Positions 1 through 64,000 of a stretch of DNA of 64,000 nucleotides are shown piece by piece. The DNA is from a virus (lineage: Duplodnaviria; Heunggongvirae; Uroviricota; Caudoviricetes). How positions within the stretch are numbered: the stretch's first letter is position 1; each line of letters begins with the position of its first letter. The stretch covers positions 93,721-157,720 of IMG/VR virus record IMGVR_UViG_3300037067_009442. One strand, given 5' to 3'. The notes beneath the pieces were generated by a model. That model was not told the DNA's origin, ran no database searches, and saw only the letters and a list, made by a program, of their open reading frames with translations. A program made the position numbers and the translations under genes.

Positions 1-187
1 GAAGCCCCAGTGGGATTAACCCCAAACTTAATGACCGGGACCCCACTGTCAGCAAATACCTTCGCTACCTTATCACTGACCCGAGAACACAGGACCCCAT
101 CAGGATTGGTCACTCGAAGCCGCCAACTAGGCTCTAGAGATGGGACCGGTGGAATCAGGTAGACTAACGTACTCATGGCTTTCCTTC

Positions 188-655
188 TCAGTGTAAACTA
201 GGGTCTACCTTGGTCTGTCGGTGCATCAAGATCTTGATGGACTGGACTACTTCTTCAACAGGATCAACTCTAGGCTCCAGGGTCTCAAGCTTATGCTTAC
301 TAAGCTCCCCTGTGAAGTAATCGATGTACCCCTCAACCTCAGACCCCCAGAACTCTTCCGTTAGGACCGTCTCAGGATCATCCTCAGTCCGAAGGATCTT
401 ACTACCACGGGTGCAAGTCTCAGCCCAGATCATCGCCTTACGCTCTTCACCCTCAATCACAAAGTCTTGGTACACCACCACTACCAAGGTGACCACGTAG
501 GTCTTGGATGTAGTGGTGTCCTGGATCCCACCCCTAAGATCCCTAAGCCACTCCGAGATCACCGTCGAGATCATGAAGGTCAATGACCCTCGCTTGGCCT
601 CGATTACGCGACTCTTGCTCCAATGTACTACGGTTGAGTCAGTCTTTTCGTTCAT
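188..655 (-). CDS. hypothetical protein
   Basis: 155-aa ORF directly downstream of the adjacent minus-strand ORF ending at 659. Confidence 0.6.
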   Translation of the reverse strand: MNEKTDSTVVHWSKSRVIEAKRGSLTFMISTVISEWLRDLRGGIQDTTTSKTYVVTLVVVVYQDFVIEGEERKAMIWAETCTRGSKILRTEDDPETVLTEEFWGSEVEGYIDYFTGELSKHKLETLEPRVDPVEEVVQSIKILMHRQTKVDPSLH

Positions 656-658
656 AGC

Positions 659-910
659 CTACCCTGTGAAGCTCTCAAAGTGTTCCTGGATCCCAGGGAA
701 CCCTAACTCACGGGAGTACTTGCAGGCAAGCTCCTTGCCATATTTGTACGCCTCTCGAGACCCCTCGAACCCAGAGCTCTGAACGAACCGATAGGTGGGA
801 ACATCCGTCCCAGGTACAACCCCCGCCCCATAGAATAGTCGAGCCCCAGTGTCCAAAAGGAACCCCAGCCACTCCCGCTCCTTTACATACTGAACGTCAA
901 CGACCTTCAT
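659..910 (-). CDS. hypothetical protein
   Basis: ORF; likely start MKVVDVQ at 910, avoiding overlap with the divergent DUF3307-like gene. Confidence 0.55.
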   Translation of the reverse strand: MKVVDVQYVKEREWLGFLLDTGARLFYGAGVVPGTDVPTYRFVQSSGFEGSREAYKYGKELACKYSRELGFPGIQEHFESFTG

Positions 911-937
911 AGTCAATCCCTTCGGTGTAGAATGGGC

Positions 938-1444
938 ATGATAACAGGCGATCAGATCTTGTGCCACATGATTGGGGACTACGTTCTACAGTCCGATTGG
1001 GCTGCAAGCGAGAAGACCAAACGATGGGCACCCGCAGCGGTTCACGCCCTAACCTACGTGATCCCCTTCTGGGTCCTACTCCTCTTTCAAGGGGTACCTC
1101 TCCCCAATCAGCTAGCAGCCCTAGCAGTCATTGGAAGTACCCACTACTTGATTGATCGATACCGACTATCTCGTCACATCGGTTGGGTCAAGAACTTTCT
1201 CGCCCCAAAGTGGATAGAAACCGACAAGACTGTCAGCAAGCGATCAAGCGCTTTCGAGCAGGGTCAAGAGGTTGAGTGGGTGAACGATGTTCCCGTCTAC
1301 GCCCGGAACTACCCATGGTCGGAATGCTCAGGTACCGGCTACCACTCAAGTAAGCCAGTTTGGTTGTCGGTTTGGCTCATGATCATCACCGACAACACTC
1401 TACACGTGCTAATCAACGGTCTAGCACTGATGCTTCTGACGTGA
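938..1444 (+). CDS. DUF3307-family membrane protein
   Basis: LCHMIGDYVLQSDW..K, VHALTY, STHYLIDR, DNTLH motifs; hydrophobic segments; start follows TTCGGTGTA motif. Confidence 0.8.
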   Translation: MITGDQILCHMIGDYVLQSDWAASEKTKRWAPAAVHALTYVIPFWVLLLFQGVPLPNQLAALAVIGSTHYLIDRYRLSRHIGWVKNFLAPKWIETDKTVSKRSSAFEQGQEVEWVNDVPVYARNYPWSECSGTGYHSSKPVWLSVWLMIITDNTLHVLINGLALMLLT

Positions 1445-1449
1445 CCCTA

Positions 1450-1701
1450 TCAGTGTACTTCCCAAACTACCTCGAACCCGTCTGCCTCCATGGAAGCTAA
1501 CCACTTCTTTAGAAGCCTACCTGGGTCCCCATACCGTTTTCTGTACAGGTTGTACTTTGCCTCTGTACCAGAGCAACTAACTATCTCATTCGAATCCTCT
1601 GTTCGAGTCTGAGCTAGTGGCCCGCGTTCCCTATGCTGCCTCTTACGGCCATTCGGAGTAACGATCACCCCTTGAGCATACACGCTTAGGTTCATTGACA
1701 T
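1450..1701 (-). CDS. hypothetical protein
   Basis: 83-aa ORF filling the space between neighbours. Confidence 0.55.
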   Translation of the reverse strand: MSMNLSVYAQGVIVTPNGRKRQHRERGPLAQTRTEDSNEIVSCSGTEAKYNLYRKRYGDPGRLLKKWLASMEADGFEVVWEVH

Positions 1702-1713
1702 AAGGTGCCTACC

Positions 1714-1773
1714 TCAGATCACTTCCTCCCGCTCGAAGCGGGTGGGAGTGACCCCATCAATAAGTATCAACAA
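1714..1773 (-). pseudogene. orphan C-terminal tag fragment (LLILIDGVTPTRFEREEVI*)
   Basis: Perfect TRFER tag with stop; in-frame TGA at 1788-1786 and no ATG. Confidence 0.55.
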
Positions 1774-1778
1774 TTTGG

Positions 1779-1807
1779 TTGAGAATCAGGACCCTCGTAC
1801 GTAGTAT
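1779..1807 (+). promoter_or_regulatory. sigma70-type promoter, leaderless
   Basis: TTGAGA-N17-TAGTAT, ATG 1813 five nt downstream. Confidence 0.8.
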
Positions 1808-1812
1808 AGGGT

Positions 1813-2157
1813 ATGGAAAGTAAGTTCCACTGTAAAAACCTCTCGGACAATTGGGTAGTGGCGGTAGATGAAGTATACATGGAAGTCCCTTCACAGGCTG
1901 AAGCCATGGTCATCTACGATATGATTGGGGAAATTGAAAACTCACCCTTCGGATCGGCTATCGTCCTGCCTCCACGGTACACTGCAGTCAATATCTTCAA
2001 GAAGGTAGCTACAGAGTCAATTCAATCCTTCTCGAAGAAGGTTAATCCTGACTATGTGGCCAAACACCTAGAACGAAACATTGCCCGCCGAAATCAGCCC
2101 TGTGAATCGGAACCTGAGCTTGGCTCCCCCTGGGGCTTGTTCAGCTCTTGCAACTGA
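1813..2157 (+). CDS. hypothetical protein
   Basis: ATG placed 5 nt after conserved promoter. Confidence 0.7.
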   Translation: MESKFHCKNLSDNWVVAVDEVYMEVPSQAEAMVIYDMIGEIENSPFGSAIVLPPRYTAVNIFKKVATESIQSFSKKVNPDYVAKHLERNIARRNQPCESEPELGSPWGLFSSCN

Positions 2158-2564
2158 GTACGACGGTTAGCGGGCGTTGGGATTAGGTCCTCACGACCCC
2201 TAAAGGTCTTCTTCACGTTGCTGATGGTAATGGTCCACGCCTTAGCCTGCTCATCACCGCCCAAACCAACCTTCAAGCGGGCCGACCATCCAAGACGAGG
2301 AACCCGAACCGGGTCGTAATTGAACCCAGGATCATCCATCGAGATGAAGGTGTGGTTCGGATGCTCAGAGGCGAACTTCTTCATGTCACCCCAGAGCTCG
2401 TGAATGTCTTCCCAGTCAGTCGGGATAGGTGTGCTGTCCAAAGTCGACCCCATCCTCAAAGGCTTCCCAGGCTCACTAATTGACCAGTCACCGGGTACTG
2501 TACTCATGGCTTCAAGTACACCCCCAGGCTCACTGATTAACCATTCCCTTTTTACTTTACCCAT
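2094..2564 (-). CDS. hypothetical protein
   Basis: 156-aa ORF overlapping the stop of upstream 2557..3978. Confidence 0.6.
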   Translation of the reverse strand: MGKVKREWLISEPGGVLEAMSTVPGDWSISEPGKPLRMGSTLDSTPIPTDWEDIHELWGDMKKFASEHPNHTFISMDDPGFNYDPVRVPRLGWSARLKVGLGGDEQAKAWTITISNVKKTFRGREDLIPTPANRRTQLQELNKPQGEPSSGSDSQG

Positions 2565-3978
2565 GGCAACTCGGAGTGGGGAGGGTTACTCGAGACCTCT
2601 CAAGGTATGCCGAATCCTCATCCCAGTTCAAAACCTTCCATCCGATGGCGAGGGCCCAGGCCTCAAACCACTGGTACCCCTCATGAGGTAACTTCACCGT
2701 CCCCGGAGCTACCTTACGATAAAGATCCAAAACAAAAGCCTCAGGAAGACGTATGCCGCGAAACTCAGGAGCTACCTTGATCGGATCATGAACCCGACCC
2801 TCCAATCGCTCTACTACCTCCCTGGCTACCGTCTGTGCCGTCACCGCTTCCGACTGAGAGAGCCCCGACCTCCGGAACTCTTGAACCGTTAGAAGGTCCT
2901 GTACCTCCTCCAGAACCTCCCGTGGTGATACCCCATGAGGATAGACCGGTACCGAAGAGGATGGCTCCTCCTGACCCAGAGGAGAGTCGTCTACCTCGTC
3001 CCTGACCATCAAGGAGGCTAGGAGCCCTACCATGTCCCGATGGTACTTCATCCACTCAGCCCATGGTCGATCCTGCCCACCTGTCTCCGATGGCTGCCAT
3101 AAGACATTCCGATAGGCACAAACACACGTCATCCATACTGCCTCCGCTACCTCATAGAGGAACCCGTCAAGCTCCCCCTCCTGAACCCCTCCCTCCAATG
3201 CCATCAACCAATGAGTTCCCCATCCCGTAGGTAGCTCGTCCTTCAACACGTCCCCTAAATGATGCTCCCGACCCATCGGATGAAAAGCCCCCGCCCTCCG
3301 TATCGTCTCACGTACCGCTTGTATCGTCTTCCCCTCACTATGAAGCTCAAGAACCTTCTTCCGATCTGTCATCCCCGAGGTATCTACCGCCGATTCCAAC
3401 ATCTCGTTGCAAATGGCCCAGTAATCCCGAACATACTCGTGGATGTCACCAAAGGTCTCTACCTCCCCCTTCCAACTCCGTGTCCACGTCCCCATCGCTA
3501 ACTCCCACACATCCGAACGTATGAAAGCTGCCCTCACATGAACCGCTCGATTACTCCCCGTCGGTAACTCCGATGGCTTCGTAGCTTCCAAAGTGACCCT
3601 CCTCAAATCACCCCCAAACCCAGGAACTAATAGCCGCTCCTCCCACTGAGCATCCCACATCCCAGAGAAATCCATCCCTCGATGTACCGCTATGTCGTGA
3701 CTCGAATTCGCCCCTATACCTAATTCATACATGTCGGCCTGAAGACCACTTACCCACAGCCGCTCCATCACCGTCCCCAACTCCAATAGCTTCACCCCAC
3801 CATAATCGTCATACTTTCCCCGAATTGGAAACGTTCGTGGAAGCCACTTCGACGTAAAGTCCATCTTACTCTCACCCAACGTGGCCCGAGGGTGCTCCAC
3901 TACCAAAAGTACCCGCACCAATTCACCCTCACCTATCGGTAACCCACTCAACATGCACGTCTGGTTGAAGCTGCCCAT
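2557..3978 (-). CDS. hypothetical phage protein
   Basis: 473-aa ORF; N-terminus MGSFNQTCMLSGLPI...YDDYG. Confidence 0.75.
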   Translation of the reverse strand: MGSFNQTCMLSGLPIGEGELVRVLLVVEHPRATLGESKMDFTSKWLPRTFPIRGKYDDYGGVKLLELGTVMERLWVSGLQADMYELGIGANSSHDIAVHRGMDFSGMWDAQWEERLLVPGFGGDLRRVTLEATKPSELPTGSNRAVHVRAAFIRSDVWELAMGTWTRSWKGEVETFGDIHEYVRDYWAICNEMLESAVDTSGMTDRKKVLELHSEGKTIQAVRETIRRAGAFHPMGREHHLGDVLKDELPTGWGTHWLMALEGGVQEGELDGFLYEVAEAVWMTCVCAYRNVLWQPSETGGQDRPWAEWMKYHRDMVGLLASLMVRDEVDDSPLGQEEPSSSVPVYPHGVSPREVLEEVQDLLTVQEFRRSGLSQSEAVTAQTVAREVVERLEGRVHDPIKVAPEFRGIRLPEAFVLDLYRKVAPGTVKLPHEGYQWFEAWALAIGWKVLNWDEDSAYLERSRVTLPTPSCHG

Positions 3979-4388
3979 ATAAATTAGGACCCTACCCCAA
4001 CCCCGACCACCAAGTCACCCAAAAACATCCAAAAAACCAACTAGGCGAAGCAGGCCGGCAAGAAGCAAAGACCCAAACCCCCCAGAGAGAAGAAGAGAAG
4101 GACTCCCAGAGAGAGTCAGAGAAGGACAGAGACAAGGAACCCCCACCTACCCATGAGGAGGAGTGAGGACCACGTACATGAGGATGACCCCCCTAGACTC
4201 GGACACGGGGAGAAGGGAGGAGGAGAGAGTCACCTTCACCTCCCTAGAAGGATCCCTTCCTGTGTCCTTCCTATGAGCTTAGTACGGCCGTAAGGCCCAG
4301 ACTCCGCTGAAGTACTCCGTCCATCCCTCATGGTCACGTAGGGTCACTCCCAAGAGCCTCCAACTACCCAAGGTGTCTGTCCCTTGAC

Positions 4389-4464
4389 TGCTCCTGATCC
4401 TTCCCTTTGGCTTCCCCGATCCTTCCCCCGATCCCTCCCTTTGGGTGCTCCTGATCCTTCCCTT
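4389..4464. repeat. short direct repeats (TGCTCCTGATCCTTCCCTT x2 plus GATCCTTCCC partials)
   Basis: 19-bp copies at 4389-4407 and 4446-4464 in intergenic DNA. Confidence 0.7.
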
Positions 4465-4608
4465 GGCATCAATGGGCCGAAGAGCCAAATTGATGCCATG
4501 ATCCCCGTAAACCAAACGGACGTGCGGCCCGTGAGTATAATTTCACGAACGCAACAAATACCTTGACATTTCAAAGTCTCCTCATGGCTTCGCTCGTGAT
4601 TGACAGTG

Positions 4609-4650
4609 AATTGTGTGATATCCCGTTTAATAAATTGTGTGATTCACACA
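4609..4650. promoter_or_regulatory. operator-like palindrome TGTGTGA-T-TCACACA plus second half-site
   Basis: Palindrome 4636-4650; AATTGTGTGAT at both 4609 and 4633; AT-rich divergent intergenic region. Confidence 0.5.
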
Positions 4651-4748
4651 TTGACTGTTACCACTATGTGTAATCTCTTTAAGGATTAGGTCGAGTGGTG
4701 GGAACTAGTCAAGAGGCCGGCTGGGTGTCAGCGGTGTAGAGAGTGATC

Positions 4749-5003
4749 ATGGCAACGAAGGATGAATTGGTTGAGCAGTACAAGGATGAGAAGGCAAAGC
4801 TGGCTCGGGTCGAGCGGGCTATGGCCATTCAAAAGGAACGAGTGCAAGCACTGGCGAAAGTAATTTGTGAGGAGCATGGGAAGGGACCTTACGACCTCGG
4901 AGATGGGAAGCCGGAGGGGTACCAGATCCAATGTCGAGGTGGAGACACGTACTACTTCGTTGCCATAGTGCCGAAGGGCAAGAAGGCCTCGACCGATGCC
5001 TGA
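4749..5003 (+). CDS. hypothetical protein
   Basis: ATG 10 nt after GGTGTA; N-terminal coiled-coil-like segment. Confidence 0.7.
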   Translation: MATKDELVEQYKDEKAKLARVERAMAIQKERVQALAKVICEEHGKGPYDLGDGKPEGYQIQCRGGDTYYFVAIVPKGKKASTDA

Positions 5004-5592
5004 CTCTCCTGAGGTGATGCTCTCTGAGGTGATGGACCGATACCTGAGTCGATGCTGTGTGTGCTTCAGGGGGGCTACTCGCCAACTCAAGGGGTTGGTC
5101 ATCATGGAGGACGTTCCTGACTTCTGTGACCGTCATGGGGTTGATGACATCCCTCAGTACTGTATGATGAAGTCGGACGAGTATGAGGAGCTACCCCAGG
5201 CGGAGCTCGTTCGAAGGTACGAGGCTCTGCACCGGTGCCAGGGTCCTCTCCCCGAGTGTGCTTGGCATGGTGCGGTAGAGGGGTTCGTGGAGGCGGTGAA
5301 CGCCCGCTTCTGTGCCAGTCAAGATCCAAAGCCTGAGTCGATCTGGGTTAGGGTCCGACCACCCTCAGAGGAGGAGCTTGGGATTCAAGTCCACTACCCC
5401 AAGATGATGCCCTTCCTCCGAGTGGGCTCCCTTGCCCACGTCCTCTCTTGCTACTCTGGGGGCCCCCAAACTCGGTACGTTGAGATCCGGGTAGGGTCAT
5501 CCCCCGCTGTTTACACTCTCGAGGACTTCATGAAGACCTACATCAAGACCGTTGACTGGACCCCCGAGCAGGAAGGACCGCTCCATGACTGA
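4996..5592 (+). CDS. hypothetical protein (Cys-containing)
   Basis: 198-aa ORF overlapping both neighbours. Confidence 0.65.
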   Translation: MPDSPEVMLSEVMDRYLSRCCVCFRGATRQLKGLVIMEDVPDFCDRHGVDDIPQYCMMKSDEYEELPQAELVRRYEALHRCQGPLPECAWHGAVEGFVEAVNARFCASQDPKPESIWVRVRPPSEEELGIQVHYPKMMPFLRVGSLAHVLSCYSGGPQTRYVEIRVGSSPAVYTLEDFMKTYIKTVDWTPEQEGPLHD

Positions 5593-6160
5593 ACGACGTC
5601 GTAACCCATTCCGGAAGGAGAAGGGCAAGGAGGCTATTCCGGTTGTCTCTGACCCCAAGACCGGGATGTTGGTAGGGTACCGAGGATCGATACCCGGGAA
5701 GAGGAATGACAAGGTAGAGGTCCCAAAGAGGGGGAGGCCCAAGGGGAGCATTAAGAAGGTAACGGCAAAGTCTGCAAAGCGTAGGCTTCTGAATGAGATG
5801 ATCCAGAAGCGGAGGGAGAGGCTCAGGGAGGAGAAGTCCAGACCCCCCACCACCAAGAGGTCCTACCCCTCTCAGGTTGTCGTTCAGCTCCCTCATGAAA
5901 CCAGATCGATCCTCCTAGCTGAAGTGGAGAAGCGGACCCTGGCCCTAGGGGTCCGAGTCTACATCGCTGACGTCGCTCGAGACTACCTCGAGAAGGGGAT
6001 GCAGGAGGACTACCCTGGGCACAAGGTTGAGGGTGAGGTCCGCTCTTACCAGAAGCCCCAGCCTCCCCCTGACCCCTATGCTCGGTTCTCTGTCCGTCAG
6101 ACCCAACGCCTCAAGGTCCTTGGCATCACCCCTCCCCCCGAGGAGGAAGAAGAGGATTGA
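5585..6160 (+). CDS. basic DNA-binding protein (AT-hook plus RHH-like segment)
   Basis: PKRGRPKGS AT-hook; VVVQLP...IADVARDYLEKG resembles ribbon-helix-helix; Lys/Arg rich. Confidence 0.55.
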   Translation: MTERRRNPFRKEKGKEAIPVVSDPKTGMLVGYRGSIPGKRNDKVEVPKRGRPKGSIKKVTAKSAKRRLLNEMIQKRRERLREEKSRPPTTKRSYPSQVVVQLPHETRSILLAEVEKRTLALGVRVYIADVARDYLEKGMQEDYPGHKVEGEVRSYQKPQPPPDPYARFSVRQTQRLKVLGITPPPEEEEED

Positions 6161-6207
6161 CGGGTACGAGGGTCAATTAGAACTACATGTAAGACAGGGC
6201 TATTAGC

Positions 6208-6390
6208 ATGAACATGGTAGTAGCCTACATGTAGCTTGACTCTGAGGCCGATATTAGAGAGAGTCCGAGGTTCTAAGTCACCCTCTACGGGTATGAACCT
6301 GACTCAGAACTACATGTAAGATAGGCCTCATCAAGCCCTTACGAGTATGAACCCGGTCAATACCTACATGTAGTAGAGGCCCATGTTCAT
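6208..6390. repeat. cluster of ATGAAC-N11-CTACATGTA sites
   Basis: Copies at 6208, 6293, 6347 (+) and 6390 (-) with invariant 11-nt spacer. Confidence 0.8.
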
Positions 6391-6440
6391 ACTCGTAGGG
6401 TTTTTCTTCGTTTCCGTAGGTGAGGGGCTAGTGGGTTTTC

Positions 6441-6494
6441 CCGGCCCGCTGACGGAAACCTGCGCCACGTTGCAGGTTTCCGTCAGCGGGCCGG
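6441..6494. repeat. perfect 23-bp inverted repeat, 8-nt loop
   Basis: CCGGCCCGCTGACGGAAACCTGC / GCAGGTTTCCGTCAGCGGGCCGG. Confidence 0.95.
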
Positions 6495-6619
6495 ACCTCA
6501 GGTACGCAGAAATGCTCGATTTCTGAAATGACCTTAGACTAAAATTAGAGGGTCCGGTCTAATAGCCCCTCGGGACCTACCCTTCGCCCGCTGATACGTT
6601 GGCAATGTCATTGAAGAGG

Positions 6620-7312
6620 GGCTTCAGAGTCAAAGTAGGAGAAGCCGGTAGTTCGAGCTTCAGAGTCAAAGTAGGAGAAGCCGGTAGTTCGAGCTTCAGA
6701 GTCAAAGTAGGAGAAGCCGGTAGTCCGAGCTATCGAGTCAAACCAAGAGAAGCCGATGGTCCGAGCTTCAGAGTCAAAGTAGGAGAAGCCGATAGTCCGA
6801 GCTTCAGACTCAAACCAAGAGAAGCCGATAGTCCGAGCTTCAGACTCAAACCAAGAGAAGCCGATAGTCCGAGCTTCAGACTCAAACCAAGAGAAGCCGG
6901 TAGTTCGAGCTTCAGAGTCAAAGTAGGAGAAGCCGATAGTCCGAGCTATCGATTCAAACCAAGAGAAGCCGGTAGTTCGAGCTTCAGAGTCAAAGTAGGA
7001 GAAGCCGATAGTCTGAGCTTCAGAGTCAAAGTAGGAGAAGCCGATAGTTCGAGCTTCAGACTCAAAGTAGGAGAAGCCGATAGTTCGAGCTTCAGAGTCA
7101 AAGTAGGAGAAGCCGGTAGTCCGAGCTATCGAGTCAAAGTAGGAGAAGCCGATAGTCCGAGCTTCAGAGTCAAAGTAGGAGAAGCCGATAGTCTGAGTTA
7201 TCGACTCAAACCAAGAGAAGCCAGTAGTCGGAGCTATCGATTCAAACCAAGAGAAGCTGGTAGTCGGAGCTATCGATTCAAACCAAGAGAAGCCGATAGT
7301 CGGGGCTTCAGG
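6620..7312 (+). repeat. 36-bp tandem repeat array, 19 copies plus partial
   Basis: Consensus AGCTTCAGAGTCAAAGTAGGAGAAGCCGATAGTCCG; open frame 6599..7390 gives SFRVKVGEADSP repeats. Confidence 0.95.
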
Positions 7313-7574
7313 GTTGACTTACTTCAAGGGGGCGGGGTAAGGTCCTGGGGTCTCTCAGGCTTCAATAGGTCGGAGGATAATCCCACGTGAGGCTCGAACT
7401 GCATATGAGCTATCCATGGTTATAGCAATTATGACCTTCGAGAAGATGTGCCGGGAAGATCCGAACTATTAAAGCCGGGCTTTTTAATAATCAGGGCCCT
7501 ACCAAAGACGGAGACGATGGAAGGCCGATCCCTTGACCTGTTGGGAGAAACAATAGACAGGTCAGTACTCTCCT

Positions 7575-7859
7575 ATGAAAAACAGAGTGTTCTGGGTCGA
7601 CAAGTTCAATCTTGCGTCTATTCAAGGTCGGGAACTTGATAGAATGGCCGACAAGTTGACGCAGCAGATCACCCTGAAGACTGGTGTCAGGAAGGGGTAT
7701 CAGGACCGACGGGGGATTGCCCAGTTACGGTCAAGGTTGGCCCATCTAGTCCGGAGGTCGCTCTACCTGAAGGGTAGGATGGTCTACTATGATGAGAGGA
7801 TCATAGCCTTGGAGAACCGGAGTAGGTTTGATCGGATTCTGAGGAGCCCGGTCATTTAG
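7575..7859 (+). CDS. hypothetical protein with TRFER-type C-terminal tag
   Basis: Ends SRFDRILRSPVI*. Confidence 0.65.
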   Translation: MKNRVFWVDKFNLASIQGRELDRMADKLTQQITLKTGVRKGYQDRRGIAQLRSRLAHLVRRSLYLKGRMVYYDERIIALENRSRFDRILRSPVI

Positions 7860-8251
7860 GTGGTTGACACCCCGAAGGGGTTGAGGTAACCTCTACCTCG
7901 CTCCTGGTGACTCTAGGACCTCCCAAGACAGGGCCAGCCCCTTCCTCTCTGAGAGAGCCTCCTAGGTACCCAGACCTGAGCAAGGATAGTTACGGTGCTG
8001 AGCTCATGGATTCCCATAGAGCAGTTCCTCAAGGGAACGGTAGTGAGTAAGTGAGATCATCTCTGTGTCTTGGGTCAGCCTCCCCACCCTCTGGGTAAAC
8101 AGGCCTTGAAGACCGCTCGAGTGCCCTCACCAATCCCTTCCGATCCTGACAAGAAGCTGACCTAAGAGCCTAAATGAGTAAGAGCAGATTGCGCTTGGAT
8201 CCCCACCTTGAACGGTGAGCCGGATACCAGGCTAAAGTGGTTTAAAAGGGG

Positions 8252-8332
8252 ATGTAGGTATTGACCGGGTTCATGCCGGTAAGGAGGCTTTTCGTGCTCT
8301 ATAGGCATGAACAGGGCTACAACCTACATGTA
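8252..8332. repeat. second cluster of ATGAAC-N11-CTACAT(GTA) sites; inverted copy of 6337-6369
   Basis: 8252-8284 matches reverse complement of 6337-6369 at 30/33 nt; direct site at 8307-8332. Confidence 0.8.
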
Positions 8333-8336
8333 TTAC

Positions 8337-9152
8337 CTACTCGAATTGCACTGCTAGTACAAGACCCTCCTCAGACGTGGGGGATACACTGAGGTTGTAG
8401 GGTATCTCTCCTAAGCGAGAGTGGCCATTGAAGGTGATGTAGAGGGTCCTGATCCCGTTGTTGGTGTACTCCCTCACCCCAGCGTTGATGCCAAGGTGCC
8501 GAAGGGCTCGAACGATATCCCCTAAGTGGAGCTCTCTTAGCTCTTCGTCAGTGAGTCTGTCCCCTGGCTCTGCAATAGGGGCGCCCTCTGAAGTACTTGA
8601 CTGAACTGGCTCTTCATCCGGGTCTAAGGCAGCTAGCAAAGAAGCTACTCCGAACACCCCTTGATGCGTTACCACAAATTGAGCTTCGAGGGCCTGTCGA
8701 GCGTTCTCTAATGTTTCTTCGTCCTGGGTGTCTTCGGTAGCTATCTCAAGGAGGGTGCGGGGAAGGGAGGTTGCCTCATGGACTACCTCTACCGGCTCTT
8801 CAGGGGGAGGGAAGAGGATCATTGCATCTTCGTAGGACAGCTCCTCCCGAACTCTCTCTACAGCTCTTTGCTGTATGTCTGGGGACACCTGAGGTGGCTC
8901 AAGGTGAGCCTGGGCTCCCACGAGAGCCATAGCTATTCGATGGACCCCCGGAGGCAACTCAGGGTACCGAGAAGCTCGGGGCATGGGGTGGAGTAACGCC
9001 GAGCGAGGAGCCCTCTGAGCTACCTCAGCGATCAGAGGAGGGACTTCGAAGCCTACTTGAGGTCCGAGGGCTTCATCCATCTCCTGAAACATCTCTTCAG
9101 GGGCTCGAGGGACATGCTCCCAGTAGTCTTCAACGTCGTCAGTATCGGACAT
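8337..9152 (-). CDS. hypothetical protein, acidic-W N-terminal family
   Basis: Starts MSDTDDVEDYWE; C-terminal LRHLGINAGV domain shared with 9320..11017 and 39054..39761. Confidence 0.75.
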   Translation of the reverse strand: MSDTDDVEDYWEHVPRAPEEMFQEMDEALGPQVGFEVPPLIAEVAQRAPRSALLHPMPRASRYPELPPGVHRIAMALVGAQAHLEPPQVSPDIQQRAVERVREELSYEDAMILFPPPEEPVEVVHEATSLPRTLLEIATEDTQDEETLENARQALEAQFVVTHQGVFGVASLLAALDPDEEPVQSSTSEGAPIAEPGDRLTDEELRELHLGDIVRALRHLGINAGVREYTNNGIRTLYITFNGHSRLGEIPYNLSVSPTSEEGLVLAVQFE

Positions 9153-9333
9153 GCATGATGCTCCTATTCGAGGTGGAAGGCCATTTACCTATGATCCGAG
9201 TCCCGTCCCAATCGAAGAAGTTCCCGTCGTAGACCTGGGCAACCTGGTACATCTCATAGGTCGGGACCGGAGGCGAGGGCCATAGTTCGGGACGGAAGGC
9301 CTCCCAGTAAGACTCAATGCTATCTTCGGGCAT
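9139..9333 (-). CDS. small protein, acidic-W N-terminal family
   Basis: Starts MPEDSIESYWE; overlaps both neighbours. Confidence 0.65.
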   Translation of the reverse strand: MPEDSIESYWEAFRPELWPSPPVPTYEMYQVAQVYDGNFFDWDGTRIIGKWPSTSNRSIMHVRY

Positions 9334-11017
9334 TGGGAAACCCTAGGCTCAAGTGGACCCTACCATCATCGCTCTGCCAACCCCCGATGCTTGTAGGGCT
9401 CTCGGGAGTATCTACGAAGAGGCTGAACTCAAGCTCAACAGTCCTGACTGCATCCCCTAGGTGATTGGACACTTGACAATGGACACCAAGGTCATTGAAA
9501 AGACCAGCCAAGCGAAGCAAGGTGGCGCTCATCCGATGGTCTTGAAGCCGAGGTGGGAGTCTACTACCTCCCTCAGCTAACCTTCGGTGCTCCTCAGGGG
9601 AGGCGAGTACAGCATCCTCGACCCCTAAGGTTGGGGATGCTGCCGTTATCTGAAGCCTCGTCTCATTACCAGCTGGTCCCACTATGGGCACAGAGCTCAG
9701 CATGAGATTAGTCTCTAATTGAAGATCTTCTTCCGCTGCCCTCTCTGGGGTGAAGTCCATGCGGAGCCCACCGTTCTCTTGGTACTCCCTCACGAGGGAG
9801 CTTCGGGTCCTGACAATTCCGTGAGCTAAGTACCAAGTGGCGTTCTCCCCTACTTGGTAGTGCATCCTCACTGCTTCTCTTTGGCTCATCATCTCGTCGT
9901 TTACTCTCACGAGTGATTCGACATGAGCTCCGTCCCCAAGCCGTTGAATTGCAGCTTGGAAGTTAGGATCCCCACTCAACTGCTGTAGTAGCCCTTGGGT
10001 TAGAGGGGAAGTAGTGACTTCTCGGAGGCGTTGGATCTCTTGAGCTAGTGCAGCTCGGGGTCCATGAAGTTGAGTGCTTGGGACTTGGTTACCAGGGGTT
10101 CCTGGAGCGGGGTGTTGCTCCTCAGTCCACCAAGGGTTGTTGCCGTTTGCAATCCTTTGGTTCATGGCATCTAGTGCAGTACGCTCAGCTTGGGCACCAC
10201 GCTCAGCCTCAATCCAATGAGGTAACCCGCTCTCAATCTCCTGCGTTAGGGTAGCTCGGAGATTGGCCACTGTCTCAGGATTAATTGTAATGCCCCGATC
10301 CCTCATTAGGTTCATGGTGGCAAGGGTACGAGCTTCGAGCTCAGCGTAGTCAACGTTGGGGAGGGATTCGGGTGTGTCTACATCTGGTGCTGACCTAGTA
10401 GACTCCTCAAACTGTTGCTGCAAATGCATCCGTACCCGTGTAATAATGGACTGGTCAACTTCAATGCCCCTCCCTCTTAGCTCATTCAAGTAAGCTTGAA
10501 CGTTCCGCTCGAGCTCGGCGGCGGTCTCACTAGGTAGTGTTTGACTTGTAGGAGGGGCATTAAGGATCTGCTGAAGGCGATCGAGAGCTGCATTTACACT
10601 AGGCTCTTGATTGAGGGCGCTGATAACAGGGTACCCTAAGCGAACCATATCTTCTATCGGCTGCCTCAAACCCCTTCTCTGGATCGCAGTTTCCCAAGGT
10701 CGGATACTCCATGCAAAGCCAGGAGGGAGGGGAGTGTTAGGGATAGGAGTCAGAGTCGCTAGGTACCCCCGAGCATAACGCTCAAGTTCTGATGAAGCAG
10801 GGCCCTGTCCTTGCCCTCGAGTATAGGCATTCCTCAGAAGAGCTGCGGACTCTGAAGGCGCAGAAAAGTCACCCACCTGAAGAGCTGCAGAAGGTGCGGG
10901 AGCATAGCATCGTCGGAGACGGGCAAGCTCAGGGCTGATCTCTTGGGAGATCCCAGGGGGCGCTTCCACGGGAGACGGTCGTAACCCTTCCCAGAACTCT
11001 TCAATGTCTTCCGGCAC
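9320..11017 (-). CDS. large helical hypothetical protein, acidic-W N-terminal family
   Basis: 565 aa; starts MPEDIEEFWE; GTG 10 nt after GGTGTA. Confidence 0.8.
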   Translation of the reverse strand: MPEDIEEFWEGLRPSPVEAPPGISQEISPELARLRRCYAPAPSAALQVGDFSAPSESAALLRNAYTRGQGQGPASSELERYARGYLATLTPIPNTPLPPGFAWSIRPWETAIQRRGLRQPIEDMVRLGYPVISALNQEPSVNAALDRLQQILNAPPTSQTLPSETAAELERNVQAYLNELRGRGIEVDQSIITRVRMHLQQQFEESTRSAPDVDTPESLPNVDYAELEARTLATMNLMRDRGITINPETVANLRATLTQEIESGLPHWIEAERGAQAERTALDAMNQRIANGNNPWWTEEQHPAPGTPGNQVPSTQLHGPRAALAQEIQRLREVTTSPLTQGLLQQLSGDPNFQAAIQRLGDGAHVESLVRVNDEMMSQREAVRMHYQVGENATWYLAHGIVRTRSSLVREYQENGGLRMDFTPERAAEEDLQLETNLMLSSVPIVGPAGNETRLQITAASPTLGVEDAVLASPEEHRRLAEGGSRLPPRLQDHRMSATLLRLAGLFNDLGVHCQVSNHLGDAVRTVELEFSLFVDTPESPTSIGGWQSDDGRVHLSLGFPNARR

Positions 11018-11318
11018 GTCGGGACACTACACCAAAAGGCTCCTCTGTGGTAGGCTCTTCCCCGTGACCACTTCGTGGGCTGAATCAAATTGCAGGGAAT
11101 GCATTCACAAGCCGCACCTTGTCAAGGTTATTGGGGAGTCCTCAGGGTTCTCCACGTGCATCAAGGGGATGCACGTTTACTATTGGTGGCCTTGGGACCG
11201 GTCTGATGTCCCCTTAGAAGTTGAGATAGCACTCCCTGAGGACCGCTCTTGCCCTCACAAGGAGAAGGAACCTCTCACCCGCTTCCAAAGGATCCTCCAA
11301 GAAGATGACAGCCCCTAA
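11004..11318 (+). CDS. four-Cys protein with TRFER tag
   Basis: CRECIH..C..C; ends LTRFQRILQEDDSP*; true start possibly GTG near 11063. Confidence 0.7.
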   Translation: MSSGTSGHYTKRLLCGRLFPVTTSWAESNCRECIHKPHLVKVIGESSGFSTCIKGMHVYYWWPWDRSDVPLEVEIALPEDRSCPHKEKEPLTRFQRILQEDDSP

Positions 11319-11520
11319 CAGCTGCGATGGATGCCTCCACATACCGGCACCCGGCTTTTACAAGGATGGCCTCACCCACTGCCTTGTTCATCGAGAGGTT
11401 CACTACAAGAAGGTGGCAGACGGTACTCACTTTTTTAATCGATCAAACTGGCCCTGTCCTTTCAAGGTAGAACCCAAGACAAGGTTCCAAAGGATCCTCG
11501 AAGAAGATGCCCCTCTGTGA
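11305..11520 (+). CDS. four-Cys protein with TRFER tag
   Basis: CDGCLH..C..C; ends KTRFQRILEEDAPL*. Confidence 0.75.
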   Translation: MTAPNSCDGCLHIPAPGFYKDGLTHCLVHREVHYKKVADGTHFFNRSNWPCPFKVEPKTRFQRILEEDAPL

Positions 11521-11959
11521 TACATGCCAATGGAGGCACCCCGAGAGGGAGAGTGAATACCAGGTCTCTAGGGCAGGCGGTCTTCAGTACCTGTGTTTAG
11601 CCCACCATCGTAGCCCCCTCCTAAGGGCTCTACCAGATGGGACCTACCCAGAGTTCAATCTCTGTGAGGACTATCAGAAGAAGAACTTTGCATGCGAAGC
11701 CTTCAAGTGCAGAGACTGTAGGTATGCCCCTGACTACCCCCTCAAGGGGAGTACCACTAGGACCCCTCAGGACCCTGCCCCTCTCTGGGGACTAGGCTAC
11801 ACGTGTGATCAAGGATATCATGTGAAGCCTACCTGGGATGCCCTACCTGATGGCTCCTACCTATCCACCCTCCTACGTTGGCCCCCTGTAGAGGATGAGT
11901 GCTTCTCCTACCTACCTGTGGAGAGGCTCACTCGCTTCGCTCGTATCTTGGCTGAGTAA
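11507..11959 (+). CDS. tandem four-Cys protein with TRFER tag
   Basis: Two CxxC-led units; ends LTRFARILAE*. Confidence 0.75.
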   Translation: MPLCDTCQWRHPERESEYQVSRAGGLQYLCLAHHRSPLLRALPDGTYPEFNLCEDYQKKNFACEAFKCRDCRYAPDYPLKGSTTRTPQDPAPLWGLGYTCDQGYHVKPTWDALPDGSYLSTLLRWPPVEDECFSYLPVERLTRFARILAE

Positions 11960-12082
11960 CCAAGAGCCCTACAGTTACCCTGCAATGCTAGGCCCTACCC
12001 AACAGGGGTAGTGGCATGAGCCTTGCCTTGTATGCTCTTCCAACTACAGCATACACACGAGCCCTAGTATTACTACACAACG

Positions 12083-12136
12083 CACACACTACACACAGTT
12101 GAGCCCATATAACACAGTGCTTGTGTGTAGTGTGTG
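12083..12136. repeat. 15-bp inverted repeat CACACACTACACACA / TGTGTGTAGTGTGTG
   Basis: Perfect arms at 12083-12097 and 12122-12136 in an ~830-bp gene-poor region. Confidence 0.85.
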
Positions 12137-12792
12137 AAGCAAGAGAAGTCTTTGTGTGGCTTAATGTTCAAACTGTATGCCAACACACGCCCGCAAGGGG
12201 CGTGCCAACGGGCCCACAATTTTATACAAATTCGCTTCATTATCATACCGGCTGGCCTATAACCCCTTAAATCCGCGTATTCAATACCCGTGCGATAGGA
12301 ATACCGTGGTAGGGGTAATTGCCTGGAAATACCTTTACCCCTTCGGGGTGGGGTCTCTCGATGGCCCCGAGTAGGACCCCTACCCCTTTATTTTAGGGCA
12401 TTTTCAAAATCCTAGACCTTGGCCTCGATTTTGAAAATTCTGGCCCGGTGGAGTATTTTTCCGAAAAGGGTAATTAACTCAGGGTTCGGGGCAAGAGCCT
12501 TTGCATGGCTCGTGGGAGGGGTCAGGAGAGGTGCAGGACTCTGGGGGTGCAGGAGAGTGACAGGGCTCGGGGCAGGCGTCCTTGAGGCAACTGGCAATGG
12601 GCAGTGACCTTTCTACTCGAGGGATTGGGGTCACCAGTGAGGGGTTCATGGCGGTGAGGGGTCTTCTGGTTCGGGTACAGGTTCACGACGGGCTAGGACC
12701 GTCCCCCATGAAGATGGGACCCAATGGGCGGGACCCGATTTCCGATTTGTCATGGGGCGGTTTAATTTTTTGGGGATCCTACGGATCCTGCT

Positions 12793-13998
12793 ATGGTCCA
12801 TAGCGTGTCAAGTAGAGGAAAGGGCAAAAGGGAAGAGAGTAGAAGTAACCTCTTAGGTATTGATGTCCCTCACGACCGGTTTTCGAAAAGGGAAGCTACA
12901 AAGTTGGGGGTGTCAATCGAAGACTACCTCAAGGCCAAAGCTTTGGGACAGCGTTACTGTCGCGTCCATGGACTCCAAGACCTCAAGGGGTACAACGTTA
13001 CAGGTAAGAAGGAGACTCACTACCAGTGTAAGAAGTGCGCAGCTGACCGAAAGAAAACTCATCCGGAAGTTTACTCCCGCTTAGCAAGGGAAAGAAGTCG
13101 TAGGGTTCGGAGAGAGGTTCTTGAGCACTACTCCCCAGATTTAGTTTGCTCCATCTGTGGAGAAGGGCACTACGAGTTCCTGTGTTTGGACCATATCAAT
13201 GGTGGAGGGGCAGAGCATCGGAGATCGAGAGGTGACTTCTACTGGGTGAGTTTCAAGAGGGAAGGGTGGCCATCGGGGTTCCGAGTTCTGTGTTACAACT
13301 GCAACCTGAAGCATGGGTGCAGGGACTTCTATGGGACAGGAGCGGTGAACCGAAAGATTTCGGATGACCCTTCAGAGCTCGCGGCCATGACTCCTCGGGA
13401 ACGGGCAAGTGTCCTCTTCAGATTGAGGCACCCAGACAAGATGGCAGAGCACGTCAAGAAAGCTCAGGTGAAGTTGAAGGCGGACGTGATGCTTCACTAT
13501 GGTGGCAAGTGTGCTTGCTGTGGGACTGACGACCTAGAGGTTCTGAGCATCGACCACATCAACAACGATGGGGCTACTCACCGGCGGGAGCTTCGAGCTC
13601 GAGGAGAGAGGTTCAGTTACAACTGGCTGAAGAAGAATGGGTACCCTCCTGGGTTCCAGCCTCTCTGTATGAACTGCAATTCGGCCAAGGGTCACTGGGG
13701 AGAGTGCCCTCATTGTCGGGAGGGTTCTTCGGTTGGACCATCAGAGCGACCGGTTGAGTACCTTCGGACTTCGGAGGCGAGCAGTTTGGCTCACGCAGCT
13801 CGGAGGGATGAGGGGAAGCGGGAGAAGGCCATTCGGGAGTTCTCGGAGGCCTACACGGCAATCCAGAACAGTGGGCCTAGGCAGGTAGCGGCGATAAGTC
13901 GGAGGCTGGGGATCTCTCAGGGTATTCTTACGAGGATCTTGAGGGGGACTCACTGGTCGTGTCGATTCCTGGTTGAGAATCAGGCAGTTGATACGTAG
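12793..13998 (+). CDS. HNH endonuclease with two HNH/zinc modules and C-terminal HTH
   Basis: CSICG..LDHINGGG..HRR..LCYNCN and CACCG..IDHINNDG..HRR..LCMNCNSAK. Confidence 0.8.
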   Translation: MVHSVSSRGKGKREESRSNLLGIDVPHDRFSKREATKLGVSIEDYLKAKALGQRYCRVHGLQDLKGYNVTGKKETHYQCKKCAADRKKTHPEVYSRLARERSRRVRREVLEHYSPDLVCSICGEGHYEFLCLDHINGGGAEHRRSRGDFYWVSFKREGWPSGFRVLCYNCNLKHGCRDFYGTGAVNRKISDDPSELAAMTPRERASVLFRLRHPDKMAEHVKKAQVKLKADVMLHYGGKCACCGTDDLEVLSIDHINNDGATHRRELRARGERFSYNWLKKNGYPPGFQPLCMNCNSAKGHWGECPHCREGSSVGPSERPVEYLRTSEASSLAHAARRDEGKREKAIREFSEAYTAIQNSGPRQVAAISRRLGISQGILTRILRGTHWSCRFLVENQAVDT

Positions 13999-14001
13999 GA
14001 T
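13973..14001 (+). promoter_or_regulatory. sigma70-type promoter, leaderless
   Basis: TTGAGA-N17-TAGGAT; ATG 14007. Confidence 0.8.
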
Positions 14002-14006
14002 AGATC

Positions 14007-15074
14007 ATGGCCGCCCCGAAGTCCAAGCCCTACGGAGTCATCTACCTTGTCACCTGCAAAGTGAATGGCAAGAAGTACGTGGGTCAGACTAAGTTTACTC
14101 TAAAAAAGAGATGGGGAGAGCACCTCAAGAAAACGAAGTCAGGGTGCCAACTATACTTCCATAATGCTATTAGAAAGTATGGGGTAGGTAACTTCAGTTG
14201 CTTGGAGCTTGAGGTATGCCAAAGTGAAAACCTCAATGCAGCTGAGTCCAAGTGGATTGCCTACTACGATTGCCAGTACCCTAATGGGTACAACCTAACG
14301 AGTGGGGGAGAGGTTTTTACCTTCTCACCTGAGGTAGTAGCAAGAATCTCATCTAGTCTAGTTAGATTTTATGCGGAGCACCCTGAAGCTAAAGAAGCTG
14401 TCTCTGTCAGACTTCAAAAAATCTTCTCTGAGTCTCAAGCACGTCAGGATCAATCCCGAAGGATTACTAAGTTCTTTTTGGAGCACCCTGAAGCTAAGGT
14501 AAGTCTATCTAACAGTCTTATTCGATTTCACGAAGAGCACCCTGAAGCTGGTTTGGAGCAATCAAGGAAGCTTACCCACTTCTGGAGTAACTCAAGGGTG
14601 CGGAGGAACCACTCGACTAAGTTACTCAAGTACAATGCAAGTCACCCAGATAAGAGGGGTCGCCACTCTGAAGTAATGCGCAAGATATGCAGTGACTCGA
14701 CTTATAGGAGTAGGTTATCCCTCATTAGCTTACAGTACAATACAAGTCACCCGGAAAAGGGGCACAACCACTCAGTTGTAATGAGAGAGATTGGTACATC
14801 CCTTTCATATAAACGAAAACAGTCCAAGGCTCAAAAGAAATCATACCTTGAACACCCAGAGCGGCATAAGGTAGCTAAGGATAGTTTGGATCGAGGAAGG
14901 GAGACAAGGTGGGGTCAGCATCGATTAGAGCAGGCCTCCAAGCTAGCGGCGGTAAGGGCGGCAGTCGAGAGTCGAGGATCTACCACTCTAGTAGAGATTT
15001 CTACTGAGTTTGGGGTTTCCCTGAGAACTATAGCAAGAATTAAAGACGGAACTCATTGGGTGTGCCATAGGTAG
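14007..15074 (+). CDS. GIY-YIG homing endonuclease (Seg-like)
   Basis: GVIYLVT...KYVGQT...RW.EH...AIRKYG..NF..E...NGYN; repeated EHPEA-type helices; C-terminal HTH. Confidence 0.9.
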   Translation: MAAPKSKPYGVIYLVTCKVNGKKYVGQTKFTLKKRWGEHLKKTKSGCQLYFHNAIRKYGVGNFSCLELEVCQSENLNAAESKWIAYYDCQYPNGYNLTSGGEVFTFSPEVVARISSSLVRFYAEHPEAKEAVSVRLQKIFSESQARQDQSRRITKFFLEHPEAKVSLSNSLIRFHEEHPEAGLEQSRKLTHFWSNSRVRRNHSTKLLKYNASHPDKRGRHSEVMRKICSDSTYRSRLSLISLQYNTSHPEKGHNHSVVMREIGTSLSYKRKQSKAQKKSYLEHPERHKVAKDSLDRGRETRWGQHRLEQASKLAAVRAAVESRGSTTLVEISTEFGVSLRTIARIKDGTHWVCHR

Positions 15075-15077
15075 GTC

Positions 15078-15809
15078 ATGGGAGATCTTGATTTTATCCA
15101 GATCCGTAAGCTAGTAGTGAAGGAACTAGTCAAGTTGGTAGGGCTCCACCAAAGTCAAACCAACTCTAACTCAGTATTTGATGGGGTTAGGTCGTCTATC
15201 CTTGACTTAGGCTCCACTCGTGATGACCTTGAGAGATACTCACTCTTCTCTACTGTAGGTCAATACTCAGGTCTTACTAGAAAAGAGGTGTTACTTAGAG
15301 ATCAAGTCTTAGACTCTCTATCCTGGTGTCAAACCCGAAATTGGGTCTACTTAACTGGAGAAAGTAGACAATTTATTGAGGTAACTAATACAGGCTGGGG
15401 AGTTTTCTCCCATGATACTGAATCACTCAACTACGAGGATATTACTGTGACCCTAAACAACAATTCAGGTAATGTATCTATTGGTAACTCTGCACCAGTT
15501 ACTCAATCAATAACTCAAGAAGACAAGGGGTTGCTCAAAACCTTCGGTTTATTGTGGAAGGGGATGCATATCGCATGGAAGATCTTGATTGGGTTGGTCG
15601 TCTTGCTGGTGGGGGTTCCGCTAGCAATCGGGTTCTTCACGGGGTTTGCCCTCAAGGCCAAGGAGGTTGAATCCCACCAAGCAGTGGTGGCAGAGGTGAC
15701 ATCTCAGAGAGCGGCAGCTGAAGACAAGCTTGCTCGGCTCAAGAAGGAGTACGAAGCGGCGGAGGCTCGGGAGGTTGAGTTGAAGGCCTCCTTGAATAAG
15801 AAGCCCTAA
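15078..15809 (+). CDS. membrane protein with C-terminal coiled coil
   Basis: Hydrophobic ILIGLVVLLVGVPLAIGFFTGFAL followed by charged helix. Confidence 0.7.
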   Translation: MGDLDFIQIRKLVVKELVKLVGLHQSQTNSNSVFDGVRSSILDLGSTRDDLERYSLFSTVGQYSGLTRKEVLLRDQVLDSLSWCQTRNWVYLTGESRQFIEVTNTGWGVFSHDTESLNYEDITVTLNNNSGNVSIGNSAPVTQSITQEDKGLLKTFGLLWKGMHIAWKILIGLVVLLVGVPLAIGFFTGFALKAKEVESHQAVVAEVTSQRAAAEDKLARLKKEYEAAEAREVELKASLNKKP

Positions 15810-15860
15810 TTTTCGCTCCATGGGGCGGGCCCTGATGGTAGGCCTCCTCAAAGAAACTGG

Positions 15861-15889
15861 TTGAGATCCTAGACCCTCGTACGTAGGAT
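15861..15889 (+). promoter_or_regulatory. sigma70-type promoter, leaderless
   Basis: TTGAGA-N17-TAGGAT; ATG 15895. Confidence 0.85.
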
Positions 15890-15894
15890 AGGGT

Positions 15895-16140
15895 ATGGAA
15901 GCTCAATTCGCGGTAATCGGGACGGACGGAACTCGGCCAGTTGTCTGGGGTATTGGTACAGATCCTGAGGTGGCCATGGAGGAGGCACAGGGTAACCTGA
16001 TTGATGCGGGGTGTGACTACGCGGAGGATTTGTTGACGGTCTCGGTGACTTCAGAGCAGGCGGAGTTGATTTCGGGTGGGGAGGTCAGTACGGAGGCTCT
16101 TGGGATTGAGTTACCAGCGGCTTGGCTGGAGAGTCAATGA
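15895..16140 (+). CDS. hypothetical protein, paralogue of 16614..17033
   Basis: IGTDGT.PV.WG.G motif in both. Confidence 0.8.
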   Translation: MEAQFAVIGTDGTRPVVWGIGTDPEVAMEEAQGNLIDAGCDYAEDLLTVSVTSEQAELISGGEVSTEALGIELPAAWLESQ

Positions 16141-16337
16141 GCCAGGTCGACGCTGACTCGTTCTACAAGATGACGGGGGAGAGACCTTCGGGGGATGACC
16201 TCGACCGATGCAACTGCTTGAAGGCGGGCACTCTCGGCCATCTTACTTGTGGGGTATGCGAGCACAATCAACCTGTCTTCAGGTGTGAGAGCTGCGCCTC
16301 AAAGAATTTTGTTGAGAATCAGGGGCCTCGTACGTAG
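16137..16337 (+). CDS. small Cys-rich protein
   Basis: ATGA overlap with upstream gene; CNC..H..CGVC..C..C. Confidence 0.65.
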   Translation: MSQVDADSFYKMTGERPSGDDLDRCNCLKAGTLGHLTCGVCEHNQPVFRCESCASKNFVENQGPRT

Positions 16338-16340
16338 GAT
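16312..16340 (+). promoter_or_regulatory. sigma70-type promoter, leaderless
   Basis: TTGAGA-N17-TAGGAT; ATG 16347. Confidence 0.8.
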
Positions 16341-16346
16341 GAGGGT

Positions 16347-16604
16347 ATGACAGCCACATCAGAGACTTCACGGCCACCCTCCCTTCGGGAGCCGGCGTTG
16401 AACCATGCTGAGATGATAACCTGGGGGAAGAAGCTTTGGGCTGAGGCCTATGAAGTTGACCGGATTCATCTTGAGGAGGCAGTCCCGGCTATTCTGGGTG
16501 ACACTCAGGTGAATGGGATCTTCGTGTGGGATAATCTGACAGCAAGGCAGCTTCAGCGGTTGAACGAAGTGATGTTCCGGATAGCTCGGTTCAGCTCGGT
16601 GTAG
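16347..16604 (+). CDS. hypothetical protein
   Basis: Start defined by promoter. Confidence 0.7.
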   Translation: MTATSETSRPPSLREPALNHAEMITWGKKLWAEAYEVDRIHLEEAVPAILGDTQVNGIFVWDNLTARQLQRLNEVMFRIARFSSV

Positions 16605-16613
16605 GCTCACCTC

Positions 16614-17033
16614 ATGGATCCAGAGCAGTACGCTACGATTGGGACGGACGGAACCAACCCAGTGATTTGGGGTCTGGGGTTAAGCCCTGAGCTGGCGTTA
16701 GGGGATGCGGAGTCGGAGTTACGGGCAGTTGGCCATTGGGGTAGGAGGGTTTGGGCTCTGGACTTATTGACAGTGGTCATAACGGCGGAACAAGCTCAAA
16801 AGATTGGGTTACTCCGAGGGGTTACGACTGCCGAGTCACTCGGGGTCAAGTTACCCGATCACTGGTTGAAGGATCATGGGCCTAAGGTCAGCGCCTACCC
16901 GGAGTCTCTGACATTGGAAGAGGAATCCCCTTGGTACTACGTAGAGGGGGTCCGCTATTGCAAGGTGTGTCGGACGAGAAGGTGTGAGAAGCAAGTAGGT
17001 GGAATGTTGAAGTGCCCACCAGAGAAGGTGTAG
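16614..17033 (+). CDS. hypothetical protein, paralogue of 15895..16140
   Basis: Shared N-terminal domain; ATG 10 nt after GGTGTA. Confidence 0.75.
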   Translation: MDPEQYATIGTDGTNPVIWGLGLSPELALGDAESELRAVGHWGRRVWALDLLTVVITAEQAQKIGLLRGVTTAESLGVKLPDHWLKDHGPKVSAYPESLTLEEESPWYYVEGVRYCKVCRTRRCEKQVGGMLKCPPEKV

Positions 17034-17097
17034 TTCCCATCATGCCGACACCCAATCTGATCCCAGGACCTGAGGAAGCGCTTCAGTTAGTACTACC

Positions 17098-17388
17098 GTG
17101 AAAGATTTGAGGAGTCAGGTGGTCCGAGTAGGGGATAAGGTGGCCTTTGCGATGAATTCGTACAAGGAGTACCTTGGTCTTGGGATCGTCTTGGAGGTAC
17201 TTCCTGAGGAGGAGCATCCTCGGGAGCCGGGGAGGGTGGTTCCCTCCCGGTTGAAGGTCACGGTTATGAGCTCTTCGAATAGTCTAGGACCAAAGCCTGG
17301 GGATGTGGTTACTCTGGGGAATGCGTTTCGTCGGGCGTATGGCCCTGGGGCTCGACTGGACACGGTTTTTGTTTACGAGCGGGGTTGA
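17098..17388 (+). CDS. hypothetical protein (SH3/KOW-like)
   Basis: VRVGDKVAF...GIVLEV pattern. Confidence 0.55.
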   Translation: MKDLRSQVVRVGDKVAFAMNSYKEYLGLGIVLEVLPEEEHPREPGRVVPSRLKVTVMSSSNSLGPKPGDVVTLGNAFRRAYGPGARLDTVFVYERG

Positions 17389-17858
17389 GATCCGCAGTCA
17401 AAGCGTCTATTGACCAGCTTCTTCTTTCTCCAAGCTTGCCATCGAGGGTCACGGTACAACCACCAGTGGCAAATCAGGTTGTGATCCTCTTCCTCTTCCA
17501 GCCTTGGTTTGAGCTTGGTAATCCAGTAGAAACCCATGGCCCTCTTCTTGATCCCCCTGGTAGTCTTATTGAAGCTACCGATCACCCTGAGCCAGTACTC
17601 AATCTCGATGCCGAGACGGCGGTTGAGGAACTCTTCGATGGGTTCAGAGTCGAAGACGATTTGGGAGCCGTCGTAGGCGTACTGGCTAGGCGTGATGTTC
17701 GGCAGATTGTACTTGAAGGCAAGCTCACGCACCGACGCAAAAAATGCTTCCCTGTCTTCAGCAGTCTTGGGAAACAGGCACATCACCAGCTCGTGCTCCT
17801 GAGCGGTCAACGTTACCCCTGTACCGTACCAACGATCTGGTTTACTATCCTCAGGCAT
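17373..17858 (-). CDS. hypothetical protein
   Basis: 161-aa ORF, convergent with 17098..17388. Confidence 0.6.
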   Translation of the reverse strand: MPEDSKPDRWYGTGVTLTAQEHELVMCLFPKTAEDREAFFASVRELAFKYNLPNITPSQYAYDGSQIVFDSEPIEEFLNRRLGIEIEYWLRVIGSFNKTTRGIKKRAMGFYWITKLKPRLEEEEDHNLICHWWLYRDPRWQAWRKKKLVNRRFDCGSQPRS

Positions 17859-18010
17859 TAGCAGACCCTACGGTCAGACAGGATGGTACCGGAGGAGGTT
17901 TGGTAGAGGTGGCAAGCCTGACGAGGGATTCGTCTTTGATGTGGAGCATGGGACTAGGTACACCTGGGAAGCCTTGACAAGGGTCTTGTATTGTACGAAG
18001 GTACTCTGCC

Positions 18011-18433
18011 TTGATGCCTGACCTACCAATACCTGAGACAGAACGGGAAGCCATTCGAGCATGGGCACCTCGATGCTATGCCTGTGGGGAGATCGCTCGT
18101 TACCAAACGGTTACTCCTAAAGGGTCTACCGCTTGGGTTTTTACTAACGGGCTACTGAGTAAGATTGAGTTCATAGAAGGTGATGGGGAGTCTGCTGCGG
18201 ACTCTGCCCTTCGTGTAGCTTTGATCTGGTCTGGGTGGCTTAATTCCCTAGGTCTTTACCCTGGGATTGACCACCATAAGAGGCCTGAGATTCAGAACCA
18301 GTATTACTGTGAGAAGCACATTCACCCTGAAGCAAAGATCCTACCTTACTTGGACCTTCTCCTAACTCTGATTGGGGGAGAGCGTCCTGAGTGTCCGACT
18401 CGGTTTGAAAGGATGCTAGAAGAAGATGCCTAA
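18011..18433 (+). CDS. zinc-finger-like protein with TRFER tag
   Basis: CYACG...YYCEKH; ends CPTRFERMLEEDA*; paralogue of next gene. Confidence 0.8.
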   Translation: MMPDLPIPETEREAIRAWAPRCYACGEIARYQTVTPKGSTAWVFTNGLLSKIEFIEGDGESAADSALRVALIWSGWLNSLGLYPGIDHHKRPEIQNQYYCEKHIHPEAKILPYLDLLLTLIGGERPECPTRFERMLEEDA

Positions 18434-18839
18434 GACGAAACTAGAAGCCATTCGGGCTTGGGCCTCTCGATGCTACATTTGCGGGGATATAGCCACTTTC
18501 AGGTCTGCGAGTATCATACTTCAAGGTGATGAGTGGCTCTTTACCAATGGTGCGCTAAAGATGAGCGAGTTCATAGGGGGGAGTGAGGATCAGATCCCTA
18601 TCCTTGTGGCAGAGAGAGCTCAGCGTTGGTCTAGAGAACTAGAGGCTCTTGGTCTCCCCTTTGTGGTCTACTGGAATAAGATACCACTAGGTGGCTTCCG
18701 TTGGTACTACTGCGAGGAGCACAGGGATTCCTCGAGTGAAGCCTTGTATTACCGAGACCTGCTTCTACCCCCACCTCAAGTAGAAGCAGAGCATCCTAAG
18801 TGTCTGACCCGGTTTGAACGAATGCTCGAAGACGAGTAG
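18426..18839 (+). CDS. zinc-finger-like protein with TRFER tag
   Basis: CYICG...YYCEEH; ends CLTRFERMLEDE*. Confidence 0.8.
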   Translation: MPKTKLEAIRAWASRCYICGDIATFRSASIILQGDEWLFTNGALKMSEFIGGSEDQIPILVAERAQRWSRELEALGLPFVVYWNKIPLGGFRWYYCEEHRDSSSEALYYRDLLLPPPQVEAEHPKCLTRFERMLEDE

Positions 18840-18886
18840 GAAGCACTGCAATGAAACAGTCAGTACGACAAGTCCACGGAGTGTAA

Positions 18887-19573
18887 ATGCCAAGTCCCCA
18901 TATAGGTATGAAGCTCCCTCGAGAGTTTTTCGAGGGTTTAGCTAAGAGTGAAGGCGGTACTCTTCTTGATGATAGTAGTACCTGGTTTGCCTACCTGTGT
19001 AGCGATGGGGTCTTGGTCATCTACCCGTTGCAATGCTTAGGTGAGATTAGGGGTATGTTCCACAAGTTCCAAGGGGAGGTAAAGGTAGCTCCCCTTGGGT
19101 ATGGGATCCTAGAGGCCTGGAGAGAGTCTCCTGGTCCAGAGACCATTGAGGTGGTTATAGACGCCATCTTGAACTCAGTTCCGGATCTATCGATCAGTGA
19201 GATTATCAGGGCTGATCTAATCAACGAGAGTCTTGACTCAAAGGAGATTACTTACGTCCCTGCGGACTGGATCAGCGGGGTTGAATGTAAGCCGTTAGTG
19301 GCTCGCCCTTGGTTACTCCCTTGTCAAGATGGTGGGCTTCTAGCTGTCTTAGCTGGATCCGTAGAGACTGGTACTAGTCAAGTTAGCGCTAGAGTCCTCA
19401 AGATCAGTCTTGACGCCTTACTTGAAGAGGGTTTCAATCCTTCATCAAAACCAATTGATGTAATGCTTAGGCCCTTTGGTGAAGCCTTCAGTCGGTCCAT
19501 GGTCAGCACCTACCCAGATAAGAAGTGGGTAGAGTCCCTGACGAAGCGAGACATTGGGTCTAAGTACCACTAG
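18887..19573 (+). CDS. hypothetical protein
   Basis: 228-aa ORF in operon. Confidence 0.65.
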   Translation: MPSPHIGMKLPREFFEGLAKSEGGTLLDDSSTWFAYLCSDGVLVIYPLQCLGEIRGMFHKFQGEVKVAPLGYGILEAWRESPGPETIEVVIDAILNSVPDLSISEIIRADLINESLDSKEITYVPADWISGVECKPLVARPWLLPCQDGGLLAVLAGSVETGTSQVSARVLKISLDALLEEGFNPSSKPIDVMLRPFGEAFSRSMVSTYPDKKWVESLTKRDIGSKYH

Positions 19574-19588
19574 AGGTGGAGCAATCAG

Positions 19589-19789
19589 ATGGCCAATCAT
19601 GGTTGTTGCGTAGATCAGAAGTGTACTCCAGAGACGTGCATGGGTCTTCCAGAAGGGAAGACCTGTGGTGATTGCGTCCAGGTCCGTCGGTGCGTAGGCA
19701 TCTTCGGCCACACTCCGACGGACACTTACTGCGACTGGTACCCTAGAAGACTTCGAGAATTGATGAGTGAAGTCCCTCAAGCGGAGTAA
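19589..19789 (+). CDS. small Cys-rich protein
   Basis: CC..C..C..CGDC..C..C. Confidence 0.6.
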   Translation: MANHGCCVDQKCTPETCMGLPEGKTCGDCVQVRRCVGIFGHTPTDTYCDWYPRRLRELMSEVPQAE

Positions 19790-19809
19790 TCTTCGGTGTA
19801 ACCCTCCCA

Positions 19810-20340
19810 ATGGCAAACCCAGATAATACCGACTTTGAGACGGCTGATGCTCTACTGACAAGTCTAAGTACTTATCGGAAGGACCATCCGAATCTAACTA
19901 TACAAGTGGCTGACCATCAGAACCCGGAGCCCACGTTAGTTTGGTGTTCAGTTTCTGGCATGGGTGTGACTTGGGCTACGTGGTCGATCCCCTTACGGTT
20001 GTTTGAGGCGACGTTATCTCAGGTGACGACTGAGTCCTATATAGGGTCTGTGGAGCGTCAAGACCTTGACCATAGGATTTGGGCACTCAAGAAGAAAACG
20101 ACCCTTGATGTCATTACCATCCTCGAGGTGGTAGGGTACAGTGAGACTCGTAAGGTTGAGTCAGTGAAGGATTCCAAGTCTGATCAGCTAAAGTACCTCG
20201 CTTTGGTTGATGGTACTACTGAGTCGTTCATTGACGTCAGGAACTCAAGAGGGCAGATCTATAGGATTCGAGTAGACGGTGACACCCTCACTGCTCTTTG
20301 CAGTAGGGATTGGCCTGGAGTAGACAAGCCTTCGGTGTAA
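19810..20340 (+). CDS. hypothetical protein
   Basis: ATG 9 nt after TTCGGTGTA. Confidence 0.7.
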   Translation: MANPDNTDFETADALLTSLSTYRKDHPNLTIQVADHQNPEPTLVWCSVSGMGVTWATWSIPLRLFEATLSQVTTESYIGSVERQDLDHRIWALKKKTTLDVITILEVVGYSETRKVESVKDSKSDQLKYLALVDGTTESFIDVRNSRGQIYRIRVDGDTLTALCSRDWPGVDKPSV

Positions 20341-20348
20341 TCACCCTC

Positions 20349-20771
20349 ATGATCGTATCTCATCCTCAACGTGTCACTTGGACCTATTTAGTATTCCAAG
20401 AGGAGGAGCCCAGGACTGGGGAGTACGTTGACTCTCGTGGCTTCCACTGGCACGTCCGGCATGTCATTAGGGAGCCTAGGGTAGTCATGAGAGAGCCTGC
20501 CCCACCGGCATGGTACGTTGAGATGGGGGCGGACCATGCCTCTCACAGGCTCGAGCCTGGGGATGAACTACGACAGCTCTTCGGGGCGAGTGAGGTAGCT
20601 ACTCGTCGGGAGCAGTTGACTACGTTACTGAGGGGTGACCCCCAGTTTGACTGTGTGGGGGTTTCGGAAGACGGGTTCACCCTTCTAGCCCACTTCAGGG
20701 AAGGGCTTCCCACTTACTACGTACCCAATGAGGTTGATGGGATGCCGGTGGAAGCTCGAACACTTCGGTGA
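20349..20771 (+). CDS. hypothetical protein
   Basis: ATG 9 nt after TTCGGTGTA. Confidence 0.65.
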   Translation: MIVSHPQRVTWTYLVFQEEEPRTGEYVDSRGFHWHVRHVIREPRVVMREPAPPAWYVEMGADHASHRLEPGDELRQLFGASEVATRREQLTTLLRGDPQFDCVGVSEDGFTLLAHFREGLPTYYVPNEVDGMPVEARTLR

Positions 20772-21015
20772 GGGATCAGTCATGTCCAAGGGTAGTCGTC
20801 GAGTGAAGAACGTTTCGGGGCAGCCGGTCATCAGCTCTCATGACCGGGATCTGTACAATATCTCGGCTATCGAGTTTCCTCGAGCATGGTTGGAAGCTCG
20901 GATTTGGGACCCGACCCTTCCGGTGAACCCTCCCAAGAACCTCCCTGATGAGGCGAAGCAAGCGATCACGGTGATGGCTCGGAGGATCCTGAAGCTTGAG
21001 TCTGAGTGGTCGTGA

Positions 21016-21654
21016 TCATTTGCTGATTGGTCCGAGGGTAGACCCAAGGTACTTCCAGGCAGCCTGAGAAGCTTCGGGGAGGCTCGTCTCTCCCTGGATG
21101 AAGTCGTTGAGAAGGTGGTAGACATTCGAGGCCGCTGCGGCGATAGCTTCTGGGTCGGGGACAAGGGTCAAGTCCGAGGTATTGATTTCGGTCAGGAGGG
21201 TATCGACTTCAATCCCCTTCTCTCCAGAGAGGGGTTCCTTGAAGAATAGGATCATCCATCCGATTTCACACTCCTCGTCAAGGTTACCGTTTAGGGTGTC
21301 AATATCCTCTGAGAACTCGACCCCACATTCCTTGATCAATCGCTGGCAGATTGCCTTCAGGTTTTCGTTGGGTGGGTAACCCGATTGAATCATCTCGACT
21401 ACCAGGCCGTTTTCGTCGTTATTGAGGCAGATTCGGATTCGAACTTTTGACATCGCTGAGCAGGGTATCATTACTTTTCGCCTAAGGGAATCAGAATTCG
21501 CTTCATGAGTGAGGGCGTCTATGATAGAAGGGATCCAAATGCCGGATGAAAAGAAGGCCCAAGAGGCCAACTTCATTGCCCTCGATGAGGAGATCCCGTT
21601 TGCTGTGTCGCCCTTTGATGAGGAAAGGCGGCCACCGGAGATAAACTTGAGCAA
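21016..21654 (-). CDS. hypothetical protein (start uncertain)
   Basis: Long ORF with acidic C-terminal half. Confidence 0.55.
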   Translation of the reverse strand: MLKFISGGRLSSSKGDTANGISSSRAMKLASWAFFSSGIWIPSIIDALTHEANSDSLRRKVMIPCSAMSKVRIRICLNNDENGLVVEMIQSGYPPNENLKAICQRLIKECGVEFSEDIDTLNGNLDEECEIGWMILFFKEPLSGEKGIEVDTLLTEINTSDLTLVPDPEAIAAAASNVYHLLNDFIQGETSLPEASQAAWKYLGSTLGPISK

Positions 21655-21718
21655 GACAGTGCTTCATCAGACGGTTGGTGGCAAGGGTGTTGTGGGCCGT
21701 CTTAGGGGGAAGTGATCT

Positions 21719-22183
21719 ATGAGCGCATCAGCACACGGCAAGGTTGTCTATGGCTTTGGGCCTAGGGTCAATGAGTACCTGCGAGTAGCTTCTGGGACTC
21801 ATTGGGTTTGCTCTAGGAGAGAGAGTCACGATATCGGAGGGAGTAGAAAGTACTGCCCTGATTGTGGGGATCGAGTTGAGGAGTTACCGCGGATGGTACC
21901 CTCAAAGCTTGCAGAGAAGTATGCAAAGCTCAAGGGCGGTGGAGTACTAAGGGCGGTAGAAATCCTAGAGGACTACCAGCATATGATTCGGGGGTGGGAC
22001 GGTTATCTCTGGGTATTTGGAGTAGAGGTAGTATCCGGAAGTGGGGGTACTTGCTCAACCTTTCAACCGGGGACTATAGATCCACTGGACTCTAAACTAG
22101 TCAAAGGGATGGAGGTCCTAGGTGAGTTGTACGATAGTGATTTATCAAAGGCAAGTTACCACCTCATCGTGAGTCTTCACTAG
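21719..22183 (+). CDS. zinc-ribbon-containing hypothetical protein
   Basis: C...H...KYCPDCG. Confidence 0.65.
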   Translation: MSASAHGKVVYGFGPRVNEYLRVASGTHWVCSRRESHDIGGSRKYCPDCGDRVEELPRMVPSKLAEKYAKLKGGGVLRAVEILEDYQHMIRGWDGYLWVFGVEVVSGSGGTCSTFQPGTIDPLDSKLVKGMEVLGELYDSDLSKASYHLIVSLH

Positions 22184-22677
22184 GCAATGCCCGAAACCAA
22201 GTGCCCCTACCAAGTGGCCTCTGCCTTTCTTCGAAGGCCGGCAAACGCCTTGAATACGGAACCGATGCAACCTTGTCTGCCTCGATGTCGAAAGAAGACC
22301 CCCGAGAGTTGGGGTGACCGAGATCCGTTGGCTACTCGATGGCTAGGATCTGGGGGATCTCCAACCGTACTTGGGCTCTGTCAGATTCGATTTCAGTGTA
22401 GCGATCCACAGGAAAACGAGAGGGAGCCAACGTGACCGAAAAAGTCTACACCTTTGAGGAGTACTTGGCGCTCAGGAAGAAAAAGAAGGTCTCTCCTTAC
22501 CTTTCGGATCAATACGAAGTGACCTACATGATCAAGGGGCCAAATATGCTCAAGGAGCCGGTTCGTACCCAATTGTACGTTACAGAAGGGAAGAACGAGC
22601 ATGATAGGGTGATAGCTCGTTGGTTGAAGGACTTCCCTAACGGTGAGTTTGTAGAAGTAAGCTATAGCTAGGTCTCT

Positions 22678-23223
22678 ATGCCAACCACCTCAAGAGATAA
22701 CTTCAGTACAGACTTCATAGCAGAGGTAGCCTCTGATGTTGTGGCTAAGGTACGAGAGGGTCTTGCTCGTGTAGGGGTAGGGACAGTAGACTCAGGTCTC
22801 CCAAACTGGTTGACACTCGAGTCTTACAAGAAGCCCTTTATGTACGTGAAGGAAGAGCCATATTCCCCGAGCAAGTGGATCAGTTACCTCCAGATTCAGA
22901 TCAGGGCTCTTCGGTTTGACGGTAAGCTGCGAATGGGAGGGGATCGGGTCTCATTGAGGTGGGACTGGTGGGAGCGCCCGGTATACCAAGAGGAGCAACT
23001 ACGTCATATTGTCAATCTCCTCAAGAAACGACATGACTCTATCCTGGACTACCAAATGGAAAGGAACCCTGATGTTCATCGTCAAGCGGTTCACCTTCAG
23101 AATTACTACTTGAAGCACGCTGATGGCATTTCGGTAGTGAATGGGAAGCTTCGGGTTGAGTTTGGTGACCTGACTATGGCTCAAGCGAAGGCTCTCTTGA
23201 AGGCTCGCGAGTTAGCGGTGTAA
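22678..23223 (+). CDS. hypothetical protein
   Basis: 181-aa ORF in operon. Confidence 0.65.
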   Translation: MPTTSRDNFSTDFIAEVASDVVAKVREGLARVGVGTVDSGLPNWLTLESYKKPFMYVKEEPYSPSKWISYLQIQIRALRFDGKLRMGGDRVSLRWDWWERPVYQEEQLRHIVNLLKKRHDSILDYQMERNPDVHRQAVHLQNYYLKHADGISVVNGKLRVEFGDLTMAQAKALLKARELAV

Positions 23224-23241
23224 TCAAGGACTAGGTTTCAA

Positions 23242-24306
23242 ATGCCAGTAACATTCCCAGTTGATTCAGTCAAGCCAGCCGGTGCCCTCCCACTTAGTGT
23301 GGATCCCCTAGATGCCATTCAGGCTATCAGTGGGTTTCGACCTGAGGCTTTTGGATCTGAGTGCCCAGCCCTTATCAACCCAATTGTTCAAGGGGTTCCG
23401 GGTAGGTCAGGTGAAGCGAAGATGAATGGGTTCCTCAAGGCCATTCACGAAGCTTATGCCAACCACTACCCGCTCTCGCTTTCCCCAGATGACGTCTGGC
23501 TTGCAATCACCCAAGGGTTCTCCTACCACGTCAATGCCAATGCGGAGCAACTTCGAAAGAGCTTCGTCAAGCATGACGGTAAGGCTCTCATCAAGGTTCG
23601 ACGGGATGAATTCCTCAGGGGTTCACCAAGTAACGATTGGGCTGGTTGCTTTTCGGAGTTCTCTCAGTCCATTTCCGAGTACATTGGCAAGGATAAGCGA
23701 GACCTATTAGTCTCGGACTTCTCGACCTCGACCTCCCTCCATAGGGCGGTCTCTGAGGTCACGATGATGAACACTCTCAAGTCATACTTCGATTACGTTG
23801 TTGAGACTCGATGCGGGATCCCCGCTATCACGTTGACGGGTACTCGAAGTGATTGGGAGCGCATCCTCTATGACCTTGGAGCTCTCTTATCCTACCAATG
23901 TGAGGGGTGGATTAGAGAACTGCTCTACGTGATCAACAACTTCGTCATTGCCTTTGATGGTATTGCTGACCCGACTTTCTGGACCAACATCTACAAGATC
24001 GAGGGTCCGAAGGGATCTGGTGGGACTACCGTTTCTGGTTGGGTGAATGTCTTCTTCCCTTATTTGAACAATTGGCGAAACCCAGGGGAGTTCAATGTCC
24101 CGAACCCCTCAGCGCATGTTGAGACTTCCAGTAGAGGTATTGGCCCAGATCAGTTCCCACTTGGTATCACCTCAACCCCCTTCATTTGGTTGTACTACAG
24201 TACAACCATTCCTATGCAGTTCCTAGCTGGGTTCATTGGGACAACTCAAGATCCAACCTCTATGGTTGTTCGACCTGTACAGGGTTGGGGTATCGCTGAG
24301 AGCTGA
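23242..24306 (+). CDS. DUF4419-family protein
   Basis: AYANHYPLSLSPDDVWLAITQGF, DFSTST, CGIPAITLTGT..DW, SGWVNVFF motifs. Confidence 0.8.
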   Translation: MPVTFPVDSVKPAGALPLSVDPLDAIQAISGFRPEAFGSECPALINPIVQGVPGRSGEAKMNGFLKAIHEAYANHYPLSLSPDDVWLAITQGFSYHVNANAEQLRKSFVKHDGKALIKVRRDEFLRGSPSNDWAGCFSEFSQSISEYIGKDKRDLLVSDFSTSTSLHRAVSEVTMMNTLKSYFDYVVETRCGIPAITLTGTRSDWERILYDLGALLSYQCEGWIRELLYVINNFVIAFDGIADPTFWTNIYKIEGPKGSGGTTVSGWVNVFFPYLNNWRNPGEFNVPNPSAHVETSSRGIGPDQFPLGITSTPFIWLYYSTTIPMQFLAGFIGTTQDPTSMVVRPVQGWGIAES

Positions 24307-24311
24307 CTCCG

Positions 24312-24482
24312 ATGACAGAAATGTCTCCGAATAAGGGCATCATGAAGAACTGGCCCTCGAAGAAGAGAAGGTCTCTCTCAGTCATCAACTACGGTGAGGA
24401 GACTATCTACTATCGACCTCGGAAGTCAGTAGATGGCTTACTGACAAGATTTGAGCGTGTTCTTCGGGGACAGGTGATCTGA
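24312..24482 (+). CDS. 56-aa protein with TRFER tag (not in ORF track)
   Basis: MTEMSPNKG...LLTRFERVLRGQVI*, read by hand. Confidence 0.65.
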   Translation: MTEMSPNKGIMKNWPSKKRRSLSVINYGEETIYYRPRKSVDGLLTRFERVLRGQVI

Positions 24483-24485
24483 TCC

Positions 24486-24677
24486 ATGCCCGACGATCTA
24501 ACCTCACTTGACTCCGAAGTAGAGAAGAGGCTCCTTCACTATCTAGATTTGAAGAAGAAAGGTGGACTACCTAACATCTTCTTTGGGGGTGATGCGTATC
24601 ATGACAAGAGTCATTTCATCAAGAACTCCTTGAGACCTACTCGGTTTGAGAGGATCCTCCGAGGAGAGGTGATCTGA
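24486..24677 (+). CDS. small protein with TRFER tag
   Basis: Ends RPTRFERILRGEVI*. Confidence 0.7.
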   Translation: MPDDLTSLDSEVEKRLLHYLDLKKKGGLPNIFFGGDAYHDKSHFIKNSLRPTRFERILRGEVI

Positions 24678-24678
24678 C

Positions 24679-24960
24679 TTGTTCCTAGACGTACATCAGG
24701 TAGAAGCGGGTCAGACCTGGTACTTCCATGTTCATAGAAGCCACTACCCTATGGAGTGCAGGGTAGTGGCTTCGAACCCATCTACTCCCAATTCTTGGGC
24801 AATGGTAGGATCAGATGGGTCTGTCTTGTACATGCACCTTAGCGCTATAGAGGAAGGTGCATGGTGGCCCAAAGACCCTCCTACTCGGTTTGAGAGGATC
24901 CTTAGCAGCTTATTTGATGGACAGGGTACCGAGATTGATCTACAGGTAGGATCACTATGA
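24679..24960 (+). CDS. hypothetical protein with near-terminal TRFER tag; paralogue of 31284..31517
   Basis: PPTRFERIL then extension; shared SW.M..D....YMH. Confidence 0.65.
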   Translation: MFLDVHQVEAGQTWYFHVHRSHYPMECRVVASNPSTPNSWAMVGSDGSVLYMHLSAIEEGAWWPKDPPTRFERILSSLFDGQGTEIDLQVGSL

Positions 24961-25439
24961 CGAAAGAAGCTGAAGCTATTTCCGAAGACCTCATCGTTAG
25001 ACTTCACATCGAGATGAGTGAGGGGCGAGGGGACGGGGAGATAGCGGAAGGTATTCGGGAGGAGAGTGAGGACCCCTGGTACGCTCTCAGTGATGAGAAT
25101 AGGGATCTTTTAGACAACCTCTCAGGGGATCTCTACAACCTCGACAAGAGTGAGCTTCGGTACATCGTCGATGAGTACACGGAGGAGTCTTCTCGAGAGG
25201 GCCTCAAGACGGCGTTAGAGAATAGTCAGTGGGTTGAGGCCCTAAGGTTCTCTCGGCGGCTACGTAAGCTTCAGTTGGAGGACATTCGGAACATGGGGAG
25301 GTGCTATGAAGGACTAGGGTTCCTCAAAGCAGCCGCGGAATTCCTCAAGTTTGCTAGTGATCCGGCCAATGAGGGTTATGTAAGCGAGGGAACTTGGCCG
25401 AGTAGCATTGCAGCTTCGCACCAACCTGCTACTTCTTAG
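24957..25439 (+). CDS. acidic hypothetical protein
   Basis: ATGA overlap with upstream gene. Confidence 0.65.
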   Translation: MTKEAEAISEDLIVRLHIEMSEGRGDGEIAEGIREESEDPWYALSDENRDLLDNLSGDLYNLDKSELRYIVDEYTEESSREGLKTALENSQWVEALRFSRRLRKLQLEDIRNMGRCYEGLGFLKAAAEFLKFASDPANEGYVSEGTWPSSIAASHQPATS

Positions 25440-25658
25440 TTATGGACAACTGGAAAGAGCAGACCCTTACGATTCAACAGGTTCTTGATCTTCTCCTGTC
25501 AGTCCCTCCGGAGAAGCGTGGGTATCCTCTGTTCTCGGAGTCAGACGGTGGACAGATCTCGAATGCCATTAAGGGGATTGAGTTCGAAGAGGGAACTCAG
25601 ACTGCATCTCTATCCACGGGGTAGCTAAACTACCTTTGAGGAGGTCAGTGAGTAGCAC

Positions 25659-26984
25659 ATGACCTCAGACCTTCAGATCGTTCGTCGGGTAGTAGCAAAG
25701 TGGTCGAGCGTAGCCTTCGAATCAAGGTACGCTCGCCTTCTGCTTTCGATGTCCCGAGATCAGGCCAAGAAGATCCTTGGCTTTCCTCCGAACTACGCTC
25801 CCTCGGAGGAGGAGATCAAGAAGAACTACAAGCTGAGGGCTCTTGAAAATCATCCTGATCGGGGCGGTGATCTCGACAAGATGGTTGAGATCAATGTTGC
25901 CAAGGACATCCTGACGGGCAAGGCACAGGAGAAATGGGAGCCCGTACGTGGCCCTACCCCTACTCCGCCGGCACGTACAAGGCCCGAGCCTCCGAAGCGT
26001 CCAGAAGCTGAGTACACGGTGAAGGGGGTGCCCTTTGGTGCAGCTTGGTCTGGGGCTGGGATCCCTAGCGGGACTGATTGGAAGTTTGTCAGTGAGAGGA
26101 TTGACCTATACAGCAAGGGTTTCCCTATGCAACCTGGGTGTGTCCTATACGGGCAAACCAATACTCTCCATGTCTTCTGCGCACTCTTCAAGCAGAAGTC
26201 AACGGCAAATGTATGGCCTCCAACCGACGAGAAGGGTAGGGTCTTCGAGGTTGAAGATGGTTGGAGAGCCCAAGTTGTTACTGTCCCTATTGCCAAAGAC
26301 GTAGCGAAGATAGCTACTAAGGCAATCAAGCAAGTGGTTTCGGACCTACCCGAGCCCGGACCTGGTAGTAGTGGGACCCCCAAGAAGTACATTCTTTGGC
26401 CTGAGAACGGTGGGAACCCTACCGAGGCTTACCTTGAGAAGATCCCTTATCGTGGGAGGTATTCTCTGAAAGAGGTTCTGGTTGTAGCGGGCCTGGTCAA
26501 GTTGGATGAGAACAAAGCCCTCAAAACACCGGCCATCATCGACTTCTACGGTAAGGTGAACAAAGAGAAGCTTCGAGCTCGACCTCGAGGGATCCTCGGG
26601 AGTAGCGGAGACTTCTTTCTCATCATCGACGGTAAAGAAATCAAGCTCGAAGATGAGACTTGTGACAACATCACCAGGAGCTTCTTCCTGATCGCCGCTC
26701 TCAAGAACTTTGAGTACAACAAGGTCTACCGATTGAATCGATTGAAGGCAGGTGGCTTCTTCAAGGGCGGAGCAGGGCTTGCTTTCAAGTTGCTCTTCGA
26801 TAGCATGACTACGGAACCCTCTTGGGTGAAGGATGCTCTTGAGAAGAACATGGAGCTCTTCAAGGATCCCGAAGAGAAGACAGCTTCGGTGCTCCTTGAC
26901 TTGTGTGCTGACATGTCCCTAAGGCAAGCATCGGTCGCTACTGGGATCCCGATGAGTGACTTGATGCTAATGATCTACGAATGA
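25659..26984 (+). CDS. J-domain (DnaJ-like) protein with long unknown C-terminal region
   Basis: AKKILG...EIKKNYKLRALENHPDRGGD...INVAKDIL (HPD motif); GAGGAGG SD upstream. Confidence 0.85.
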   Translation: MTSDLQIVRRVVAKWSSVAFESRYARLLLSMSRDQAKKILGFPPNYAPSEEEIKKNYKLRALENHPDRGGDLDKMVEINVAKDILTGKAQEKWEPVRGPTPTPPARTRPEPPKRPEAEYTVKGVPFGAAWSGAGIPSGTDWKFVSERIDLYSKGFPMQPGCVLYGQTNTLHVFCALFKQKSTANVWPPTDEKGRVFEVEDGWRAQVVTVPIAKDVAKIATKAIKQVVSDLPEPGPGSSGTPKKYILWPENGGNPTEAYLEKIPYRGRYSLKEVLVVAGLVKLDENKALKTPAIIDFYGKVNKEKLRARPRGILGSSGDFFLIIDGKEIKLEDETCDNITRSFFLIAALKNFEYNKVYRLNRLKAGGFFKGGAGLAFKLLFDSMTTEPSWVKDALEKNMELFKDPEEKTASVLLDLCADMSLRQASVATGIPMSDLMLMIYE

Positions 26985-27008
26985 GCCTTCTTCGGTGTAT
27001 TCCTCCGG

Positions 27009-27434
27009 ATGACCAAGTACGAGTTGGTAACGGAGATCAAGAAATCCAAGAAAGCCATTGAGGACAAGCGGGCGAGTAGAGCTTCTGGTCAACTTGACTT
27101 GGAGTACGCTGAGGCCCTAGAGGACTTCAGTGAGGACATGACTGAGATCAGTGATGCCTTGCAGGACGTCTTTCCTGGGTGGAAGTTGGCATGGGACGGC
27201 CCAATCCAAGGGCAGATAAATCTCGTACGTATTGATATCCCCTGGGAAGTACTGCGGGTGGGGGTGGTACTAAGGGACCGTGATACTCAGACCATCTACA
27301 TCCAAGACACAGAGCGCTTCAATCGTCTTGTGCTTCCACGAGTGGAAGGGGAGAACAGGAACTACCTTACACTCCACCTTACACTCCAGGTGTTGGCAGT
27401 GATGATGCCGAAGCTGATGGACTGGAAGAAGTGA
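27009..27434 (+). CDS. hypothetical protein
   Basis: ATG 9 nt after TTCGGTGTA. Confidence 0.7.
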   Translation: MTKYELVTEIKKSKKAIEDKRASRASGQLDLEYAEALEDFSEDMTEISDALQDVFPGWKLAWDGPIQGQINLVRIDIPWEVLRVGVVLRDRDTQTIYIQDTERFNRLVLPRVEGENRNYLTLHLTLQVLAVMMPKLMDWKK

Positions 27435-27699
27435 CTAAGAAGAGTTCCCCCAAGGTGAAGGTGACTTGGGTCAAGCAAGAGATCAAGCTTGGTCGAAAGA
27501 AGATCGATGGGTGGATGGCTCAGATCCCCGAGAGAGAAGACCGGTTCCTGATCTGGCAGTCTCAGAGGATTTCTACCCTTTGGTCGCTGTGTGATCAGAA
27601 GTCGAGCATGACCTACTTCCTACACGTAGTTGATTGGGAACAAGCCTGTAAGACAGCGGAAGCACGGATTGCTGGGATACTTCGGTGTAAAAGGTTCAC

Positions 27700-27966
27700 A
27701 TGAAGTTCCAGATCGCCACGTTTAAGACTTTCATAGTTCCGAGTGATAAGCCAAGATCAGCACTTACTGGGGAGTATACAGCCATGTGTCGGGTATTCCC
27801 CTGGAGTGAGGAGAACCCAATCTGGGCAAGAGGGGCAACTCCTGAGGAGGCCAAGGAACGGCTCCTGGTGATTCTTCAGCGTCACTTAGACGGGTCCTTC
27901 CGGGAGCTCGAGGTATCCGAGGTTGAGCTGGAGATGAGTGACCCTGTTCCAGTAAGTCGGGGGTAG
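27700..27966 (+). CDS. small protein, possibly HicB-like
   Basis: YTAMC..P.....WARGATPEEAKERL; ATG 10 nt after TTCGGTGTA. Confidence 0.5.
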   Translation: MKFQIATFKTFIVPSDKPRSALTGEYTAMCRVFPWSEENPIWARGATPEEAKERLLVILQRHLDGSFRELEVSEVELEMSDPVPVSRG

Positions 27967-28215
27967 TGTCATCCTCGTAGGAGTGTGCTACAAGCGCCCC
28001 CGTGAGACTACTCTATGTACGAACACGGAAGCATCCGGAGCTACTTCAGGATCGGACTCGGATAAGGTTCAAGATGCCCTGGGGGGTCTGGATTTTCGAG
28101 AAGGGGTCCGATGCTATCAAGTTGAGCCTTCGACTTCGGTGCCAGGGATACACGGTCGAGCTTGGGGAAGAGCTTGACTCCATGGTAAGCTGGAAGGAAG
28201 TGTACCCTTGAGCCG

Positions 28216-28241
28216 AACCTCGGGTGGTATCACCCGAGGTT
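28216..28241. terminator. hairpin between convergent genes (probable terminator)
   Basis: AACCTCGGGTG-gtat-CACCCGAGGTT, 11-bp stem. Confidence 0.7.
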
Positions 28242-28250
28242 TCCTAGGTC

Positions 28251-28988
28251 CTAGATCCCGACGATTTCCTTCCATCGGTTGATGACCATTTCCGTGTAGG
28301 GGATCGATGGTGTTCCGTAGCAGCCTAGGGCCCAGGCATCGTTGACTTCAACGAGGAGGGTCTTGCCCATATCTGTGATCCCTAAGTCGAGGGAGTACCC
28401 ACAGGGAGCCTCCTTGAACTTACTGATCATAGCTTTGGCGACATCCATGTCTGGAAATACAGTGCAGTCCCCCTTGTAGTGACGGCACGCAAGGATGCTC
28501 CCTCGGTGGACAAGGACTCGGTACTCTGAGATGAAGTTGACGACCTCAGATTCCCAGGTAGGAGATTCATCCCAGAAGGTGTTCACATTGAGAAGGTTAT
28601 TGATGCTTCCCGTGTAGATAAACCCATTGAAGAGCTTGGTCCCGCCCCTGGGTTTGACAAAGATTGGTTGGGAAGTCTTCCGTTGACGGAGAGCACCTAG
28701 GGTCGAGGTATTGATCCATCGACCGAGGAAATTCTCAAGGCTTGTGGGGTAATCCAGGATCTCTGGGATTGGAACTTCAAGGCAGTTGAGAGCGGCAACG
28801 GTGAGGGGGATACCGGCGTAGACGAAGGTGTTCTTTGCTAATTCCCCTTGAATATCCTTAGTGGACGTATACAGGGTCGACTCTATGCCCAGTGCCCAAC
28901 AGCCGTACCAGACGGCAAAGGCAGTCTCGTCTAGGGGCATCTTGGTGGTGAGGGACGCTTGGATGAAGGCTTTCTTGATACCGAGCAT
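28251..28988 (-). CDS. ATP-grasp protein, R2K/DUF4343-like
   Basis: IFVKP, SEVVNFISEYRVLV, YSLDLG, LLVEVNDAWALGCYG. Confidence 0.8.
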   Translation of the reverse strand: MLGIKKAFIQASLTTKMPLDETAFAVWYGCWALGIESTLYTSTKDIQGELAKNTFVYAGIPLTVAALNCLEVPIPEILDYPTSLENFLGRWINTSTLGALRQRKTSQPIFVKPRGGTKLFNGFIYTGSINNLLNVNTFWDESPTWESEVVNFISEYRVLVHRGSILACRHYKGDCTVFPDMDVAKAMISKFKEAPCGYSLDLGITDMGKTLLVEVNDAWALGCYGTPSIPYTEMVINRWKEIVGI

Positions 28989-29382
28989 GATGAAGTACGA
29001 AACCCTAGCACCTTGGACTCCAGAAAGGGTATACCAAAGTCATGACTTTCAAGTGTAACCAGTGCGCAATCCCTGAGGGAGAGACCACCTGCGTGGCGTG
29101 CGGGGCTTCGGCAGTTGAGATTGTTCGAGTGGACCCTCTCGAGGTGGACTTGCGTTCTAGGATGAAGGAGGGGGTTGAGATTGAAGCAGTCCCGTGTGGA
29201 TTTTGCGGGGAAATGACCATTGGGAGAATCGAAAGTCCGGATGGGCAGGTGGGTTGCCTCAAGTGTTTCGGGTCCTTCCTTCAAGGGGTCGGGCTCCCGA
29301 AGCTCCCTGGCTCGGATAAATAATCAAAAATTCGTACTGGCTATCCTTGACTTAAATTTGGGAGTCATACAGGTTTTCCTCT

Positions 29383-30900
29383 ATGTCAATTCACCTACGC
29401 CTACTACTGATGTTTTTTGGTCTCCTACTCACCTCTTGTGACGGATGGCAGGGAACTGCGGTCTATGACGAGGAAGTCGATACGGATCAGACTGTAGAAG
29501 TTGGGGCAGCTTCGATCACGAGCCAGTACAACACGCAGTGCGGCGGGTGGCAAACAGGGAATGACGGATGTAAGCGAAAAATATACCAAGGGGCTGCTCG
29601 AGTGGGTCCTTGGATCACTTGCTCTACCAAGGAAAAGGGCTCATCTGTACTTGTGAAGCAAATGCGTACCTATGCAGGTACAGCCTCCAGTGAAAGGTTG
29701 ATCGATGAGTCCAATTTTGACAGTAGCAACAACGATAACCTCTGTTGGGCGGCTCTGTACAAGTTCTCCGAATGGACGGTTGGAACTCAAGTACCAAGGA
29801 AGGTAGATTGCAAGGGTGCCGCCTACGTGTTCACGTCTGATGATAGTGACTGGGCCTACCATGGTGGGTCACAGATAATAGATCCGCTTGGTCCCACGTG
29901 GCCAGTCCACCCACGAACCGACAAGAGTAATGATCGGTTTAGAGTTGAAGTAGACCTCATCATCAAGGGTCCAGTGTCTTGTATGGTGGGTGCCGATCTC
30001 TACGATGAGATTGATAACCCTATTAAGGACCCAACTGACCCTCAATCCGACCTTACGAAAAAACGTAACTTGGAGGTAGCGGAGAGCTCTTGGACTGGAA
30101 GTGAGTGCGGCCAAAACATCACATTGAGTTCGATGAACTCCATGGGTCTATGCCCAGTGACTCAGACTGGATCTAGTGCCCCAGTGGTGACGACTCCAGT
30201 GGTGACGACTCCAGTAGCTACATGCTCTCTCTCCTGGACTCAGCAGCCCTACAACGTGACGGTTGGATCTCAGTTCCCTGCTTGCTTCACTCCAACCTCA
30301 GGATGCGGAACGAACTTCCGCGTTGACCTCTACTTGAACTCAGGAGCTGTCATTCCTGTTGTTGCGGGTAGCACGGGCTTGTACCGAAGTGGATCCGCCT
30401 ATTGCTTTGACTACACTGCCTACAGCGATGCAATTGGAACGGACTACTTCCGAGTAGCCACAATGGATGGGGCTCCGAGCTCAGGCTCAGCCATCTCGAA
30501 TACCTTTACGGTCAGTTCCGTCCCGGTGGTTACGACTCCAGTGGTGACGAGTTCCAAGTGGGTCTATACCTGGACCCTACCAGCGGGATCTCAGACGGTG
30601 ACGCAAGTAGACCTTCACGGAAGTGGTGACTACCTGTACCCAGTCTGTACTAAGTATGGGTCGTTCGCCGGAGGAAGCACGATCACCTGCGAGTTGGATT
30701 CAAAGCAGAGCCTCTTCACGTGGTCTGGAACAAGCGGATCAACTGAAGTAGTGTGGAGCTCGGGATGGGAGACCAACCCCTCGGTAGATTGCCATTCCAA
30801 CGGGTCACTCACTGTCAGCTATGGTGGCACCACCTACTCAGTGGGAGTGATTCCATTTAGTGGATCCAGTCCAACCACATGCCGAAATACTATCCTCTGA
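29383..30900 (+). CDS. putative lipoprotein with Thr/Ser-rich beta-type domains
   Basis: Signal peptide with lipobox LLTSC; PVVTTPVVTT linkers twice. Confidence 0.75.
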   Translation: MSIHLRLLLMFFGLLLTSCDGWQGTAVYDEEVDTDQTVEVGAASITSQYNTQCGGWQTGNDGCKRKIYQGAARVGPWITCSTKEKGSSVLVKQMRTYAGTASSERLIDESNFDSSNNDNLCWAALYKFSEWTVGTQVPRKVDCKGAAYVFTSDDSDWAYHGGSQIIDPLGPTWPVHPRTDKSNDRFRVEVDLIIKGPVSCMVGADLYDEIDNPIKDPTDPQSDLTKKRNLEVAESSWTGSECGQNITLSSMNSMGLCPVTQTGSSAPVVTTPVVTTPVATCSLSWTQQPYNVTVGSQFPACFTPTSGCGTNFRVDLYLNSGAVIPVVAGSTGLYRSGSAYCFDYTAYSDAIGTDYFRVATMDGAPSSGSAISNTFTVSSVPVVTTPVVTSSKWVYTWTLPAGSQTVTQVDLHGSGDYLYPVCTKYGSFAGGSTITCELDSKQSLFTWSGTSGSTEVVWSSGWETNPSVDCHSNGSLTVSYGGTTYSVGVIPFSGSSPTTCRNTIL

Positions 30901-30913
30901 TAAGTCATTACCC

Positions 30914-30947
30914 GCTAACCTAAGGGGTTTACACCCCTTAGGTTAGC
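30914..30947. terminator. 15-bp perfect hairpin after lipoprotein gene
   Basis: GCTAACCTAAGGGGT-ttac-ACCCCTTAGGTTAGC; no U-tract. Confidence 0.6.
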
Positions 30948-30967
30948 TACCCGGTGTAGTATTACTT

Positions 30968-31279
30968 ATGTTTGCTACAATCGTTGTGAATTACCGAGCA
31001 GAGCCTCGACCTGATCGACCTAGGTTGTCCATCTTCATTGATGATCCTCTTCAGACAAGCATAGGGGATCTTCTGACTCCTTTCTTCGAAGGACAGGTAC
31101 TTGAGCAACCTCAGGACTGTTTGGAACCAGTTCGGGATCTCCTGAACACCTTCCCTGAGGACATCCTCGATGGTTGGTGCATTATGGTTTCTACCCTCGA
31201 GGGGACTCATACCTTAAAGAGGCAGGACTCAATCCCTACCTTCACTCCGCATATCCAACGTCAGGTAGAGGACGATTGA
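30968..31279 (+). CDS. hypothetical protein
   Basis: ATG 9 nt after CGGTGTA. Confidence 0.65.
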   Translation: MFATIVVNYRAEPRPDRPRLSIFIDDPLQTSIGDLLTPFFEGQVLEQPQDCLEPVRDLLNTFPEDILDGWCIMVSTLEGTHTLKRQDSIPTFTPHIQRQVEDD

Positions 31280-31283
31280 GGGT

Positions 31284-31517
31284 ATGGCTGAGCGGGAAGT
31301 ACGGGTAGGGGACCGCTGGGCACAGAAGGATGTCAAGGGGCGGTCCTATATAGTAATGAATCCCAACATTAATACTGAAGCGGGCCCTGATTCTTGGGTC
31401 ATGCAGAGTGACTCTGGTATCAAGTACATGCACCACAACTCTCGAATGAAGGGTGAGTGGTTCTATGTTCCGCCTCCTATGTACCCAACACGCTTTGAGC
31501 GGGAGCCGGTGATCTAA
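31284..31517 (+). CDS. small protein with TRFER tag
   Basis: Ends YPTRFEREPVI*. Confidence 0.75.
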   Translation: MAEREVRVGDRWAQKDVKGRSYIVMNPNINTEAGPDSWVMQSDSGIKYMHHNSRMKGEWFYVPPPMYPTRFEREPVI

Positions 31518-31519
31518 CT

Positions 31520-31909
31520 GTGGCCTTAGAAATTACCAGTACCTTTGCAGCTACCTACATCTTTGTAAGTGCAGAAGATAAGGTAACTAAGGAGGAGTAT
31601 GAGATCCACATCATCGAGTGGCCCTCCTATAAGGGTACAAAGTACCAAGTACTCGTAGACCCAGTCTCAGTTGATGGAGCGATATGGAAGTGCTGGCTGG
31701 GTAAGATCCCAACACCGAACCTTGACTCTGCTAAGAAGTTCTGGGAAGTGCATTACTCTACTACTCAAGGTATTCCAGATGAATTCAATCAAAGGAACTA
31801 CACCCCAAATGTAGTTATGGATGTAATAGCGGAGTATCGGCGAGTGGTTGGGATCACTAAGTCAGAGCAGGTTCCGCCGAGTCGCTTCGAGCGGGACCCG
31901 GTGATCTAG
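31520..31909 (+). CDS. hypothetical protein with TRFER tag
   Basis: Ends PSRFERDPVI*. Confidence 0.75.
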   Translation: MALEITSTFAATYIFVSAEDKVTKEEYEIHIIEWPSYKGTKYQVLVDPVSVDGAIWKCWLGKIPTPNLDSAKKFWEVHYSTTQGIPDEFNQRNYTPNVVMDVIAEYRRVVGITKSEQVPPSRFERDPVI

Positions 31910-31926
31910 TAATTGAGTATCAAGGC

Positions 31927-32079
31927 ATGATCTGGAGAGTTTGGGCAAAGGCCCTTGGACAGAAAGAGGGGAGGAGTGATCGGGAAGCGGATGCGATAGC
32001 AGCAATCCGAACGGTCATAGTCCTCACTGCCCTCATCACCAACCTGATTATAGTAGCGGGGGTGATTCGTCACTGGTAG
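31927..32079 (+). CDS. small phage membrane protein (not in ORF track)
   Basis: [39 protein letters not shown], a pattern I recognise from small myophage proteins. Confidence 0.7.
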
Positions 32080-32099
32080 TTCGGTGTACTTGTTTCACT

Positions 32100-33029
32100 A
32101 TGGTCAAGGTACTCGTGACAGGTGGAGCAGGGTTCATTGGATCTCATCTATGTGAGCATCTCATCTGGGGAGGACATGAGGTTCTCTGTGTCGACAACTA
32201 CCTGACAGGCTCCAAGGAGAACATTGAGCACCTTCAGCGTAACCCTCGATTTGAGGCTATGCGGCATGACGTGACACTCCCTCTCTATGTTGAGGTTGAT
32301 CGTATCTTCAACCTTGCCTGCCCCGCTTCCCCAATCCAGTATCAAGCTGATCCAGTAAAGACTACAAGGGTCAATGTACTAGGTGCCATTAACATGCTTG
32401 GTTTGGCTAAGCGAGTTCAAGCCAGAATCCTGCAGGCTTCTACCTCTGAAGTATACGGTGATCCCGAGGTTCATCCTCAAGTGGAGAGCTACTGGGGGAA
32501 TGTGAATCCGATAGGGGTGAGGAGTTGCTACGATGAAGGAAAGCGGTGTGCGGAGACACTGTTCTTTGACTACCTTCGTCAGTACCAACTGGACATCAAG
32601 GTAGTGAGGATCTTCAATACCTATGGACCGAGGATGCACCCTAAAGATGGTAGGGTAGTTTCGAACTTCATTGTGCAGGCGTTGAGGGGCGAGGACATTA
32701 CCATCTACGGGGATGGTCAACAGACAAGATCCTTTTGCTACGTCACTGACCTTGTAGAAGCCTTGTTGCGGATGATGGAGTCTGAGGATTTCACAGGGCC
32801 TGTCAATCTAGGGAACCCGGGGGAGTTTACAATCCTGGAGCTAGCCTCTCGAGTGATTACTATGGTAGGGTCTAAGTCGAAGGTGGTATTCATGCCACTC
32901 CCCGAGGATGACCCTCGGCAGCGGAAGCCCGACATCAGTCTAGCCAAGAGCAAGTTGAACTGGGAGCCCCAAGTGACCCTTGAAGATGGATTGAGGGAGA
33001 CTATAGCCTACTTCAGGGGAATTTTGTAA
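32100..33029 (+). CDS. uxs: UDP-glucuronate decarboxylase (UDP-xylose synthase), SDR family
   Basis: [56 protein letters not shown]. Confidence 0.92.
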
Positions 33030-33383
33030 GTGCCCCTGACCCTTCCTGATTGGATCCAAGTGACCGCCTTCGGCGGGACTTCACCGGTGCAAGGGGAAGG
33101 TACTGTCTGTGGCTGGGAGTGGTACTTCAGAGCTCGGTACAACTCCTGGAGCATCCAGGTTACGGATGGGTCTGTCCCAGTCCTAGAGGTCGAGGAGACG
33201 ACCGAGAAGACCTATCTCCACGATGAGCTCTACGAGGGGGTGGGTGAGTTTAGGGCGAGCTACATGCCCACTGAGGTTGCTCAGGGGTTCATTCTCCGAG
33301 AGCTTACTAGGTGCAGGGATGAAGTGATCTATGCACCTAGGCCTGAGTACCCTACTCGGTTTGAACGGATCCTGGAAGGGTAG
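33030..33383 (+). CDS. hypothetical protein with TRFER tag
   Basis: Ends YPTRFERILEG*. Confidence 0.75.
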   Translation: MPLTLPDWIQVTAFGGTSPVQGEGTVCGWEWYFRARYNSWSIQVTDGSVPVLEVEETTEKTYLHDELYEGVGEFRASYMPTEVAQGFILRELTRCRDEVIYAPRPEYPTRFERILEG

Positions 33384-33941
33384 CTACTTTGTTGGAGGTT
33401 GCGATTGTACGAATTGAAGCCAATCCCAGATGTTAGGGCCAAATACAGCAGACATGGCTGCTTCGTAGATGTAGTGAGGGATATCGGAGTCCTCTTGAGT
33501 ACCCTCGATGTGCTCCTTGAGGTACTCTTGACAGGCTTGAATGACCCTGGACCAATCTGGGTTCTCAAGTGGCTTGGGTACATCTCGTAGTCGGCAAACC
33601 TCTACCACTCGCTGGCAACCCTCCTTGTCAAACATTCCTATGTGACATTCATCGGGGTTTAGATTAAGGGCTTGGGCGAGCCAAGCGTAAGCATCTCTTC
33701 GGTACGTTCTCCCTTCCTTCCAGATGGGATCGAAGGCTGCATGGGCTGCCATCTTCGCCTTCCTGAGCTCCGCATCGGCGAGTATCCCCAGTGGATTCTC
33801 GGTTCCTGGGTGACAGCCTACGTAAGCATTGCAAGGATTGCAGAGCCAAAACTTCTTCTCAGCTAGGTCTGGTCGATGGGGGTAGATGGTGTCACCGCCG
33901 ACGAGTTCGGCTGGTTTCCCGCAGTAGTGGCAGGTAATCAT
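33384..33941 (-). CDS. DUF3268-like zinc-finger protein
   Basis: CHYCG..A...IYPHRPDL...C..C.AYVGCH...PLG.LA...LR....AH..FDPIW...AY.WLA...CHIGMFD. Confidence 0.85.
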   Translation of the reverse strand: MITCHYCGKPAELVGGDTIYPHRPDLAEKKFWLCNPCNAYVGCHPGTENPLGILADAELRKAKMAAHAAFDPIWKEGRTYRRDAYAWLAQALNLNPDECHIGMFDKEGCQRVVEVCRLRDVPKPLENPDWSRVIQACQEYLKEHIEGTQEDSDIPHYIYEAAMSAVFGPNIWDWLQFVQSQPPTK

Positions 33942-34367
33942 TGAATCTTCCTTAGGGTTTCCTGCATTGAGGTTCGCATCTTGGCGTTGAATTGGTCAAC
34001 CCTTCGGCGTTGACTTCCTTCGTACCACTTGAGTCCCAGGCAGCAGGCGGCCAGAAGCCCTACAATAGACCAGATTAGAGTAATGTCGTCCATGACTTTC
34101 GGCACTATAACATGACTCCGCAGTATTTAGTTGAGGTTCTACCTAGTAGGTCCTAAGGTAAAGCTATGACAGCAACTCAGAACCCCAAGAAGAAGAGGAA
34201 GTTACCCAAGTTGTGCAAGTGCGGGGCACCTGGAACTGAACCGCACCATTGCGCCTATCGGAATGAGATTGAAGGGGACCCCGATAAGCTATGCAACTGC
34301 TGCTCTGATTGCACTGCCCGGTGTGCTGAGGAAATTTGATCTAATTTACTAATAGGTATTTATAACT

Positions 34368-35732
34368 ATGTCCCTGGGTATTATTCAGAGAGTAACGGAG
34401 AGGTTCATTCAAGCTTCTGCGCCTATTGAGGTGAAGGAGGTTGTAATACCTGGACTGGGGATAAATATTGAGGTTACAGGTCCTTACGACAAAATGAAGG
34501 ATCTAATACCCTACCTGCGTGGGAAGCTTGAGTACCGATCCCGTGATAGGGCATGGTGGGTAGCAAAAGAGAAGATGACCCCACTGAAGGTCAAGAATCT
34601 TCAGAAGAAGGTCGATGCTATCAATGGAGTGTCAGGCCCAGAACCAACCAAGGTAGAGGAGTCAGAGGGGGCGATAGCGGCTCGGGTAGAAGAGGCTAAA
34701 AAGCTATTTGACCAGGCCACTCATATGCGTTACCCGGGGTTGTCTTTTGGAGTAATCCCGTCTAATGGGCTTCAGTTAAAGGGGGACCTCACTGACTTGA
34801 GGATAAGCATCAACAAAGCGGGTGGTGAGTACGGGCCTGAGTTCTCAGCGTTCTATCCCGGTAAGCTCAAGCCAGTTGGTTTCAAACAGCTTCTCGAGGA
34901 TGTTGAGAATCAGGGTAAGCTCATTGAAAAGGTGCTAGCAGGTCTAACCGGGATGCTTCCACGAAACTTCCCTTCCCTGAAGATCGATGTTGGCCTCAAC
35001 CCTGGTAGCTACCTGTTAATTGTGTCAGGTAAGACCTTTGACTTCAAGGATGGGATCAAGAGTCGGGTACCGGTGACTTTCAACGGTGTGAAGACTCATT
35101 GGTGGGCACCTCTCCACAAGATCAAAGTATCTCAGGTCAAAGAGCTAATGGAGTACCTCGAGGGGGAAGAGCAAGAAAGAGTTGAGAGGTGGAAGGCCGA
35201 AAGAGCCCCCACTAAGACTCAGGATCCTCGAGAAGAGAAGAAGAGAACTAACTCACGAGGTGACAACTGTCACGAGTGTGGTGGGTGGGTTAATCCAGGA
35301 GAGGGGATCCTCTTCAATTGGTATGATTCGGAGCCGGGTGATTTCGTTTGGAAAGTCAAGCATAAGGACTCGGAGGATTGTGCCAAGGTTCGAGCTGAGA
35401 AGAAGATCCGGAGTGAGTTAGCTCGTACTAAGAACGAGGCGAAAAGAAACCTCATGCTTATGTGTACGAAATCTGAGTACCATGTTGATGGCGAGGGTCA
35501 CCGCCCACCTGGAGATCAGATATACATTGATGAAACAGCTCTACTTTACGGAGGCGGAACTTGGGTTGTCATTGAACCCAATGGGGACTACTTCTGGTAT
35601 GTCAAGAACAACGGAGCTGATGGGGATGATTGGTCTCGCAATAACGTGCAGACTGGCGGAGCGGGTGCCATTGGTTACCGCTTACCAATGACGGAAGAAG
35701 CACGAGTCCTCATTGATGTAGCTAAGTCGTAG
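34368..35732 (+). CDS. large hypothetical protein with C-terminal Cys cluster
   Basis: 454 aa; N-terminus IIQRVTERF; NCHECGGWV. Confidence 0.75.
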   Translation: MSLGIIQRVTERFIQASAPIEVKEVVIPGLGINIEVTGPYDKMKDLIPYLRGKLEYRSRDRAWWVAKEKMTPLKVKNLQKKVDAINGVSGPEPTKVEESEGAIAARVEEAKKLFDQATHMRYPGLSFGVIPSNGLQLKGDLTDLRISINKAGGEYGPEFSAFYPGKLKPVGFKQLLEDVENQGKLIEKVLAGLTGMLPRNFPSLKIDVGLNPGSYLLIVSGKTFDFKDGIKSRVPVTFNGVKTHWWAPLHKIKVSQVKELMEYLEGEEQERVERWKAERAPTKTQDPREEKKRTNSRGDNCHECGGWVNPGEGILFNWYDSEPGDFVWKVKHKDSEDCAKVRAEKKIRSELARTKNEAKRNLMLMCTKSEYHVDGEGHRPPGDQIYIDETALLYGGGTWVVIEPNGDYFWYVKNNGADGDDWSRNNVQTGGAGAIGYRLPMTEEARVLIDVAKS

Positions 35733-35745
35733 GTCACTAAAAGCA

Positions 35746-35775
35746 GAAGGGCCCGGGGGTAAGCCCGAGCCCTTC
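35746..35775 (-). terminator. probable rho-independent terminator
   Basis: GC hairpin GAAGGGCCCGGG/CCCGAGCCCTTC with AAAA just left (U-tract on minus strand), between convergent genes. Confidence 0.55.
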
Positions 35776-35901
35776 CGTTCCATCGGCAACAAGTCAGTAG
35801 GGAACTGCATGAACCTTACTGAATCGAGGGGACTGGAGTCTGCCCCTTACCGCAAGCAATGAGTGAGAAAACGGCTATGCCAGAGTCTTGTGCTACACCG
35901 A

Positions 35902-36342
35902 TCAGATTACTTCCTCCCTCTCAAATCGAGTCGGATAGATAGGAGCTTCACCGAGATCTAGTTGGATGATCCCACGTCGTATGGCGTGGATCTCCCGAAC
36001 AATAGCTGCGAGGGAGCCTGATCCTGGCAGCAGATCCCTGTGCTGTCCAGTAGCCTTGATGATGTTTTTGTGCTGAATCCCAAAGTAGACCTTGATGCAT
36101 TTATTCTTCGAGTAAGGCAGTGTTCGTAGGGTGTACTCGAATCCCCAGTACTGTCGGGAGTTCTTACGCTTGGCAGTGATGAGGTAGTCCCCTGGGTTCA
36201 ACTCATAGGTCTGGAACATCGTCAAGTGAGTCCCAGGGATATCCTTCGGAATCTTGACTACCCCAGGTAAAGGTAAGCCCGTACTACTCGTGATGAGAAT
36301 AGCCCACTCATGTTGATCAGGTATGGGAGTGAAGACAACCAT
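35902..36342 (-). CDS. hypothetical protein with TRFER tag
   Basis: Ends YPTRFEREEVI*. Confidence 0.75.
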   Translation of the reverse strand: MVVFTPIPDQHEWAILITSSTGLPLPGVVKIPKDIPGTHLTMFQTYELNPGDYLITAKRKNSRQYWGFEYTLRTLPYSKNKCIKVYFGIQHKNIIKATGQHRDLLPGSGSLAAIVREIHAIRRGIIQLDLGEAPIYPTRFEREEVI

Positions 36343-36465
36343 TCTAGTTCGCGGCTACTACGGGATTCCGAGCATAGACAAGGAGTGAATCAGGACACTA
36401 GGCGATTTGCGAGCAATTAGCAAGTATTCTTGATCTACTGAAGATCTTGCTGTAATCTACCCCCA

Positions 36466-36939
36466 ATGCCGCGAAAGCATGAAACTGAGGAGGATATCAT
36501 TGATGCTCTGGTGGCCATCTACCGGGTGGTCTATCGCTTGGGCATGGCCATCGGTGGAAGGAAGGTCACCAACGAGAACTACGAGCAGGTCTACAAGGCC
36601 CTGGAGACCCTACAGAGCCTTCTTCAGGATGACGTTGGCCCTGAGTACGAGTTCCTTCTTCGGGCCACAGATCTAGCCCTGGAGCGAGTAGGGCATAAGA
36701 GACCCGTCAACTGGGTGCGGTGGGTCGAGACTATCCCCTGGGGTGATCGAGATGCTATTGGAGCCCGAAAGTTCGATGAGTTCTGTCACTCATTCGCCCC
36801 CACACCAAAGCGACCTACAGCTCTTAAAGAAGCAGAGATTCAACTAGACCCTGAAAGCTCTAAGCAGGTAGTTGATCTGCTTAATAACCCACCCAAAGCG
36901 ACGGATGCGTTACGGAATGCGTTACAGCGTAAGGAGTAG
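36466..36939 (+). CDS. hypothetical protein; C-terminus resembles DUF1778/TacA-type antitoxin tail
   Basis: IQLDPESSKQVVDLLNNPPKATDALRNAL. Confidence 0.5.
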   Translation: MPRKHETEEDIIDALVAIYRVVYRLGMAIGGRKVTNENYEQVYKALETLQSLLQDDVGPEYEFLLRATDLALERVGHKRPVNWVRWVETIPWGDRDAIGARKFDEFCHSFAPTPKRPTALKEAEIQLDPESSKQVVDLLNNPPKATDALRNALQRKE

Positions 36940-37032
36940 GACTACCGAATCAAAAAGAAGGTAGTCCCCGCCGGAACAACGCCTTGATTTGGAGGTACCA
37001 TGCTTATCCGGTTGACACCCAAAAGCCAGATG

Positions 37033-37362
37033 CTACAGCTCTCGAATTAGAATAAACCGCCCGTCATAGGCAGCATTCAGTTTTCTAGCCTTCGCTGCTG
37101 CTATGACCTTTTCTACTTGATCCCTTGTGTACCCCTCTGTATCTATTGTGACCTCTTCCTTTCCCCGTCGCACCCTATCTAGGATGTGATCCAACATAGT
37201 CTTATTTCCCTTAGGTAGCTCTACCTCTTTTGGAGCTACCCTACTAGCCAATGATGATAAATCATCAGCCAACTTTACTCGACTCGGGTTCCGTGACCCA
37301 GCATAAGTCAGCAACGACTTTAGTTCAGCTTGGAGTTCCTGAGTGTTAGCAATCTTGTTCAT
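37033..37362 (-). CDS. protein with KIA...PSR.KLA...RVA N-terminal module
   Basis: First ~45 aa align with 43193..43603. Confidence 0.7.
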   Translation of the reverse strand: MNKIANTQELQAELKSLLTYAGSRNPSRVKLADDLSSLASRVAPKEVELPKGNKTMLDHILDRVRRGKEEVTIDTEGYTRDQVEKVIAAAKARKLNAAYDGRFILIREL

Positions 37363-37589
37363 AGAGATCCTGGGTAGTTCACCTACAATAGGCTATAATA
37401 CAATTATCAAAGTTACACCGTCATAGTCAGCGGATGGTTCCAAGTTCCCTGATACAGGTCATCGTAGGTAGGCCCTCAACATCCGCCGCGAGTCCCAAGA
37501 GTGATCTGAAGGCATTGAATGAGTAGAATCGGCGGTTGAACCTGAAAGTGAACTCATCACTAGCAAGCATCCCGATAGCTACACCAGAT

Positions 37590-37910
37590 TCAAACAAGGC
37601 CCTGAAGGATGCGAGTGAATCTAGTGGTAACATCAGGGTCTGTCTTCCGATCTTGCCTTATCCCTCTTACACAGGCCCTGATCCTACTCCTTACCTCACC
37701 TGATACCCGAAGAGGCGTAGGGGTCGGGTTCTTCTTAGTGCTCCAAGTTCCAGCAAATACGTCCCTCGCACAGCGGAGTTCATCCTTCCCCTTGGTGGAT
37801 ACTCCCTCACTTTCACTGAGGGCTTTGATAGCCAATAGGAGGATCTCGAGGTCTTCTTCGGACAACATCCCGAGAATCAAGTACAAAAGAAGCTTCAGTT
37901 CTCGGTTCAT
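37590..37910 (-). CDS. hypothetical protein with TRFER-type tag
   Basis: Ends TTRFTRILQGLV*; ATG 11 nt after GGTGTA. Confidence 0.65.
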   Translation of the reverse strand: MNRELKLLLYLILGMLSEEDLEILLLAIKALSESEGVSTKGKDELRCARDVFAGTWSTKKNPTPTPLRVSGEVRSRIRACVRGIRQDRKTDPDVTTRFTRILQGLV

Positions 37911-38065
37911 GTGAGAGCTTATACACCAGTAGGGCTGGTTTTTACTACCTGATTCATAGATCTACTGACCTCGAGGCGATCCTCTTATCCTTTTATGGTA
38001 TCTGGTGTAGGCTAGCTGTGATCTGGACTTGGGATCAACCCAAGGTCCTCTCGGAGGTTTTCTCA

Positions 38066-38682
38066 TGAAGAAGCTTGGGTACATGTTTCTCAGTGTAATG
38101 CTTGCCTTAACCCTCACGGGTTGTGGCACAGCATGGTGGACGAATTTCAAGAACAATCCAGTGGTTCAGGTGGATTCGGTTATCCAGGGAACCCAGGTAG
38201 TCCTTGCGATGGCCGATGTGGTCTTCCAGCAAGTGAAGACGAATCTGCCTGTGGACAAGCAGGAAGTAGCCCAGCAGAAATACGACTCTGCGGTCATCAT
38301 CGTTACGAAGTCCCTAATATCGGTTCGTGATGCACTTCAGACAGCGGCGGATGCCAAACAGGACAATCCGGATCTGACGAAGGTACTGGCAGACTTGAAG
38401 TCGGCGGTGGCTGGTGTCCAAGCAGTCATTAACGAATTCCGAGCTTTGGTGAAGGTCCCGGTTGCTGTTGCCGTTACTACTGGCGGAGCCCCTGGAACGA
38501 GTGTGGTTACAGTAGGTGGGGCAGGTGGAGCAACAGTCACTGGGACTAATTCGACCCCAGTTGCTGGAGCAGGTGGAGGTGGAGCACCGGCAGTTGTTGC
38601 TGCTGCAACGGTTGCTGGAGACCCGATTGGCCTTGCTGATCTGAATACTCAGATCGAGAAGCTGAACGCTCAACTGAAGTAA
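38066..38682 (+). CDS. putative lipoprotein
   Basis: MKKLGYMFLSVMLALTLTGC lipobox; GGAGG SD upstream; Gly/Ala/Thr-rich tail. Confidence 0.75.
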
Positions 38683-39053
38683 CTACTGGGTTGAGTTGGA
38701 AAGGGGCGGTGAGGTTGAACCTTACTGCCCCTTCTCTATTGATATCCCTGGGGGTATCTGTTACTCAGTAGCGATGACAATTGATGCAATTGAAGTTGAG
38801 TCCCCAGGTAAAAAAGCTCGAGTGACAATGGTCCTCAACCCTGAGATTTGGACAGTTTACCAATCCTGTGTAGAAGTTGACCTGACCGGGAAAATGGTCA
38901 AAGTCCAAACCCCTCTTGGTGGGGGGGAAGGGATGAATCCGTTCGAAGTGAAGTTGGTGACCGAAGTCCTCCTAGAGAAGGAAGTCACAATAGGAGATCC
39001 TATTCAACTCGAGGGCTATGATGATGAAACTTACCGATGGAGGGCGTTCGGGA

Positions 39054-39761
39054 TCATCGTCTAGGAGGAGGGAAGCGGAAGTGGATCTCCGTGGCCCCAG
39101 TAGGTCGAGGGAAGACTTGACTGGGGACCCCTTCATTAGGTTGAAAGTTGATAACCAAATTGAGGTCTCCATTTTCAAAGGGCCCCTGCTCGATGTTAAC
39201 CCCAATCCCAAGTTCACGAAAGGAAGCTTCAATCTGAAGGTACAGAGGGTTTCGAGTAGGTTGGTTAATCGGGTGGCCATCTGCTCTAACGTAGGAGATG
39301 TCAAAGAACCTCAAGTTCTCTTCAGAGAGGATCATCTCTCGAGGTCGTAGGGGCTCGTTGAGGATCATACTTGCTGCCTCAACGAGAATCTCCCGACTCA
39401 ATGGTTGAGAGGTAATCGTTTCTGGGATTGAGAGGTCAACCTGTCTAGCAAGAGGCTCAGTGTGTGGTTCATAGTTCTCAATGACCCCAAGTTGCTGACG
39501 ATCTGGGGCAGACATAAACCCAGCTGACGAGCTCCTCGAGGCAGACATCCTAGATGATTGACTCTCTAGTCCTGATTCCTGCAACCACCGCTGCCTATCC
39601 TCTTCAGACAACTCATCAAGGGTGACGTACCTACCATTGATGAACTGGGCATCTCGAAGTTGACGAGCCTTCTCTTGCAGCCTCTCCCTCATAGTTGGCT
39701 CAGGGGCCGCTTCCCTTGGCGGGCGAAGTCCGTCCCAGAAGTCTTCGATATCGTCAGCCAT
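39054..39761 (-). CDS. hypothetical protein, acidic-W N-terminal family
   Basis: Starts MADDIEDFWD; ATG 10 nt after GGTGTA; C-terminal FRELGIGVNI domain. Confidence 0.75.
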   Translation of the reverse strand: MADDIEDFWDGLRPPREAAPEPTMRERLQEKARQLRDAQFINGRYVTLDELSEEDRQRWLQESGLESQSSRMSASRSSSAGFMSAPDRQQLGVIENYEPHTEPLARQVDLSIPETITSQPLSREILVEAASMILNEPLRPREMILSEENLRFFDISYVRADGHPINQPTRNPLYLQIEASFRELGIGVNIEQGPFENGDLNLVINFQPNEGVPSQVFPRPTGATEIHFRFPPPRR

Positions 39762-40413
39762 TAGGGTTCAGTACACCATAGAAATAGATCCATATTCCTT
39801 TAGTGTGCTAGGTAGGGGTATGAACCAGAACGCTTGGAAGGCCTCTTCCACCCTCCCTACTGCCCCAGTACTCAACTTGAACGGTACTTCGGGGCCGGCG
39901 TTGGTGGAAGAATACAAGAATGCCTACCGAGCTATCCGTGAGGCCTATGAGGCTGTCAACTCCGTGACTGTCCACGGTCGAGATTTCCAGACTGCTCCTC
40001 CCGGGACATATGAAAAAGCTCGAGCAGAAAAGGTTGAGTGGTTGACTCAACTCAAGAGTATTGAGCAAGCAATGACAGATCTTGCTACTGACGTGCAGAA
40101 GCAGATGAAGGGTATGAATCGCAATAGGCCCTAAAAAGCTTCTGCTCTCTGATTGCTTGTGATACACTGGCGACCTCATGCCAGAACCAACCCCGCTGAT
40201 TCGTAGTCTAGAGGCCCTCGACCGGAGGATCTCGACTATCTCCCGGATCATCTTCGACGCCTCGGACAATGCGAAGATCCTATGTGGCGAGAAGGTGGTG
40301 TACGGTGGGGTTATTATGAAGTTGGAGGCGATCGTTGATGAGCTCGATGAGGCGGCTCATGCCTTGGAGACCAACCTTCATATCCTTGCGGTAGCCGTTC
40401 CTGTCTCTGGGGA

Positions 40414-40974
40414 GTGATGATTACCATCGAGTTTAACCTGAGGGTAGATCTCCCTCCCGGTCCGATAGTAACCCAAGGGACTCGAGGTGAGGTGAGGGAG
40501 AACCCGGACCTATGTAGTAGGGTATTCGAGATTATTCGGGATCCGCCATTTGTGAGAGACGGGGACCATTACTTCAACCGAGTAATACCATACCTCATGC
40601 AAAGGTTCCCTAGTACCAGCTACAAGCTATGTTGCTGGGACTATGAGACAGGGAGCACCCCTGAGGGTAATGCTTGGGTGATTGAACATGTAGCTCCTGA
40701 AGAGGCTGCCTTGGACGGGAGCCCCTGTTGGGATTGCGTCAATGAACCAGAGAAGTATCTTTTCAAGGATGAGGTAGTACGAGATAGAGCTGGGTTATCA
40801 CTTCACGGATCTTACTTGTGCAGGGATTTTGAATGGACTAAACCTGGTTGGAGAGACGTGGGCGGTGGGGATTGGAAGTACAGTCTCTTTCGGACCTCAG
40901 TAGCCCCCTGTCCTAGGTTTCAGCGAAGGTATCTCCCTACTCGATTTGAGAGGATTGTCGATGATTCGTTGTAG
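40414..40974 (+). CDS. two-domain protein ending in four-Cys module and TRFER tag
   Basis: CWDC..C..CPRF; ends LPTRFERIVDDSL*. Confidence 0.75.
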   Translation: MMITIEFNLRVDLPPGPIVTQGTRGEVRENPDLCSRVFEIIRDPPFVRDGDHYFNRVIPYLMQRFPSTSYKLCCWDYETGSTPEGNAWVIEHVAPEEAALDGSPCWDCVNEPEKYLFKDEVVRDRAGLSLHGSYLCRDFEWTKPGWRDVGGGDWKYSLFRTSVAPCPRFQRRYLPTRFERIVDDSL

Positions 40975-41287
40975 GCAGTGCTGGCATTGCCCTCAGGGCG
41001 CTCCGCTTGAATTTAACATCGACAGCTCTCCCGTAAAGGTGAGTAAGCTTGAAACCCGTATTCGCCGTATTCTGCACCTTAAACCAAGACCCGGTGACCA
41101 CTGGAGAGGTGTCTGCAAGAAGGGGATAGACATCTACCTCTTCTGGTATACCTCGGTAATGGGTACTGAACTACAGAAGTACAGCTCCATACTAAGGACA
41201 GTCTCTGTTGGGGAGTGTCCCCACTTTGAACTACCTAAACCATCTACTCGATTTGAGAGGATCCTAAGGGATGATGACGCCCTGTAG
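40961..41287 (+). CDS. four-Cys protein with TRFER tag
   Basis: CRQCWHCP..CKKG..CPHF; ends STRFERILRDDDAL*. Confidence 0.75.
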   Translation: MIRCRQCWHCPQGAPLEFNIDSSPVKVSKLETRIRRILHLKPRPGDHWRGVCKKGIDIYLFWYTSVMGTELQKYSSILRTVSVGECPHFELPKPSTRFERILRDDDAL

Positions 41288-41558
41288 TCGGTGCATCCAT
41301 TGCCCTCCCACTCCATCTAGGGGGCTCCTAGTGACCCTCGAAAAGGAGGGGGTCCTAGAGGATTGGGAAGAGGACTGTGAGGCTGGAGAGCCCACTTACC
41401 TCAAATGGTACTCAGTACCTAGCCTGAATTTATGGGGTTGCGTAGTAGCCCCTCGAAGGGTAGATCCTAATAAGTGTCAAGGGTTTACTCCCGCAAGGCC
41501 CCCAAATAGGTTTGATAAGATCCTAAGAGGGGATGACTACCTCTTTGGTTTGGAGTAG
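41271..41558 (+). CDS. four-Cys protein with TRFER-type tag
   Basis: CSRCIHCP..CEAG..CQGF; PNRFDKILRGDDYLFGLE*. Confidence 0.75.
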   Translation: MMTPCSRCIHCPPTPSRGLLVTLEKEGVLEDWEEDCEAGEPTYLKWYSVPSLNLWGCVVAPRRVDPNKCQGFTPARPPNRFDKILRGDDYLFGLE

Positions 41559-41567
41559 GCTTGCCGG

Positions 41568-41861
41568 ATGCTGTTGAGCTTCATTCGAGAATACCTAACC
41601 AAACGCAAGAAACGAGCTCGTGAAGATAGGGTTTTGAAGCAGCAAGGGTTCTGTGTATTCTGCCCTTCGTGCAAGGCCTTACTAAATGAGGAGCAGATTC
41701 CAGTCAACCCAGGGTATGGGTTCTACCGGTACACTTGCCCCGCTTGTCAGAAGGAGACAACATTTGACGTAGCCTCCTATCCAGTACCAGTAGTAGCTAC
41801 CGATCCTATGGAGTTGTACGAGAAGATCTTGAACGAAAACCCAAGTGGATTGGTACAATAG
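41568..41861 (+). CDS. zinc-ribbon protein
   Basis: FCPSCK...YTCPACQ. Confidence 0.65.
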   Translation: MLLSFIREYLTKRKKRAREDRVLKQQGFCVFCPSCKALLNEEQIPVNPGYGFYRYTCPACQKETTFDVASYPVPVVATDPMELYEKILNENPSGLVQ

Positions 41862-42299
41862 GATGTCTGACCGAGCCCAACTTGCTTCTGACCTATCAGC
41901 TCTTCTCCACCTCTTCGGTGACTCCGGGTACGTAGACTTCAAGGAAGGCTGTGAGGGGCCGGAGGACTACCAGGGGGCACTCAAGCTCGGGTGGGTAAGT
42001 AAGAGCGATGAAGGGGGTCCTTGGCGTCGCATTAGCCTCACCCTTGAGGGGATGACCTTGGCAGAGAAGATCTTCAATCTGGTTGAGAACCCGTCTAGTT
42101 TTATTGGGGGGCCTCTCATCGAACGACCTATGTTGGAAACCCCAAGTGAACAAGACCTTGATGATCATCGAGATCGAATTCTTCGCCGGCACGAGCTAGG
42201 ATCACTTACACTTAAGTAGGTCTTCTGCCTTTGTTTGAGAGATGACCTGAGGAGAATAAGCCGGTAGCCTTATCCATAATCCTGAACTTTATCATAGGC

Positions 42300-42629
42300 T
42301 TACTTCTTCCCTAGCTTCTTTTTCAGCCGCTCAAACTCGGCTTCTTCCGCTTCTCTAGTATCAGCTTCGGCTTCCGGTTCTTCTTCCTTGAGCTTCTCGG
42401 CCTGCTTCATATCCAGGAACTCCTTGAGGTTGATGGATTCCGAGACCGCTAGAAGTTCAGCGCTGTCAATAGCCCATTCGTTCCGCTTGTCCCAAGCGGT
42501 ATCTATGATCAGGGCGGCTTCTTCCATGGCTGACTTTAGATCTGTGGCACGCAGCTCCTTGACACGTATGCCGCAACCGATTGTGTAACTGCACGCAGCT
42601 GCCTGCCGCTCAATTAGGTAGAACTTCAT
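42300..42629 (-). CDS. hypothetical protein
   Basis: Likely start MKFYLIE, 10 nt after TTCGGTGTA. Confidence 0.7.
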   Translation of the reverse strand: MKFYLIERQAAACSYTIGCGIRVKELRATDLKSAMEEAALIIDTAWDKRNEWAIDSAELLAVSESINLKEFLDMKQAEKLKEEEPEAEADTREAEEAEFERLKKKLGKK

Positions 42630-42672
42630 AAGGGTCAAATACACCGAACCGGTGTATCCCTCTGATACCCGT

Positions 42673-43134
42673 ATGACAACTATCGAACTAGGTCCAAATG
42701 ACCGAGCTTTCATCTTCCGGAGCGATACTCCTACCACGGTGGGGCAGCAATCACAGGTTGTGGAGCTCGGACCCTTCGATGTCATGATGATCCTGAGGCA
42801 TGGGGGCGTGGGGGAAACCCCGGTGAAGTCTGACCCTCAAGAGCAAGGCGTAGTCTGTCACGTCTGCATTGGAGGTCTGACTCTTAGTCTGGTGCGTCGA
42901 GTAGACTTCTCCATTATAGGTAAAACTCCACCCCACTTGAACGTAGAGATTGATCGATGGACTCTGGACCCTGAGTATACTGGAGAACCGGGGCCGCTTT
43001 CATCTTCGCTCCTGGCTACTACTGAGCGAAATATTGGCTTACTAAGTAGGATCCCGCACCTAGTATCAAGCCCTCAGAGTGGGGATCCTTCCTACCAGGG
43101 GACTCACCTATTGGGTTTAGAGCGGGATCGGTGA
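42673..43134 (+). CDS. hypothetical protein with decayed tag at 3' end
   Basis: Divergent from 42629; ends GLERDR*. Confidence 0.55.
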   Translation: MTTIELGPNDRAFIFRSDTPTTVGQQSQVVELGPFDVMMILRHGGVGETPVKSDPQEQGVVCHVCIGGLTLSLVRRVDFSIIGKTPPHLNVEIDRWTLDPEYTGEPGPLSSSLLATTERNIGLLSRIPHLVSSPQSGDPSYQGTHLLGLERDR

Positions 43135-43192
43135 TCTGACTAAAGCTCTTATAGGGAGGTTAGTTACCGCTCTCCCTACAAGGTGACTAATC

Positions 43193-43603
43193 ATGCCTGA
43201 CAAGATTGCTACTGCCGAAGACATTCAGAATGAGATCCGAACCCTTTGGGCTATGACCGAAGAAGAGGCCCCAAGTCGGGAGAAGTTGGCGGCGGCTCTT
43301 ACCGACTTGGCTGAGCGGGTAGCAAGAGGTGATTCACCTGATGTTGATGACCTCAAGAAGAGCATTGAGGTCCTGACTAAGCTGAAGAAGGATCTCAGTA
43401 GGGTCCTGTGGTCTGAGGGCGGTATTCCCAATGCTCTTGTCTACCACTCATTGCTAGTGAAAAATGCCCCTAACGCAGACAAGCTAGAGAAGGCATTCTC
43501 TGCCTGGCATGTCACTCGTGGGTTAGCAGAAGTGCGGCTTGATGAATTGCTCATGGAGTTGGAGACCCTCCAAGAGACCATTCCTGAGCAGTCTAAGCCC
43601 TGA
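43193..43603 (+). CDS. protein with KIA...PSR.KLA...RVA N-terminal module
   Basis: First ~45 aa align with 37033..37362. Confidence 0.7.
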   Translation: MPDKIATAEDIQNEIRTLWAMTEEEAPSREKLAAALTDLAERVARGDSPDVDDLKKSIEVLTKLKKDLSRVLWSEGGIPNALVYHSLLVKNAPNADKLEKAFSAWHVTRGLAEVRLDELLMELETLQETIPEQSKP

Positions 43604-44360
43604 TAACCCTCTTATGATCAGCGGGCAGGAGAGCTTCTTGCCCGCAGCGGTTACACGAGCCCATTGAGAGAACGGCCTGAGTAAGCTCTTCATTGGAACT
43701 ATCGACGGTTCCAATAGGAAAGCAGAAGCGGCTCTCACCGGCGGAGACTGTTCCATCGTGAGAGATGGAGGGGACGCAGAAGCCGGACTTCCCGAGTGAC
43801 CCTCGGATCCGGAGAGCCTTGATTGCTTCGGGTACCGACCGGAAGTGATGAACCATAGAGCGGAAGTTGAAGCTGCTGGGGGCAGCTCGGGGGTTCAATC
43901 CCTTGGGGTCAAATTTAGGGTTGGCGGCCCTTCCAATGGTGGACAGCAGAGAGAGCTGGTCGACATAGAAAACGTTCTTGTGCTTGAACGTAGGAGGCTT
44001 CCTAGGGTAGTACCGAGCGTCATTGGTGACTTGAACTAGGACACCCCAGTCCTCCCGGAGAAGTTCTTTCCGGAGCGCCTCATTGTCGAGCCAGAGGCCA
44101 TGAGTTAAGATCATGGGGATCCACTTACGGTCAATCACCTGTTTGACCATCTCCACAATGTCTGGGTTGTCAGTGCATTCCCCGCCGGAGAGGAGAATCA
44201 TTGTAGGGATCCCTGCTCGAGTAGCTTCGCACTCGGCTCGCTCGGTGAAGCTGAGGGCTCGCTTGAATGTATCGAGGCTCATGTGCTCGCCGGAGGGTGT
44301 TGCATCCTCGAGGCAATGTGAACAGCCCATTTTGCATGCTGACGTTGTTTTGATTAACAT
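43593..44360 (-). CDS. radical SAM protein with C-terminal Cys cluster
   Basis: CKMGCSHC (CxxxCxxC), LSGGE, LTHG; C..DGTV...IG...C..C tail. Confidence 0.85.
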   Translation of the reverse strand: MLIKTTSACKMGCSHCLEDATPSGEHMSLDTFKRALSFTERAECEATRAGIPTMILLSGGECTDNPDIVEMVKQVIDRKWIPMILTHGLWLDNEALRKELLREDWGVLVQVTNDARYYPRKPPTFKHKNVFYVDQLSLLSTIGRAANPKFDPKGLNPRAAPSSFNFRSMVHHFRSVPEAIKALRIRGSLGKSGFCVPSISHDGTVSAGESRFCFPIGTVDSSNEELTQAVLSMGSCNRCGQEALLPADHKRVIRA

Positions 44361-44369
44361 TGATCCAAC

Positions 44370-45326
44370 TCAGGGTTCCAGGGGACTTTGCTTGAGGAAG
44401 TACTTGTAGCCCAGCACGCCCCTTGAAGCTTCCCGCCGTTTATCTCTTGCTTCATTGTAACGCTTTATACTCTGTTCGATCCTCTTCTCACTAGCAGCGT
44501 TCCGTTTAGCATTCCACTTTGCAGCTCTCTCTTCCTTAGTCAAAGTTAAGCGATCAATCAAGAGAGCTTGCTGCTCGGAATGCTTCCACTCTTGGTATTC
44601 ACAAATGACCTGAAGCTTGGTGTCTGTTCTTACCCTAGATTTCTGTCTCAGTTTCTTAAGCCTTCGGCTTAGGAGATCTGCATCCTTTGTCTCCCCTTCC
44701 CAAGTAGTAATCCAGTCGTTGGGGCATTGATGGATCTCGGCACTCTTACAGTGAGTACACACGTGGGAGATACAGCGCACGCAGCCGAAGCCCTCTGTGA
44801 TAGGTAACTGACAGTGAAGGCATGTCCACCAAGAGAGCCCCTCAATAGGGAATAGCCATTGATCCTGTTGGGAGCATTCAAGAGACCCGTTGGTTAGATC
44901 AGTTTCGTACTCGAAGTGAACTAGGGGTATATTTCGTACTGGGTGATCTAGTTCAAACATAGCCAGATCTATAGTGGGCTCCAAGCTAACCTCACCCCAA
45001 CCTGGAGGGTAAAGGCTACCGTACTCCTTGAAGTCTCGAACGAAGTGCTGGTTATTTCGTCGACTATTTTGAACCTGCTCCTTCAAACCCCTTCGTAACT
45101 CTTGAAGGCATACTTCACAGCAAGTGTCATGGTTATAGGCGATAGCGTGCCGTAACCCAATTGTAGTACGGAAAGCATGACCCCCGCAATCACAGACCAC
45201 TTCCCATTGCCGGGAAAGCTTTACCCCATTGAGGGGCTCTCTTGGCTCTACTTCCACCAAGAGTTCGACAGAACCTACCCTTAACCCCGGGTAGAGCTCT
45301 ATCCTAGACTTACAGGAGTTCGACAT
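44370..45326 (-). CDS. multi-zinc-finger protein
   Basis: WEVVCDCG..TCCEVC; CLHC..CVRC..CTHC..HQC. Confidence 0.6.
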   Translation of the reverse strand: MSNSCKSRIELYPGLRVGSVELLVEVEPREPLNGVKLSRQWEVVCDCGGHAFRTTIGLRHAIAYNHDTCCEVCLQELRRGLKEQVQNSRRNNQHFVRDFKEYGSLYPPGWGEVSLEPTIDLAMFELDHPVRNIPLVHFEYETDLTNGSLECSQQDQWLFPIEGLSWWTCLHCQLPITEGFGCVRCISHVCTHCKSAEIHQCPNDWITTWEGETKDADLLSRRLKKLRQKSRVRTDTKLQVICEYQEWKHSEQQALLIDRLTLTKEERAAKWNAKRNAASEKRIEQSIKRYNEARDKRREASRGVLGYKYFLKQSPLEP

Positions 45327-45395
45327 GGATCATTACCAATCACCAGCAATACTGAGGACTTTACACTGCATTGATTCGATAGGCAAGCCTGAGGA

Positions 45396-45424
45396 TTGAC
45401 CTTGAAGTCGATCCCGGTTAGAGT
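45396..45424 (+). promoter_or_regulatory. sigma70-type promoter variant, leaderless
   Basis: TTGACC-N17-TAGAGT; GTG 45430. Confidence 0.65.
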
Positions 45425-45429
45425 GCCTC

Positions 45430-45864
45430 GTGGAAAACTTCAAGAGAAGACCCTACCCGCTCCCGACCGAGGAAGAGGTTCAAGCTAGGAAGCAATGGGA
45501 GTTGGAGAAGGCTGAATCCCAAGAGCGCCTTTTTGCAACGTTGGATGAGATGGCTATGCGCAAGCTCTGGTTGGATGACGAGCGGACCCCTCCGGATGTA
45601 ACTTGGGTCTGGGTGAAAACTGCACTGGATGCCCTGAAGCAGTTGAGGACCCAGAACTTCTCAGTGATTTCCCTTGACCATGATCTTGGGGATAATGCGG
45701 GAACCGGCTACGAAGTATTGGTGTACTTGGAGACTGAGACCTATCGAAACGAGAAGTTTCAGCCCCCCGAGATTCGAATCCACACTGCGAACCCGGTGGC
45801 AAGGACTCGGATGCAACAAGGGGTCGAAAGCATTAGACTTAGGTGCTTGAATCGTGCCAAGTGA
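45430..45864 (+). CDS. cyclic-phosphate-processing receiver-like domain protein
   Basis: LWLDDERTPP..W..A...VISLDHDLGD..TGYEVL..IHTANPV.R. Confidence 0.8.
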   Translation: MENFKRRPYPLPTEEEVQARKQWELEKAESQERLFATLDEMAMRKLWLDDERTPPDVTWVWVKTALDALKQLRTQNFSVISLDHDLGDNAGTGYEVLVYLETETYRNEKFQPPEIRIHTANPVARTRMQQGVESIRLRCLNRAK

Positions 45865-46135
45865 AGAGGATAGCATCGAGTCGTACTGGGAAGGGATGCC
45901 CAGGGTAGACCCTAAAGAGGTCGAGAAGAGGAGAGCAGAAGCCACTAAGTTCTTCGAGGAGGCTCTCTCCAAGATAGACTTGAGTAAGGCTATCCAGGAT
46001 GCTTTCTTTAGAGGTGAGGGGTCGATGAGATTTGAGACCGCCCACCCCAACTACGGAACATCCCTCTCATCTGGAATTGAGCCCGCTTTCGCAAGTACCT
46101 ACAGGCGGGCTCAAGTCGAAGATCCTACGCCTTGA
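45854..46135 (+). CDS. small protein, acidic-W N-terminal family
   Basis: Starts MPSEEDSIESYWE. Confidence 0.65.
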   Translation: MPSEEDSIESYWEGMPRVDPKEVEKRRAEATKFFEEALSKIDLSKAIQDAFFRGEGSMRFETAHPNYGTSLSSGIEPAFASTYRRAQVEDPTP

Positions 46136-46328
46136 TGATGACGAACTTAGTGAGCTTACTGTAACGGATCTTGAAGGTATCTCCAGCCTTGGCTTGAGGC
46201 TTGTTGATGTAGGATCCGTCGTAGGGTGAGGAGACGTCCTGGATGCGGAAGTCCTTGTCGGCGTCCCAAGCAGCCTTGACGTCAGCAGCGTTCGTGTAGT
46301 CACGTCCGTATGCGGGTACGAGGGTCAT
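46125..46328 (-). CDS. conserved small phage protein
   Basis: LVPAYGRDY...VKAAW...KDF...YIN. Confidence 0.7.
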   Translation of the reverse strand: MTLVPAYGRDYTNAADVKAAWDADKDFRIQDVSSPYDGSYINKPQAKAGDTFKIRYSKLTKFVIIKA

Positions 46329-46544
46329 GTCAGCTCCGGTAGTTGATTGAGAAGTTCCATAGCTCGGTCGAAGGGCATTCCTTCTTTCTCAAGGTCAGAA
46401 GATCTGATAAAGGAGGTTCCGATTATCCATTTGGACTGAGAGTCTGAGTAGAACCAGGTGGGCCCGAAGGTCTTGCGGATCACCCACTTACCAGTATGTA
46501 GTTTGATCATCCTCATGCCGTCTTGCCGAGTGTACTCTGTTGCT

Positions 46545-46970
46545 TCAATTTGCATTGGATCTCAACTTTCCAGTCAGGTTCTTCCCTTGTTGATGGGAGA
46601 TGTTTTTCATCCACAAGTTGGAGAAACTCACAAGTTCCGAGAGGTTGCGTACATGGTACCCAGAGATCTTCCCGTTTTCGAACAAGACTGCTTCGGTGTA
46701 GAGCCCTACTGGACTTTGAGTACAGTTCACGGGAAGCCAAGATCCATCCTCTTGGCGGAAGAAGGTGATGTCTGGGTCTGACATCCGGTCCCCCTCTTGC
46801 TCGAAGTAGTGTCCTACCGAGTACAGGTTTTCATCCAAGTGATCAACAACAACAGCCATGAAGGCACCCCCACTGTTTTCGATGGTCTTGGACTCACCAA
46901 CTTCAACCCCACTCACGAGTTGATTGAGAACCGAAGTAGCAGCCTTGTTGAGGGTCTTGAGCGTTGCCAT
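46545..46970 (-). CDS. hypothetical protein (DUF6908-like)
   Basis: YSVGHYFEQEGDRMSDPDITF; start set by promoter. Confidence 0.6.
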   Translation of the reverse strand: MATLKTLNKAATSVLNQLVSGVEVGESKTIENSGGAFMAVVVDHLDENLYSVGHYFEQEGDRMSDPDITFFRQEDGSWLPVNCTQSPVGLYTEAVLFENGKISGYHVRNLSELVSFSNLWMKNISHQQGKNLTGKLRSNAN

Positions 46971-46975
46971 GATCC

Positions 46976-47004
46976 ATCCTACGTATGAGGGTCACGAATC
47001 TCAA
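46976..47004 (-). promoter_or_regulatory. sigma70-type promoter, leaderless (divergent pair, left)
   Basis: TTGAGA-N17-TAGGAT on minus strand; ATG 46970. Confidence 0.85.
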
Positions 47005-47041
47005 CCGGAAATCGTACTTTTGAGTAACCTCATTTTTGTGG

Positions 47042-47070
47042 TTGAGATCTGAGCCCCTCATGCGTAGTAC
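47042..47070 (+). promoter_or_regulatory. sigma70-type promoter, leaderless (divergent pair, right)
   Basis: TTGAGA-N17-TAGTAC; ATG 47076. Confidence 0.8.
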
Positions 47071-47075
47071 AGGGT

Positions 47076-47405
47076 ATGGCAGCAAGTGACAGGAAAGACC
47101 CCCTTTCTCAGGTTCGAATAGAAGAGAGTGTTGAGGCTACAAGGGCCTTATTCCGGAGCTCGGTAGAAGCTATAGCTCTGGAATTCCGGACCAAGAAGCT
47201 ACTACCTCTCTGCAAGAAGCACCGTCTCACTTACTTTGCAGGAAACAATGACTGGTTCTTCGTTGACCGGAATGAGAGGCGAGTCAACTTTTGGCAACAT
47301 GCGGCTGTGAACGAGATCCGAACCACCTTGGATATCGAGGTCACGGACTCGAACGACCTCTTCGGGTACTACATTGAAAGTATTCAGAAATCGGAGATTG
47401 AGTAG
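47076..47405 (+). CDS. hypothetical protein, paralogue of 61751..62176
   Basis: ALEFRTK.L.P.C....LT..AG...FVD in both. Confidence 0.75.
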   Translation: MAASDRKDPLSQVRIEESVEATRALFRSSVEAIALEFRTKKLLPLCKKHRLTYFAGNNDWFFVDRNERRVNFWQHAAVNEIRTTLDIEVTDSNDLFGYYIESIQKSEIE

Positions 47406-47407
47406 TC

Positions 47408-47755
47408 ATGCCCCTACCAACCCTAGATGAATTCCTCCCTCAGGCAGGCAAGGGTTGGCCGAGGAACAGCTACGTAAAAGAGCCTGGGTTCTCCGAGCTC
47501 TACGTTCGGGTTTCTCGGAGGTTCCTTGAGGGCTCCTGTCACGAGATGATTGACCTAGCTAGGGTTGAGGCCAAAGAGCCTGGGTCAGGAGCCTTCACTC
47601 GCTTGGTGGCCCGGCTTCGGGAGCAATACCCGAAGAGTGGGATCTACGTCGAGTGCGTCCTGAACCCCCGGTTTTCAGTTATGCTGATTGACCGGTTGGG
47701 ATTCAAGGTGAACCCGTCTGACGAATCAAGCTTCTATCTGCTAGGTTCCGGTTGA
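47408..47755 (+). CDS. GNAT-like protein
   Basis: LARVEA..PGSGAFTRLV...YVECVLNPRF...RLGF. Confidence 0.5.
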   Translation: MPLPTLDEFLPQAGKGWPRNSYVKEPGFSELYVRVSRRFLEGSCHEMIDLARVEAKEPGSGAFTRLVARLREQYPKSGIYVECVLNPRFSVMLIDRLGFKVNPSDESSFYLLGSG

Positions 47756-47780
47756 GATTAGAGCCCCTCATACGTAGGAT
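47752..47780 (+). promoter_or_regulatory. sigma70-type promoter
   Basis: TTGAGA-N17-TAGGAT; ATG 47789; upstream TGA stop lies inside the -35 box. Confidence 0.8.
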
Positions 47781-48886
47781 AGATCATCATGCGTTACACA
47801 GTCGGTCAACGATGGTACTCCAATCGAGAAAAGGAGGGGAGACCCTCCCACACGTTCGTCATCATTGGCCCAGGGGATACCCCTCGGGAGAAGATGTGCC
47901 GATTGGAGAATGATGACCCAACCACTCCCGGTCACGGTATAGTGCAAAGCTACAGTCACGCCCACCTCAAGAAGTACGCGGTTTTAGTCACAGAGTAATC
48001 CCATGGCAACAGCAAGAGTAAGACAGTACGTCACCGAAGATGGGGACAGTCTCTCTATCGACGACTCAAGGAACAACATCCAGATTGCTTGGTTCTGTGA
48101 CGGAGACTACGGCATGTATGTGGGGGAGCCCTTTGATGGGATGGAGTCCAAAGAGCCTCCCTCCGTCAAGGATAGTTGGGAGATCTGGATTGTCCATCAA
48201 ACGATCAAGGTCTTTTCGGATGGGACCTCAAAGAACAGAGGGTTCTACTTCGACACCATGGCAAAGGCCAAGAAGGCTCTCAAGGCTGCAAATATCGCCC
48301 TCAATGAGGGGATGAGTAAGGCAGCATGGCCTGAGTGGGCGATCCAAGCTCAAGCTGCTGGATGGACACCTCCGAGTGGATGGAAGCCCTGATAGTAGAT
48401 TGTCGCTCCTAGTCTCTAATGTCCGGTGTACCTTAGTCGTATGACCAAGGTACAGGTAGTTTGGGTTAGGACTTCGGACAACTTCCCCATCGCCTTTACC
48501 AAGAAGGCGGGAGATCCTATCCTGGTCATTGGGGAAGAAGGGGAGAACGTCCTCATGGTCATGAAGCCATCGAGGGTCTTCATACCAATCTTTGAGTCCT
48601 CCTCGACCGTAAGTGTTGAAGAGGTAACTCAGAAGATCCTCTACCGAATGGAGGCTTTGGCTGAGTGCAGTGTGGTTCAAATGGGAGAGCTTGGGGTGAT
48701 CTTCGGATTGTTTCGGAACTCCTATCAGATCCTTGGGGAGACTCCAACCTACGTGATTGAAGTGGGGTTAGGTTGCACCCCCGGGGAATTCAACTTGCCC
48801 GAGCCGCACTTGACTCCAGAGGAATGCAAGACCCTTGGCTTGCCCTTCGAAGTCGAAATTGACCTGTCTCAGCTCGCCGAACAGGG

Positions 48887-49342
48887 TTGACTCGATGCAG
48901 GAGCTTGTGGCAAGCTCCCGATATGCCGTCTTTTGAGAATCCCTTAGATATGGTGTGCGCTGTTTTTCAGCACGCCCGTAAAACGGGTCACCACTTCGGG
49001 GTATTTCCAAAGCCTAAATGGGTAGGGGTTTGCTGTGAGGACTGTCTCGAGGATATTGCGGAGTCCCACAATAGTAACTACCTAGCTCCGGCATCTGGGA
49101 TGATCTATGTACCAGATACTCACTTCCTCCATCCTTACTTGGCGACTCCAGCAGGCTTAATCACCCTCTGTGATAGGTTGAACGAGGGCTCTAAGGAGGC
49201 TCTTTTACAGGGTTTCTCAAAGGGTGGGTTTGCTTACGCGGTCATGCAAATGCTACTCAACCGTGTAAGCTCCGAGGCTCTACCTAACTTGGATCTCCAC
49301 CAATTCGTCCCCACTCGCTTTGAGAGAGAAGACGTGATCTGA
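48887..49342 (+). CDS. hypothetical protein with TRFER tag
   Basis: Ends VPTRFEREDVI*. Confidence 0.75.
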   Translation: MTRCRSLWQAPDMPSFENPLDMVCAVFQHARKTGHHFGVFPKPKWVGVCCEDCLEDIAESHNSNYLAPASGMIYVPDTHFLHPYLATPAGLITLCDRLNEGSKEALLQGFSKGGFAYAVMQMLLNRVSSEALPNLDLHQFVPTRFEREDVI

Positions 49343-49659
49343 TGTCAGCTACTACGGAGATCCTATCCAAAGAGACAAAGTTGGCGATTGCTGAGCAGCA
49401 TGTAAGGCGGTTCACTAACTTGCTTCAAGCTGGGGGTCCTAACGTCAATCAGTTCGAGTGTGAGATGTACAGGGGGATCTGGGAGAAGGCAGTAATTGCC
49501 ATCACCGCAGGTGAGGCTTTGGACGTAGAGGCCGATGATGAGCTAGCCGAGTACATCCTATCTGGGGAGACCGACCTACTCACCCCAGAGGAACTTAAGA
49601 AGCTCGAAGAGCTTTACCCCGAAGATGACTTTGACATCGATTGCAGTCACTGAGGTACT

Positions 49660-50004
49660 ATGGCCTGTCACTCAGTAGTATTCCCTAGGTTTCAGGAAGA
49701 CGTAGTTTCCAAAAAACGGACCTTGTATCACGAGCCTCTAGGGGAGACCGGGGGGCTCGAGGTTGGGGATAGGTTAATCCTAACGCCCCATGAGTGCTTC
49801 CCTAGAGGGGTTGCAACGGTGGTGACAGCAATAGACCGGGTGCGACTGAAGGAGCTTCCAGAGGCCGACCTAGAGAAGCTGGCAGTAGGTTCCCGGGAGG
49901 AGTACTTGTCCCGATGGGATGCAGCCTTCCCTCACGAATCTTCGTCTGAGGATCCTCAAGTATGGAGAATCGAGTTTCGGTATCTACGCCCTGATGAGTT
50001 CTGA
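49660..50004 (+). CDS. ASCH/PUA-like domain protein
   Basis: GD.L.L...V.AIDRVRL.EL..........W........VWRIEF. Confidence 0.5.
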   Translation: MACHSVVFPRFQEDVVSKKRTLYHEPLGETGGLEVGDRLILTPHECFPRGVATVVTAIDRVRLKELPEADLEKLAVGSREEYLSRWDAAFPHESSSEDPQVWRIEFRYLRPDEF

Positions 50005-50324
50005 TGCCCTACCATGAGTATGACACTGCCGAGAAGATGATTGATGACATGACTCATCACATCACCCTGGAGAGACACCTGATCTCTAGCGGTGTTCGAA
50101 TTCCGGAGAAGGCTGATAGGAGTCAGAGGCTGGTCGGATTCCATTGTACTGGATGTGAGCAAGCTTGGGCCATGCCCGCCTCTCATCTTGCTAGGGATCT
50201 TGAGGGTGAGTATGCCTACCTGCTGAAGGCTACCGGTCGAGGATACTTATTCAACGCCTTGAATGAACTAGCTAAAGTACCATCCCCAACCCGATTCGAG
50301 CGGATCCTTCTCGCCGATTGGTGA
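50004..50324 (+). CDS. hypothetical protein with TRFER tag
   Basis: Ends SPTRFERILLADW*. Confidence 0.7.
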   Translation: MPYHEYDTAEKMIDDMTHHITLERHLISSGVRIPEKADRSQRLVGFHCTGCEQAWAMPASHLARDLEGEYAYLLKATGRGYLFNALNELAKVPSPTRFERILLADW

Positions 50325-50341
50325 CTTTCTAGTATTTCGAG

Positions 50342-50370
50342 TTGAGATCTTAGAACCTCATTCGTAGTAT
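50342..50370 (+). promoter_or_regulatory. sigma70-type promoter, leaderless
   Basis: TTGAGA-N17-TAGTAT; ATG 50376. Confidence 0.8.
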
Positions 50371-51107
50371 AAGGCATGAGTCCAAAGACACTCTACTTAG
50401 TTCATCGGAGCGGTAGGACCCTTACCCTTGAGAGGCCTATGAACCCGGAATTGGTTCTGCCTAGGGTCAAGCGAATGGTTGAGTGCAAGCACGAAGGTGC
50501 TCAATCTCCGATACCCCTAAGTCCATTCCATTGGTGCCCCACTTGTGGTGCTACTCAATACGGGAACCGAGGGTCATGGACCCGCCCCACTATCACCCAA
50601 GAAGTCTGTAACCTCCAAGCAACCCATCAAAGAGAAGCATGAGCGTCTACCAAATCTTTCTGTCATTGACTGCAACCTTCATGGCTGCATTCTCTCAACA
50701 GGTGGGAGTTTCCAAGTCTATCCCCAAGGCGCTCGAGGAAGCCCTAACCTTTGAAGCTAAAAGGGTAGTCCTACATGATTCCCCAGAGCGAGCTGCTTAC
50801 GAGTATGTCTATTGGGTATTCTTCTCGGGTAGGCCCCCTGCTTGGCTTCCTCCTGACTTCCGTTACGGGTACGTGGGTTGAACCATGCCTCGACCTAAGA
50901 GGGAATTGAAGACAGCTTTGGAAGCAAGGGCTTATGTCCTGAGAAGCTTGTATGATACCCTCTACAATGACATCTCGGCCAACGGAGCTGCTTACTTGTA
51001 CGAGAACTTCCACTATCCTTCAGATAGTGACTTGGCAGTCGCCGCTGCTAAATCACTGCTTGTGGATCTTGAGGAAATGAGGCAAGAAGCTCTTAGGGGT
51101 AGACGAG

Positions 51108-51590
51108 ATGCCAGACCCAATGGATCCAAACGAAAACCTTCGAGAGCAACGTGAAATAACCAAACGTCTTCTCGATGAAGATCTTGAAGGGGACGTTGAT
51201 TCGATAATGACCTTGAGCATCAGGCTTGCAGAGCTTGTTCAAGCTCTGGACGAGTGGATCTCCCATCAAGGGGAGCTGCCTAGAGACTGGTGGAATGAGG
51301 TACCTATCCAAGCCCTAAGGGCAAACCCTACAGACGGGTATAACTATGATGAGGTGTACAGGTTGATCCTCATCGAGTCGGGCCCTAATCGAATCCAACT
51401 TTGGAGGCTTCTCCGAAGTCTTCGTGACTACACCCTCCAAGACGTCCGCCGGATAACCGATGCCTTACCTTGGATCTATGGGTCTGAATTTGGTGGTGGC
51501 GCTGTGAATGAACTTCGAGCAATGTTCGAAGGAATCGGAGCGGTTGTTAGGGTAGAGTTGATGACTCAGACTCACAACCCTCTAGTGTAG
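51108..51590 (+). CDS. protein with C-terminal ribosomal L7/L12-CTD-like domain
   Basis: YRLILIESGPNRIQLWRLLRSLRDYTLQDVRRITDALP...LRAMFEGIGAVVRVE follows the bL12 CTD pattern. Confidence 0.6.
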   Translation: MPDPMDPNENLREQREITKRLLDEDLEGDVDSIMTLSIRLAELVQALDEWISHQGELPRDWWNEVPIQALRANPTDGYNYDEVYRLILIESGPNRIQLWRLLRSLRDYTLQDVRRITDALPWIYGSEFGGGAVNELRAMFEGIGAVVRVELMTQTHNPLV

Positions 51591-51870
51591 CTAAGATTCG
51601 TTCAAAGCGGGTGGCTATCACAGCCACTGGGTAATAAGAGCACCGGACTAAGCCCTCCCCTGGTAGTTGATGTCGATAGGGCAGTGCTTGGTAATGAGCT
51701 CCTACTCGAAACCAACCCACACTCAGGTTGTACCCTTTAGTACAAGGGTACACAACTTTTTCATCGATAGGTACGATGTTCACTTCCATCACTATGGCCC
51801 CCTTGAGGTGGTAGTTTTGAGGGCAGTGAGGGCAATCGTCACAGAGTGTTGTCACTGAGGATCCGTTCAA
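51547..51870 (-). CDS. four-Cys protein with TRFER tag
   Basis: CDDCPHCP..CTKG..CSYY; ATRFERIL plus extension. Confidence 0.7.
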   Translation of the reverse strand: MNGSSVTTLCDDCPHCPQNYHLKGAIVMEVNIVPIDEKVVYPCTKGYNLSVGWFRVGAHYQALPYRHQLPGEGLVRCSYYPVAVIATRFERILATLEGCESESSTLP

Positions 51871-52183
51871 AGCGGGTGGCTGGTGGTGAGTCTGTTTGTA
51901 CTATGTCTTTTCTCGGGCGGGAGAATTTTAGTACCCAAGGTCGTCCATTAGAGTGAACTTGGTCGAAGCAAGTGATCTCCCAGCTACCCGTGGGAAACTG
52001 TCGTTTCAGGAAGTAACTAACTTTCTCCAGGTAGTACTCAGGGACTCCGTACATCGACCCCTCTTGGAGTAAGCTTTGAATCCTTTCCCCAACCCCCGGG
52101 GGTGTTGGATGGATGTACTCAAAAACAGGGGGACCACCTTCTTGGAGAGTAAACCCGACCTCAAATGGTCCCCAGGAGGTCAA
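51839..52183 (-). CDS. hypothetical protein with TRFER tag
   Basis: Ends ATRFERILSDNTL*; WEITCFD similar to neighbour. Confidence 0.7.
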   Translation of the reverse strand: MTSWGPFEVGFTLQEGGPPVFEYIHPTPPGVGERIQSLLQEGSMYGVPEYYLEKVSYFLKRQFPTGSWEITCFDQVHSNGRPWVLKFSRPRKDIVQTDSPPATRFERILSDNTL

Positions 52184-52521
52184 ATGACTTCCTCCCGCTC
52201 GAATCGAGTAAGGTACTTAGGTTGAGTGACAGGCTTCTGTTTCCTAGGTGCCTTGGGCGGCTTTGTCAGATCAGGTTGAGTGAAGTTGAGGGTATAGTGG
52301 TAGCCAGCTACATCAACGCAAGTGATCTCAAAGTTCTCTTTTCGAATCCATGAGTCGAAGTACTGCTGGATTCGTAGCATATAACCCCTAGCACCCCTAT
52401 TAGGCCCAGCATAGTCAATTACATCCTGAAGCTGATTCTGCCTGCGGTAAGGGCGCCCCGCACTAGTAGCCGTTAGCTGGTGAGCTCCTGATTCCTCTAA
52501 GGTGATGACTACCTTAATCAT
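52180..52521 (-). CDS. hypothetical protein with TRFER tag
   Basis: Ends LTRFEREEVI*. Confidence 0.75.
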   Translation of the reverse strand: MIKVVITLEESGAHQLTATSAGRPYRRQNQLQDVIDYAGPNRGARGYMLRIQQYFDSWIRKENFEITCVDVAGYHYTLNFTQPDLTKPPKAPRKQKPVTQPKYLTRFEREEVI

Positions 52522-52775
52522 ATCACATCTTCTCTCTCAAACCGGGAAGGGCGGTGGCAGTTGTACTGAGTACAAATCCTACCTACGGGCCATACACGGA
52601 GAAGGTAAGGACCTTTGCCCTCGATTCGAGTGTACCATTGCCTGGTTTTCACCCCTAATCCGCAGCGAGTTAGTTGAACGTGGGTGAGGGAGTACTCGTC
52701 TGTATCACTACCCTCCACTTTTCGGTGAACGCAGGTGAGGCAGAACTGGGGATCTATCTTTGGGAGGTCTGCCAC
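52518..52775 (-). CDS. four-Cys protein with TRFER tag
   Basis: CLTCVH..CGLG..CTQY; ends PSRFEREDVI*. Confidence 0.75.
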   Translation of the reverse strand: MADLPKIDPQFCLTCVHRKVEGSDTDEYSLTHVQLTRCGLGVKTRQWYTRIEGKGPYLLRVWPVGRICTQYNCHRPSRFEREDVI

Positions 52776-53152
52776 TACTCAAGATCCTCTAGGATATGCT
52801 CGAATCGAGTAGGTCTAGTTCCGAGATACCTCCCGTAATTCTGATCCGGAAAGGGTGAGAGTTCGAAGAATCTCTCTAGTTCGGTCAGTACATTTGAAAC
52901 GCAGTCTAGGCATTCGGCGGAGACAACCCCCAGGGGTCCGAACTCGAATACTTGCTTGAGGGTTTGGTAGCACTTCCAAGCAAGGTCAACCTCTTCACTT
53001 GAACCAATAACGGAAGACGCATGCTCGATTTGCCAACATGCGTCTTCTATTAAATTCAGGGTATTCAGGGGCTGGGGCTGGGTGGTGTCAGAGGCATCTA
53101 CATAGCGGAGTGCCGTGTGGACGTCTACAGCCATGTCAGCAAAGGCGGTCAT
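52775..53152 (-). CDS. hypothetical protein with TRFER tag
   Basis: Ends RPTRFEHILEDLE*. Confidence 0.7.
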   Translation of the reverse strand: MTAFADMAVDVHTALRYVDASDTTQPQPLNTLNLIEDACWQIEHASSVIGSSEEVDLAWKCYQTLKQVFEFGPLGVVSAECLDCVSNVLTELERFFELSPFPDQNYGRYLGTRPTRFEHILEDLE

Positions 53153-53498
53153 TCGCCCTGCGATCCTAGCACAGACTAGGAGATGACTTCCACTTCGAAT
53201 ATTTGGATTCGCCGCTCCCCCGGAAGCTCTGCATTGAGAACTAAGGCCTCAAACAGGACCTTGGACTCTGGATCACTATCGGAAAGGTGCCTTTGGCTCA
53301 CATGCCTGAGTTGGACTTGATGAAAAGTGGCCCACTTTTCTGCTGCACAAGCAGGGGTCATAGCTCGGACCAACTTAGGATCTTCAAGGAGTAGACTCCC
53401 TCTCAGCTCCTGAACCCTCCACAGGTCACTCAGCCTAAGACTCACGGGCATGGTAGCGGAAGATTACCTTATCTTGCAGGTAATGTCGATAGGTTTCT

Positions 53499-53546
53499 AC
53501 TTGGTACCTCATGAAGGTAGTTCACTCAATGAGGTACCAAGTTTTT
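53499..53546 (+). terminator. rho-independent terminator-like hairpin
   Basis: ACTTGGTACCTCAT...ATGAGGTACCAAGT followed by T-run. Confidence 0.65.
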
Positions 53547-53613
53547 CCCAGCTTAAACTAGACCTAGATGACTAGTACTCCATAACTACACGGCGATATG
53601 GAACTTTTTTTGG

Positions 53614-53673
53614 TTGAGATCATAGGTCCTTATTCGTAGTATCCGTCGAAGTGCTCAGAGGGGTACTACGAAT
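53614..53673 (+). promoter_or_regulatory. sigma70-type promoter with stem-loop over the -10 box
   Basis: TTGAGA-N17-TAGTAT; ATTCGTAGTATCC pairs with GGGTACTACGAAT (53661-53673); ATG 53689. Confidence 0.7.
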
Positions 53674-54493
53674 TGAGGGGTTCGGATCATGACAAGTAAT
53701 GATACAACGTTCACCAGTGGCACATTCATCCTACCTCCAAAGCCTGAACATGGGGTTTTGGTAGCGGAGCTTGAAGCAGTAGCTACTGCTATGGCTGATT
53801 CAGTTCAGGGGTACCCTATGACCCCTGAGGTAGCCCAGTCCATCCTTACCCTCTACAGTGGTCTTCGCCCTGACATGCGGGATACGCTATTCAGTAAGGC
53901 TATTCCAGCTATGGTAGAGAGTACTATTCGGTGCCGAACTCTCTCTAAGGATGATCGAAGTTGGGGTATGTTTAGCCGCCTCCCGAAAGTTGGTTGAAGT
54001 CTGTACCTTCACTGGTAAAGTACCTGAGAATCATGAAGCTAGAATTGAAACTCTGTAAGCCACGTCGATCACGTAAGGTAGAAGAACCTGATGATCCCGT
54101 GGTAGGGTATCGAATCCAGCACTATCTATCCGACTTCTGGGTCGGGCTATTTGAGACGCCGGACAAGTACTTGGCCATCTCTCAGGCTATTGAGGTGCGT
54201 CGATCCCAGGGCATGGGCTCTACCACAACTAAGGATCTCATCGTCCAGCCTGTCACTCAATCAGGTCTAGAGAAGGTCAGAGCGGCTCATGGCCTTGAGC
54301 AGGAGTACCTCAAGGCCACTCAGATGTCCAATTCTGCTCCGACCGCTGATGAGCGAAAGTCCTGGGAAAGTACTGCTTATTGTCTACTTGGCCGGATCCG
54401 AGGGACCTGAGTATTTCAAGGAAGCCAGTGAAGGAGCTCCAGCTTATGGAACACAGTTCCTCATTGGCTTCCTTGAAATACTCTACCTGTTGG

Positions 54494-54522
54494 TTGAGAT
54501 CCGAGCCTCTCATACGTAGGAT
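54494..54522 (+). promoter_or_regulatory. sigma70-type promoter, leaderless
   Basis: TTGAGA-N17-TAGGAT; ATG 54528. Confidence 0.85.
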
Positions 54523-54527
54523 AGATC

Positions 54528-54977
54528 ATGTCCATCATCAATCTACTAGCTAGCGTCATCTGTACTACCTTCGAAAGTACCTGTGGGAAGTGGCAAAGTA
54601 AGAAGCCCGAACCCAAGGCCTTCGTGGTCAAGTTCTCTGTTAGGGTAGATCACGAGAAGGAAGAGGGTTATCGCCAAAGGGACCTAGCCCTCTATGCTGA
54701 ATGCAACTACGTAAGTGTCTTCGTTCGGGATCGGTGGAATGTCATCCCAATTGAAGACCTCGAGTATGATGAGGAGACTGAGGATACCTACGTCAAGAAG
54801 GGTAAGGACTACCATCAAGGCCAATCCGAGTGGAAGCTCCTAGTCTCCCATGACTCTTGCTGGCGGAGTGCGGTAGAGGAGTTCATTCGGGAGAACTCAA
54901 ACAACCTCAACACATTTGACAGCCCTGGTGGCTTCTACGAGCTCACTCCTTCAGCCGAATTCACCATTTCTGGTTGA
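54528..54977 (+). CDS. hypothetical protein
   Basis: Bounded by two promoter copies; stop lies in the next -35 box. Confidence 0.75.
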   Translation: MSIINLLASVICTTFESTCGKWQSKKPEPKAFVVKFSVRVDHEKEEGYRQRDLALYAECNYVSVFVRDRWNVIPIEDLEYDEETEDTYVKKGKDYHQGQSEWKLLVSHDSCWRSAVEEFIRENSNNLNTFDSPGGFYELTPSAEFTISG

Positions 54978-55002
54978 GATCCGAGCCCCTCATACGTAGG
55001 AT
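54974..55002 (+). promoter_or_regulatory. sigma70-type promoter, leaderless
   Basis: TTGAGA-N17-TAGGAT; ATG 55008. Confidence 0.85.
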
Positions 55003-55007
55003 AAACC

Positions 55008-55298
55008 ATGGAACCCGTCAAAGCTTCAGAGTGTTCTTGCATCCACTTCCACGCCCCCAGTGACCCCAACGGAAACCCCCAGCGGGTCTACGTCGTCATC
55101 CACCTCACGGAGGGCTTTGTGGCGGCCGTTGACGAGGGGTTCGATGGAAACCGTGCCTTGGGTAATGCTTTTGGTAAGGACATCGGAGAAGGCCTTCGGA
55201 TACGCTTGGCGGGTGGGATCAACATCCCACGAAAGCAGTACCACGAACTCCTCAAGGACTATGGTCCGAATGGTCCAAGACGAAAGGAACTGAAGTGA
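55008..55298 (+). CDS. hypothetical protein
   Basis: Start set by promoter; D.NGNPQRVY motif. Confidence 0.7.
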   Translation: MEPVKASECSCIHFHAPSDPNGNPQRVYVVIHLTEGFVAAVDEGFDGNRALGNAFGKDIGEGLRIRLAGGINIPRKQYHELLKDYGPNGPRRKELK

Positions 55299-56082
55299 AT
55301 CCACCTATTATAGTAAGAGAAGAAAACATCCTGGCAGTTCGGCGAACCATCAACATGCACCGGCAGTTGGCTGAGGGCAAACGAGCCTCCGCCGGGGCGG
55401 CTGCTGAAGACCAGGCCGAGAAGTTCTTGGATACTGCCTTGGCTCATGAGGATGTGGCTCTTCACCTTGAGAGAGCCCTCTTGGTTCTATTTGGGGCAGA
55501 GCTACTCAATAGCCTCCCACGTCCGAAGGTTGATACCCTGATCCCTGAGCCCTTGGATGGAAGATCCTGAGACCCTAGGGAGGAATTGCTACCGGAGTAT
55601 GACCCCAGGGCAGCGAGAGGAAGCTATTAGGCCCCTCGAGAAACAATCTCAGTGCAAGAGTATCTCAGACTTTGACCGTACTTTCGCAACCGGGTGGCTA
55701 GACGAACTCAAGAAGCACCAAGTCCAATGACCCCACACTCTCAAGTAATCCTGTACCTAAACTACCTCATCTTAGCTGTTAACTTCGGTTGTTTGGGGAT
55801 TGTGATCTACCTACTGAGGCGAGCTCGGAAGCACCTCAAGATGGTGGAAGGTGACCTCGCTTTGAAGCAGGTTGACACAGAAGCTTGGAAGAAGAAGACC
55901 CAAGCACTACCTATAGGGTATGATGCTGGGTACATGGGGATGGGGAACTAAAGTTCTTGACCTGCCTTGGCTTAGGGCGTAACCTCGGATCTTCAGGTGG
56001 TGGTTAGTCATAGGTTCGAGCGGCCCCGGAGTTCTGGCATAGACTCCGGGGCTGTTCCCTTTAACCGGTGTATTTGTACACC

Positions 56083-56430
56083 GTGACAACTCGTAGAAAC
56101 TTCCTGAAGATCCTGAGTGCTATTGCGCTCCCTCTACCTGAGATAGAGCTTGGGGGCCCAGTTGTAATCTACTTGTGCTTGACTAGGCTTGGTCACGAGG
56201 TGACCGAACGAGTCCCTGTAGAGTTCAAGTGGAACTCTGAGATGAAGCTGACTATCGGGGAGGGGCATAATGTGCTGTTCGATGGGTTTGCACTGTTTGG
56301 TGGCCCTCGGGAAACCACCCCTATGCGAACTAAGTCGTTCGAGGTAGTTCATATCACTCCGGCCTGCAGCTTGGAACTGTCCTACGTTCTCTGGTGTAAA
56401 TCACCGGATGCCATCCCCCACTATCTGTGA
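56083..56430 (+). CDS. protein with twin-arginine-like N-terminus
   Basis: GTG 10 nt after GGTGTA; MTTRRNFLKILSAIAL. Confidence 0.55.
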   Translation: MTTRRNFLKILSAIALPLPEIELGGPVVIYLCLTRLGHEVTERVPVEFKWNSEMKLTIGEGHNVLFDGFALFGGPRETTPMRTKSFEVVHITPACSLELSYVLWCKSPDAIPHYL

Positions 56431-56850
56431 GTTTGACGAAGCAGTACATACAGCCGATTTCCTACATAAGCAGTGGCCTTTCATTGACGTGGAGGAAGCC
56501 ACGGTATTCTATCGAGAATTGGGGGCAGTCCCCGGCCATGTGGGGGCTATCTTGATCTCCCTTTGGACTCTAAAAAAAGTCCTTGATCATGAAAAGATCG
56601 CTACTATTCCGCCTCCCGCTGATGTATGACGAGATATGGCAAGAAGTCGATCCGTCTCCCTCAAGGGTGCAGCAGCTCAAGCTTTCATAGAAATGGCTAT
56701 TGGGAAGCCTGCTGAGTCACCAGAGCAGGCTTTGGAGCGTGTAGCCACTATGGTCCATATGTTTGTGAAGACTGATCAGATGCCAAAAGCGGTAGAGGTG
56801 TTGAAGCAACTCTTATCTGGTAGTGTCCCAGCGACTTCGACCTAGGTGCC

Positions 56851-57411
56851 GTGATGTCTAAGAAGAGGAAGATGGTCAGGGAGGAGTTTAGGGGTTGGGC
56901 CCTAAAGTACCAGAGCTTGGAAGAGGCTTGGGTTGCTTGTTCCGACGGCGGGATGTTGATTCGCTACCTACTCGAATTTGACTCCAATAGTAAAGCAGTT
57001 CATCAAGTATCCTACCGGGCCGCATATCGAGCAGTGACTAATGACCCCGACGTAGAGACTGATTTCGTGGATGCTCTGTGGGTCAAAGCCGGTTGGATGG
57101 AGGGTGGAGCGGAGCCCACAAAGTCATATGGCCATGACCGATCCATACTTGGTAGGTGTGTGAGGGAGTTGATGAGGTTAGACGGAGCTGCCTCGGAGTT
57201 AGTCATGTCGTTTGCAGCTCAAGCCCGCGGTGAGGTAGCATGTAAGTTACCAAATAAGGTTGACTTTAGAGGTGACGGCCCTGTCAACTCCTACCAAATG
57301 ATCTTTAGTGCTGCCTACAAGCGTGAGAGGCTGAGTCAAGCGAACGACATCCGAGAGCTACTACCCTTCCCCAAGATTCGAACTAGGTTCGAACGAGAGG
57401 ACGTCATCTAA
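56851..57411 (+). CDS. hypothetical protein with TRFER tag
   Basis: Ends IRTRFEREDVI*. Confidence 0.75.
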   Translation: MMSKKRKMVREEFRGWALKYQSLEEAWVACSDGGMLIRYLLEFDSNSKAVHQVSYRAAYRAVTNDPDVETDFVDALWVKAGWMEGGAEPTKSYGHDRSILGRCVRELMRLDGAASELVMSFAAQARGEVACKLPNKVDFRGDGPVNSYQMIFSAAYKRERLSQANDIRELLPFPKIRTRFEREDVI

Positions 57412-57809
57412 CCCTATGCCTAGTCTAATTGACGATCCTGAATTACGAGAGCAGTTGACTATTGAGGCTCACAGGATGGCGCAAGAGGCCTGGGAGGAGA
57501 CTCGGGTACTCTGTGCTAGGCTTGATGCTCAGCACCGACTGAATGCTCTTGAGCTTGCTTACGGACACCTTCTACCGCAAGCTCCCACGTGTCACCCTCA
57601 AAGTCGAACTTGATTGGGTAGAACATCGACCCATTGGAGAACGTTCCCTTGACGTGTGCGCAGTTTAAGCAAATGCGCACATCCATCTCACCAAGAATCT
57701 CCTGGGAACCCTCCTTGAGAATGCGAACAGGTGAGCTCTTGACAGTTCGTACTCCGTGAAGACATTTAGCAGTAGGCATTCCTCAGACTACTGTCTATCT
57801 AGAGGTTAG

Positions 57810-58298
57810 TCAACGCTTGGTCTTTGATGGGTCAGTCTTTTTCTTGATCGGGACTTGAGGGTCTTCCTTAGCGGCGGTCACCTTAGCTTCCTGGAGCCCA
57901 TCAGACTTACCAGCCCAGTACACTGATTCGGTACTCTTGACTGAGTCCTGAACTGCTTGACGGATCATCTCTGCCTGCTGGGTCTTGCTTACGGAACCCA
58001 ACTTAGCGTTGATGATAGAAGCTCCAACTGTACCACAGGCAGCGAAGAACCCGGCAATAACTACCCCGTAGAAGGTTAGCTTCTTGCTTGAGGTAGGGGC
58101 CTGACTAGTAGTGCCCTTGAGTCGAAGAGTAATCAACTCCTCAAGTACCTTAGTCTCCTTGAGATCAATCTCCTCTAGGGCTTCCCAGACTTTCACTAGT
58201 TGACGTCGAGCCCCCACGTCTACAAGTTCAACGTCGGGATTAATCCCATCTCTTTTCAAGGGGAGTTCGAAATTGGTTCTGGGAAACTTTGGCGCCAT
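57810..58298 (-). CDS. membrane protein
   Basis: Hydrophobic FYGVVIAGFFAACGTVGASII. Confidence 0.65.
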   Translation of the reverse strand: MAPKFPRTNFELPLKRDGINPDVELVDVGARRQLVKVWEALEEIDLKETKVLEELITLRLKGTTSQAPTSSKKLTFYGVVIAGFFAACGTVGASIINAKLGSVSKTQQAEMIRQAVQDSVKSTESVYWAGKSDGLQEAKVTAAKEDPQVPIKKKTDPSKTKR

Positions 58299-58355
58299 GG
58301 GGGTTTACTTATCCACTGAAGTAGACTCCCCAACAGGACTATACCGAAACTTAAT

Positions 58356-58592
58356 CTACTCGGAAGCTAAGATCTTTTCGAATCTTGTAGGTCTCGGACC
58401 GCGGTAATACCTCTCCTCAAAGGAGGGGCAAGTGGATGCATCTACTGAGTTGAGTAGTTGAGGGTGATCTAGATCCAGGAATAAAGAATGAATCTTCCAG
58501 CGGCGATGCCCCTTAGGACATTCTACTGGAGGCGGGGGCATCATGAAGATCTGAGCCCCCGGAAGATGCTTGCAGTTACTACAGATGCTCAT
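58356..58592 (-). CDS. four-Cys protein with TRFER tag
   Basis: MSICSNCKH..CPKG..CPSF; ends RPTRFEKILASE*. Confidence 0.75.
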   Translation of the reverse strand: MSICSNCKHLPGAQIFMMPPPPVECPKGHRRWKIHSLFLDLDHPQLLNSVDASTCPSFEERYYRGPRPTRFEKILASE

Positions 58593-58791
58593 CGGATAGG
58601 ATCTTTTCGAACCTTGTAGGTCGGTCCCCACTATAAAGGTACTTCCCGCAGAGCTCAATACCCTGAGGGTAGGTATGTAATCCCTTCGTTTGGTCAAAGG
58701 TAACCAAGGTTGAGTGACCCACCCAACAGGAAGTACCATGTGTACTTAGGGGGTCCTTGTACTCGCAGTCGTCACAGCAAACTTGAGTCAT
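58579..58791 (-). CDS. four-Cys protein with TRFER tag
   Basis: CDDCEY..CWVG..CGKY; ends RPTRFEKILSDEHL*. Confidence 0.75.
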   Translation of the reverse strand: MTQVCCDDCEYKDPLSTHGTSCWVGHSTLVTFDQTKGLHTYPQGIELCGKYLYSGDRPTRFEKILSDEHL

Positions 58792-59147
58792 TACACGACG
58801 TCCTCACGCTCGAAGCGAGACAATCGAGGGGAGTCAATATTCTCGATTATTGAAGGATCATTCGTTTCTAATCCGAACCTCAGACAGTAGGTAGCCCCGT
58901 CTAACTTGACGAACCTCAGTACAAGATGAGGTAAGGCCCACCTAAGTGACAAAGCGGTGATGGAGTTGATCAGGTAGTCATCTGGAGTAAGTCGAACAGG
59001 TCCTCGGTACCAGTTTGCTACTAGCTCTCGAAGAACACCCTCGACGACCCCAGGGTCTAAACTCCCTGGGGTTTCGTCTACCTCTACCGATACCAAAGGG
59101 GATCCGTCTTCACTCCCACCCTCAGCGATCCAAATGTAGTAGGTCAA
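58791..59147 (-). CDS. hypothetical protein with TRFER tag
   Basis: Ends LSRFEREDVV*. Confidence 0.7.
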   Translation of the reverse strand: MTYYIWIAEGGSEDGSPLVSVEVDETPGSLDPGVVEGVLRELVANWYRGPVRLTPDDYLINSITALSLRWALPHLVLRFVKLDGATYCLRFGLETNDPSIIENIDSPRLSRFEREDVV

Positions 59148-59374
59148 AACTCGTCTTCCAAAACTCGTTCAAAGCGAGTAGGTCTAGGTCCGCAGTAAGC
59201 ATAGTCTGAGCACGTTGAGGAAGACTGCCCCTCATTGAAGAGGTTTTGGTTAGCGTGGAGTCCAGAATCCAAGAATCTTACAAGAAAGTACCCGCGATTA
59301 CAGGCTAACTCCCCTGTCCTAGTCTCTAGGCTCCACTTGCAGTCATCACAGAAGTCCATCAGGGTCGGTAGCAT
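59144..59374 (-). CDS. four-Cys protein with TRFER tag (start uncertain)
   Basis: CDDCKW..CNRG..CSDY; ends RPTRFERVLEDEF*. Confidence 0.7.
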   Translation of the reverse strand: MLPTLMDFCDDCKWSLETRTGELACNRGYFLVRFLDSGLHANQNLFNEGQSSSTCSDYAYCGPRPTRFERVLEDEF

Positions 59375-59462
59375 ACCCCAACTTTGATGGATTAGGGTTA
59401 TTGTTTGACTTGAATCGCAATTCGGCCCCACAACCAATAGGTTTTGGTGTAAGGGTTTCCCC

Positions 59463-59780
59463 ATGGAAGAGGTGCTTGCGGTACTGTCTCAGGCGTCCAA
59501 GCTGAAGGTCGCCACCAATCAGATCAAGTACTATTCCGATCGGATCAAGTCTAGGAAATATCCCGCTGACATTGTGAGCGACATGAAGCACCTAGCGATA
59601 TGGAGGAGCTCATTAGGTGCTTTCAAAACGAATAAGTCCCTGTCAGAGGAAGCTGGGGATGAGCTTCTGCGATACTTGTTTTTCTCGATGACAGAGAAGA
59701 AGCTAATCACGTCTGAGGAGGAGTATCGCTTGAACGAGCTTTACCCAGACCCCGACTGTATCCATTTTTCTTCAGGGTAA
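59463..59780 (+). CDS. hypothetical protein
   Basis: ATG 11 nt after GGTGTA. Confidence 0.65.
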   Translation: MEEVLAVLSQASKLKVATNQIKYYSDRIKSRKYPADIVSDMKHLAIWRSSLGAFKTNKSLSEEAGDELLRYLFFSMTEKKLITSEEEYRLNELYPDPDCIHFSSG

Positions 59781-59784
59781 CCCG

Positions 59785-60069
59785 ATGCCAACTAAGGAAG
59801 AGATAACTGAGAGGCAACTAAAGCACTTCCGTAAGACAGGGCATGTCCCGAAACTTGTCCGGGACAGGGCCCTCAATCACCTTGGAGTGGCTTGCTCTAC
59901 TTGCTCCAATAACACTGATTGGGAAGTGATCTCGGTTGAACAAGCTCTTGCCCTTCACCCTAGTGGTGAGGTTGTTCAGATTTACTTGGAGGTGCTAGAT
60001 AAACTGAAGCCGCCTCCGGAAGTGGTACCTGACTCGCCTACTCGGTTCGAGCGAGAGGACGTCATCTGA
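59785..60069 (+). CDS. hypothetical protein with TRFER tag
   Basis: Ends SPTRFEREDVI*. Confidence 0.75.
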   Translation: MPTKEEITERQLKHFRKTGHVPKLVRDRALNHLGVACSTCSNNTDWEVISVEQALALHPSGEVVQIYLEVLDKLKPPPEVVPDSPTRFEREDVI

Positions 60070-61152
60070 AGATCAGAGAGTGATCCGAAGCAAAGCCTCT
60101 CGGATCAGAGTGTCGACCTGAGCCTTGGTAAACCCAATCGACCCAAAGAATTCTTCAGCCTCCTCAACCGTCCGAAGGAGCCTACTTACCCTTGGTCCCG
60201 GTTTGGCTTTAGTGGGCCTGCCCTCACCGACTTGAGGGATCCAGGAGTCCCCCAGGTGGAGCTTTTTCCTCGCAGATTCAGGGCTTTCTGCCACAACAAT
60301 GGTTACCCGGTACGCTCTTTTACTCAGGGCAATATCAGCGTAGGTGTACTTGAACATCAGTCCTGATTCTTACACCAGAGGTATTCGGCCTCATGTTCTT
60401 GGATTTACACGTGGACTTGATTACTTCTCTGTTGTAGTCTTGAGGGATGGTAAACCCCAGCGAATTCGAATCACAGGTCAATACCTGCGGGAAATGAAGT
60501 ATGGCGTTTAGTGATAAGGTGAAAGCTATACCTAGGTACGAGACTATCGTACTAAGAAACTCTGGGGTGGAGAGAAGACTGGAATTACTGGAACGGTTAC
60601 TCAAAGGTGAGGAGTTGGAGTGTAAGACAAAGGATGGTAGTTGGGCACCCTTCAGTATAGGTATCCCTCAGGGTCCTGGTGTCATCTTGGTCCCGCACGT
60701 TGGGACCTCTGATGTTTCGATTCCATTCCCTCTAGAGATGCTCCTCAACTACGAGTGGCGGGTAAAAGTGAAGTTGAGATTGGTAGGATCAGCCGATGGA
60801 AAATGACAGCTGCCCGGGTTGCGAACACAATCCAGTACTAGATGCGATCCAAACTAGGTTTCGGGAGGGAGTATTCGAACTCTTTTCGAGATCCGTCGCG
60901 GAAGCTCACAAAGCCTTCTCTCCCGAGGAGTTGGAGCAGTGCGAGAGAAGAGACGGATTTGCTCTAGCTATGGCTGACGACTTGCTGTACCTAGCGGCCA
61001 AGGTTTATGACTACGAGGGGGTCCCTAATTCGGAGGCCATTTACCAGTTGGCTCAAGAGCTGGAAAGGGTTGAGAACGAAGACCGTGAAGAGGGTCCTAG
61101 GATGGTAATAGGACTGGTAGCTAAGCCTCCCCCATCTTCTGATGCTAATTAG

Positions 61153-61181
61153 TTGAGATCTGAGCTCCTCAACCGTAGTAT
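61153..61181 (+). promoter_or_regulatory. sigma70-type promoter, leaderless
   Basis: TTGAGA-N17-TAGTAT; ATG 61187. Confidence 0.8.
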
Positions 61182-61716
61182 GAACTATGCCCTCCAACGT
61201 AGACCGATTTCTCATTCGTAGTATCACCTTCGCCCGGAACCCGGCTTGTCGGGATACTAATGGTGAGATCGAACATTGGAAAATTGAGGTCTGGGGTCTG
61301 ACCAAAAAAACTAAGGAGCCCTTTGAGGTTACTGGGGAGTTGGAGTTTGTAACTATTCCTGAGAGGTGGGACGGGTTCACTCCGATCCCAGCACACCAGA
61401 TAGAGATCCCTGGTGTTCGATTGAGTACTACAGCCCTTCGAACCTTTCAGGAAGCTGCTGAGTTAGCCAATACTCGAGCCCTCTGTGTTAGTGGTTACAT
61501 GGGCCCTGACTTCCCACATATACTGAGTATAGTAAGAGACTACCGAGTCAACCCTACTTCAGGTGACATAAGGAGCAGTCGTGTTGGGCACTAAGTTCAT
61601 GAAAAACCAGAGGAAGATCTGTAACCGGCGGTACCGGAAGGTAGCTCACCGCTTCGGGCAAGTCTACCAGCCCCGCCGAATTCGTAGAGAGTGGGCAGAT
61701 TCCCAAGAAGTATCGG

Positions 61717-61745
61717 TTGAGATCCGAGAGTCTCGTACGTAGTAG
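61717..61745 (+). promoter_or_regulatory. sigma70-type promoter, leaderless
   Basis: TTGAGA-N17-TAGTAG; ATG 61751. Confidence 0.7.
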
Positions 61746-61750
61746 TTACT

Positions 61751-62176
61751 ATGACCTACGTAACTCCGTCGACAGAAGCTGGTTGGAAAGCCTTAGCTCG
61801 GAAGCTCGGATACGGAACTAACGTCGCAGCCCTGAAGAAGGACTCTCAGGAGACAGATGCGATTCTCAGTGAGGTTGAGACTGAAGAGAGACTCCTCAGT
61901 CAGATTGAGGTTATTGAGGAGGAAGCCCAGGATAAAATGGGAGTTCTTGCTCTCGAGTTCCGTACCAAGGTTCTCATTCCCTTCTGTCGTAGGTACAACC
62001 TAACCTTCAAGGCAGGCATGGGGAGCTATGTCTTTGTCGACTCTAAGGGGGAAGTTGATTACGGTGATGAAGAGCGCCCCTGGATCAAAACCATGAGTGA
62101 GATGTTGGACAACTCGGCGATGAGTCAGTCCTTTGGCTCTTGGTTCGAGGACATCACGATTGAAGACCTGGTGTAG
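61751..62176 (+). CDS. hypothetical protein, paralogue of 47076..47405
   Basis: Shared C-terminal domain; both have own promoter. Confidence 0.75.
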   Translation: MTYVTPSTEAGWKALARKLGYGTNVAALKKDSQETDAILSEVETEERLLSQIEVIEEEAQDKMGVLALEFRTKVLIPFCRRYNLTFKAGMGSYVFVDSKGEVDYGDEERPWIKTMSEMLDNSAMSQSFGSWFEDITIEDLV

Positions 62177-62583
62177 TAGGTAATACATGTCAGCCCCATG
62201 GGATCCTAGCTGGCAGTGGGAGTTTGCTCCCGATATTCGTTGAAGGGCTTTATGCCATCAGAACCAGATGACCTAAGGGATACCGGCTGTCTATTCACCT
62301 TGGTAGAGTTCGAGGATAAGGCTCAAGAGTTTGTCCACCTAGTCTCGAAGTTTACCTCCGATATTGAATGGGAGGTTCGAGAGGGGGTCCCTGAAGGTTT
62401 CCTCCCTGTCTTGGACTGCAAGGAGACTCCCAATTGGTCTGTAGTGGCTTGGCCAAAAGGGCGCCCCGGGTACATGCAGGCCTATATGGATCTCCTTAGT
62501 ACCTTAGGTTACCTGCAAGAGTTGATTGAGCTCCCTTCAGTCAAGTTCCCTCTTGAGGTAGTTCCTTGTTGAGAGGTTAGGGT

Positions 62584-62883
62584 ATGAAACTTCACCCCGA
62601 AACTAACAGCTCAGGTCAAATTCAAGGATTCTCCTTCTTCTGCCCTGGGTGCGGTCACCTACACATTTTCTACACGACAGGCCCTCTCATTTGGAGCTTT
62701 GATGGTAACCATGAGAGCCCAACGTTCTCTCCTTCTCTCCTGAATACTTGTGACAACCACCCTGACTCTAAGCAGCGTCGGTGCCACCTGAACCTAACAG
62801 CGGGGAAGTTGGTGTTTCATGGGGACTGCAGCCATGATAAAGCAGGTCAAGTTCTCGAGCTCTTGGATCGGCTACCTGAATGA
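62584..62883 (+). CDS. DUF6527-like protein
   Basis: FFCPGCG..H...WSFDG..ESPTFSPSLL...CH...G...F..DCSH...GQ. Confidence 0.8.
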   Translation: MKLHPETNSSGQIQGFSFFCPGCGHLHIFYTTGPLIWSFDGNHESPTFSPSLLNTCDNHPDSKQRRCHLNLTAGKLVFHGDCSHDKAGQVLELLDRLPE

Positions 62884-63149
62884 TCTTCTGTAGTAATTGC
62901 AAATGGGCCCCAGCAATGCCCGAAGTAGGGAATGGAAAGCCTTACTCAGGGAAGTGCTCTCAGGGTTTTGACGTGAGTTACCGGAACATTATCAGGGACT
63001 TGAGAAGAAAACCAAAGTACCGACTGGTCAGCTTTGGGAGTACATGTCACCTTCGGAAGTCCAAGCTTTCTGAGTTTACTCGGTTCGACAGGCTTCTTGC
63101 GGATGACTCCTATTTATTCGGAGAGGGCTCTAAGTCTAGAAAAGACTAG
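62880..63149 (+). CDS. four-Cys protein with TRFER-type tag
   Basis: CSNCKW..CSQG..CH; FTRFDRLLADDSYLFG. Confidence 0.7.
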   Translation: MIFCSNCKWAPAMPEVGNGKPYSGKCSQGFDVSYRNIIRDLRRKPKYRLVSFGSTCHLRKSKLSEFTRFDRLLADDSYLFGEGSKSRKD

Positions 63150-63202
63150 ATTTGAACGGATTCTTGAGGACGAGGATTGAGTCCGCCGGTGTAATAGGGT
63201 CC

Positions 63203-63484
63203 ATGGCAGACCTGCGTCAGATTGATCGAACAGTCACCTACTTGATCCAAGAATTAAAGGGATCAGGTCAGATTGTACAAGCCTATACAGTTGGAGCAGA
63301 CAAGTCGAGCCAAGACTTAGTCGATGCGATTCACTACGTAGGCGTGAATGACCAGTTCAACCTTAGGATACTACCCGGGGCCTTTGTGGCGGACAACATC
63401 GAAGCTTTGCTTACTGCTCGGGACGTATTCGGAAACCCCTCCCTCAAACCCCTCTGCTCTCTCAACCCACTACCACGGAAGTAA
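63203..63484 (+). CDS. hypothetical protein
   Basis: ATG 9 nt after CGGTGTA. Confidence 0.6.
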   Translation: MADLRQIDRTVTYLIQELKGSGQIVQAYTVGADKSSQDLVDAIHYVGVNDQFNLRILPGAFVADNIEALLTARDVFGNPSLKPLCSLNPLPRK

Positions 63485-63487
63485 GCC

Positions 63488-63934
63488 ATGGAACTAACTG
63501 AAGCACTTCAAAAGATCTGGGCCAAGATTGACAACCCTCATTCGATGTGTCCCGACGTTGAGATAGGTTACGTTCGTCAGGTCCTAGCAGAGGTCCTAGC
63601 AGAGGCTTTGAGTCAGGACCTCACTCTCACCCAAGAGGTTGACAGGTTCGTCTTAGGGAGCATCCTCGTCGCCCCTGCCACGGGTATGGACCTAAGTATG
63701 AGTTGGTATGATTCGAAGAGAGTCTATACGAAAACACCTGATCCTGAGGATGGTGACTATGAGAGCTCAGCGCATACCAAGGCTCTCGAAGCTTACTTTG
63801 AGGCTGAGTCTCAGGAACATCAACTGAGAAGTAGAGAAGCTCAAGAGGCCCTAGGGAGATTAGAGCAGGCGGGTCTTGTCCTCTTGAAAGAAGACTCCGA
63901 CGGGGGCCCTACTAAGTTTCATGCGGTAACCTGA
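63488..63934 (+). CDS. hypothetical protein
   Basis: 148-aa ORF in operon. Confidence 0.6.
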   Translation: MELTEALQKIWAKIDNPHSMCPDVEIGYVRQVLAEVLAEALSQDLTLTQEVDRFVLGSILVAPATGMDLSMSWYDSKRVYTKTPDPEDGDYESSAHTKALEAYFEAESQEHQLRSREAQEALGRLEQAGLVLLKEDSDGGPTKFHAVT

Positions 63935-64000
63935 TGGCCTACTGTGACTTCTGTGAGTGTCCTATGTGCCAAACTGGGGATACCTACTCGGGGGATAAGC

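What the first reader, a model, noticed from the sequence alone, without database searches (positions are those of the whole stretch)
1714..63149. Shared C-terminal peptide tag (P)TRFER on about 32 unrelated proteins: candidate undescribed sorting or docking system
Seen: ORFs ending near 1714(-), 7859, 11318, 11520, 11959, 18433, 18839, 24482, 24677, 24960, 31517, 31909, 33383, 35902(-), 37590(-), 40974, 41287, 41558, 49342, 50324, 51547(-), 51839(-), 52180(-), 52518(-), 52775(-), 57411, 58356(-), 58579(-), 58791(-), 59144(-), 60069 and 63149 carry [PLK][TS]RF[EDQ][RK] at or near the C-terminus. Their bodies belong to several unrelated families. Codons vary freely (ACC CGC TTC GAG CGG; ACA AGA TTT GAG CGT; ACT AGG TTC GAA CGA), so conservation is at protein level, not a DNA repeat. 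The motif is absent from the recognisable enzymes (uxs, radical SAM, ATP-grasp, nucleases). Inference: a short amphipathic helix read by one common partner, e.g. capsid or compartment packaging, export, a hub protein, or proteolysis. Known analogues are encapsulin cargo-loading peptides, the SSB C-terminal tail and ssrA-type degrons. I do not recognise this motif from any described system.
Basis: partly seen in the sequence, partly recalled or inferred. Interest (0 to 1): 0.93.

Follow-up and report, generated by a model that had tools for sequence, protein, structure and literature searches.

The report
Shared C-terminal tag in huge phage
About a fifth of the genes in this stretch of a huge uncultured phage end in the same ten-residue peptide (PTRFER...), attached by a floppy linker to otherwise unrelated small proteins. 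It behaves like an undescribed address label, and what reads it is still unknown.

Summary
All 32 listed ORFs end in the motif: 29 match RF[EDQ][RK], and three carry the variants TRFARIL, TRFTRIL and TRFEHIL. In the whole 228.6-kb contig the motif lies within 25 residues of a stop 57 times and elsewhere 4 times. Among my called proteins, 48 are tagged against 0.5 expected from shuffles.

The protein bodies are mostly unrelated ORFans. Codons vary, including CGN and AGR for Arg. In 53 orthologous pairs the six-residue core is 91% identical, against 49% for the bodies and 39% for the linker.

The tag is confined to one small clade of roughly 0.5-Mb phages. It also occurs in low-GC mobile islands of a single 8-Mb deltaproteobacterial MAG, the probable host. 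In the complete relative the tag avoids the structural and replication modules.

The best candidates are the phage's own proteostasis genes:
- a clade-linked J-domain protein encoded in this window, whose central domain diverges in the one lineage whose tag reads RYQREPVI;
- a phage ClpX, found in the complete relative and beside the J-protein gene in another tag-bearing lineage.

The one complex prediction gave no answer.

This scan already noted the same tag in the neighbouring window of this genome (e1-1697685). I found no paper describing it. I class it as a new variant of a known kind: a short docking, targeting or degron peptide.

The parts
1714..1785 (-). Tag copy in a 23-codon open frame (...GVTPTRFEREEVI*); probably a gene remnant
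7575..7859 (+). Tagged ORF, ...NRSRFDRILRSPVI* (hybrid IL + VI end)
11004..11318 (+). Tagged ORF, ...LTRFQRILQEDDSP*
11305..11520 (+). Tagged ORF, ...KTRFQRILEEDAPL*
11507..11959 (+). Cys-rich ORF with variant tag ...LTRFARILAE*
18011..18433 (+). Tagged ORF, ...PTRFERMLEEDA*
18426..18839 (+). Tagged ORF, ...LTRFERMLEDE* (paralogue of the previous one)
24312..24482 (+). Tagged ORF, ...LTRFERVLRGQVI*
24486..24677 (+). Tagged ORF, ...PTRFERILRGEVI*
24679..24960 (+). Tagged ORF, PTRFERIL followed by a 20-residue tail
25659..26984 (+). Untagged J-domain protein (HPD intact) with a family-specific central domain; candidate tag reader, unproven
31284..31517 (+). Tagged ORF, ...PTRFEREPVI*
31520..31909 (+). 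Tagged ORF, ...PSRFERDPVI*
33030..33383 (+). Tagged ORF, ...PTRFERILEG*
35902..36342 (-). Tagged ORF, ...PTRFEREEVI*
37590..37910 (-). ORF with variant tag ...TTRFTRILQGLV*
40414..40974 (+). Tagged ORF, ...PTRFERIVDDSL*
40946..41287 (+). Tagged Cys-rich ORF, ...STRFERILRDDDAL*
41271..41558 (+). Tagged ORF, ...PNRFDKILRGDDYLFGLE*
48887..49342 (+). Tagged ORF, ...PTRFEREDVI*
50004..50324 (+). Tagged ORF, ...PTRFERILLADW*
51547..51870 (-). Tagged ORF, ATRFERIL followed by a 16-residue tail
51839..52183 (-). Tagged ORF, ...ATRFERILSDNTL*
52180..52521 (-). Tagged ORF, ...LTRFEREEVI*
52518..52775 (-). Tagged ORF, ...PSRFEREDVI*
52775..53152 (-). ORF with variant tag ...PTRFEHILEDLE*
56851..57411 (+). 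Tagged ORF, ...RTRFEREDVI*
58356..58739 (-). Tagged Cys-rich ORF, ...PTRFEKILASE* (the true start is probably downstream of the listed one)
58579..58791 (-). Tagged ORF, ...PTRFEKILSDEHL*
58791..59147 (-). Tagged ORF, ...LSRFEREDVV*
59144..59464 (-). Tagged ORF, ...PTRFERVLEDEF*
59785..60069 (+). Tagged ORF, ...PPPEVVPDSPTRFEREDVI*; its tail was the partner in the complex job
62880..63149 (+). Tagged ORF, FTRFDRLL followed by an 18-residue tail
63007..63180 (+).

Best explanation
The peptide is a portable C-terminal short linear motif. A poorly conserved Pro/Glu-rich linker leads into a 10-14-residue tail. The tail starts [R/P]-P-T-R-F-E-R and then ends either E-[DEP]-V-[IV]-COOH, always exactly four residues, or [IV]-L-x-x-acidic.

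It has been appended to at least 11% of the proteins of one clade of roughly 0.5-Mb phages, and to about 32 of roughly 140 genes in this window. It also sits on small ORFs in phage-like islands of the probable deltaproteobacterial host.

Shown here: the tag is modular, locked to the chain end, and much more strongly conserved than the proteins that carry it. It marks fast-evolving accessory genes, not structural or core replication genes.

Inferred: one common partner reads it and so handles these unlike proteins as one class. My most likely reader is the phage's own proteostasis set. One possibility is the J-domain protein of this window, which would hand tagged proteins, or whatever they hold, to host DnaK. 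The other is the phage ClpX seen in the complete relative. It has a zinc-finger N-domain, a GYVG pore loop and an MGF loop that could dock host ClpP, and could use the tail as a tether or a degron. Either route would give timed removal or remodelling of early and accessory proteins.

For: Position lock and excess:
- 57 terminal against 4 internal copies.
- 48 tagged proteins against 0.5 expected from shuffles.
- 68 of 144 tags end exactly 4 residues after RFER.

Selection:
- Tag core identity 0.91, against 0.49 for bodies and 0.39 for the linker, in 53 orthologous pairs. In the 28 most divergent pairs the figures are 0.89, 0.33 and 0.27.
- Synonymous codons are used freely.

Modularity:
- Bodies are unrelated.
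- Homologues occur with and without the tag, and the two end classes can swap between orthologues.
- One island protein carries two tags in tandem.

Exposure: the tail is modelled as coil after a folded body, and the linker is rich in Pro and Glu.

Distribution:
- The complete relative G001 has 50 DNA matches against 0 for the control pattern, nearly all in its first 320 kb.
- None fall in its block carrying the prohead protease, portal, terminase, clamp loader, UvsX-like recombinase and RNR.
- The tag was found in only one clade of phage contigs and one bacterial MAG, within mobile islands.

J-domain protein:
- The HPD motif is intact, and G0 and G1 are 70% identical against a median of 50%.
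- It is present in the tag-bearing records G000, G001 and G002, and on the contigs L109, L177 and L178. It is absent from the tagless 424-kb phage G307.
- In the contig whose tags read [TN]RYQREPVI*, the N-terminus and J-domain are 84-91% identical to this genome's, but the central domain is only 31-34% identical.

ClpX:
- G001 encodes a ClpX with zf-C4_ClpX, AAA_2, GYVG and MGF.
- In L178, a contig of another huge phage that carries a J-domain homologue, ClpX, a 434-aa gene and the J homologue form one tight same-strand cluster. That contig carries tags, including ASRFERILL* on a KaiC-like protein.
- G307 has neither gene.
Against: - No binding has been shown.
- No ClpX was found in this genome's 228 kb, which CheckV rates 45% complete, so its presence here is unknown.
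- J-family homologues in three other huge-phage contigs lie upstream of SNF2/DnaB/PolA genes, with no tags in the 7-21 kb read. The family's ancestral role may therefore be replication, as with lambda P-DnaB release by DnaK/DnaJ (own knowledge).
- The co-variation of tag dialect with the J central domain rests on a single contig with 2-3 tags.
- G307 shares only 46 of G001's 753 genes, so most genes fit the same presence/absence pattern.
- The tail resembles neither ssrA (LAA-COOH) nor the SspB XB peptide (LRVVK) (own knowledge).
- The host islands carry tagged genes without any of the phage candidates.
Confidence: 0.6

Rival explanations
1. Virion-loading signal. The tail docks tagged proteins to the inside of the procapsid (shell, scaffold or portal), like encapsulin cargo peptides or the T4 capsid-targeting sequence. 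The proteins would then be packaged and injected. The prohead protease might cut after the Glu of R-F-E.
For: The architecture (folded body, flexible linker, short C-terminal peptide) is that of encapsulin cargo (own knowledge). G001 encodes a prohead protease homologue, and T4-type proteases cut after Glu (own knowledge). Giant phages such as SPN3US package many ejection proteins (abstracts of PMC5694885 and PMC10052503). The earlier scan note e1-1697685 chose this as the closest analogue.
Against: In G001 no tagged gene lies in the head, tail and replication block. Tags sit among small, fast-evolving accessory genes. Tagged bodies show no charge bias like the basic T4 internal proteins. Fifty or more cargo species would be unprecedented. 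Weak fold hits of one tagged family to HK97 capsids (Z<=4.1) are below noise.
Confidence: 0.13
2. Mimicry of, or docking on, a host hub. The reader would be a protein of the deltaproteobacterial host, for example DnaK itself, ClpX, the sliding clamp or RNA polymerase. The phage and the host's mobile islands would both use the tail to plug their effectors into it.
For: Small islands in the host MAG carry tagged ORFs but none of the phage candidate readers. These islands include a VapE-like primase island and an integrase island, with GC about 0.51-0.54 against about 0.58-0.62 for their flanks. A few tagged bodies are DNA-related: an HU-like protein and two RecA/KaiC-like proteins.
Against: No host chromosomal (non-island) protein with the tail was seen. 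None of 300 other genomes of the host's order has it. The islands may work only during infection by the phage, as satellites do. Nothing identifies a host reader.
Confidence: 0.15
3. Processing or ligation site. A conserved phage peptidase recognises T-R-F-E-R and removes the short tail, or transfers the protein to an acceptor in a sortase-like way. Candidates are the papain-family C1 enzyme G0_0358 and the HExxH protein G0_0417.
For: The C1 peptidase is 75% identical between G0 and G1. It has the QGxxGSC, GGH and NSW motifs and no recognisable signal peptide by inspection. Papain-family enzymes prefer a bulky hydrophobic residue such as Phe at P2 (own knowledge). The invariant core lies N-terminal to a variable short tail, as in LPXTG-type signals (own knowledge).
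Against: The residues after the core are also conserved, as two defined classes, which is unexpected for a mere leaving group. No acceptor or partner is evident. C1 peptidases are widespread and were not shown to track the tag. The peptidase is absent from the fragments G002 and G003, which is uninformative.
Confidence: 0.07
4. Recognition element for a modifying enzyme. This would resemble a RiPP-like follower peptide for an ATP-grasp or radical-SAM enzyme (compare the microviridin leader PFFARFL), or a site of phosphorylation or ADP-ribosylation on T or R.
For: F-E-R-I-L loosely resembles F-A-R-F-L (own knowledge). The genome encodes macro, ADP-ribosylglycohydrolase and radical-SAM-like proteins.
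Against: No ATP-grasp_4 match was found in any of the phage genomes. The radical-SAM-like ORF is sub-threshold, and the tagless G307 also has a radical SAM enzyme. Tagged genes are scattered, not clustered with one enzyme.
Confidence: 0.04

Closest known systems
SspB C-terminal ClpX-binding (XB) peptide docking on the ClpX N-terminal zinc-binding domain; more broadly ClpX C-terminal recognition signals (ssrA, MuA) (own knowledge)
   Same: A folded domain, a long flexible linker and a short peptide at the very C-terminus, used to tether a protein to an AAA+ unfoldase. A ClpX with a zinc finger, GYVG and an IGF-like MGF loop is encoded by the complete tag-bearing relative and by the tag-bearing L178 contig.
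   Different: The sequence differs: TRFER... is neither LRVVK nor LAA. The tag sits on 50 or more unrelated proteins per genome, not on one adaptor. No ClpX has been seen yet in this genome's partial contig. Binding is untested.
Encapsulin cargo-loading peptides, and the T4 capsid-targeting sequence of internal proteins IPI-III and Alt
   Same: A short, transferable peptide on unrelated proteins that addresses them to one HK97-fold shell. Encapsulin peptides are C-terminal and follow a flexible linker.
   Different: The T4 signal is N-terminal and is cleaved. Encapsulin cargo genes sit beside the shell gene. Here the tagged genes lie far from the head module, and the consensus is unrelated.
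Phage-encoded J-domain protein Rki of the T4-related phage RB43 (PMC3486835), and the DnaJ-domain co-chaperones noted as sporadic in jumbo phages (PMC7824862)
   Same: A phage J-domain protein with an intact HPD motif is presumed to recruit host DnaK. No phage Hsp70 was found.
   Different: In the literature read here, no client tag or client-binding domain is described for those proteins. The protein in this window has a roughly 250-residue central domain that defines a family of 44 clusters and matched no known fold in the searches run.
C-terminal peptide ligands of PDZ and TPR domains (such as the Hsp70/Hsp90 EEVD-COOH tail) and the SSB C-terminal tip DDDIPF (own knowledge)
   Same: Recognition depends on a free chain end carrying acidic plus hydrophobic residues. 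The E-D-V-I-COOH class has a fixed length of four residues.
   Different: The invariant part here is the upstream T-R-F-E-R. The second class ends in a variable acidic tail. No PDZ or TPR reader was looked for systematically.

Membership tests
T4-type capsid targeting sequence (CTS) | Located at the N-terminus of the cargo protein | tested here: not met
   The motif is C-terminal in 57 of 61 occurrences.
T4-type capsid targeting sequence (CTS) | Carried by proteins found inside the head and removed by the prohead protease | not testable with these tools
   No proteomics is available. G001 has a prohead protease homologue, but tagged genes lie outside the head module.
Encapsulin cargo-loading peptide | C-terminal peptide after a flexible linker | tested here: met
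   Pro/Glu-rich linker with low conservation (0.39); the tail is modelled as coil.
Encapsulin cargo-loading peptide | Cargo gene adjacent to, or fused with, the shell gene | tested here: not met
   Tagged genes are scattered over the accessory half of the genome. None lies in the G001 block holding the portal, protease and terminase.
ClpX adaptor tether (SspB XB-like) or ClpX degron | A ClpX with an N-terminal zinc-binding domain is available to read the tail | tested here: inconclusive
   Found in the complete relative G001 (zf-C4_ClpX 35.2 bits, AAA_2 86.4 bits, GYVG, MGF) and in L178. Not found in this genome's 45%-complete contig. Host ClpX was not examined.
ClpX adaptor tether (SspB XB-like) or ClpX degron | Sequence like LRVVK (XB), or like LAA-COOH or RRKKAI-COOH (degrons) | tested here: not met
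   The consensus is PTRFER followed by EDVI or ILxxD.
ClpX adaptor tether (SspB XB-like) or ClpX degron | Physical binding to ClpX, or ClpXP-dependent turnover | not testable with these tools
   Needs biochemistry.
Sortase/exosortase-type C-terminal sorting signals (LPXTG, PEP-CTERM and similar) | The motif is followed by a hydrophobic membrane helix and a basic tail | tested here: not met
   Only 4-12 mostly acidic residues follow the motif. TM-like stretches are rare in tagged proteins, 7 of 144.
RiPP-type recognition sequence with a cognate ATP-grasp or radical-SAM maturase | The maturase gene is present and linked to the tagged genes | tested here: not met
   No PF13535 match. The radical-SAM-like ORF is sub-threshold, and a radical SAM enzyme is also present in tagless G307.
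SSB C-terminal tip | An acidic run ending in I-P-F on an OB-fold ssDNA-binding protein | tested here: not met
   The sequence differs, and the carriers are unrelated ORFans.

The most novel reading that the evidence does not exclude
The tail is a client code for a virus-encoded proteostasis hub. In this reading, a family of huge phages labels more than 50 fast-evolving effector or adaptor proteins per genome with one C-terminal peptide. The phage's own J-domain protein (central domain) and/or its own ClpX (zinc-finger domain) reads that peptide. The phage can then direct host DnaK or ClpP to fold, remodel or clear this whole class on schedule. Satellite-like islands in the host would have copied the label to plug into the same hub.
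Probability: 0.2. Interest if true: 0.85.

Novelty: new variant of a known kind. Interest (0 to 1): 0.7.

Why it matters
Short address peptides are known for single pathways, such as ssrA, the SspB tether, encapsulin cargo and T4 internal proteins. A single label on a tenth or more of a virus's proteome, kept nearly invariant while the labelled proteins diverge beyond recognition, has not been described.

The label gives a handle on the large set of unannotated genes in huge phages. It sorts about 50 ORFans per genome into one functional class, and it offers a ten-residue bait for finding the machine that handles them.

The tag also links this phage clade to a probable host, one deltaproteobacterial MAG, and to satellite-like islands in that host.

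Tried and rejected
- Complex prediction of the full-length J-domain protein (alignment A3) with the tagged tail (alignment A4 of 77 tails): scores 0.00, 0.33 and 0.00 against a mark of 0.32, and the controls were not run. The tool's verdict was 'no answer', so it counts neither way.
- Fold searches of the J-protein model (pLDDT 73) found only the J-domain (Tim14, Z 9.2). The central domain gave only weak matches, Z about 4-4.5.
- A fold search of one tagged family (model pLDDT 63) gave only sub-noise hits, Z<=4.1, curiously to HK97 capsids.
- Pfam found nothing on 10 large tagged proteins of this genome, or on 7 of 10 more from relatives. Three ESM Atlas look-ups gave no usable lead.
- The Cdc48-D1-like AAA ATPase G0_0109 lies in a dense, conserved cluster of tagged genes in G1-G3. 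I ranked it lower because its N-domain is poorly conserved between G0 and G1, and an orthologue exists in the tagless 424-kb phage G307.
- G307 was fetched as an outgroup. It shares too few genes (46 of 753) for presence/absence to discriminate between candidates, and it has no C-terminal tag of its own.
- A link to stop-codon readthrough, prompted by the suppressor tRNA noted earlier, was not supported. Tagged and untagged genes use the same stop codons (chi-square p=0.87).
- Tagged bodies show no bias in charge, Cys content or CxxC pairs.
- The phage ABC genes are an importer-type set (binding protein with OmpA, permease, ATPase), not an exporter.
- A phmmer search of a 24-residue tail against PDB sequences found nothing.
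- A word-index protein search with a 40-residue tail found only the protein's own near copy.
- A scan of IMG/VR for the RYQREPVI dialect gave only chance hits.
- Single-protein related-loci runs found nothing.
- The records behind L178 and L181 could not be scanned whole.

Full report
**What the window is.** The window is bases 93721-157720 of a single 228,619-bp viral contig with 51% GC. CheckV rates the contig 45% complete. My own dicodon-based gene caller gives 427 genes. Those I could recognise are accessory and metabolic: a UDP-sugar dehydratase/epimerase, a GIY-YIG nuclease, DUF4419, a J-domain protein, macro, NUDIX, ADP-ribosylglycohydrolase, DNA methyltransferases, peptide deformylase and an importer-type ABC set. 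No head genes were found among the proteins I scanned.

**Checking the observation.** RF[EDQ][RK] occurs 4-20 residues before a stop at 29 of the 32 listed ORF ends. The other three ends carry the one-residue variants TRFARIL, TRFTRIL and TRFEHIL. There is one extra copy, ending at 63180 in another frame, and the copy at 1714(-) is a 23-codon fragment.

Genome-wide, 57 copies lie within 25 residues of a stop and 4 lie elsewhere. In called proteins 48 are tagged, against a mean of 0.5 (maximum 3) in 200 residue shuffles. Only 1 internal copy occurs against 2.5 expected.

The 35 exact TRFER copies use 26 different 15-mers and both arginine codon families (see also the matched strings). The conservation is therefore in the peptide, not in the DNA. 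TTT and ACT are commoner in the tag than in the genome, a minor unexplained bias.

**Anatomy.** I aligned 144 tags from four genomes. R and F are invariant by the way the motif was defined. T precedes in 127 of 144 and P before it in 97 of 144. E follows in 116 and R in 138.

Two endings follow the core:
- E-[DEP]-V-[IV], always exactly four residues (57-68 tags).
- [IV]-L followed by an acidic tail of 2-8 residues (about 66 tags).

Hybrids such as TRFERILRGEVI* exist. The 12 residues upstream are rich in Pro and Glu. T-x-x-E is a helix capping-box pattern (own knowledge), which fits a short helix for the IL class. The fixed length of the EDVI class instead suggests that the free carboxylate is read.

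An AlphaFold model of one tagged family has a folded body and models the last 22 or so residues as coil.

**Carriers.** With the tag removed, 34 of 48 bodies have no BLAST relative in the genome at E<=1e-3, and the rest form families of two or three. Pfam finds nothing on the ten largest.

In relatives three carriers are recognisable:
- an HU-like protein (PF00216, 32.2 bits);
- a RecA/KaiC-like P-loop protein, sub-threshold;
- a second KaiC-like protein (PF06745, 36.6 bits).

Tagged proteins are small (median 114-139 aa) and show no bias in charge, Cys content or TM-like stretches.

**Selection and modularity.** In 53 reciprocal-best pairs in which both members are tagged, the six-residue core is 91% identical, the bodies 49% and the 20-residue linker 39%. 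In the 28 most divergent pairs the figures are 89%, 33% and 27%.

Orthologues can switch ending class in 2 of 53 pairs, and can carry weakened forms such as TRFARIL, DRFHREEVI or TRLERVL. The same body occurs with and without the tag.

**Distribution.**
- A back-translated TRFEREDVI-stop pattern finds 17 stretches on 8 IMG/VR contigs.
- The largest, G001, is a complete 512,571-bp genome with terminal repeats. It holds 50 TRFER DNA matches against 0 for the reversed control.
- My gene calls give 53 of 753 genes tagged in G001, 29 of 263 in G002 and 14 of 131 in G003.
- In 241 million metagenome records the pattern hits 31 stretches from five sample series.
- In 185,579 species genomes a slightly wider pattern, with about two chance hits expected by my own arithmetic, hits only one genome. 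This is an 8-Mb MAG labelled uncultured delta proteobacterium.

In that MAG the tagged small ORFs sit at four or more loci, with GC about 0.51-0.54 against about 0.58-0.62 for their flanks. They lie next to a VapE-like primase gene and an integrase gene, within a real chromosome that also carries YebC, ArgJ and GH53. None of 300 other genomes of its order has the pattern.

This MAG is the probable host lineage, and the islands look like satellites or prophage remnants drawn from the same gene pool.

**Where the tag is not.** In G001 the tags lie almost wholly in the first 320 kb. The block from about 290 to 470 kb holds the prohead protease, portal, large terminase, tail fibres, clamp loader, UvsX-like recombinase and RNR. 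It has no tagged gene. This fits accessory or early proteins better than virion proteins, though timing was not measured.

The window encodes a J-domain protein at 25659-26984, with the HPD motif intact. G0 and G1 are 70% identical, against a median of 50% for 131 orthologues.

- It is present in G000 (plus a paralogue), G001 and G002, and on the tag-bearing contigs L109, L177 and L178. It is absent from the tagless complete phage G307.
- An exhaustive HMMER search finds 44 clusters with its central domain. The ten I tested all have a J-domain ahead of it.
- In contig L109 the neighbouring genes are 72-83% identical to this genome's, and the J-protein's N-terminus and J-domain are 84-91% identical. 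Its central domain (residues 117-365) is only 31-34% identical. The tags on that contig read NRYQREPVI* and TRYQREPVI*.

That is the pattern expected if the central domain reads the tag. However, it rests on one contig and two or three tags.

Against this reading, three other family members lie just upstream of SNF2/DnaB/PolA genes, with no tags in the 7-21 kb read. The family may therefore serve replication.

The central domain matched no known fold in the searches run.

The complete relative G001 encodes a ClpX. Its features are:
- an N-terminal C4 zinc finger;
- an intein inside the Walker A motif;
- a GYVG pore loop;
- an MGF loop at the position of the ClpP-docking IGF loop (the position is from my own knowledge).

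No phage ClpP or Hsp70 was found. On L178, a contig of another huge phage, ClpX, a 434-aa gene and the J homologue form one tight same-strand cluster. That contig carries tags. G307 has no ClpX. This genome's partial contig has none either, which is uninformative.

ClpX is the textbook reader of C-terminal peptides, both as degrons and as adaptor tethers on its zinc-finger domain (own knowledge).

These are a Cdc48-D1-like AAA ATPase, a highly conserved papain-family peptidase and an HExxH protein. The AAA ATPase is embedded in a dense tagged cluster in G1-G3, but it has a poorly conserved N-domain and an orthologue in tagless G307.

**Verdict.** The general reading, an address tag read by one partner, is well supported by anatomy and selection but is not proven. 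The partner remains open.

I put the phage proteostasis pair (J-protein, ClpX) first, at about 0.35 together. A host hub is at about 0.15, capsid loading at about 0.13, and a processing or ligation site at about 0.07.

No paper in the searched library mentions the motif, and none of those listed describes a shared C-terminal peptide on huge-phage proteins.
- the probable host and its islands;
- the variant tag dialect;
- the ortholog-based selection figures;
- the exclusion of the tag from the structural and replication block;
- the two proteostasis candidates.

Noticed in passing
L001:9848-10159 (+) in this genome; L035:19157-19465 (-) and L038:6839-7135 (+) in G001: A second, rarer shared ending. 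Two families of conserved helical proteins of about 100 aa (67-85% identical between genomes) all end in K-x-L-R-P-P-G-R-stop. In G1-G3 one of them sits directly after the AAA ATPase gene.
   Followed up: partly
L040:17074-19446 (-) in G001: A phage-encoded ClpX of 791 aa with an intein (Hint domain) inserted in the Walker A motif (GPSG|...|TGKT). It has a GYVG pore loop and an MGF loop. No phage ClpP was found.
   Followed up: partly
L006:18757-19566 (+) and L009:8917-9546 (-) in this genome: Two highly conserved putative peptidases (75% identical between G0 and G1). One is a papain-family C1 enzyme with Cys, His and Asn motifs and no recognisable signal peptide by inspection. The other is a 210-aa protein with an HEFVH motif and no Pfam match.
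   Followed up: partly
window 62880-63180: Two tag copies lie in different frames within 40 bases of each other: TRFDRLLADD... ending at 63149 and TRFERILEDED* ending at 63180. This looks like a frameshifted or duplicated gene end. The copy at 1714(-) is likewise a remnant.
   Followed up: no
L067:561-1694 (-) = host MAG contig C48: A 377-aa island protein next to an integrase gene carries both tag classes in tandem (...FERILSDD, about 20 aa, then TRFEREDVI*).
   Followed up: no
L180, L181 and L182 (other huge-phage contigs): Members of the same J-domain-plus-central-domain family lie in a conserved order just upstream of SNF2 helicase, DnaB (with an intein) and PolA genes. This suggests a replication-linked role for the family.
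   Followed up: partly
L001:3620-6790 in this genome: An importer-type ABC set in a phage: a substrate-binding protein fused to an OmpA domain (524 aa), a permease (261 aa) and an ATPase (267 aa), 60-71% identical to the set in G001.
   Followed up: no
tag codons throughout this genome: Within TRFER the codons TTT (66% against 33% genome-wide) and ACT (69% against 39%) are over-used, although 26 of 35 copies differ in DNA. This may reflect shared ancestry of tags or a translational preference near the stop.
   Followed up: no
window 45502-45861 (+) and 23242-24306 (+): A cREC_REC receiver domain protein (PF20274, E=2e-25) that is 70% identical to its G001 counterpart, and a strong DUF4419 match (E=9e-78). 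Both are untagged.
   Followed up: no

Follow-up and report, generated by a model that had tools for sequence, protein, structure and literature searches.

The stretch of DNA considered here (the window) is 64,000 nucleotides long and corresponds to positions 93,721 to 157,720 of IMG/VR record IMGVR_UViG_3300037067_009442, a 228-kb (228,619-bp) fragment of a Caudoviricetes genome that is 45% complete and is called G000 below. Two clusters of a short, repeated site occupy the largest non-coding region of this fragment. The fragment's two largest ORF-free gaps both lie at the locus, with a tandem array and a perfect hairpin between them. Just left of the first cluster, a gene at 5552-6160 (+) encodes a 202-aa protein (191 aa if counted from the ATG) that is basic and has a GRPKG motif similar to an AT-hook, as well as a possible ribbon-helix-helix unit. 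The left cluster begins with a degenerate site, A0 (6166-6191, +), whose core CTACATGTA is intact at 6183-6191 and whose hexamer is lost. It continues with site A1 (6200-6233, +), which has TA at 6201-6202, ATGAAC at 6208-6213 and the core at 6225-6233 (exact match 6208-6233), and with site A2 (6285-6318, +; exact match 6293-6318). The interval from A1 to A2 holds, at 6236-6280, two partial copies of the 36-bp unit of the tandem array, one inverted (6236-6249, 13/14 bases) and one direct (6259-6280, 73-82%). The cluster ends in a 64-bp dyad (6337-6400), in which A3 (+, 6339-6372) stands face-to-face with A4 (-, 6365-6398). The palindromic core CTACATGTAG at 6364-6373 is common to both, and the exact motif matches within the dyad run from 6347 to 6372 (+) and from 6365 to 6390 (-).

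The next feature, at 6441-6494, is a perfect hairpin (stem 23 bp, loop 8 nt) that lies 72 nt past the last (+) core; in related phages, too, a long hairpin follows the (+) sites at a similar distance. The tandem array itself (6621-7311) consists of 19 units of 36 bp, and the unit does not contain the site motif. An ORF that covers the array (6599-7390) was rejected as a gene, given that its variation at codon positions 1/2/3 is 39/27/8, lowest at the third, and its Pfam and PHROG matches are low-complexity noise. Between the two clusters lies a 94-aa gene (7575-7859, +), upstream of which a weak leaderless-type promoter layout, TTGGGA-N17-AGTACT-N5-ATG, can be read from the sequence. The non-coding stretch that comes next (7860-8248) has no significant RNA fold, the fold of 7860-8245 being no better than that of shuffles on either strand, and no Rfam match; no credible Rfam match was found anywhere in the window locus or in the loci of the relatives. 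The right cluster is formed by site B1 (8249-8282, -), which has the core CTACATCC and the same spacer as A3, and site B2 (8299-8332, +; exact match 8307-8332), which stands back-to-back with B1.

A pattern search of the window for ATGAAC-N11-CTACATGTA finds five exact matches, where 0.09 are expected by chance and none of 100 dinucleotide shuffles reaches five. When the whole 228,619-bp record is scanned with a fuzzy pattern, the partial copy at 8249-8274 (-) and the degenerate copy at 6166-6191 (+) come to light, and no further copy is found outside the locus; the lone other GAAC-N11-CTACAT in the record lies 18.5 kb to the left. The core CTACATGTA occurs seven times in the window, counting both strands, and all seven are at the locus (expected, 0.31). 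The spacer is exactly 11 bases in every copy. Thus, the initial annotation, which had described a repeated ATGAAC-N11 site with a fixed 11-nt spacer, was right about the repetition and the spacing (five exact copies, one partial and one degenerate), and its symmetric 44-bp site at 6347-6390 is likewise present, as part of the dyad that reaches 64 bp. Its bipartite description needs correction, since the fuller site has three elements and a direction: TA-N5-nnGAAC-N11-CTACAT(G/C/A)T. The seven half-sites of the window lie in both orientations, direct and inverted, and the spacings of their cores are irregular (42, 85, 54 and 76 bp).

Related huge phages carry clusters of the same tripartite site on at least seven further contigs: G002, G003 and the metagenome contigs L121, L134, L135/L143, L136 and L144. 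In eight other loci, each cluster contains three to seven half-sites, in both orientations. When 42 half-sites are compared, information is high at TA, GAAC and CTACATGT and almost absent from the spacers, and the consensus that includes the relatives is TA-N5-(A/C)(T/C)GAAC-N11-CTACATGT. Orthologous sites of G002 and G003 show the same pattern, with the three elements kept and the 11-nt spacers different. Half-sites can be paired in two ways: back-to-back, with TA in common, which gives a 58-bp dyad, or face-to-face, with the palindrome CTACATGTAG in common, which gives a dyad of 44-64 bp. Face-to-face pairs that share a core are present in three lineages (the window, L134 and L136), and the B1/B2 pair of the window has about 20 extra bases between its two TA elements compared with the 58-bp dyad of the relatives. 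In every relative, core centers are 54-56 bp apart (with single values of 55 and 58 in L121), and the resulting 56-bp lattice runs on through both orientations. The proposal that these are helically phased binding sites is therefore supported by the comparison, as the elements are kept, the 11-nt spacers vary in sequence and the core centers of the relatives recur at 54-56 bp. The copy in the window is an irregular, rearranged version of this array.

The distribution of the locus has limits. G001, a 452-kb relative estimated to be 94% complete, has no copy of the motif; its 473-aa gene sits in a co-directional gene block, and a comparison of synteny gave no comparable locus. A scan of IMG/VR for the exact motif returned 80 single chance matches and no cluster, and a two-site pattern returned coding tandem repeats only. 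Searches for close relatives with the flanking proteins encoded at 8337-9152 and 5552-6160, the 1624-aa protein, P0001 and alignment A1 found none, and a neighboring 565-aa protein has one homologue, on an 8.3-kb contig. A supposed match of window positions 12440-12475 to a conserved 43-nt block of the relatives did not beat shuffles and was dropped. The genes that flank the locus are not syntenic between phages.

Two readings take the two clusters as the ends of a movable or invertible segment. The initial annotation had pointed to inverted repeats at 6337-6369 and 8252-8284, and these are real, with 33 nt that are 91% complementary. A3 and B1 also have the same spacer, a sign of a recent copy or exchange between these two sites. 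If the repeats were crossover sites for site-specific recombination, the 1.9-kb segment between them could be flipped, and both the repeat and the shared spacer would fit. However, no recombinase gene is present within or near the segment, the segment has no alternative gene ends or promoter for flipping to switch, and both clusters of G002 and G003 are ordered (-)(+)(+), so that they are direct rather than mirror images. Inversion, one of the suggestions of the initial annotation, is consequently unsupported and very improbable. The second reading would make the clusters the ends of a transposon or a non-autonomous element with several transposase sites, similar to Tn7 or Mu, or else a packaging (pac/cos) site. 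Several directional sites of about 30 bp in two clusters would be in keeping with such ends, as would the absence of synteny in the flanking genes, but neither a transposase nor a terminase gene lies nearby and there is no target-site duplication. In addition, the direct clusters of the relatives lack mirror-image ends, the 56-bp lattice carries on across both orientations, and the locus is single-copy. Without a terminase gene in the neighborhood, the packaging or terminus region that had also been proposed gains no support, and we regard this pair of possibilities as the most improbable of those considered here.

The sites might instead be promoters, used by an alternative σ factor or by a phage RNA polymerase, in which GAAC would correspond to the -35 and CTACAT to the -10 element of tandem and divergent early promoters. 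The motif is indeed directional and bipartite in its main elements, the clusters lie at boundaries of divergent transcription units amid small, early-type genes, and σ-like genes are present in these phages. Yet the phage has a promoter of its own that differs from the sites, a cassette of about 40 bp that occurs at least 25 times and in which TTGAGA and TAGGAT stand 17 bp apart and ATG follows after another 5 bp. This true cassette also disposes of the sites as phage σ70 promoters, and it does not occur within positions 4000-12000 of the window. The gap of 11-12 bp between the elements also speaks against a promoter, and we know of no σ class that it matches; a likeness to heat-shock, ECF or sporulation σ promoters was dropped because the spacing does not fit. 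Moreover, the face-to-face pairs with one common core, seen in three lineages, would fire into each other, several sites aim into the 3' ends of converging genes, and there is a single such locus per genome. A promoter function for the sites is thus very improbable. In four lineages, leaderless promoters of the σ70 type lie 8-55 nt past the outermost site, which favors the docking reading given below. No σ70-type cassette promoter occurs within 4 kb of the sites in the window, so a regulatory target is not evident there.

The position of the locus in the genome bears on a further function. Cumulative GC skew, which has been applied likewise to metagenome genomes (PMC7111523), reaches a minimum in this control region in three genomes (G000, G002 and G003). 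The minima of G002 (at 16313) and G003 (at 18523) are both global and both less than 100 bp from the right cluster. The minimum of G000 lies at window position 4595, 1.6 kb left of the sites at a resolution of about 8 kb, and is only local because the record is 45% complete. The component of the skew that is independent of strand and of transcription goes from about -0.04 in the left arm to +0.05 to +0.075 in the right arm, and the skew of (+) genes differs by 0.12 between the arms. The sites lie in what is most likely the central control region of the genome and probably also its replication-origin region.

The main rival to the reading preferred below follows directly from this position: the sites would be iteron-like binding sites for the initiator or an accessory protein of a bidirectional origin, and the hairpin, the repeats and the neighboring promoters would serve opening or priming. 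It draws on the skew minimum in three genomes, on the change of sign of the strand-independent component across the locus, and on the two largest ORF-free gaps with a tandem array and perfect hairpin between them. In relatives, the (right) cluster is adjoined by seven copies of GTGAAT, after which comes a stretch with 68-70% A+T, and the gene beside the repeats recalls iteron replicons, in which a gene is placed beside its own repeats. The GTGAAT copies were also considered as DnaA boxes; they resemble partial boxes, but form no cluster at one mismatch or fewer. Against this origin reading, the skew minimum of the window is 1.6 kb off the sites and coincides with a switch of gene strand, besides being only local in an incomplete record. 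An AT-rich unwinding stretch is missing from the window locus, where A+T over 40 bp reaches at most 62% within 6000-8500, as is a DnaA-box cluster, and searches with Pfam and PHROGs found no initiator, helicase-loader or primase gene nearby. The earlier suggestion of a replication origin is thus supported only at the level of the region, through the skew minimum and the sign change; in the window, no marked AT-rich stretch, initiator gene or DnaA-box cluster was found. Initiator sites in the strict sense are accordingly a serious possibility, albeit one that we consider doubtful.

In seven relatives (G002, G003, L134, L136, L143, L144 and L149) a gene for an orphan protein of about 165 aa lies downstream of a cluster. 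These proteins (alignment A8) are 54-70% identical. In G002, L134, L136, L143 and L144 the gene is 250-350 bp from the cluster and is transcribed away from it, and in G003 an inserted gene separates the two. L149 serves as an independent test: this contig was located through the A8 protein alone, and it has a four-site cluster upstream of the gene. This linkage, which the initial annotation had not noticed, suggests that the clusters serve a dedicated DNA-binding protein. The A8 family comprises 48 sequence clusters, all unnamed and with no Pfam family, several of them on contigs of 100-435 kb, and it is restricted to one clade of half-megabase phages. An AlphaFold model (pLDDT 60) has two strand-helix-helix (beta-alpha-alpha) units. 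Neither Foldseek with this model nor a sequence search of the PDB gave a match, and structural matches (VIA) are weak, the best Z of 5.2 lying under the tool's own level for meaningful similarity. Many of these weak matches are ribbon-helix-helix proteins (a subunit of the F-plasmid relaxosome, TraM, single-chain Arc, NikR and antitoxins; Z 2.6-4.3), and the nearest named Atlas clusters are of the ParB_C, ParG and NikA types. The model thus weakly suggests a fold similar to ribbon-helix-helix and, together with the gene linkage, makes the A8 protein the most likely candidate binder of the sites. No A8 homologue is encoded in the 228-kb, 45%-complete record of the window or in G001, and the 202-aa protein of the window, tried as a homologue, is unrelated by hhalign. 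The proteins that G000, G002 and G003 have in common at 60-70% identity are enzymes (ATP-grasp, Thg1, RNA ligase and ThiF) rather than DNA binders.

A protein of this type could also coat the phased sites, and perhaps the 36-bp array, as a centromere-like partition site that serves positioning or segregation of phage DNA, comparable to the systems of omega, ParG, ParR and SopB/sopC. The locus occurs once per genome with sites in both orientations, the candidate binder is similar to ribbon-helix-helix proteins, a long tandem array adjoins the sites, and the nearest named Atlas clusters include the centromere-binding ParB_C and ParG, at scores of 0.80-0.81 that are to be read as leads only. However, Pfam and PHROG searches of the neighbors in the window, G002 and G003 found no NTPase of the ParA, ParM or TubZ type beside the protein or the sites. 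The relatives also lack a long tandem array, and a plasmid-like lifestyle is not indicated. Partition is therefore an unlikely function for these sites.

The reading that we prefer, and that we give an even chance of being right, is that a sequence-specific DNA-binding protein, most likely the A8 protein, docks at the sites and that these form an operator or architectural locus of an origin-proximal control region. The motif, its conservation, the lattice, the gene linkage and the position at the skew switch are observed, whereas the identity of the binder and the effect of its binding are inferred. Each half-site presents three elements in one direction, TA, then nnGAAC, then CTACATGT. Since the cores of the relatives repeat every 54-56 bp, or about five helical turns, all bound protein would face the same side of the helix and could join into a single continuous complex across 110-220 bp. 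The binder would be the lineage-specific orphan protein of about 165 aa, with its two beta-alpha-alpha units arranged like a tandem ribbon-helix-helix. The complex may control the binder's own gene and the neighboring divergent early transcription units, and may organize the central non-coding control region, which would contain or adjoin the replication origin. Several observations count against the docking of the A8 protein: its gene is absent from the 228-kb record and the neighboring 202-aa protein is unrelated; the evidence for the fold is weak (pLDDT 60, best Z 5.2); the window has no σ70-type cassette promoter near the sites as an evident target; the spacing in the window is irregular; and a three-element half-lattice of 28 bp is unlike the compact 7-11-bp repeats of ribbon-helix-helix proteins.

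Known systems resemble the docking array in part. With omega (pSM19035/inc18) and ParG/ParR, one small protein binds many short sites in direct, convergent or divergent arrangement, beside promoters and its own gene; binding is cooperative and phased, and one locus serves both regulation and DNA positioning. Here, too, several direct and inverted copies lie within 100-300 bp. The A8 gene adjoins the sites in seven relatives and is absent from the incomplete record of the window. In contrast, the arrays of omega, ParG, ParR, CopG and TraY consist of contiguous 7-11 bp repeats, whereas the half-sites here are about 31 bp long, have three elements and recur with a period of 54-56 bp; A8 combines two units in one chain and is not similar in sequence to these proteins, and no partner ATPase was seen. 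TraY at oriT of the F plasmid is a monomer with two beta-alpha-alpha units that recognizes an asymmetric site and assembles a larger nucleoprotein complex, and one of the best structural matches of A8 is to 9f0x_E, a chain from the F relaxosome (Z 4.3, 83 residues aligned). However, this match is weak, and the locus belongs to a phage, with neither a relaxase nor transfer genes. Iteron replicons and oriP of EBV are another comparison, with an initiator gene flanked by two clusters of binding sites and a dyad element plus a family of tandem repeats. The locus resembles them in its two clusters of phased sites, which are separated by a few kb and accompanied by a small gene, in its dyad-symmetric element beside a long tandem array (19 x 36 bp) and in its position at the skew switch. 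Yet the array unit here has no site motif, no initiator of the winged-helix Rep type or the EBNA1 type was found, and a clear unwinding element is missing from the window. Finally, the operator clusters of lambda OL/OR and P1 C1 bracket a short region at divergent promoters, and P1 operators are asymmetric and sometimes form overlapping inverted pairs, which are points of similarity to the sites here. Lambda and P1 operators are 17 bp and overlap promoters, whereas these sites are set 8-55 bp upstream of promoters in a 56-bp lattice, and a temperate lifestyle is not indicated.

A more far-reaching proposal, which we put forward tentatively, is that the lattice and the A8 protein constitute an undescribed nucleoprotein system of this clade that marks the origin or organizes DNA. 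Equally speculative is the form that such a system might take, in which a single-chain, double ribbon-helix-helix protein would polymerize on phased sites where bidirectional replication and divergent transcription start. To our knowledge, almost nothing is known about the start of replication and the organization of early transcription in half-megabase phages, and this clade has no cultured member. The locus offers a conserved cis-element of exact geometry, a candidate trans-factor in 48 sequence clusters that are restricted to the clade, and a location where the skew switches, so that the question can be approached in vitro with synthetic DNA and recombinant protein. Should the protein bind, a 56-bp lattice with two alternating dyad centers would represent an unusual form of cooperative DNA recognition. 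In assemblies of these phages from metagenomes, the site would also be of practical use to mark the origin or control region.

One more element links the region to its counterparts in the relatives. To the left of the clusters, at 4606-4647 (+), the words GTGAATTGTGTG and TGTGATTCAC each occur once in the record, and both words also adjoin the right cluster in G002 and G003.

A search of the window with the exact pattern ATGAAC-N11-CTACATGTA returns five copies, at 6208, 6293 and 6347 (+), at 6365-6390 (-) and at 8307 (+), compared with 0.09 expected by chance in shuffles. The window spans positions 93,721-157,720 of its IMG/VR source record (228,619 bp, estimated to be 45% complete). A fuzzy scan of this whole record adds two copies, one partial (8249-8274, -) and one degenerate (6166-6191, +), and finds no further copies outside the locus; across the record, the core CTACATGTA is confined to this one locus. 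The initial annotation of a repeated site with a fixed 11-nt spacer is thus borne out, as are the inverted repeats at 6337-6369 and 8252-8284 (33 nt, 91% complementary) and the symmetric site, a real dyad formed by copies A3 and A4 of the left cluster. Alignment of the copies reveals that the full site is longer and directional: TA-N5-nnGAAC-N11-CTACAT(G/C/A)T. The preferred reading of the sites is a phased array bound by a small DNA-binding protein specific to the lineage and located in the central control region that includes or borders the replication origin; the role of the array would be either regulatory/architectural or direct, at the origin itself. Inversion and packaging, the other functions initially proposed for the sites, found no support.

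Close relatives of the window's flanking proteins are almost absent. Homologues of one 473-aa protein (window 2557-3978) are present on contigs up to 510 kb, and their alignment was used to retrieve three related phage records from IMG/VR: G001 (452 kb, 94% complete), G002 (67 kb) and G003 (66 kb). In G002 and G003 the same site forms two clusters per record, with distances of 4.8 and 5.8 kb between them; the 452 kb of G001 contain none. Scanning metagenome contigs with a two-site pattern located genuine clusters in L121, L134, L135/L143, L136 and L144 as well, together with clusters identical to those of G003 on one 443-kb and one 13-kb contig. No other long stretch is as well conserved between G002 and G003 as the right-cluster region (86%, with genes 75-82% identical), whose differences are located in the spacers. 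Across 42 half-sites (single directional copies) from eight loci, information resides at TA, GAAC and CTACATGT, with nearly none in the spacers. Core centers are 54-56 bp apart in every relative (for example, 56, 56; 54, 56, 56, 56; or 54, 54, 54), with additional single spacings of 55 and 58 in L121. Back-to-back pairs have the TA in common, ATGTAG-N11-GTTCAT-N5-TA-N5-ATGAAC-N11-CTACAT, for a total of 58 bp, and face-to-face pairs have CTACATGTAG in common; given these two pairing modes, both dyad centers alternate every 28 bp. The window does not follow this regular pattern: its cores are spaced 42, 85 and 54 bp apart in the left cluster and 76 bp apart in the right cluster, where ~20 additional bases separate the two TA elements of the B1/B2 pair.

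The real promoter of this phage is a ~40-bp cassette, found across the whole record in at least 25 near-identical copies (for example, at 1779-1818, 13973-14009, 15861-15897 and 54494-54530). It consists of GGTTGAGATC, a spacer, TACGTAGGAT, AGATC and ATG, given with its variable base as GGTTGAGATC...CTC(A/G)TACGTAGGATAGATCATG, and comprises a -35 TTGAGA, a 17-bp spacer and a -10 TAGGAT, with the start codon where transcription is expected to begin. This codon lies five bases past the -10; thus, many genes of the phage appear leaderless. There is no cassette within window 4000-12000. In relatives, the distance from the outermost (-) site out to such a promoter is 8, 18 or 26 nt, and in L134 one lies ~55 nt past the last (+) site; consequently the sites are upstream elements rather than the promoter itself. 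Face-to-face pairs with one common core also speak against the sites being promoters, and so do sites that run toward the 3' ends of convergent genes. A transposon reading was likewise without support.

A candidate binder is a conserved protein (alignment A8, 54-70% identity) of ~165 aa counted from the start codon. In G002, L134, L136, L143 and L144, its gene is found 250-350 bp from a cluster, with transcription running away from the sites; G003 has an inserted gene in between. As an independent test, loci were fetched by the A8 protein alone, which yielded one new record, L149, with a four-site cluster 1.85 kb upstream of the A8 gene and, again, an inserted gene between. G001 has neither motif nor A8 protein, whereas the window's 228-kb record (45% complete) has the motif, but A8 was not found in it. 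The family comprises 48 clusters; none has a name or a Pfam family, and several are found on contigs of 100-435 kb. An AlphaFold model contains two strand-helix-helix units (pLDDT 60, pTM 0.55). Foldseek gave no match to this model; a wide structural search gave DndE as top match (Z 5.2) and many ribbon-helix-helix proteins at Z 2.6-4.3, under the tool's safe level. The closest named Atlas clusters, leads only, are ParB_C, ParG and NikA types (0.80-0.81). The assignment of a ribbon-helix-helix-like fold to A8 is therefore suggestive rather than established. Several relatives carry insertions of homing-endonuclease-type genes (HNH, GIY-YIG, T5orf172, zinc-finger) immediately next to clusters, in some cases separating cluster from conserved gene; such genes are present at 6868-7368 and 13080-13820 of L101 (the G002 locus), 7661-8452 and 13893-14687 of L102 (the G003 locus), 1200-2770 of L149, and window 12793-15074.

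The two largest ORF-free gaps of the 228 kb, 7860-8336 and 6161-6598, are both at the window locus. An ORF, the only open frame there, spans the array of 19 36-bp units at 6621-7311, yet its third codon positions vary least, so it does not look coding and 6161-7574 is essentially non-coding; judged by sequence, the array is probably non-coding repeat DNA. Its variants are two-state and block-wise. Two partial units lie between A1 and A2 (6236-6280), and therefore the site and array families interleave. In the window, a perfect 23-bp hairpin lies 72 nt past the last (+) core of the left cluster, and a long hairpin lies 64-105 nt past the last (+) core in G002, G003 and L121. The neighboring 202-aa protein (5552-6160) is basic, with a GRPKG motif, and is not related to A8; a segment of it models as an extended strand plus two helices, and weak ribbon-helix-helix matches are its sole structural hints. 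At its C-terminus, ...PPPDPYARFSVRQTQRLKVLGITPP is followed by an acidic tail that is kept in both of its homologues.

Cumulative GC skew has global minima at 16313 in G002 and 18523 in G003 and a local minimum at window 4595, each within ~20 bp of a common element, GTGAATTGTGTG / TGTGATTCAC. GTGAATTGTGTG occurs once per genome, and TGTGATTCAC once in the window's record and twice each in G002 and G003. In G002 and G003 the minimum and the element adjoin the right cluster, but in the window the minimum is only local, and the element (4590-4660, within a 760-bp non-coding stretch at 3979-4742) is 1.6 kb left of the sites. When genes are split by strand, a transcription-independent skew component is seen, at ~-0.04 along the left arm (59-98 kb) and between +0.05 and +0.075 along the right arm (106-160 kb); its sign changes at ~98-106 kb and again at ~59 kb (record 59-160 kb), at a resolution of several kb and in an incomplete record. 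These changes suggest replication-linked strand asymmetry in the window's phage, and the one between the two arms is what a bidirectional origin would give; skew is used likewise for metagenome genomes (PMC7111523). The proposal of a replication origin is upheld at the level of the region, which has a skew minimum and sign change, but searches of the window locus turned up neither an AT-rich stretch nor a DnaA-box cluster or initiator gene.

At the G002 element, a 160-bp interval holds seven copies of GTGAAT. These repeats are followed by a 43-nt block, GTTATTTTAGAATTT(T/C)GGGCCG.GT.GGTTTGGTATTTGCGGG (L101 12502-12544, L102 13711-13753 and L121 2668-2710; 40/43 identical between G002 and L121), and then by lineage-specific short hairpin repeats; a convincing copy of the block was not found in the window. 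The window has a further non-coding stretch of ~830 bp at 11960-12792, that contains an inverted repeat, CACACAC...GTGTGTG (~12075-12137), and tandem copies of a 27-bp unit (12518-12572). In G002 and G003, similar words, GTG(T/A)nTGTGTG, are present at a distance of 1.6-2.2 kb to the left of the left cluster.

Follow-up and report, generated by a model that had tools for sequence, protein, structure and literature searches.

Paralogous proteins that join a variable binder to a constant docking motif are exemplified by the poxvirus ankyrin/PRANC (F-box-like) proteins and by ClpX adaptors such as SspB, with its C-terminal ClpX-binding tail. Prochlorosin-type RiPP precursors have short cores, are recognised by an N-terminal leader and depend on a maturase of their own. 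In Bacillus phage G, a lineage-specific expansion of about 35 zinc-ribbon proteins has a proposed role in transcription or DNA structuring (Iyer et al. 2021, PMC7824862). The likeness of that system to the one described here lies in a huge phage with dozens of genes for one diverged small Cys4 family. Compared by description only, the phage G ribbons are of the classical two-knuckle kind, whereas the present proteins have one CxxC and two lone cysteines; moreover, no phage-wide C-terminal tag is reported for the ribbons, and one is present in this phage.

The window analysed was a 64,000-nucleotide stretch (positions 93,721 to 157,720) of the 228,619-bp virus record IMGVR_UViG_3300037067_009442. 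The initial annotation had listed 12 ORFs in which a four-Cys pattern is followed by a terminal tag, and translation showed both features in 12/12 once start codons had been corrected. Five start codons were reassigned by analogy within the family and from upstream stops, in genes including 40961-41287, 51547-51855, 58356-58592 and 59144-59359; the earlier call at 58356 (127 aa) overlapped the 58579 gene, and the actual product has 78 aa. The member genes and the tagged genes beside them are as follows.

11004..11318, plus strand: family member 1, 104 aa; 27-aa N-terminal extension, four-Cys unit, tag TRFQRIL; profile E 1.3e-7
11305..11520, plus strand: family member 2, borderline by sequence, 71 aa; tag TRFQRIL; profile E 0.41
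11507..11959, plus strand: family member 3, 150 aa; two fused four-Cys units; profile E 2.2e-11
40414..40974, plus strand: fusion protein, 186 aa; N-terminal domain, C-terminal four-Cys unit, tag TRFERIV; profile E 0.029
40961..41287, plus strand: family member, 108 aa; tag TRFERIL; profile E 2.9e-9
41271..41558, plus strand: family member, 95 aa; tag NRFDKIL, tail DDYLFGLE; orthologue P0005; profile E 5.9e-14
51547..51855, minus strand: family member, 102 aa, GTG start; TRFERIL and a 14-residue tail; profile E 9.2e-7
51839..52183, minus strand: tagged non-Cys protein directly upstream of 51547, homologous to the N-terminal domain of 40414
52518..52775, minus strand: probable family member, borderline, 85 aa; other tag form, SRFEREDVI; profile E 0.32
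58356..58592, minus strand: family member, corrected start, 78 aa; tag TRFEKIL; profile E 6e-5
58579..58791, minus strand: family member, 70 aa; tag TRFEKIL; 62%-identical P0015; profile E 2.9e-5
58791..59147, minus strand: tagged non-family protein, interleaved in the array; SRFEREDVV
59144..59359, minus strand: family member, corrected start, 71 aa; tag TRFERVL; profile E 1.7e-8
62880..63149, plus strand: family member, 89 aa; tag TRFDRLL, long tail; profile E 2.5e-9

The family pattern was M-x(1-4)-CxxC-x-[HWYF]-x-P ... W-x(2,3)-C-x-x-G-[HYF], followed further on by C-[PS]-x-[FY] ... (R)P-[TSN]-R-F-[EQDA]-[RK]-I-L; the four-Cys domains had 57-105 residues. Among 45 aligned sequences the four cysteines were kept in 44-45 and CxxG was nearly invariant, at a mean column identity of 19%. 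The only knuckle was the N-terminal CxxC, C3 (C-x-x-G) and C4 (C-[PS]-x-[FY]) being lone cysteines; the aromatic position after C2 was occupied by H, W, Y or F and is thus not a ligand. Overall spacing was C-x2-C-x(10-44)-C-x(15-39)-C. The loops had been called hypervariable, which held for paralogues in sequence; in length the C2-C3 loop alone varied widely (10-44 residues, the longest in 40961). The C3-C4 loop was mostly 25-33 residues (median 29), and the linker from C4 to the tag, rich in proline and often reading GPRP, was tightly constrained at 7-15 residues (median 9).

The approximately 15 copies in this phage are so diverged from one another that BLASTP between paralogues of this genome detected no relatedness. 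Nevertheless, a leave-one-out HMM lacking the tag recovered 10 of 17 units at E <= 0.02 and essentially no non-members. An external tag-free profile, built exclusively from other phages and metagenomes, gave 11 matches at E < 1e-3 among the ORFs of this genome; every one of them carried the tag, as do 54 of the 2,643 open frames. About 10 of the listed ORFs scored E <= 6e-5, and weak scores were given by 40414 (E 0.029), 52518 and 11305 (both E 0.3-0.4). The Cys pattern, array position and tag of 11305 fit the family; it and 52518 are borderline, counted as members by pattern, position and tag and not significant by sequence alone. The evidence supports a single genuine family, much diverged over an unchanging four-Cys scaffold and matching no known family.

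As the initial annotation had noted, members lie in tandem clusters; these proved to be translationally coupled arrays, the starts of 11305 and 40961 each falling 14 nt inside the preceding gene (11004 and 40414, respectively). The two-unit reading of 11507 and the C-terminal unit of 40414 were borne out, two stretches being matched in P0002, which is identical to 11507, and residues 102-184 in P0006. Metagenome orthologues included P0003, 95% identical to 11004 and equal in length, and the fragments P0009 (51547) and P0023 (58356). No relation was found between the interleaved 58791 protein and the 51839 domain. A search for fusions of the family to an informative domain found none, which is weak evidence.

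The tag, [TSN]-R-F-x-[RK], lay approximately 25 residues or less from the stop codon in 12/12 listed ORFs and ended 25 ORFs in the window. Across the whole 228,619-bp record the strict pattern was found on 45 ORFs, compared with 0-6 in shuffles, and a slightly relaxed pattern on 54. A fifth of the small proteins of this virus carry it. Family members are about 30% of the tagged ORFs, which number at least 54 and reach approximately 270 aa; most of these are without Cys, and at least 40 are unrelated to the family. Since synonymous codons vary freely, the tag is conserved at the protein level. The forms ..RIL and ..REDVI/REEVI interchange inside one orthologue group (P0007 vs P0033). Fused forms had a single tag, at the C-terminus only (two-unit 11507, where TRFARIL was kept by the second unit, P0013, P0017 and L040:5191-5607, and the domain fusion 40414). 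The tag was predicted to be helical and was the best-confidence part of both AlphaFold models (pLDDT 76-89). The helix would be short and amphipathic, capped by a T-x-x-E box and presenting F-x-x-I-L as its hydrophobic side.

No relatives in known families were found in Pfam, PHROG, the PDB or GenBank phages, and one member, compared with 50,697 GenBank phage records by tblastn, had no match. Approximately 30 family proteins were found among the billions searched, with whole arrays in one other phage only, a complete 512-kb genome that encodes at least 15 members, as many as five of them to an array. The family is lineage-restricted, occurring in two huge phages and in fragments. In the 512-kb phage it makes up about a third of tag matches; the tag is degenerate or absent in two members there, and one member carries a frameshift, so the claim that members always end in the tag stands for the present genome and fails in its relative. 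Orthologues in other phages had conserved loops, with dN/dS of 0.16-0.30 against the 512-kb phage (dS saturated). Hypervariability is thus old divergence of paralogues and not an ongoing arms race. The initial annotation had suggested an effector or anti-defence repertoire and a test for positive selection in the loops; the selection found was purifying, which argues against the arms-race flavour of that suggestion.

Two AlphaFold runs, the second on the 59144 product, gave low-confidence models (pLDDT 55 and 64; pTM 0.26 and 0.41), and comparison of these with the PDB by Foldseek and with VIA-align wide returned no fold match. Given models this poor, we infer both fold and metal. Four invariant cysteines in a cytoplasmic phage protein read most obviously as a Cys4 metal site, and the metal would most likely be one Zn(II). 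The single CxxC knuckle differs from the CxxC/CPxC pair on two beta-hairpins of classical zinc ribbons. The best PDB profile match was mitoribosomal mL90 (7aoi_BX), at a non-significant E of 0.065 over 43 residues only; LIM/treble-clef fingers of this kind share a CxxC knuckle followed, after approximately 17 residues with a Trp, by a Cys, but LIM domains have eight ligands in two fingers and this family has four, and Pfam gave no LIM match. WhiB-like [4Fe-4S] proteins have the spacing C-x(14-22)-C-x2-C-x5-C, which departs from that seen here, and again Pfam gave no match.

On a narrow balance of probability, these small, lineage-restricted cytoplasmic phage proteins are differing binding heads, each clamped by a metal and set on a docking helix that they all share. 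Each would comprise a four-Cys domain (the N-terminal CxxC knuckle and two lone cysteines, probably a Zn(II) clamp), a Pro-rich linker of about 9 residues, and the genome-wide C-terminal tag as docking helix. Paralogues would have arisen by tandem duplication and be translated as coupled chains, each with its own surface, kept between orthologues. Such distinct, conserved surfaces most likely make the family a set of different binding heads, and the spread of domain pI (4.7-9.9, median 6.4; median net charge -1) likewise argues for varied surfaces. We infer that the proteins act by binding and that they dock at one shared receptor: different heads would plug through the tag into this putative receptor, possibly as adaptors that deliver various targets to a single machine or as cargo bound for one destination. 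The resemblance to ankyrin/PRANC and SspB-type proteins is that paralogues with different binding domains share one short C-terminal hub motif, in the terminal copy only; sequence similarity is lacking, so the likeness is one of logic and not of membership, and the hub here is putative. It is possible, although doubtful, that the heads form a phage-encoded target-recognition library whose universal C-terminal handle routes host or rival-phage proteins to one hijacked machine. If so, the family would correspond, in a virus of bacteria, to the F-box/PRANC substrate receptors that eukaryotic viruses encode, and would be the first such case reported from phages.

It is improbable that the proteins are instead sequence-specific nucleic-acid-binding factors, zinc-finger proteins for transcription or DNA structuring that have multiplied in this lineage and whose tag contacts RNA polymerase, a sliding clamp or some other platform on the DNA. 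Binding of nucleic acids is common among small Cys4 domains, the weak profile resemblance noted above was to the second zinc finger of LIM (E 0.065), and two tails (DDYLFG..) presumably resemble T4-type clamp-binding ends. Phage G offers a precedent (PMC7824862). However, the charge is not consistently basic, the same tag occurs on many proteins without a zinc motif, and domain searches gave no helix-turn-helix or other DNA-binding signature.

An equally improbable account makes the tag a packaging address, with the four-Cys proteins as small effectors that are packed into the capsid and enter the cell with the DNA, to act immediately against host defences. The dependence on C-terminal position and the one tag per chain fit an address label, and many small early-type ORFs are tagged; yet at least 54 tagged ORFs would be a very large cargo list, and the T4 capsid-targeting signal is N-terminal and cleaved, and no protease site was found here. 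This account is a sub-case of the common receptor and does not truly contradict it.

Small Fe or Fe-S redox proteins of rubredoxin or ferredoxin type, in place of zinc-clamped binders, are very unlikely. The four invariant cysteines, the Pro that often follows C4 as in ferredoxins, and a nearby radical SAM gene, whose enzyme would need reducing equivalents, are offset by the lack of a second CxxC knuckle (rubredoxin) and of CxxCxxC...CP (ferredoxins), by the shared tag on non-Cys proteins, and by approximately 15 highly diverged paralogues, which one role in electron transfer would hardly explain.

The initial annotation had also raised RiPP-like, enzyme-matured precursors, with the tag as a follower peptide read by a radical SAM or an ATP-grasp enzyme. 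Both genes are indeed present in the window:

28251..28988, minus strand: R2K-clade ATP-grasp, context only; PF18299 (R2K_2), 135 bits, E 2.2e-39, above the gathering score
43593..44360, minus strand: divergent radical SAM protein, context only; CxxxCxxC at residues 9-16

For R2K enzymes, ligation of proteins or peptides is the predicted activity (PMC7824862). The radical SAM protein is kept at 66-71% identity in both related phages, and its C-x12-G-x4-C with a later CxxC resembles twitch/SPASM auxiliary-cluster domains; the full seven-Cys SPASM motif is absent. Its Pfam score was 24.9 bits, below the 29.5 cut-off, and its NCBIfam maturase scores were all far under theirs (26 bits against 380-500). 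The protein begins directly with its core, without an N-terminal recognition domain. In the 512-kb phage approximately 100 kb separate its gene from the main array, and remote homologues of it are in two phages without tag or family; it was not linked to the four-Cys proteins. A tag on at least 54 ORFs, mostly without Cys and up to approximately 270 aa, is not precursor-specific, no short core or conserved maturase linkage was found, and the 'cores' would be 57-105 residues long with domain-like conservation between orthologues. A follower peptide is hardly credible on these grounds, and just as little credence attaches to the chemistry, in which an enzyme would cross-link or extend the Cys-rich part. 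Prochlorosins are alike in having many diverged Cys-containing products and one conserved recognition sequence per genome, but here the tag is C-terminal and occurs also on large unrelated proteins, the units are domains and there is no linked maturase.

One further tagged frame was found:

63103..63180, plus strand: tag-only mini-ORF, 25 aa

Its tail is the same as that of metagenome protein P0018, and the mini-ORF is what is left of a deleted family member.

All 12 ORFs in which the initial annotation had seen a four-Cys pattern followed by a C-terminal tag (11004, 11305, 11507, 40414, 40961, 41271, 51547, 52518, 58356, 58579, 59144 and 62880, named by their start positions in the window) translated as claimed. 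The presence of two units in 11507 was confirmed, and 40414 was found to consist of an unrelated N-domain and one four-Cys unit. Five gene starts were corrected (40961, 51855 (GTG), 58592, 59359 and 41271 ATG) on the strength of family analogy and upstream stop codons, after which the products open M-x(1-4)-CxxC. An alignment of 45 rows was assembled from 12 window units, three others of the same genome, 13 of a related 512-kb phage and 17 metagenome proteins. Cys occupied positions C1-C4 in 44, 44, 45 and 45 rows, and the Gly after C3 was nearly invariant, at a mean column identity of 19%. Two residues after C2 stands H, W, Y or F, and next to C3-x-x-G stands H, Y, F, W or an aliphatic residue; no ligand is conserved at either place, which argues for a site of four Cys. 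The spacing (C2-C3, 10-44; C3-C4, 15-39 and mostly 25-33; C4 to tag, 7-15) indicates a quite regular scaffold with large inserts only in the first loop. The genome ORF 181453-182259 was rejected as a member, having another Cys layout and not being found by the profile. A second family of tagged Cys proteins, smaller and laid out as H-x-RKTGH ... CxxC before the tag, is encoded at 48887-49342, 50004-50324 and 59785-60069 (+), and the 512-kb phage has a third tagged family of the layout CxxC...ATR...CDxH.

With the tags trimmed, BLASTP linked no family member to another, placing the members far apart. A leave-one-out HMM built without the tag recovered 10 of the 17 units at E ≤ 0.02, and one non-member recurred as a weak match. 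A tag-free profile made solely from sequences outside this genome gave E < 1e-3 to 11 ORFs of the genome; each of these is tagged, versus 54 tagged among 2,643 open frames. The same profile gave E 0.029 for 40414 and E 0.3-0.4 for 52518 and 11305; the latter two are probably members on pattern, position and tag alone. By these tests the family is real beyond its Cys pattern and tag.

The tag reads [TSN]-R-F-[EQDA]-[RK] followed by IL or EDV(I/V), and lies 2-18 residues before the stop in 25 window ORFs. Over the whole record, 45 tagged ORFs were counted by the strict pattern, versus 0-6 in shuffled sequence, and 54 by a slightly relaxed one; the family, at about 15 members, accounts for about 30% of all tagged proteins of the phage. 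Among the copies the T, R, F, E, R, I and L codons differ synonymously, which points to selection on the peptide and excludes a repeat or regulatory site at the nucleotide level. The two forms of the tag are interchangeable, since in one orthologue group of metagenome homologues (P0007/P0026/P0027/P0028/P0033) one protein ends ..REEVI in place of ..RILGD. In both AlphaFold models the tag is a helix, at each model's best confidence. T-x-x-E is the classical helix capping box, and by established helix rules the tag helix would be capped in this way and present F, I and L on one face (F-x-x-I-L).

Fusions give the strongest evidence that the tag acts only at a free C-terminus, with one copy to a chain. 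The internal tag was always lost and the terminal tag kept in 11507, in the metagenome proteins P0013 and P0017, in the orthologue of P0017 in the 512-kb phage, and in 40414, where the N-domain has a separately tagged homologue, the 51839 protein. The ORF 58791-59147 was rejected as a further relative of the 51839 domain.

The family is best explained as a set of differing binding heads, probably clamped by zinc, on a common docking helix. Each head would be joined by a short Pro-rich linker to the C-terminal helix, for which the common receptor would be either a host machine, the proteins then acting as adaptors, or a phage structure, the proteins then being its cargo. One candidate for the reader of the tag, which would hand clients to the host DnaK, is the following.

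25659-26984 (+): J-domain protein, 441 aa, 71-73% identical in both related phages

The J-domain gene stands directly after three consecutive tagged mini-genes and the DUF4419 gene, with 24312-24960 (+) upstream. Among rival readings, the members could be virion cargo, redox proteins, or zinc-finger transcription factors of the kind proposed for phage G. The genomes of huge phages contain hundreds of small genes with no assigned function. Should a modular plan of metal-clamped head, linker and docking helix hold for about 15 small phage proteins, identifying the single tag receptor would assign a function to dozens of genes at once and uncover a new way for phages to organise host takeover. 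Small, probably zinc-stabilised heads that tolerate a variable loop of 10-44 residues may also offer protein engineers a natural minimal binder scaffold. If the tag only marks proteins for packaging or turnover, the family would still provide a new case, open to testing, of how gene families expand in giant phages.

Both the fold and the bound metal are inferred. AlphaFold returned pLDDT 55 with a 12-row alignment, and pLDDT 64 with pTM 0.41 with the 45-row alignment, the zones round the Cys and the tag scoring 65-77 and the middle loop <50. Both models were of low confidence, and neither Foldseek against the PDB nor an exhaustive VIA-align search gave a match. The best PDB profile match was the second finger of a LIM-type mitoribosomal protein (E 0.065, not significant).

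The claim that the family belongs to no known one was upheld in Pfam (10 members, E ≤ 1), in PHROGs (all 45 aligned members), in the PDB sequences and in GenBank phages (tblastn of one member), and the ESM Atlas yielded viral clusters, all of them unnamed. At E ≤ 1e-3 a profile search over 1.84 billion representative proteins had 24 matches, all of them small tagged proteins of the family kind except one unrelated zinc-repeat protein, and a second search of 5.8 billion clusters added eight proteins, none with a Pfam domain or named as anything but 'hypothetical'. No longer fused forms of the family were found (weak evidence), and a metagenome scan with the 40414 protein found nothing. In viral DNA the tag pattern was located in nine stretches on six contigs, among them a phage that is complete at 512,571 bp and has terminal repeats, and a fragment of 145 kb with tag matches only. 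P0007 and P0031, searched in viral contigs, recovered only the 512-kb phage, which holds at least 15 members, including a run of five on one strand and of three on the opposite one. That members always end in the tag is true of this genome (12 of the 12 listed ORFs) but not of the 512-kb phage, where two members have a lost or decayed tag. Another member there (L040:7785-8018, a stretch of that phage at about 34,785-35,018), of which P0014 is the intact form, is frameshifted in a run of C and has lost the CxxC knuckle, through either a sequencing error or fresh pseudogene formation. In bacterial genomes the tag DNA pattern had 40 matches versus about 50 expected by chance on our own estimate; only nine were in frame and C-terminal, none had the four-Cys domain, and they gave no host lead. 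Bacterial MAG contigs (L052, L059 and L068; Cytophagales, Omnitrophota) hold a few short ORFs ending PTRFERIL plus 1, 3 and 4 residues, which may be mis-binned phage fragments, the match total being as chance predicts. Full-text literature searches for the tag sequence gave no result. Jumbo phages with expanded sets of small zinc proteins have been described (PMC7824862), but a family of this Cys layout that shares a phage-wide C-terminal tag has not.

Orthologue groups, such as P0007/P0026/P0027/P0028/P0033 and P0019/P0030/P0031/P0032 with a copy in the 512-kb phage, are conserved over their whole length, loops included. For two pairs compared with the 512-kb phage dN/dS was 0.16 and 0.30, rough values at saturated dS, and 0.12 was obtained for the radical SAM gene; the domain pI ranges from 4.7 to 9.9. 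By the low ratios and conserved orthologue loops, hypervariability is old divergence of paralogues, each of them constrained. Loop hypervariability, as initially described, is thus seen between paralogues (19% mean column identity) but not within orthologue groups, and positive selection was not shown.

The record is a single virus of 228,619 bp and 51% GC, of which bases 93,721-157,720 form the window. Short ORFs densely fill the window, and no tRNA was found in it; megablast of 20 kb of DNA against 50,697 GenBank phage records gave no match. The few named genes encode HNH and GIY-YIG endonucleases, DUF4419, the J-domain protein, a nucleotide-sugar epimerase, an R2K ATP-grasp and a divergent radical SAM. 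The tandem clusters of members reported initially were indeed present. Seven of the 12 family genes overlap the tagged gene before them by 14-17 nt. Their start codons fall within the D-[DE] codons, three or four residues beyond ..IL, and an AGGA-type Shine-Dalgarno some 10-12 nt ahead of the start is contributed by the (E)RI codons. By this layout the arrays are translationally coupled.

11277-11320, 11479-11520, 40939-40974 and 41246-41287: tag coding sequence, also serving the next gene as its ribosome-binding and start region
51839-51877 and 58579-58617 (-): the same tag/start overlap
63103-63180 (+): 25-aa ORF of only start, linker and tag, behind 62880, its tail identical to that of P0018

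The identity with the tail of P0018 marks the last as the stump of a deleted array member. An HNH gene and a GIY-YIG gene lie adjacent (12793-13998 and 14007-15074, +) just 3' of the first four-Cys array, and are possible homing elements beside a duplication-prone region.

Both enzymes invoked for a RiPP-like follower peptide proved real. The ATP-grasp (28251-28988, -) belongs to the R2K clade (PF18299), for which ligation of amino acids to proteins has been predicted (PMC7824862). The 512-kb phage encodes a homologue of it with only 34% identity, far from the arrays. The radical SAM (43593-44360, -) is divergent and compact (255 aa), with CxxxCxxC at residues 9-16 and a twitch-like C-x12-G-x4-C ... 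CxxC stretch, and is 66-71% identical in both relatives. Despite these enzymes, a role of the tag as follower peptide for either was not borne out and is very improbable, as the tag also ends many large proteins without Cys, the radical SAM has no recognition domain, scores far below threshold with every maturase model and lies about 100 kb from the main array in the 512-kb phage, and has 25%-identical homologues in an uncultured 462-kb phage and in Bacteroides phage BS-TP1, where neither tag nor family was matched (positive controls, the two related phages). The tagged proteins of the phage, which encodes this predicted protein-modifying ligase, have acidic tails. Upstream of the radical SAM gene, 44370-45326 (-) encodes a 318-aa Cys-rich protein with a weak RING-like match; in the second related phage (G002) a tagged 176-aa protein is encoded directly upstream, and in the 512-kb phage (G001) a homologous tagged 174-aa protein is encoded upstream with one ORF (about 120 aa) between.
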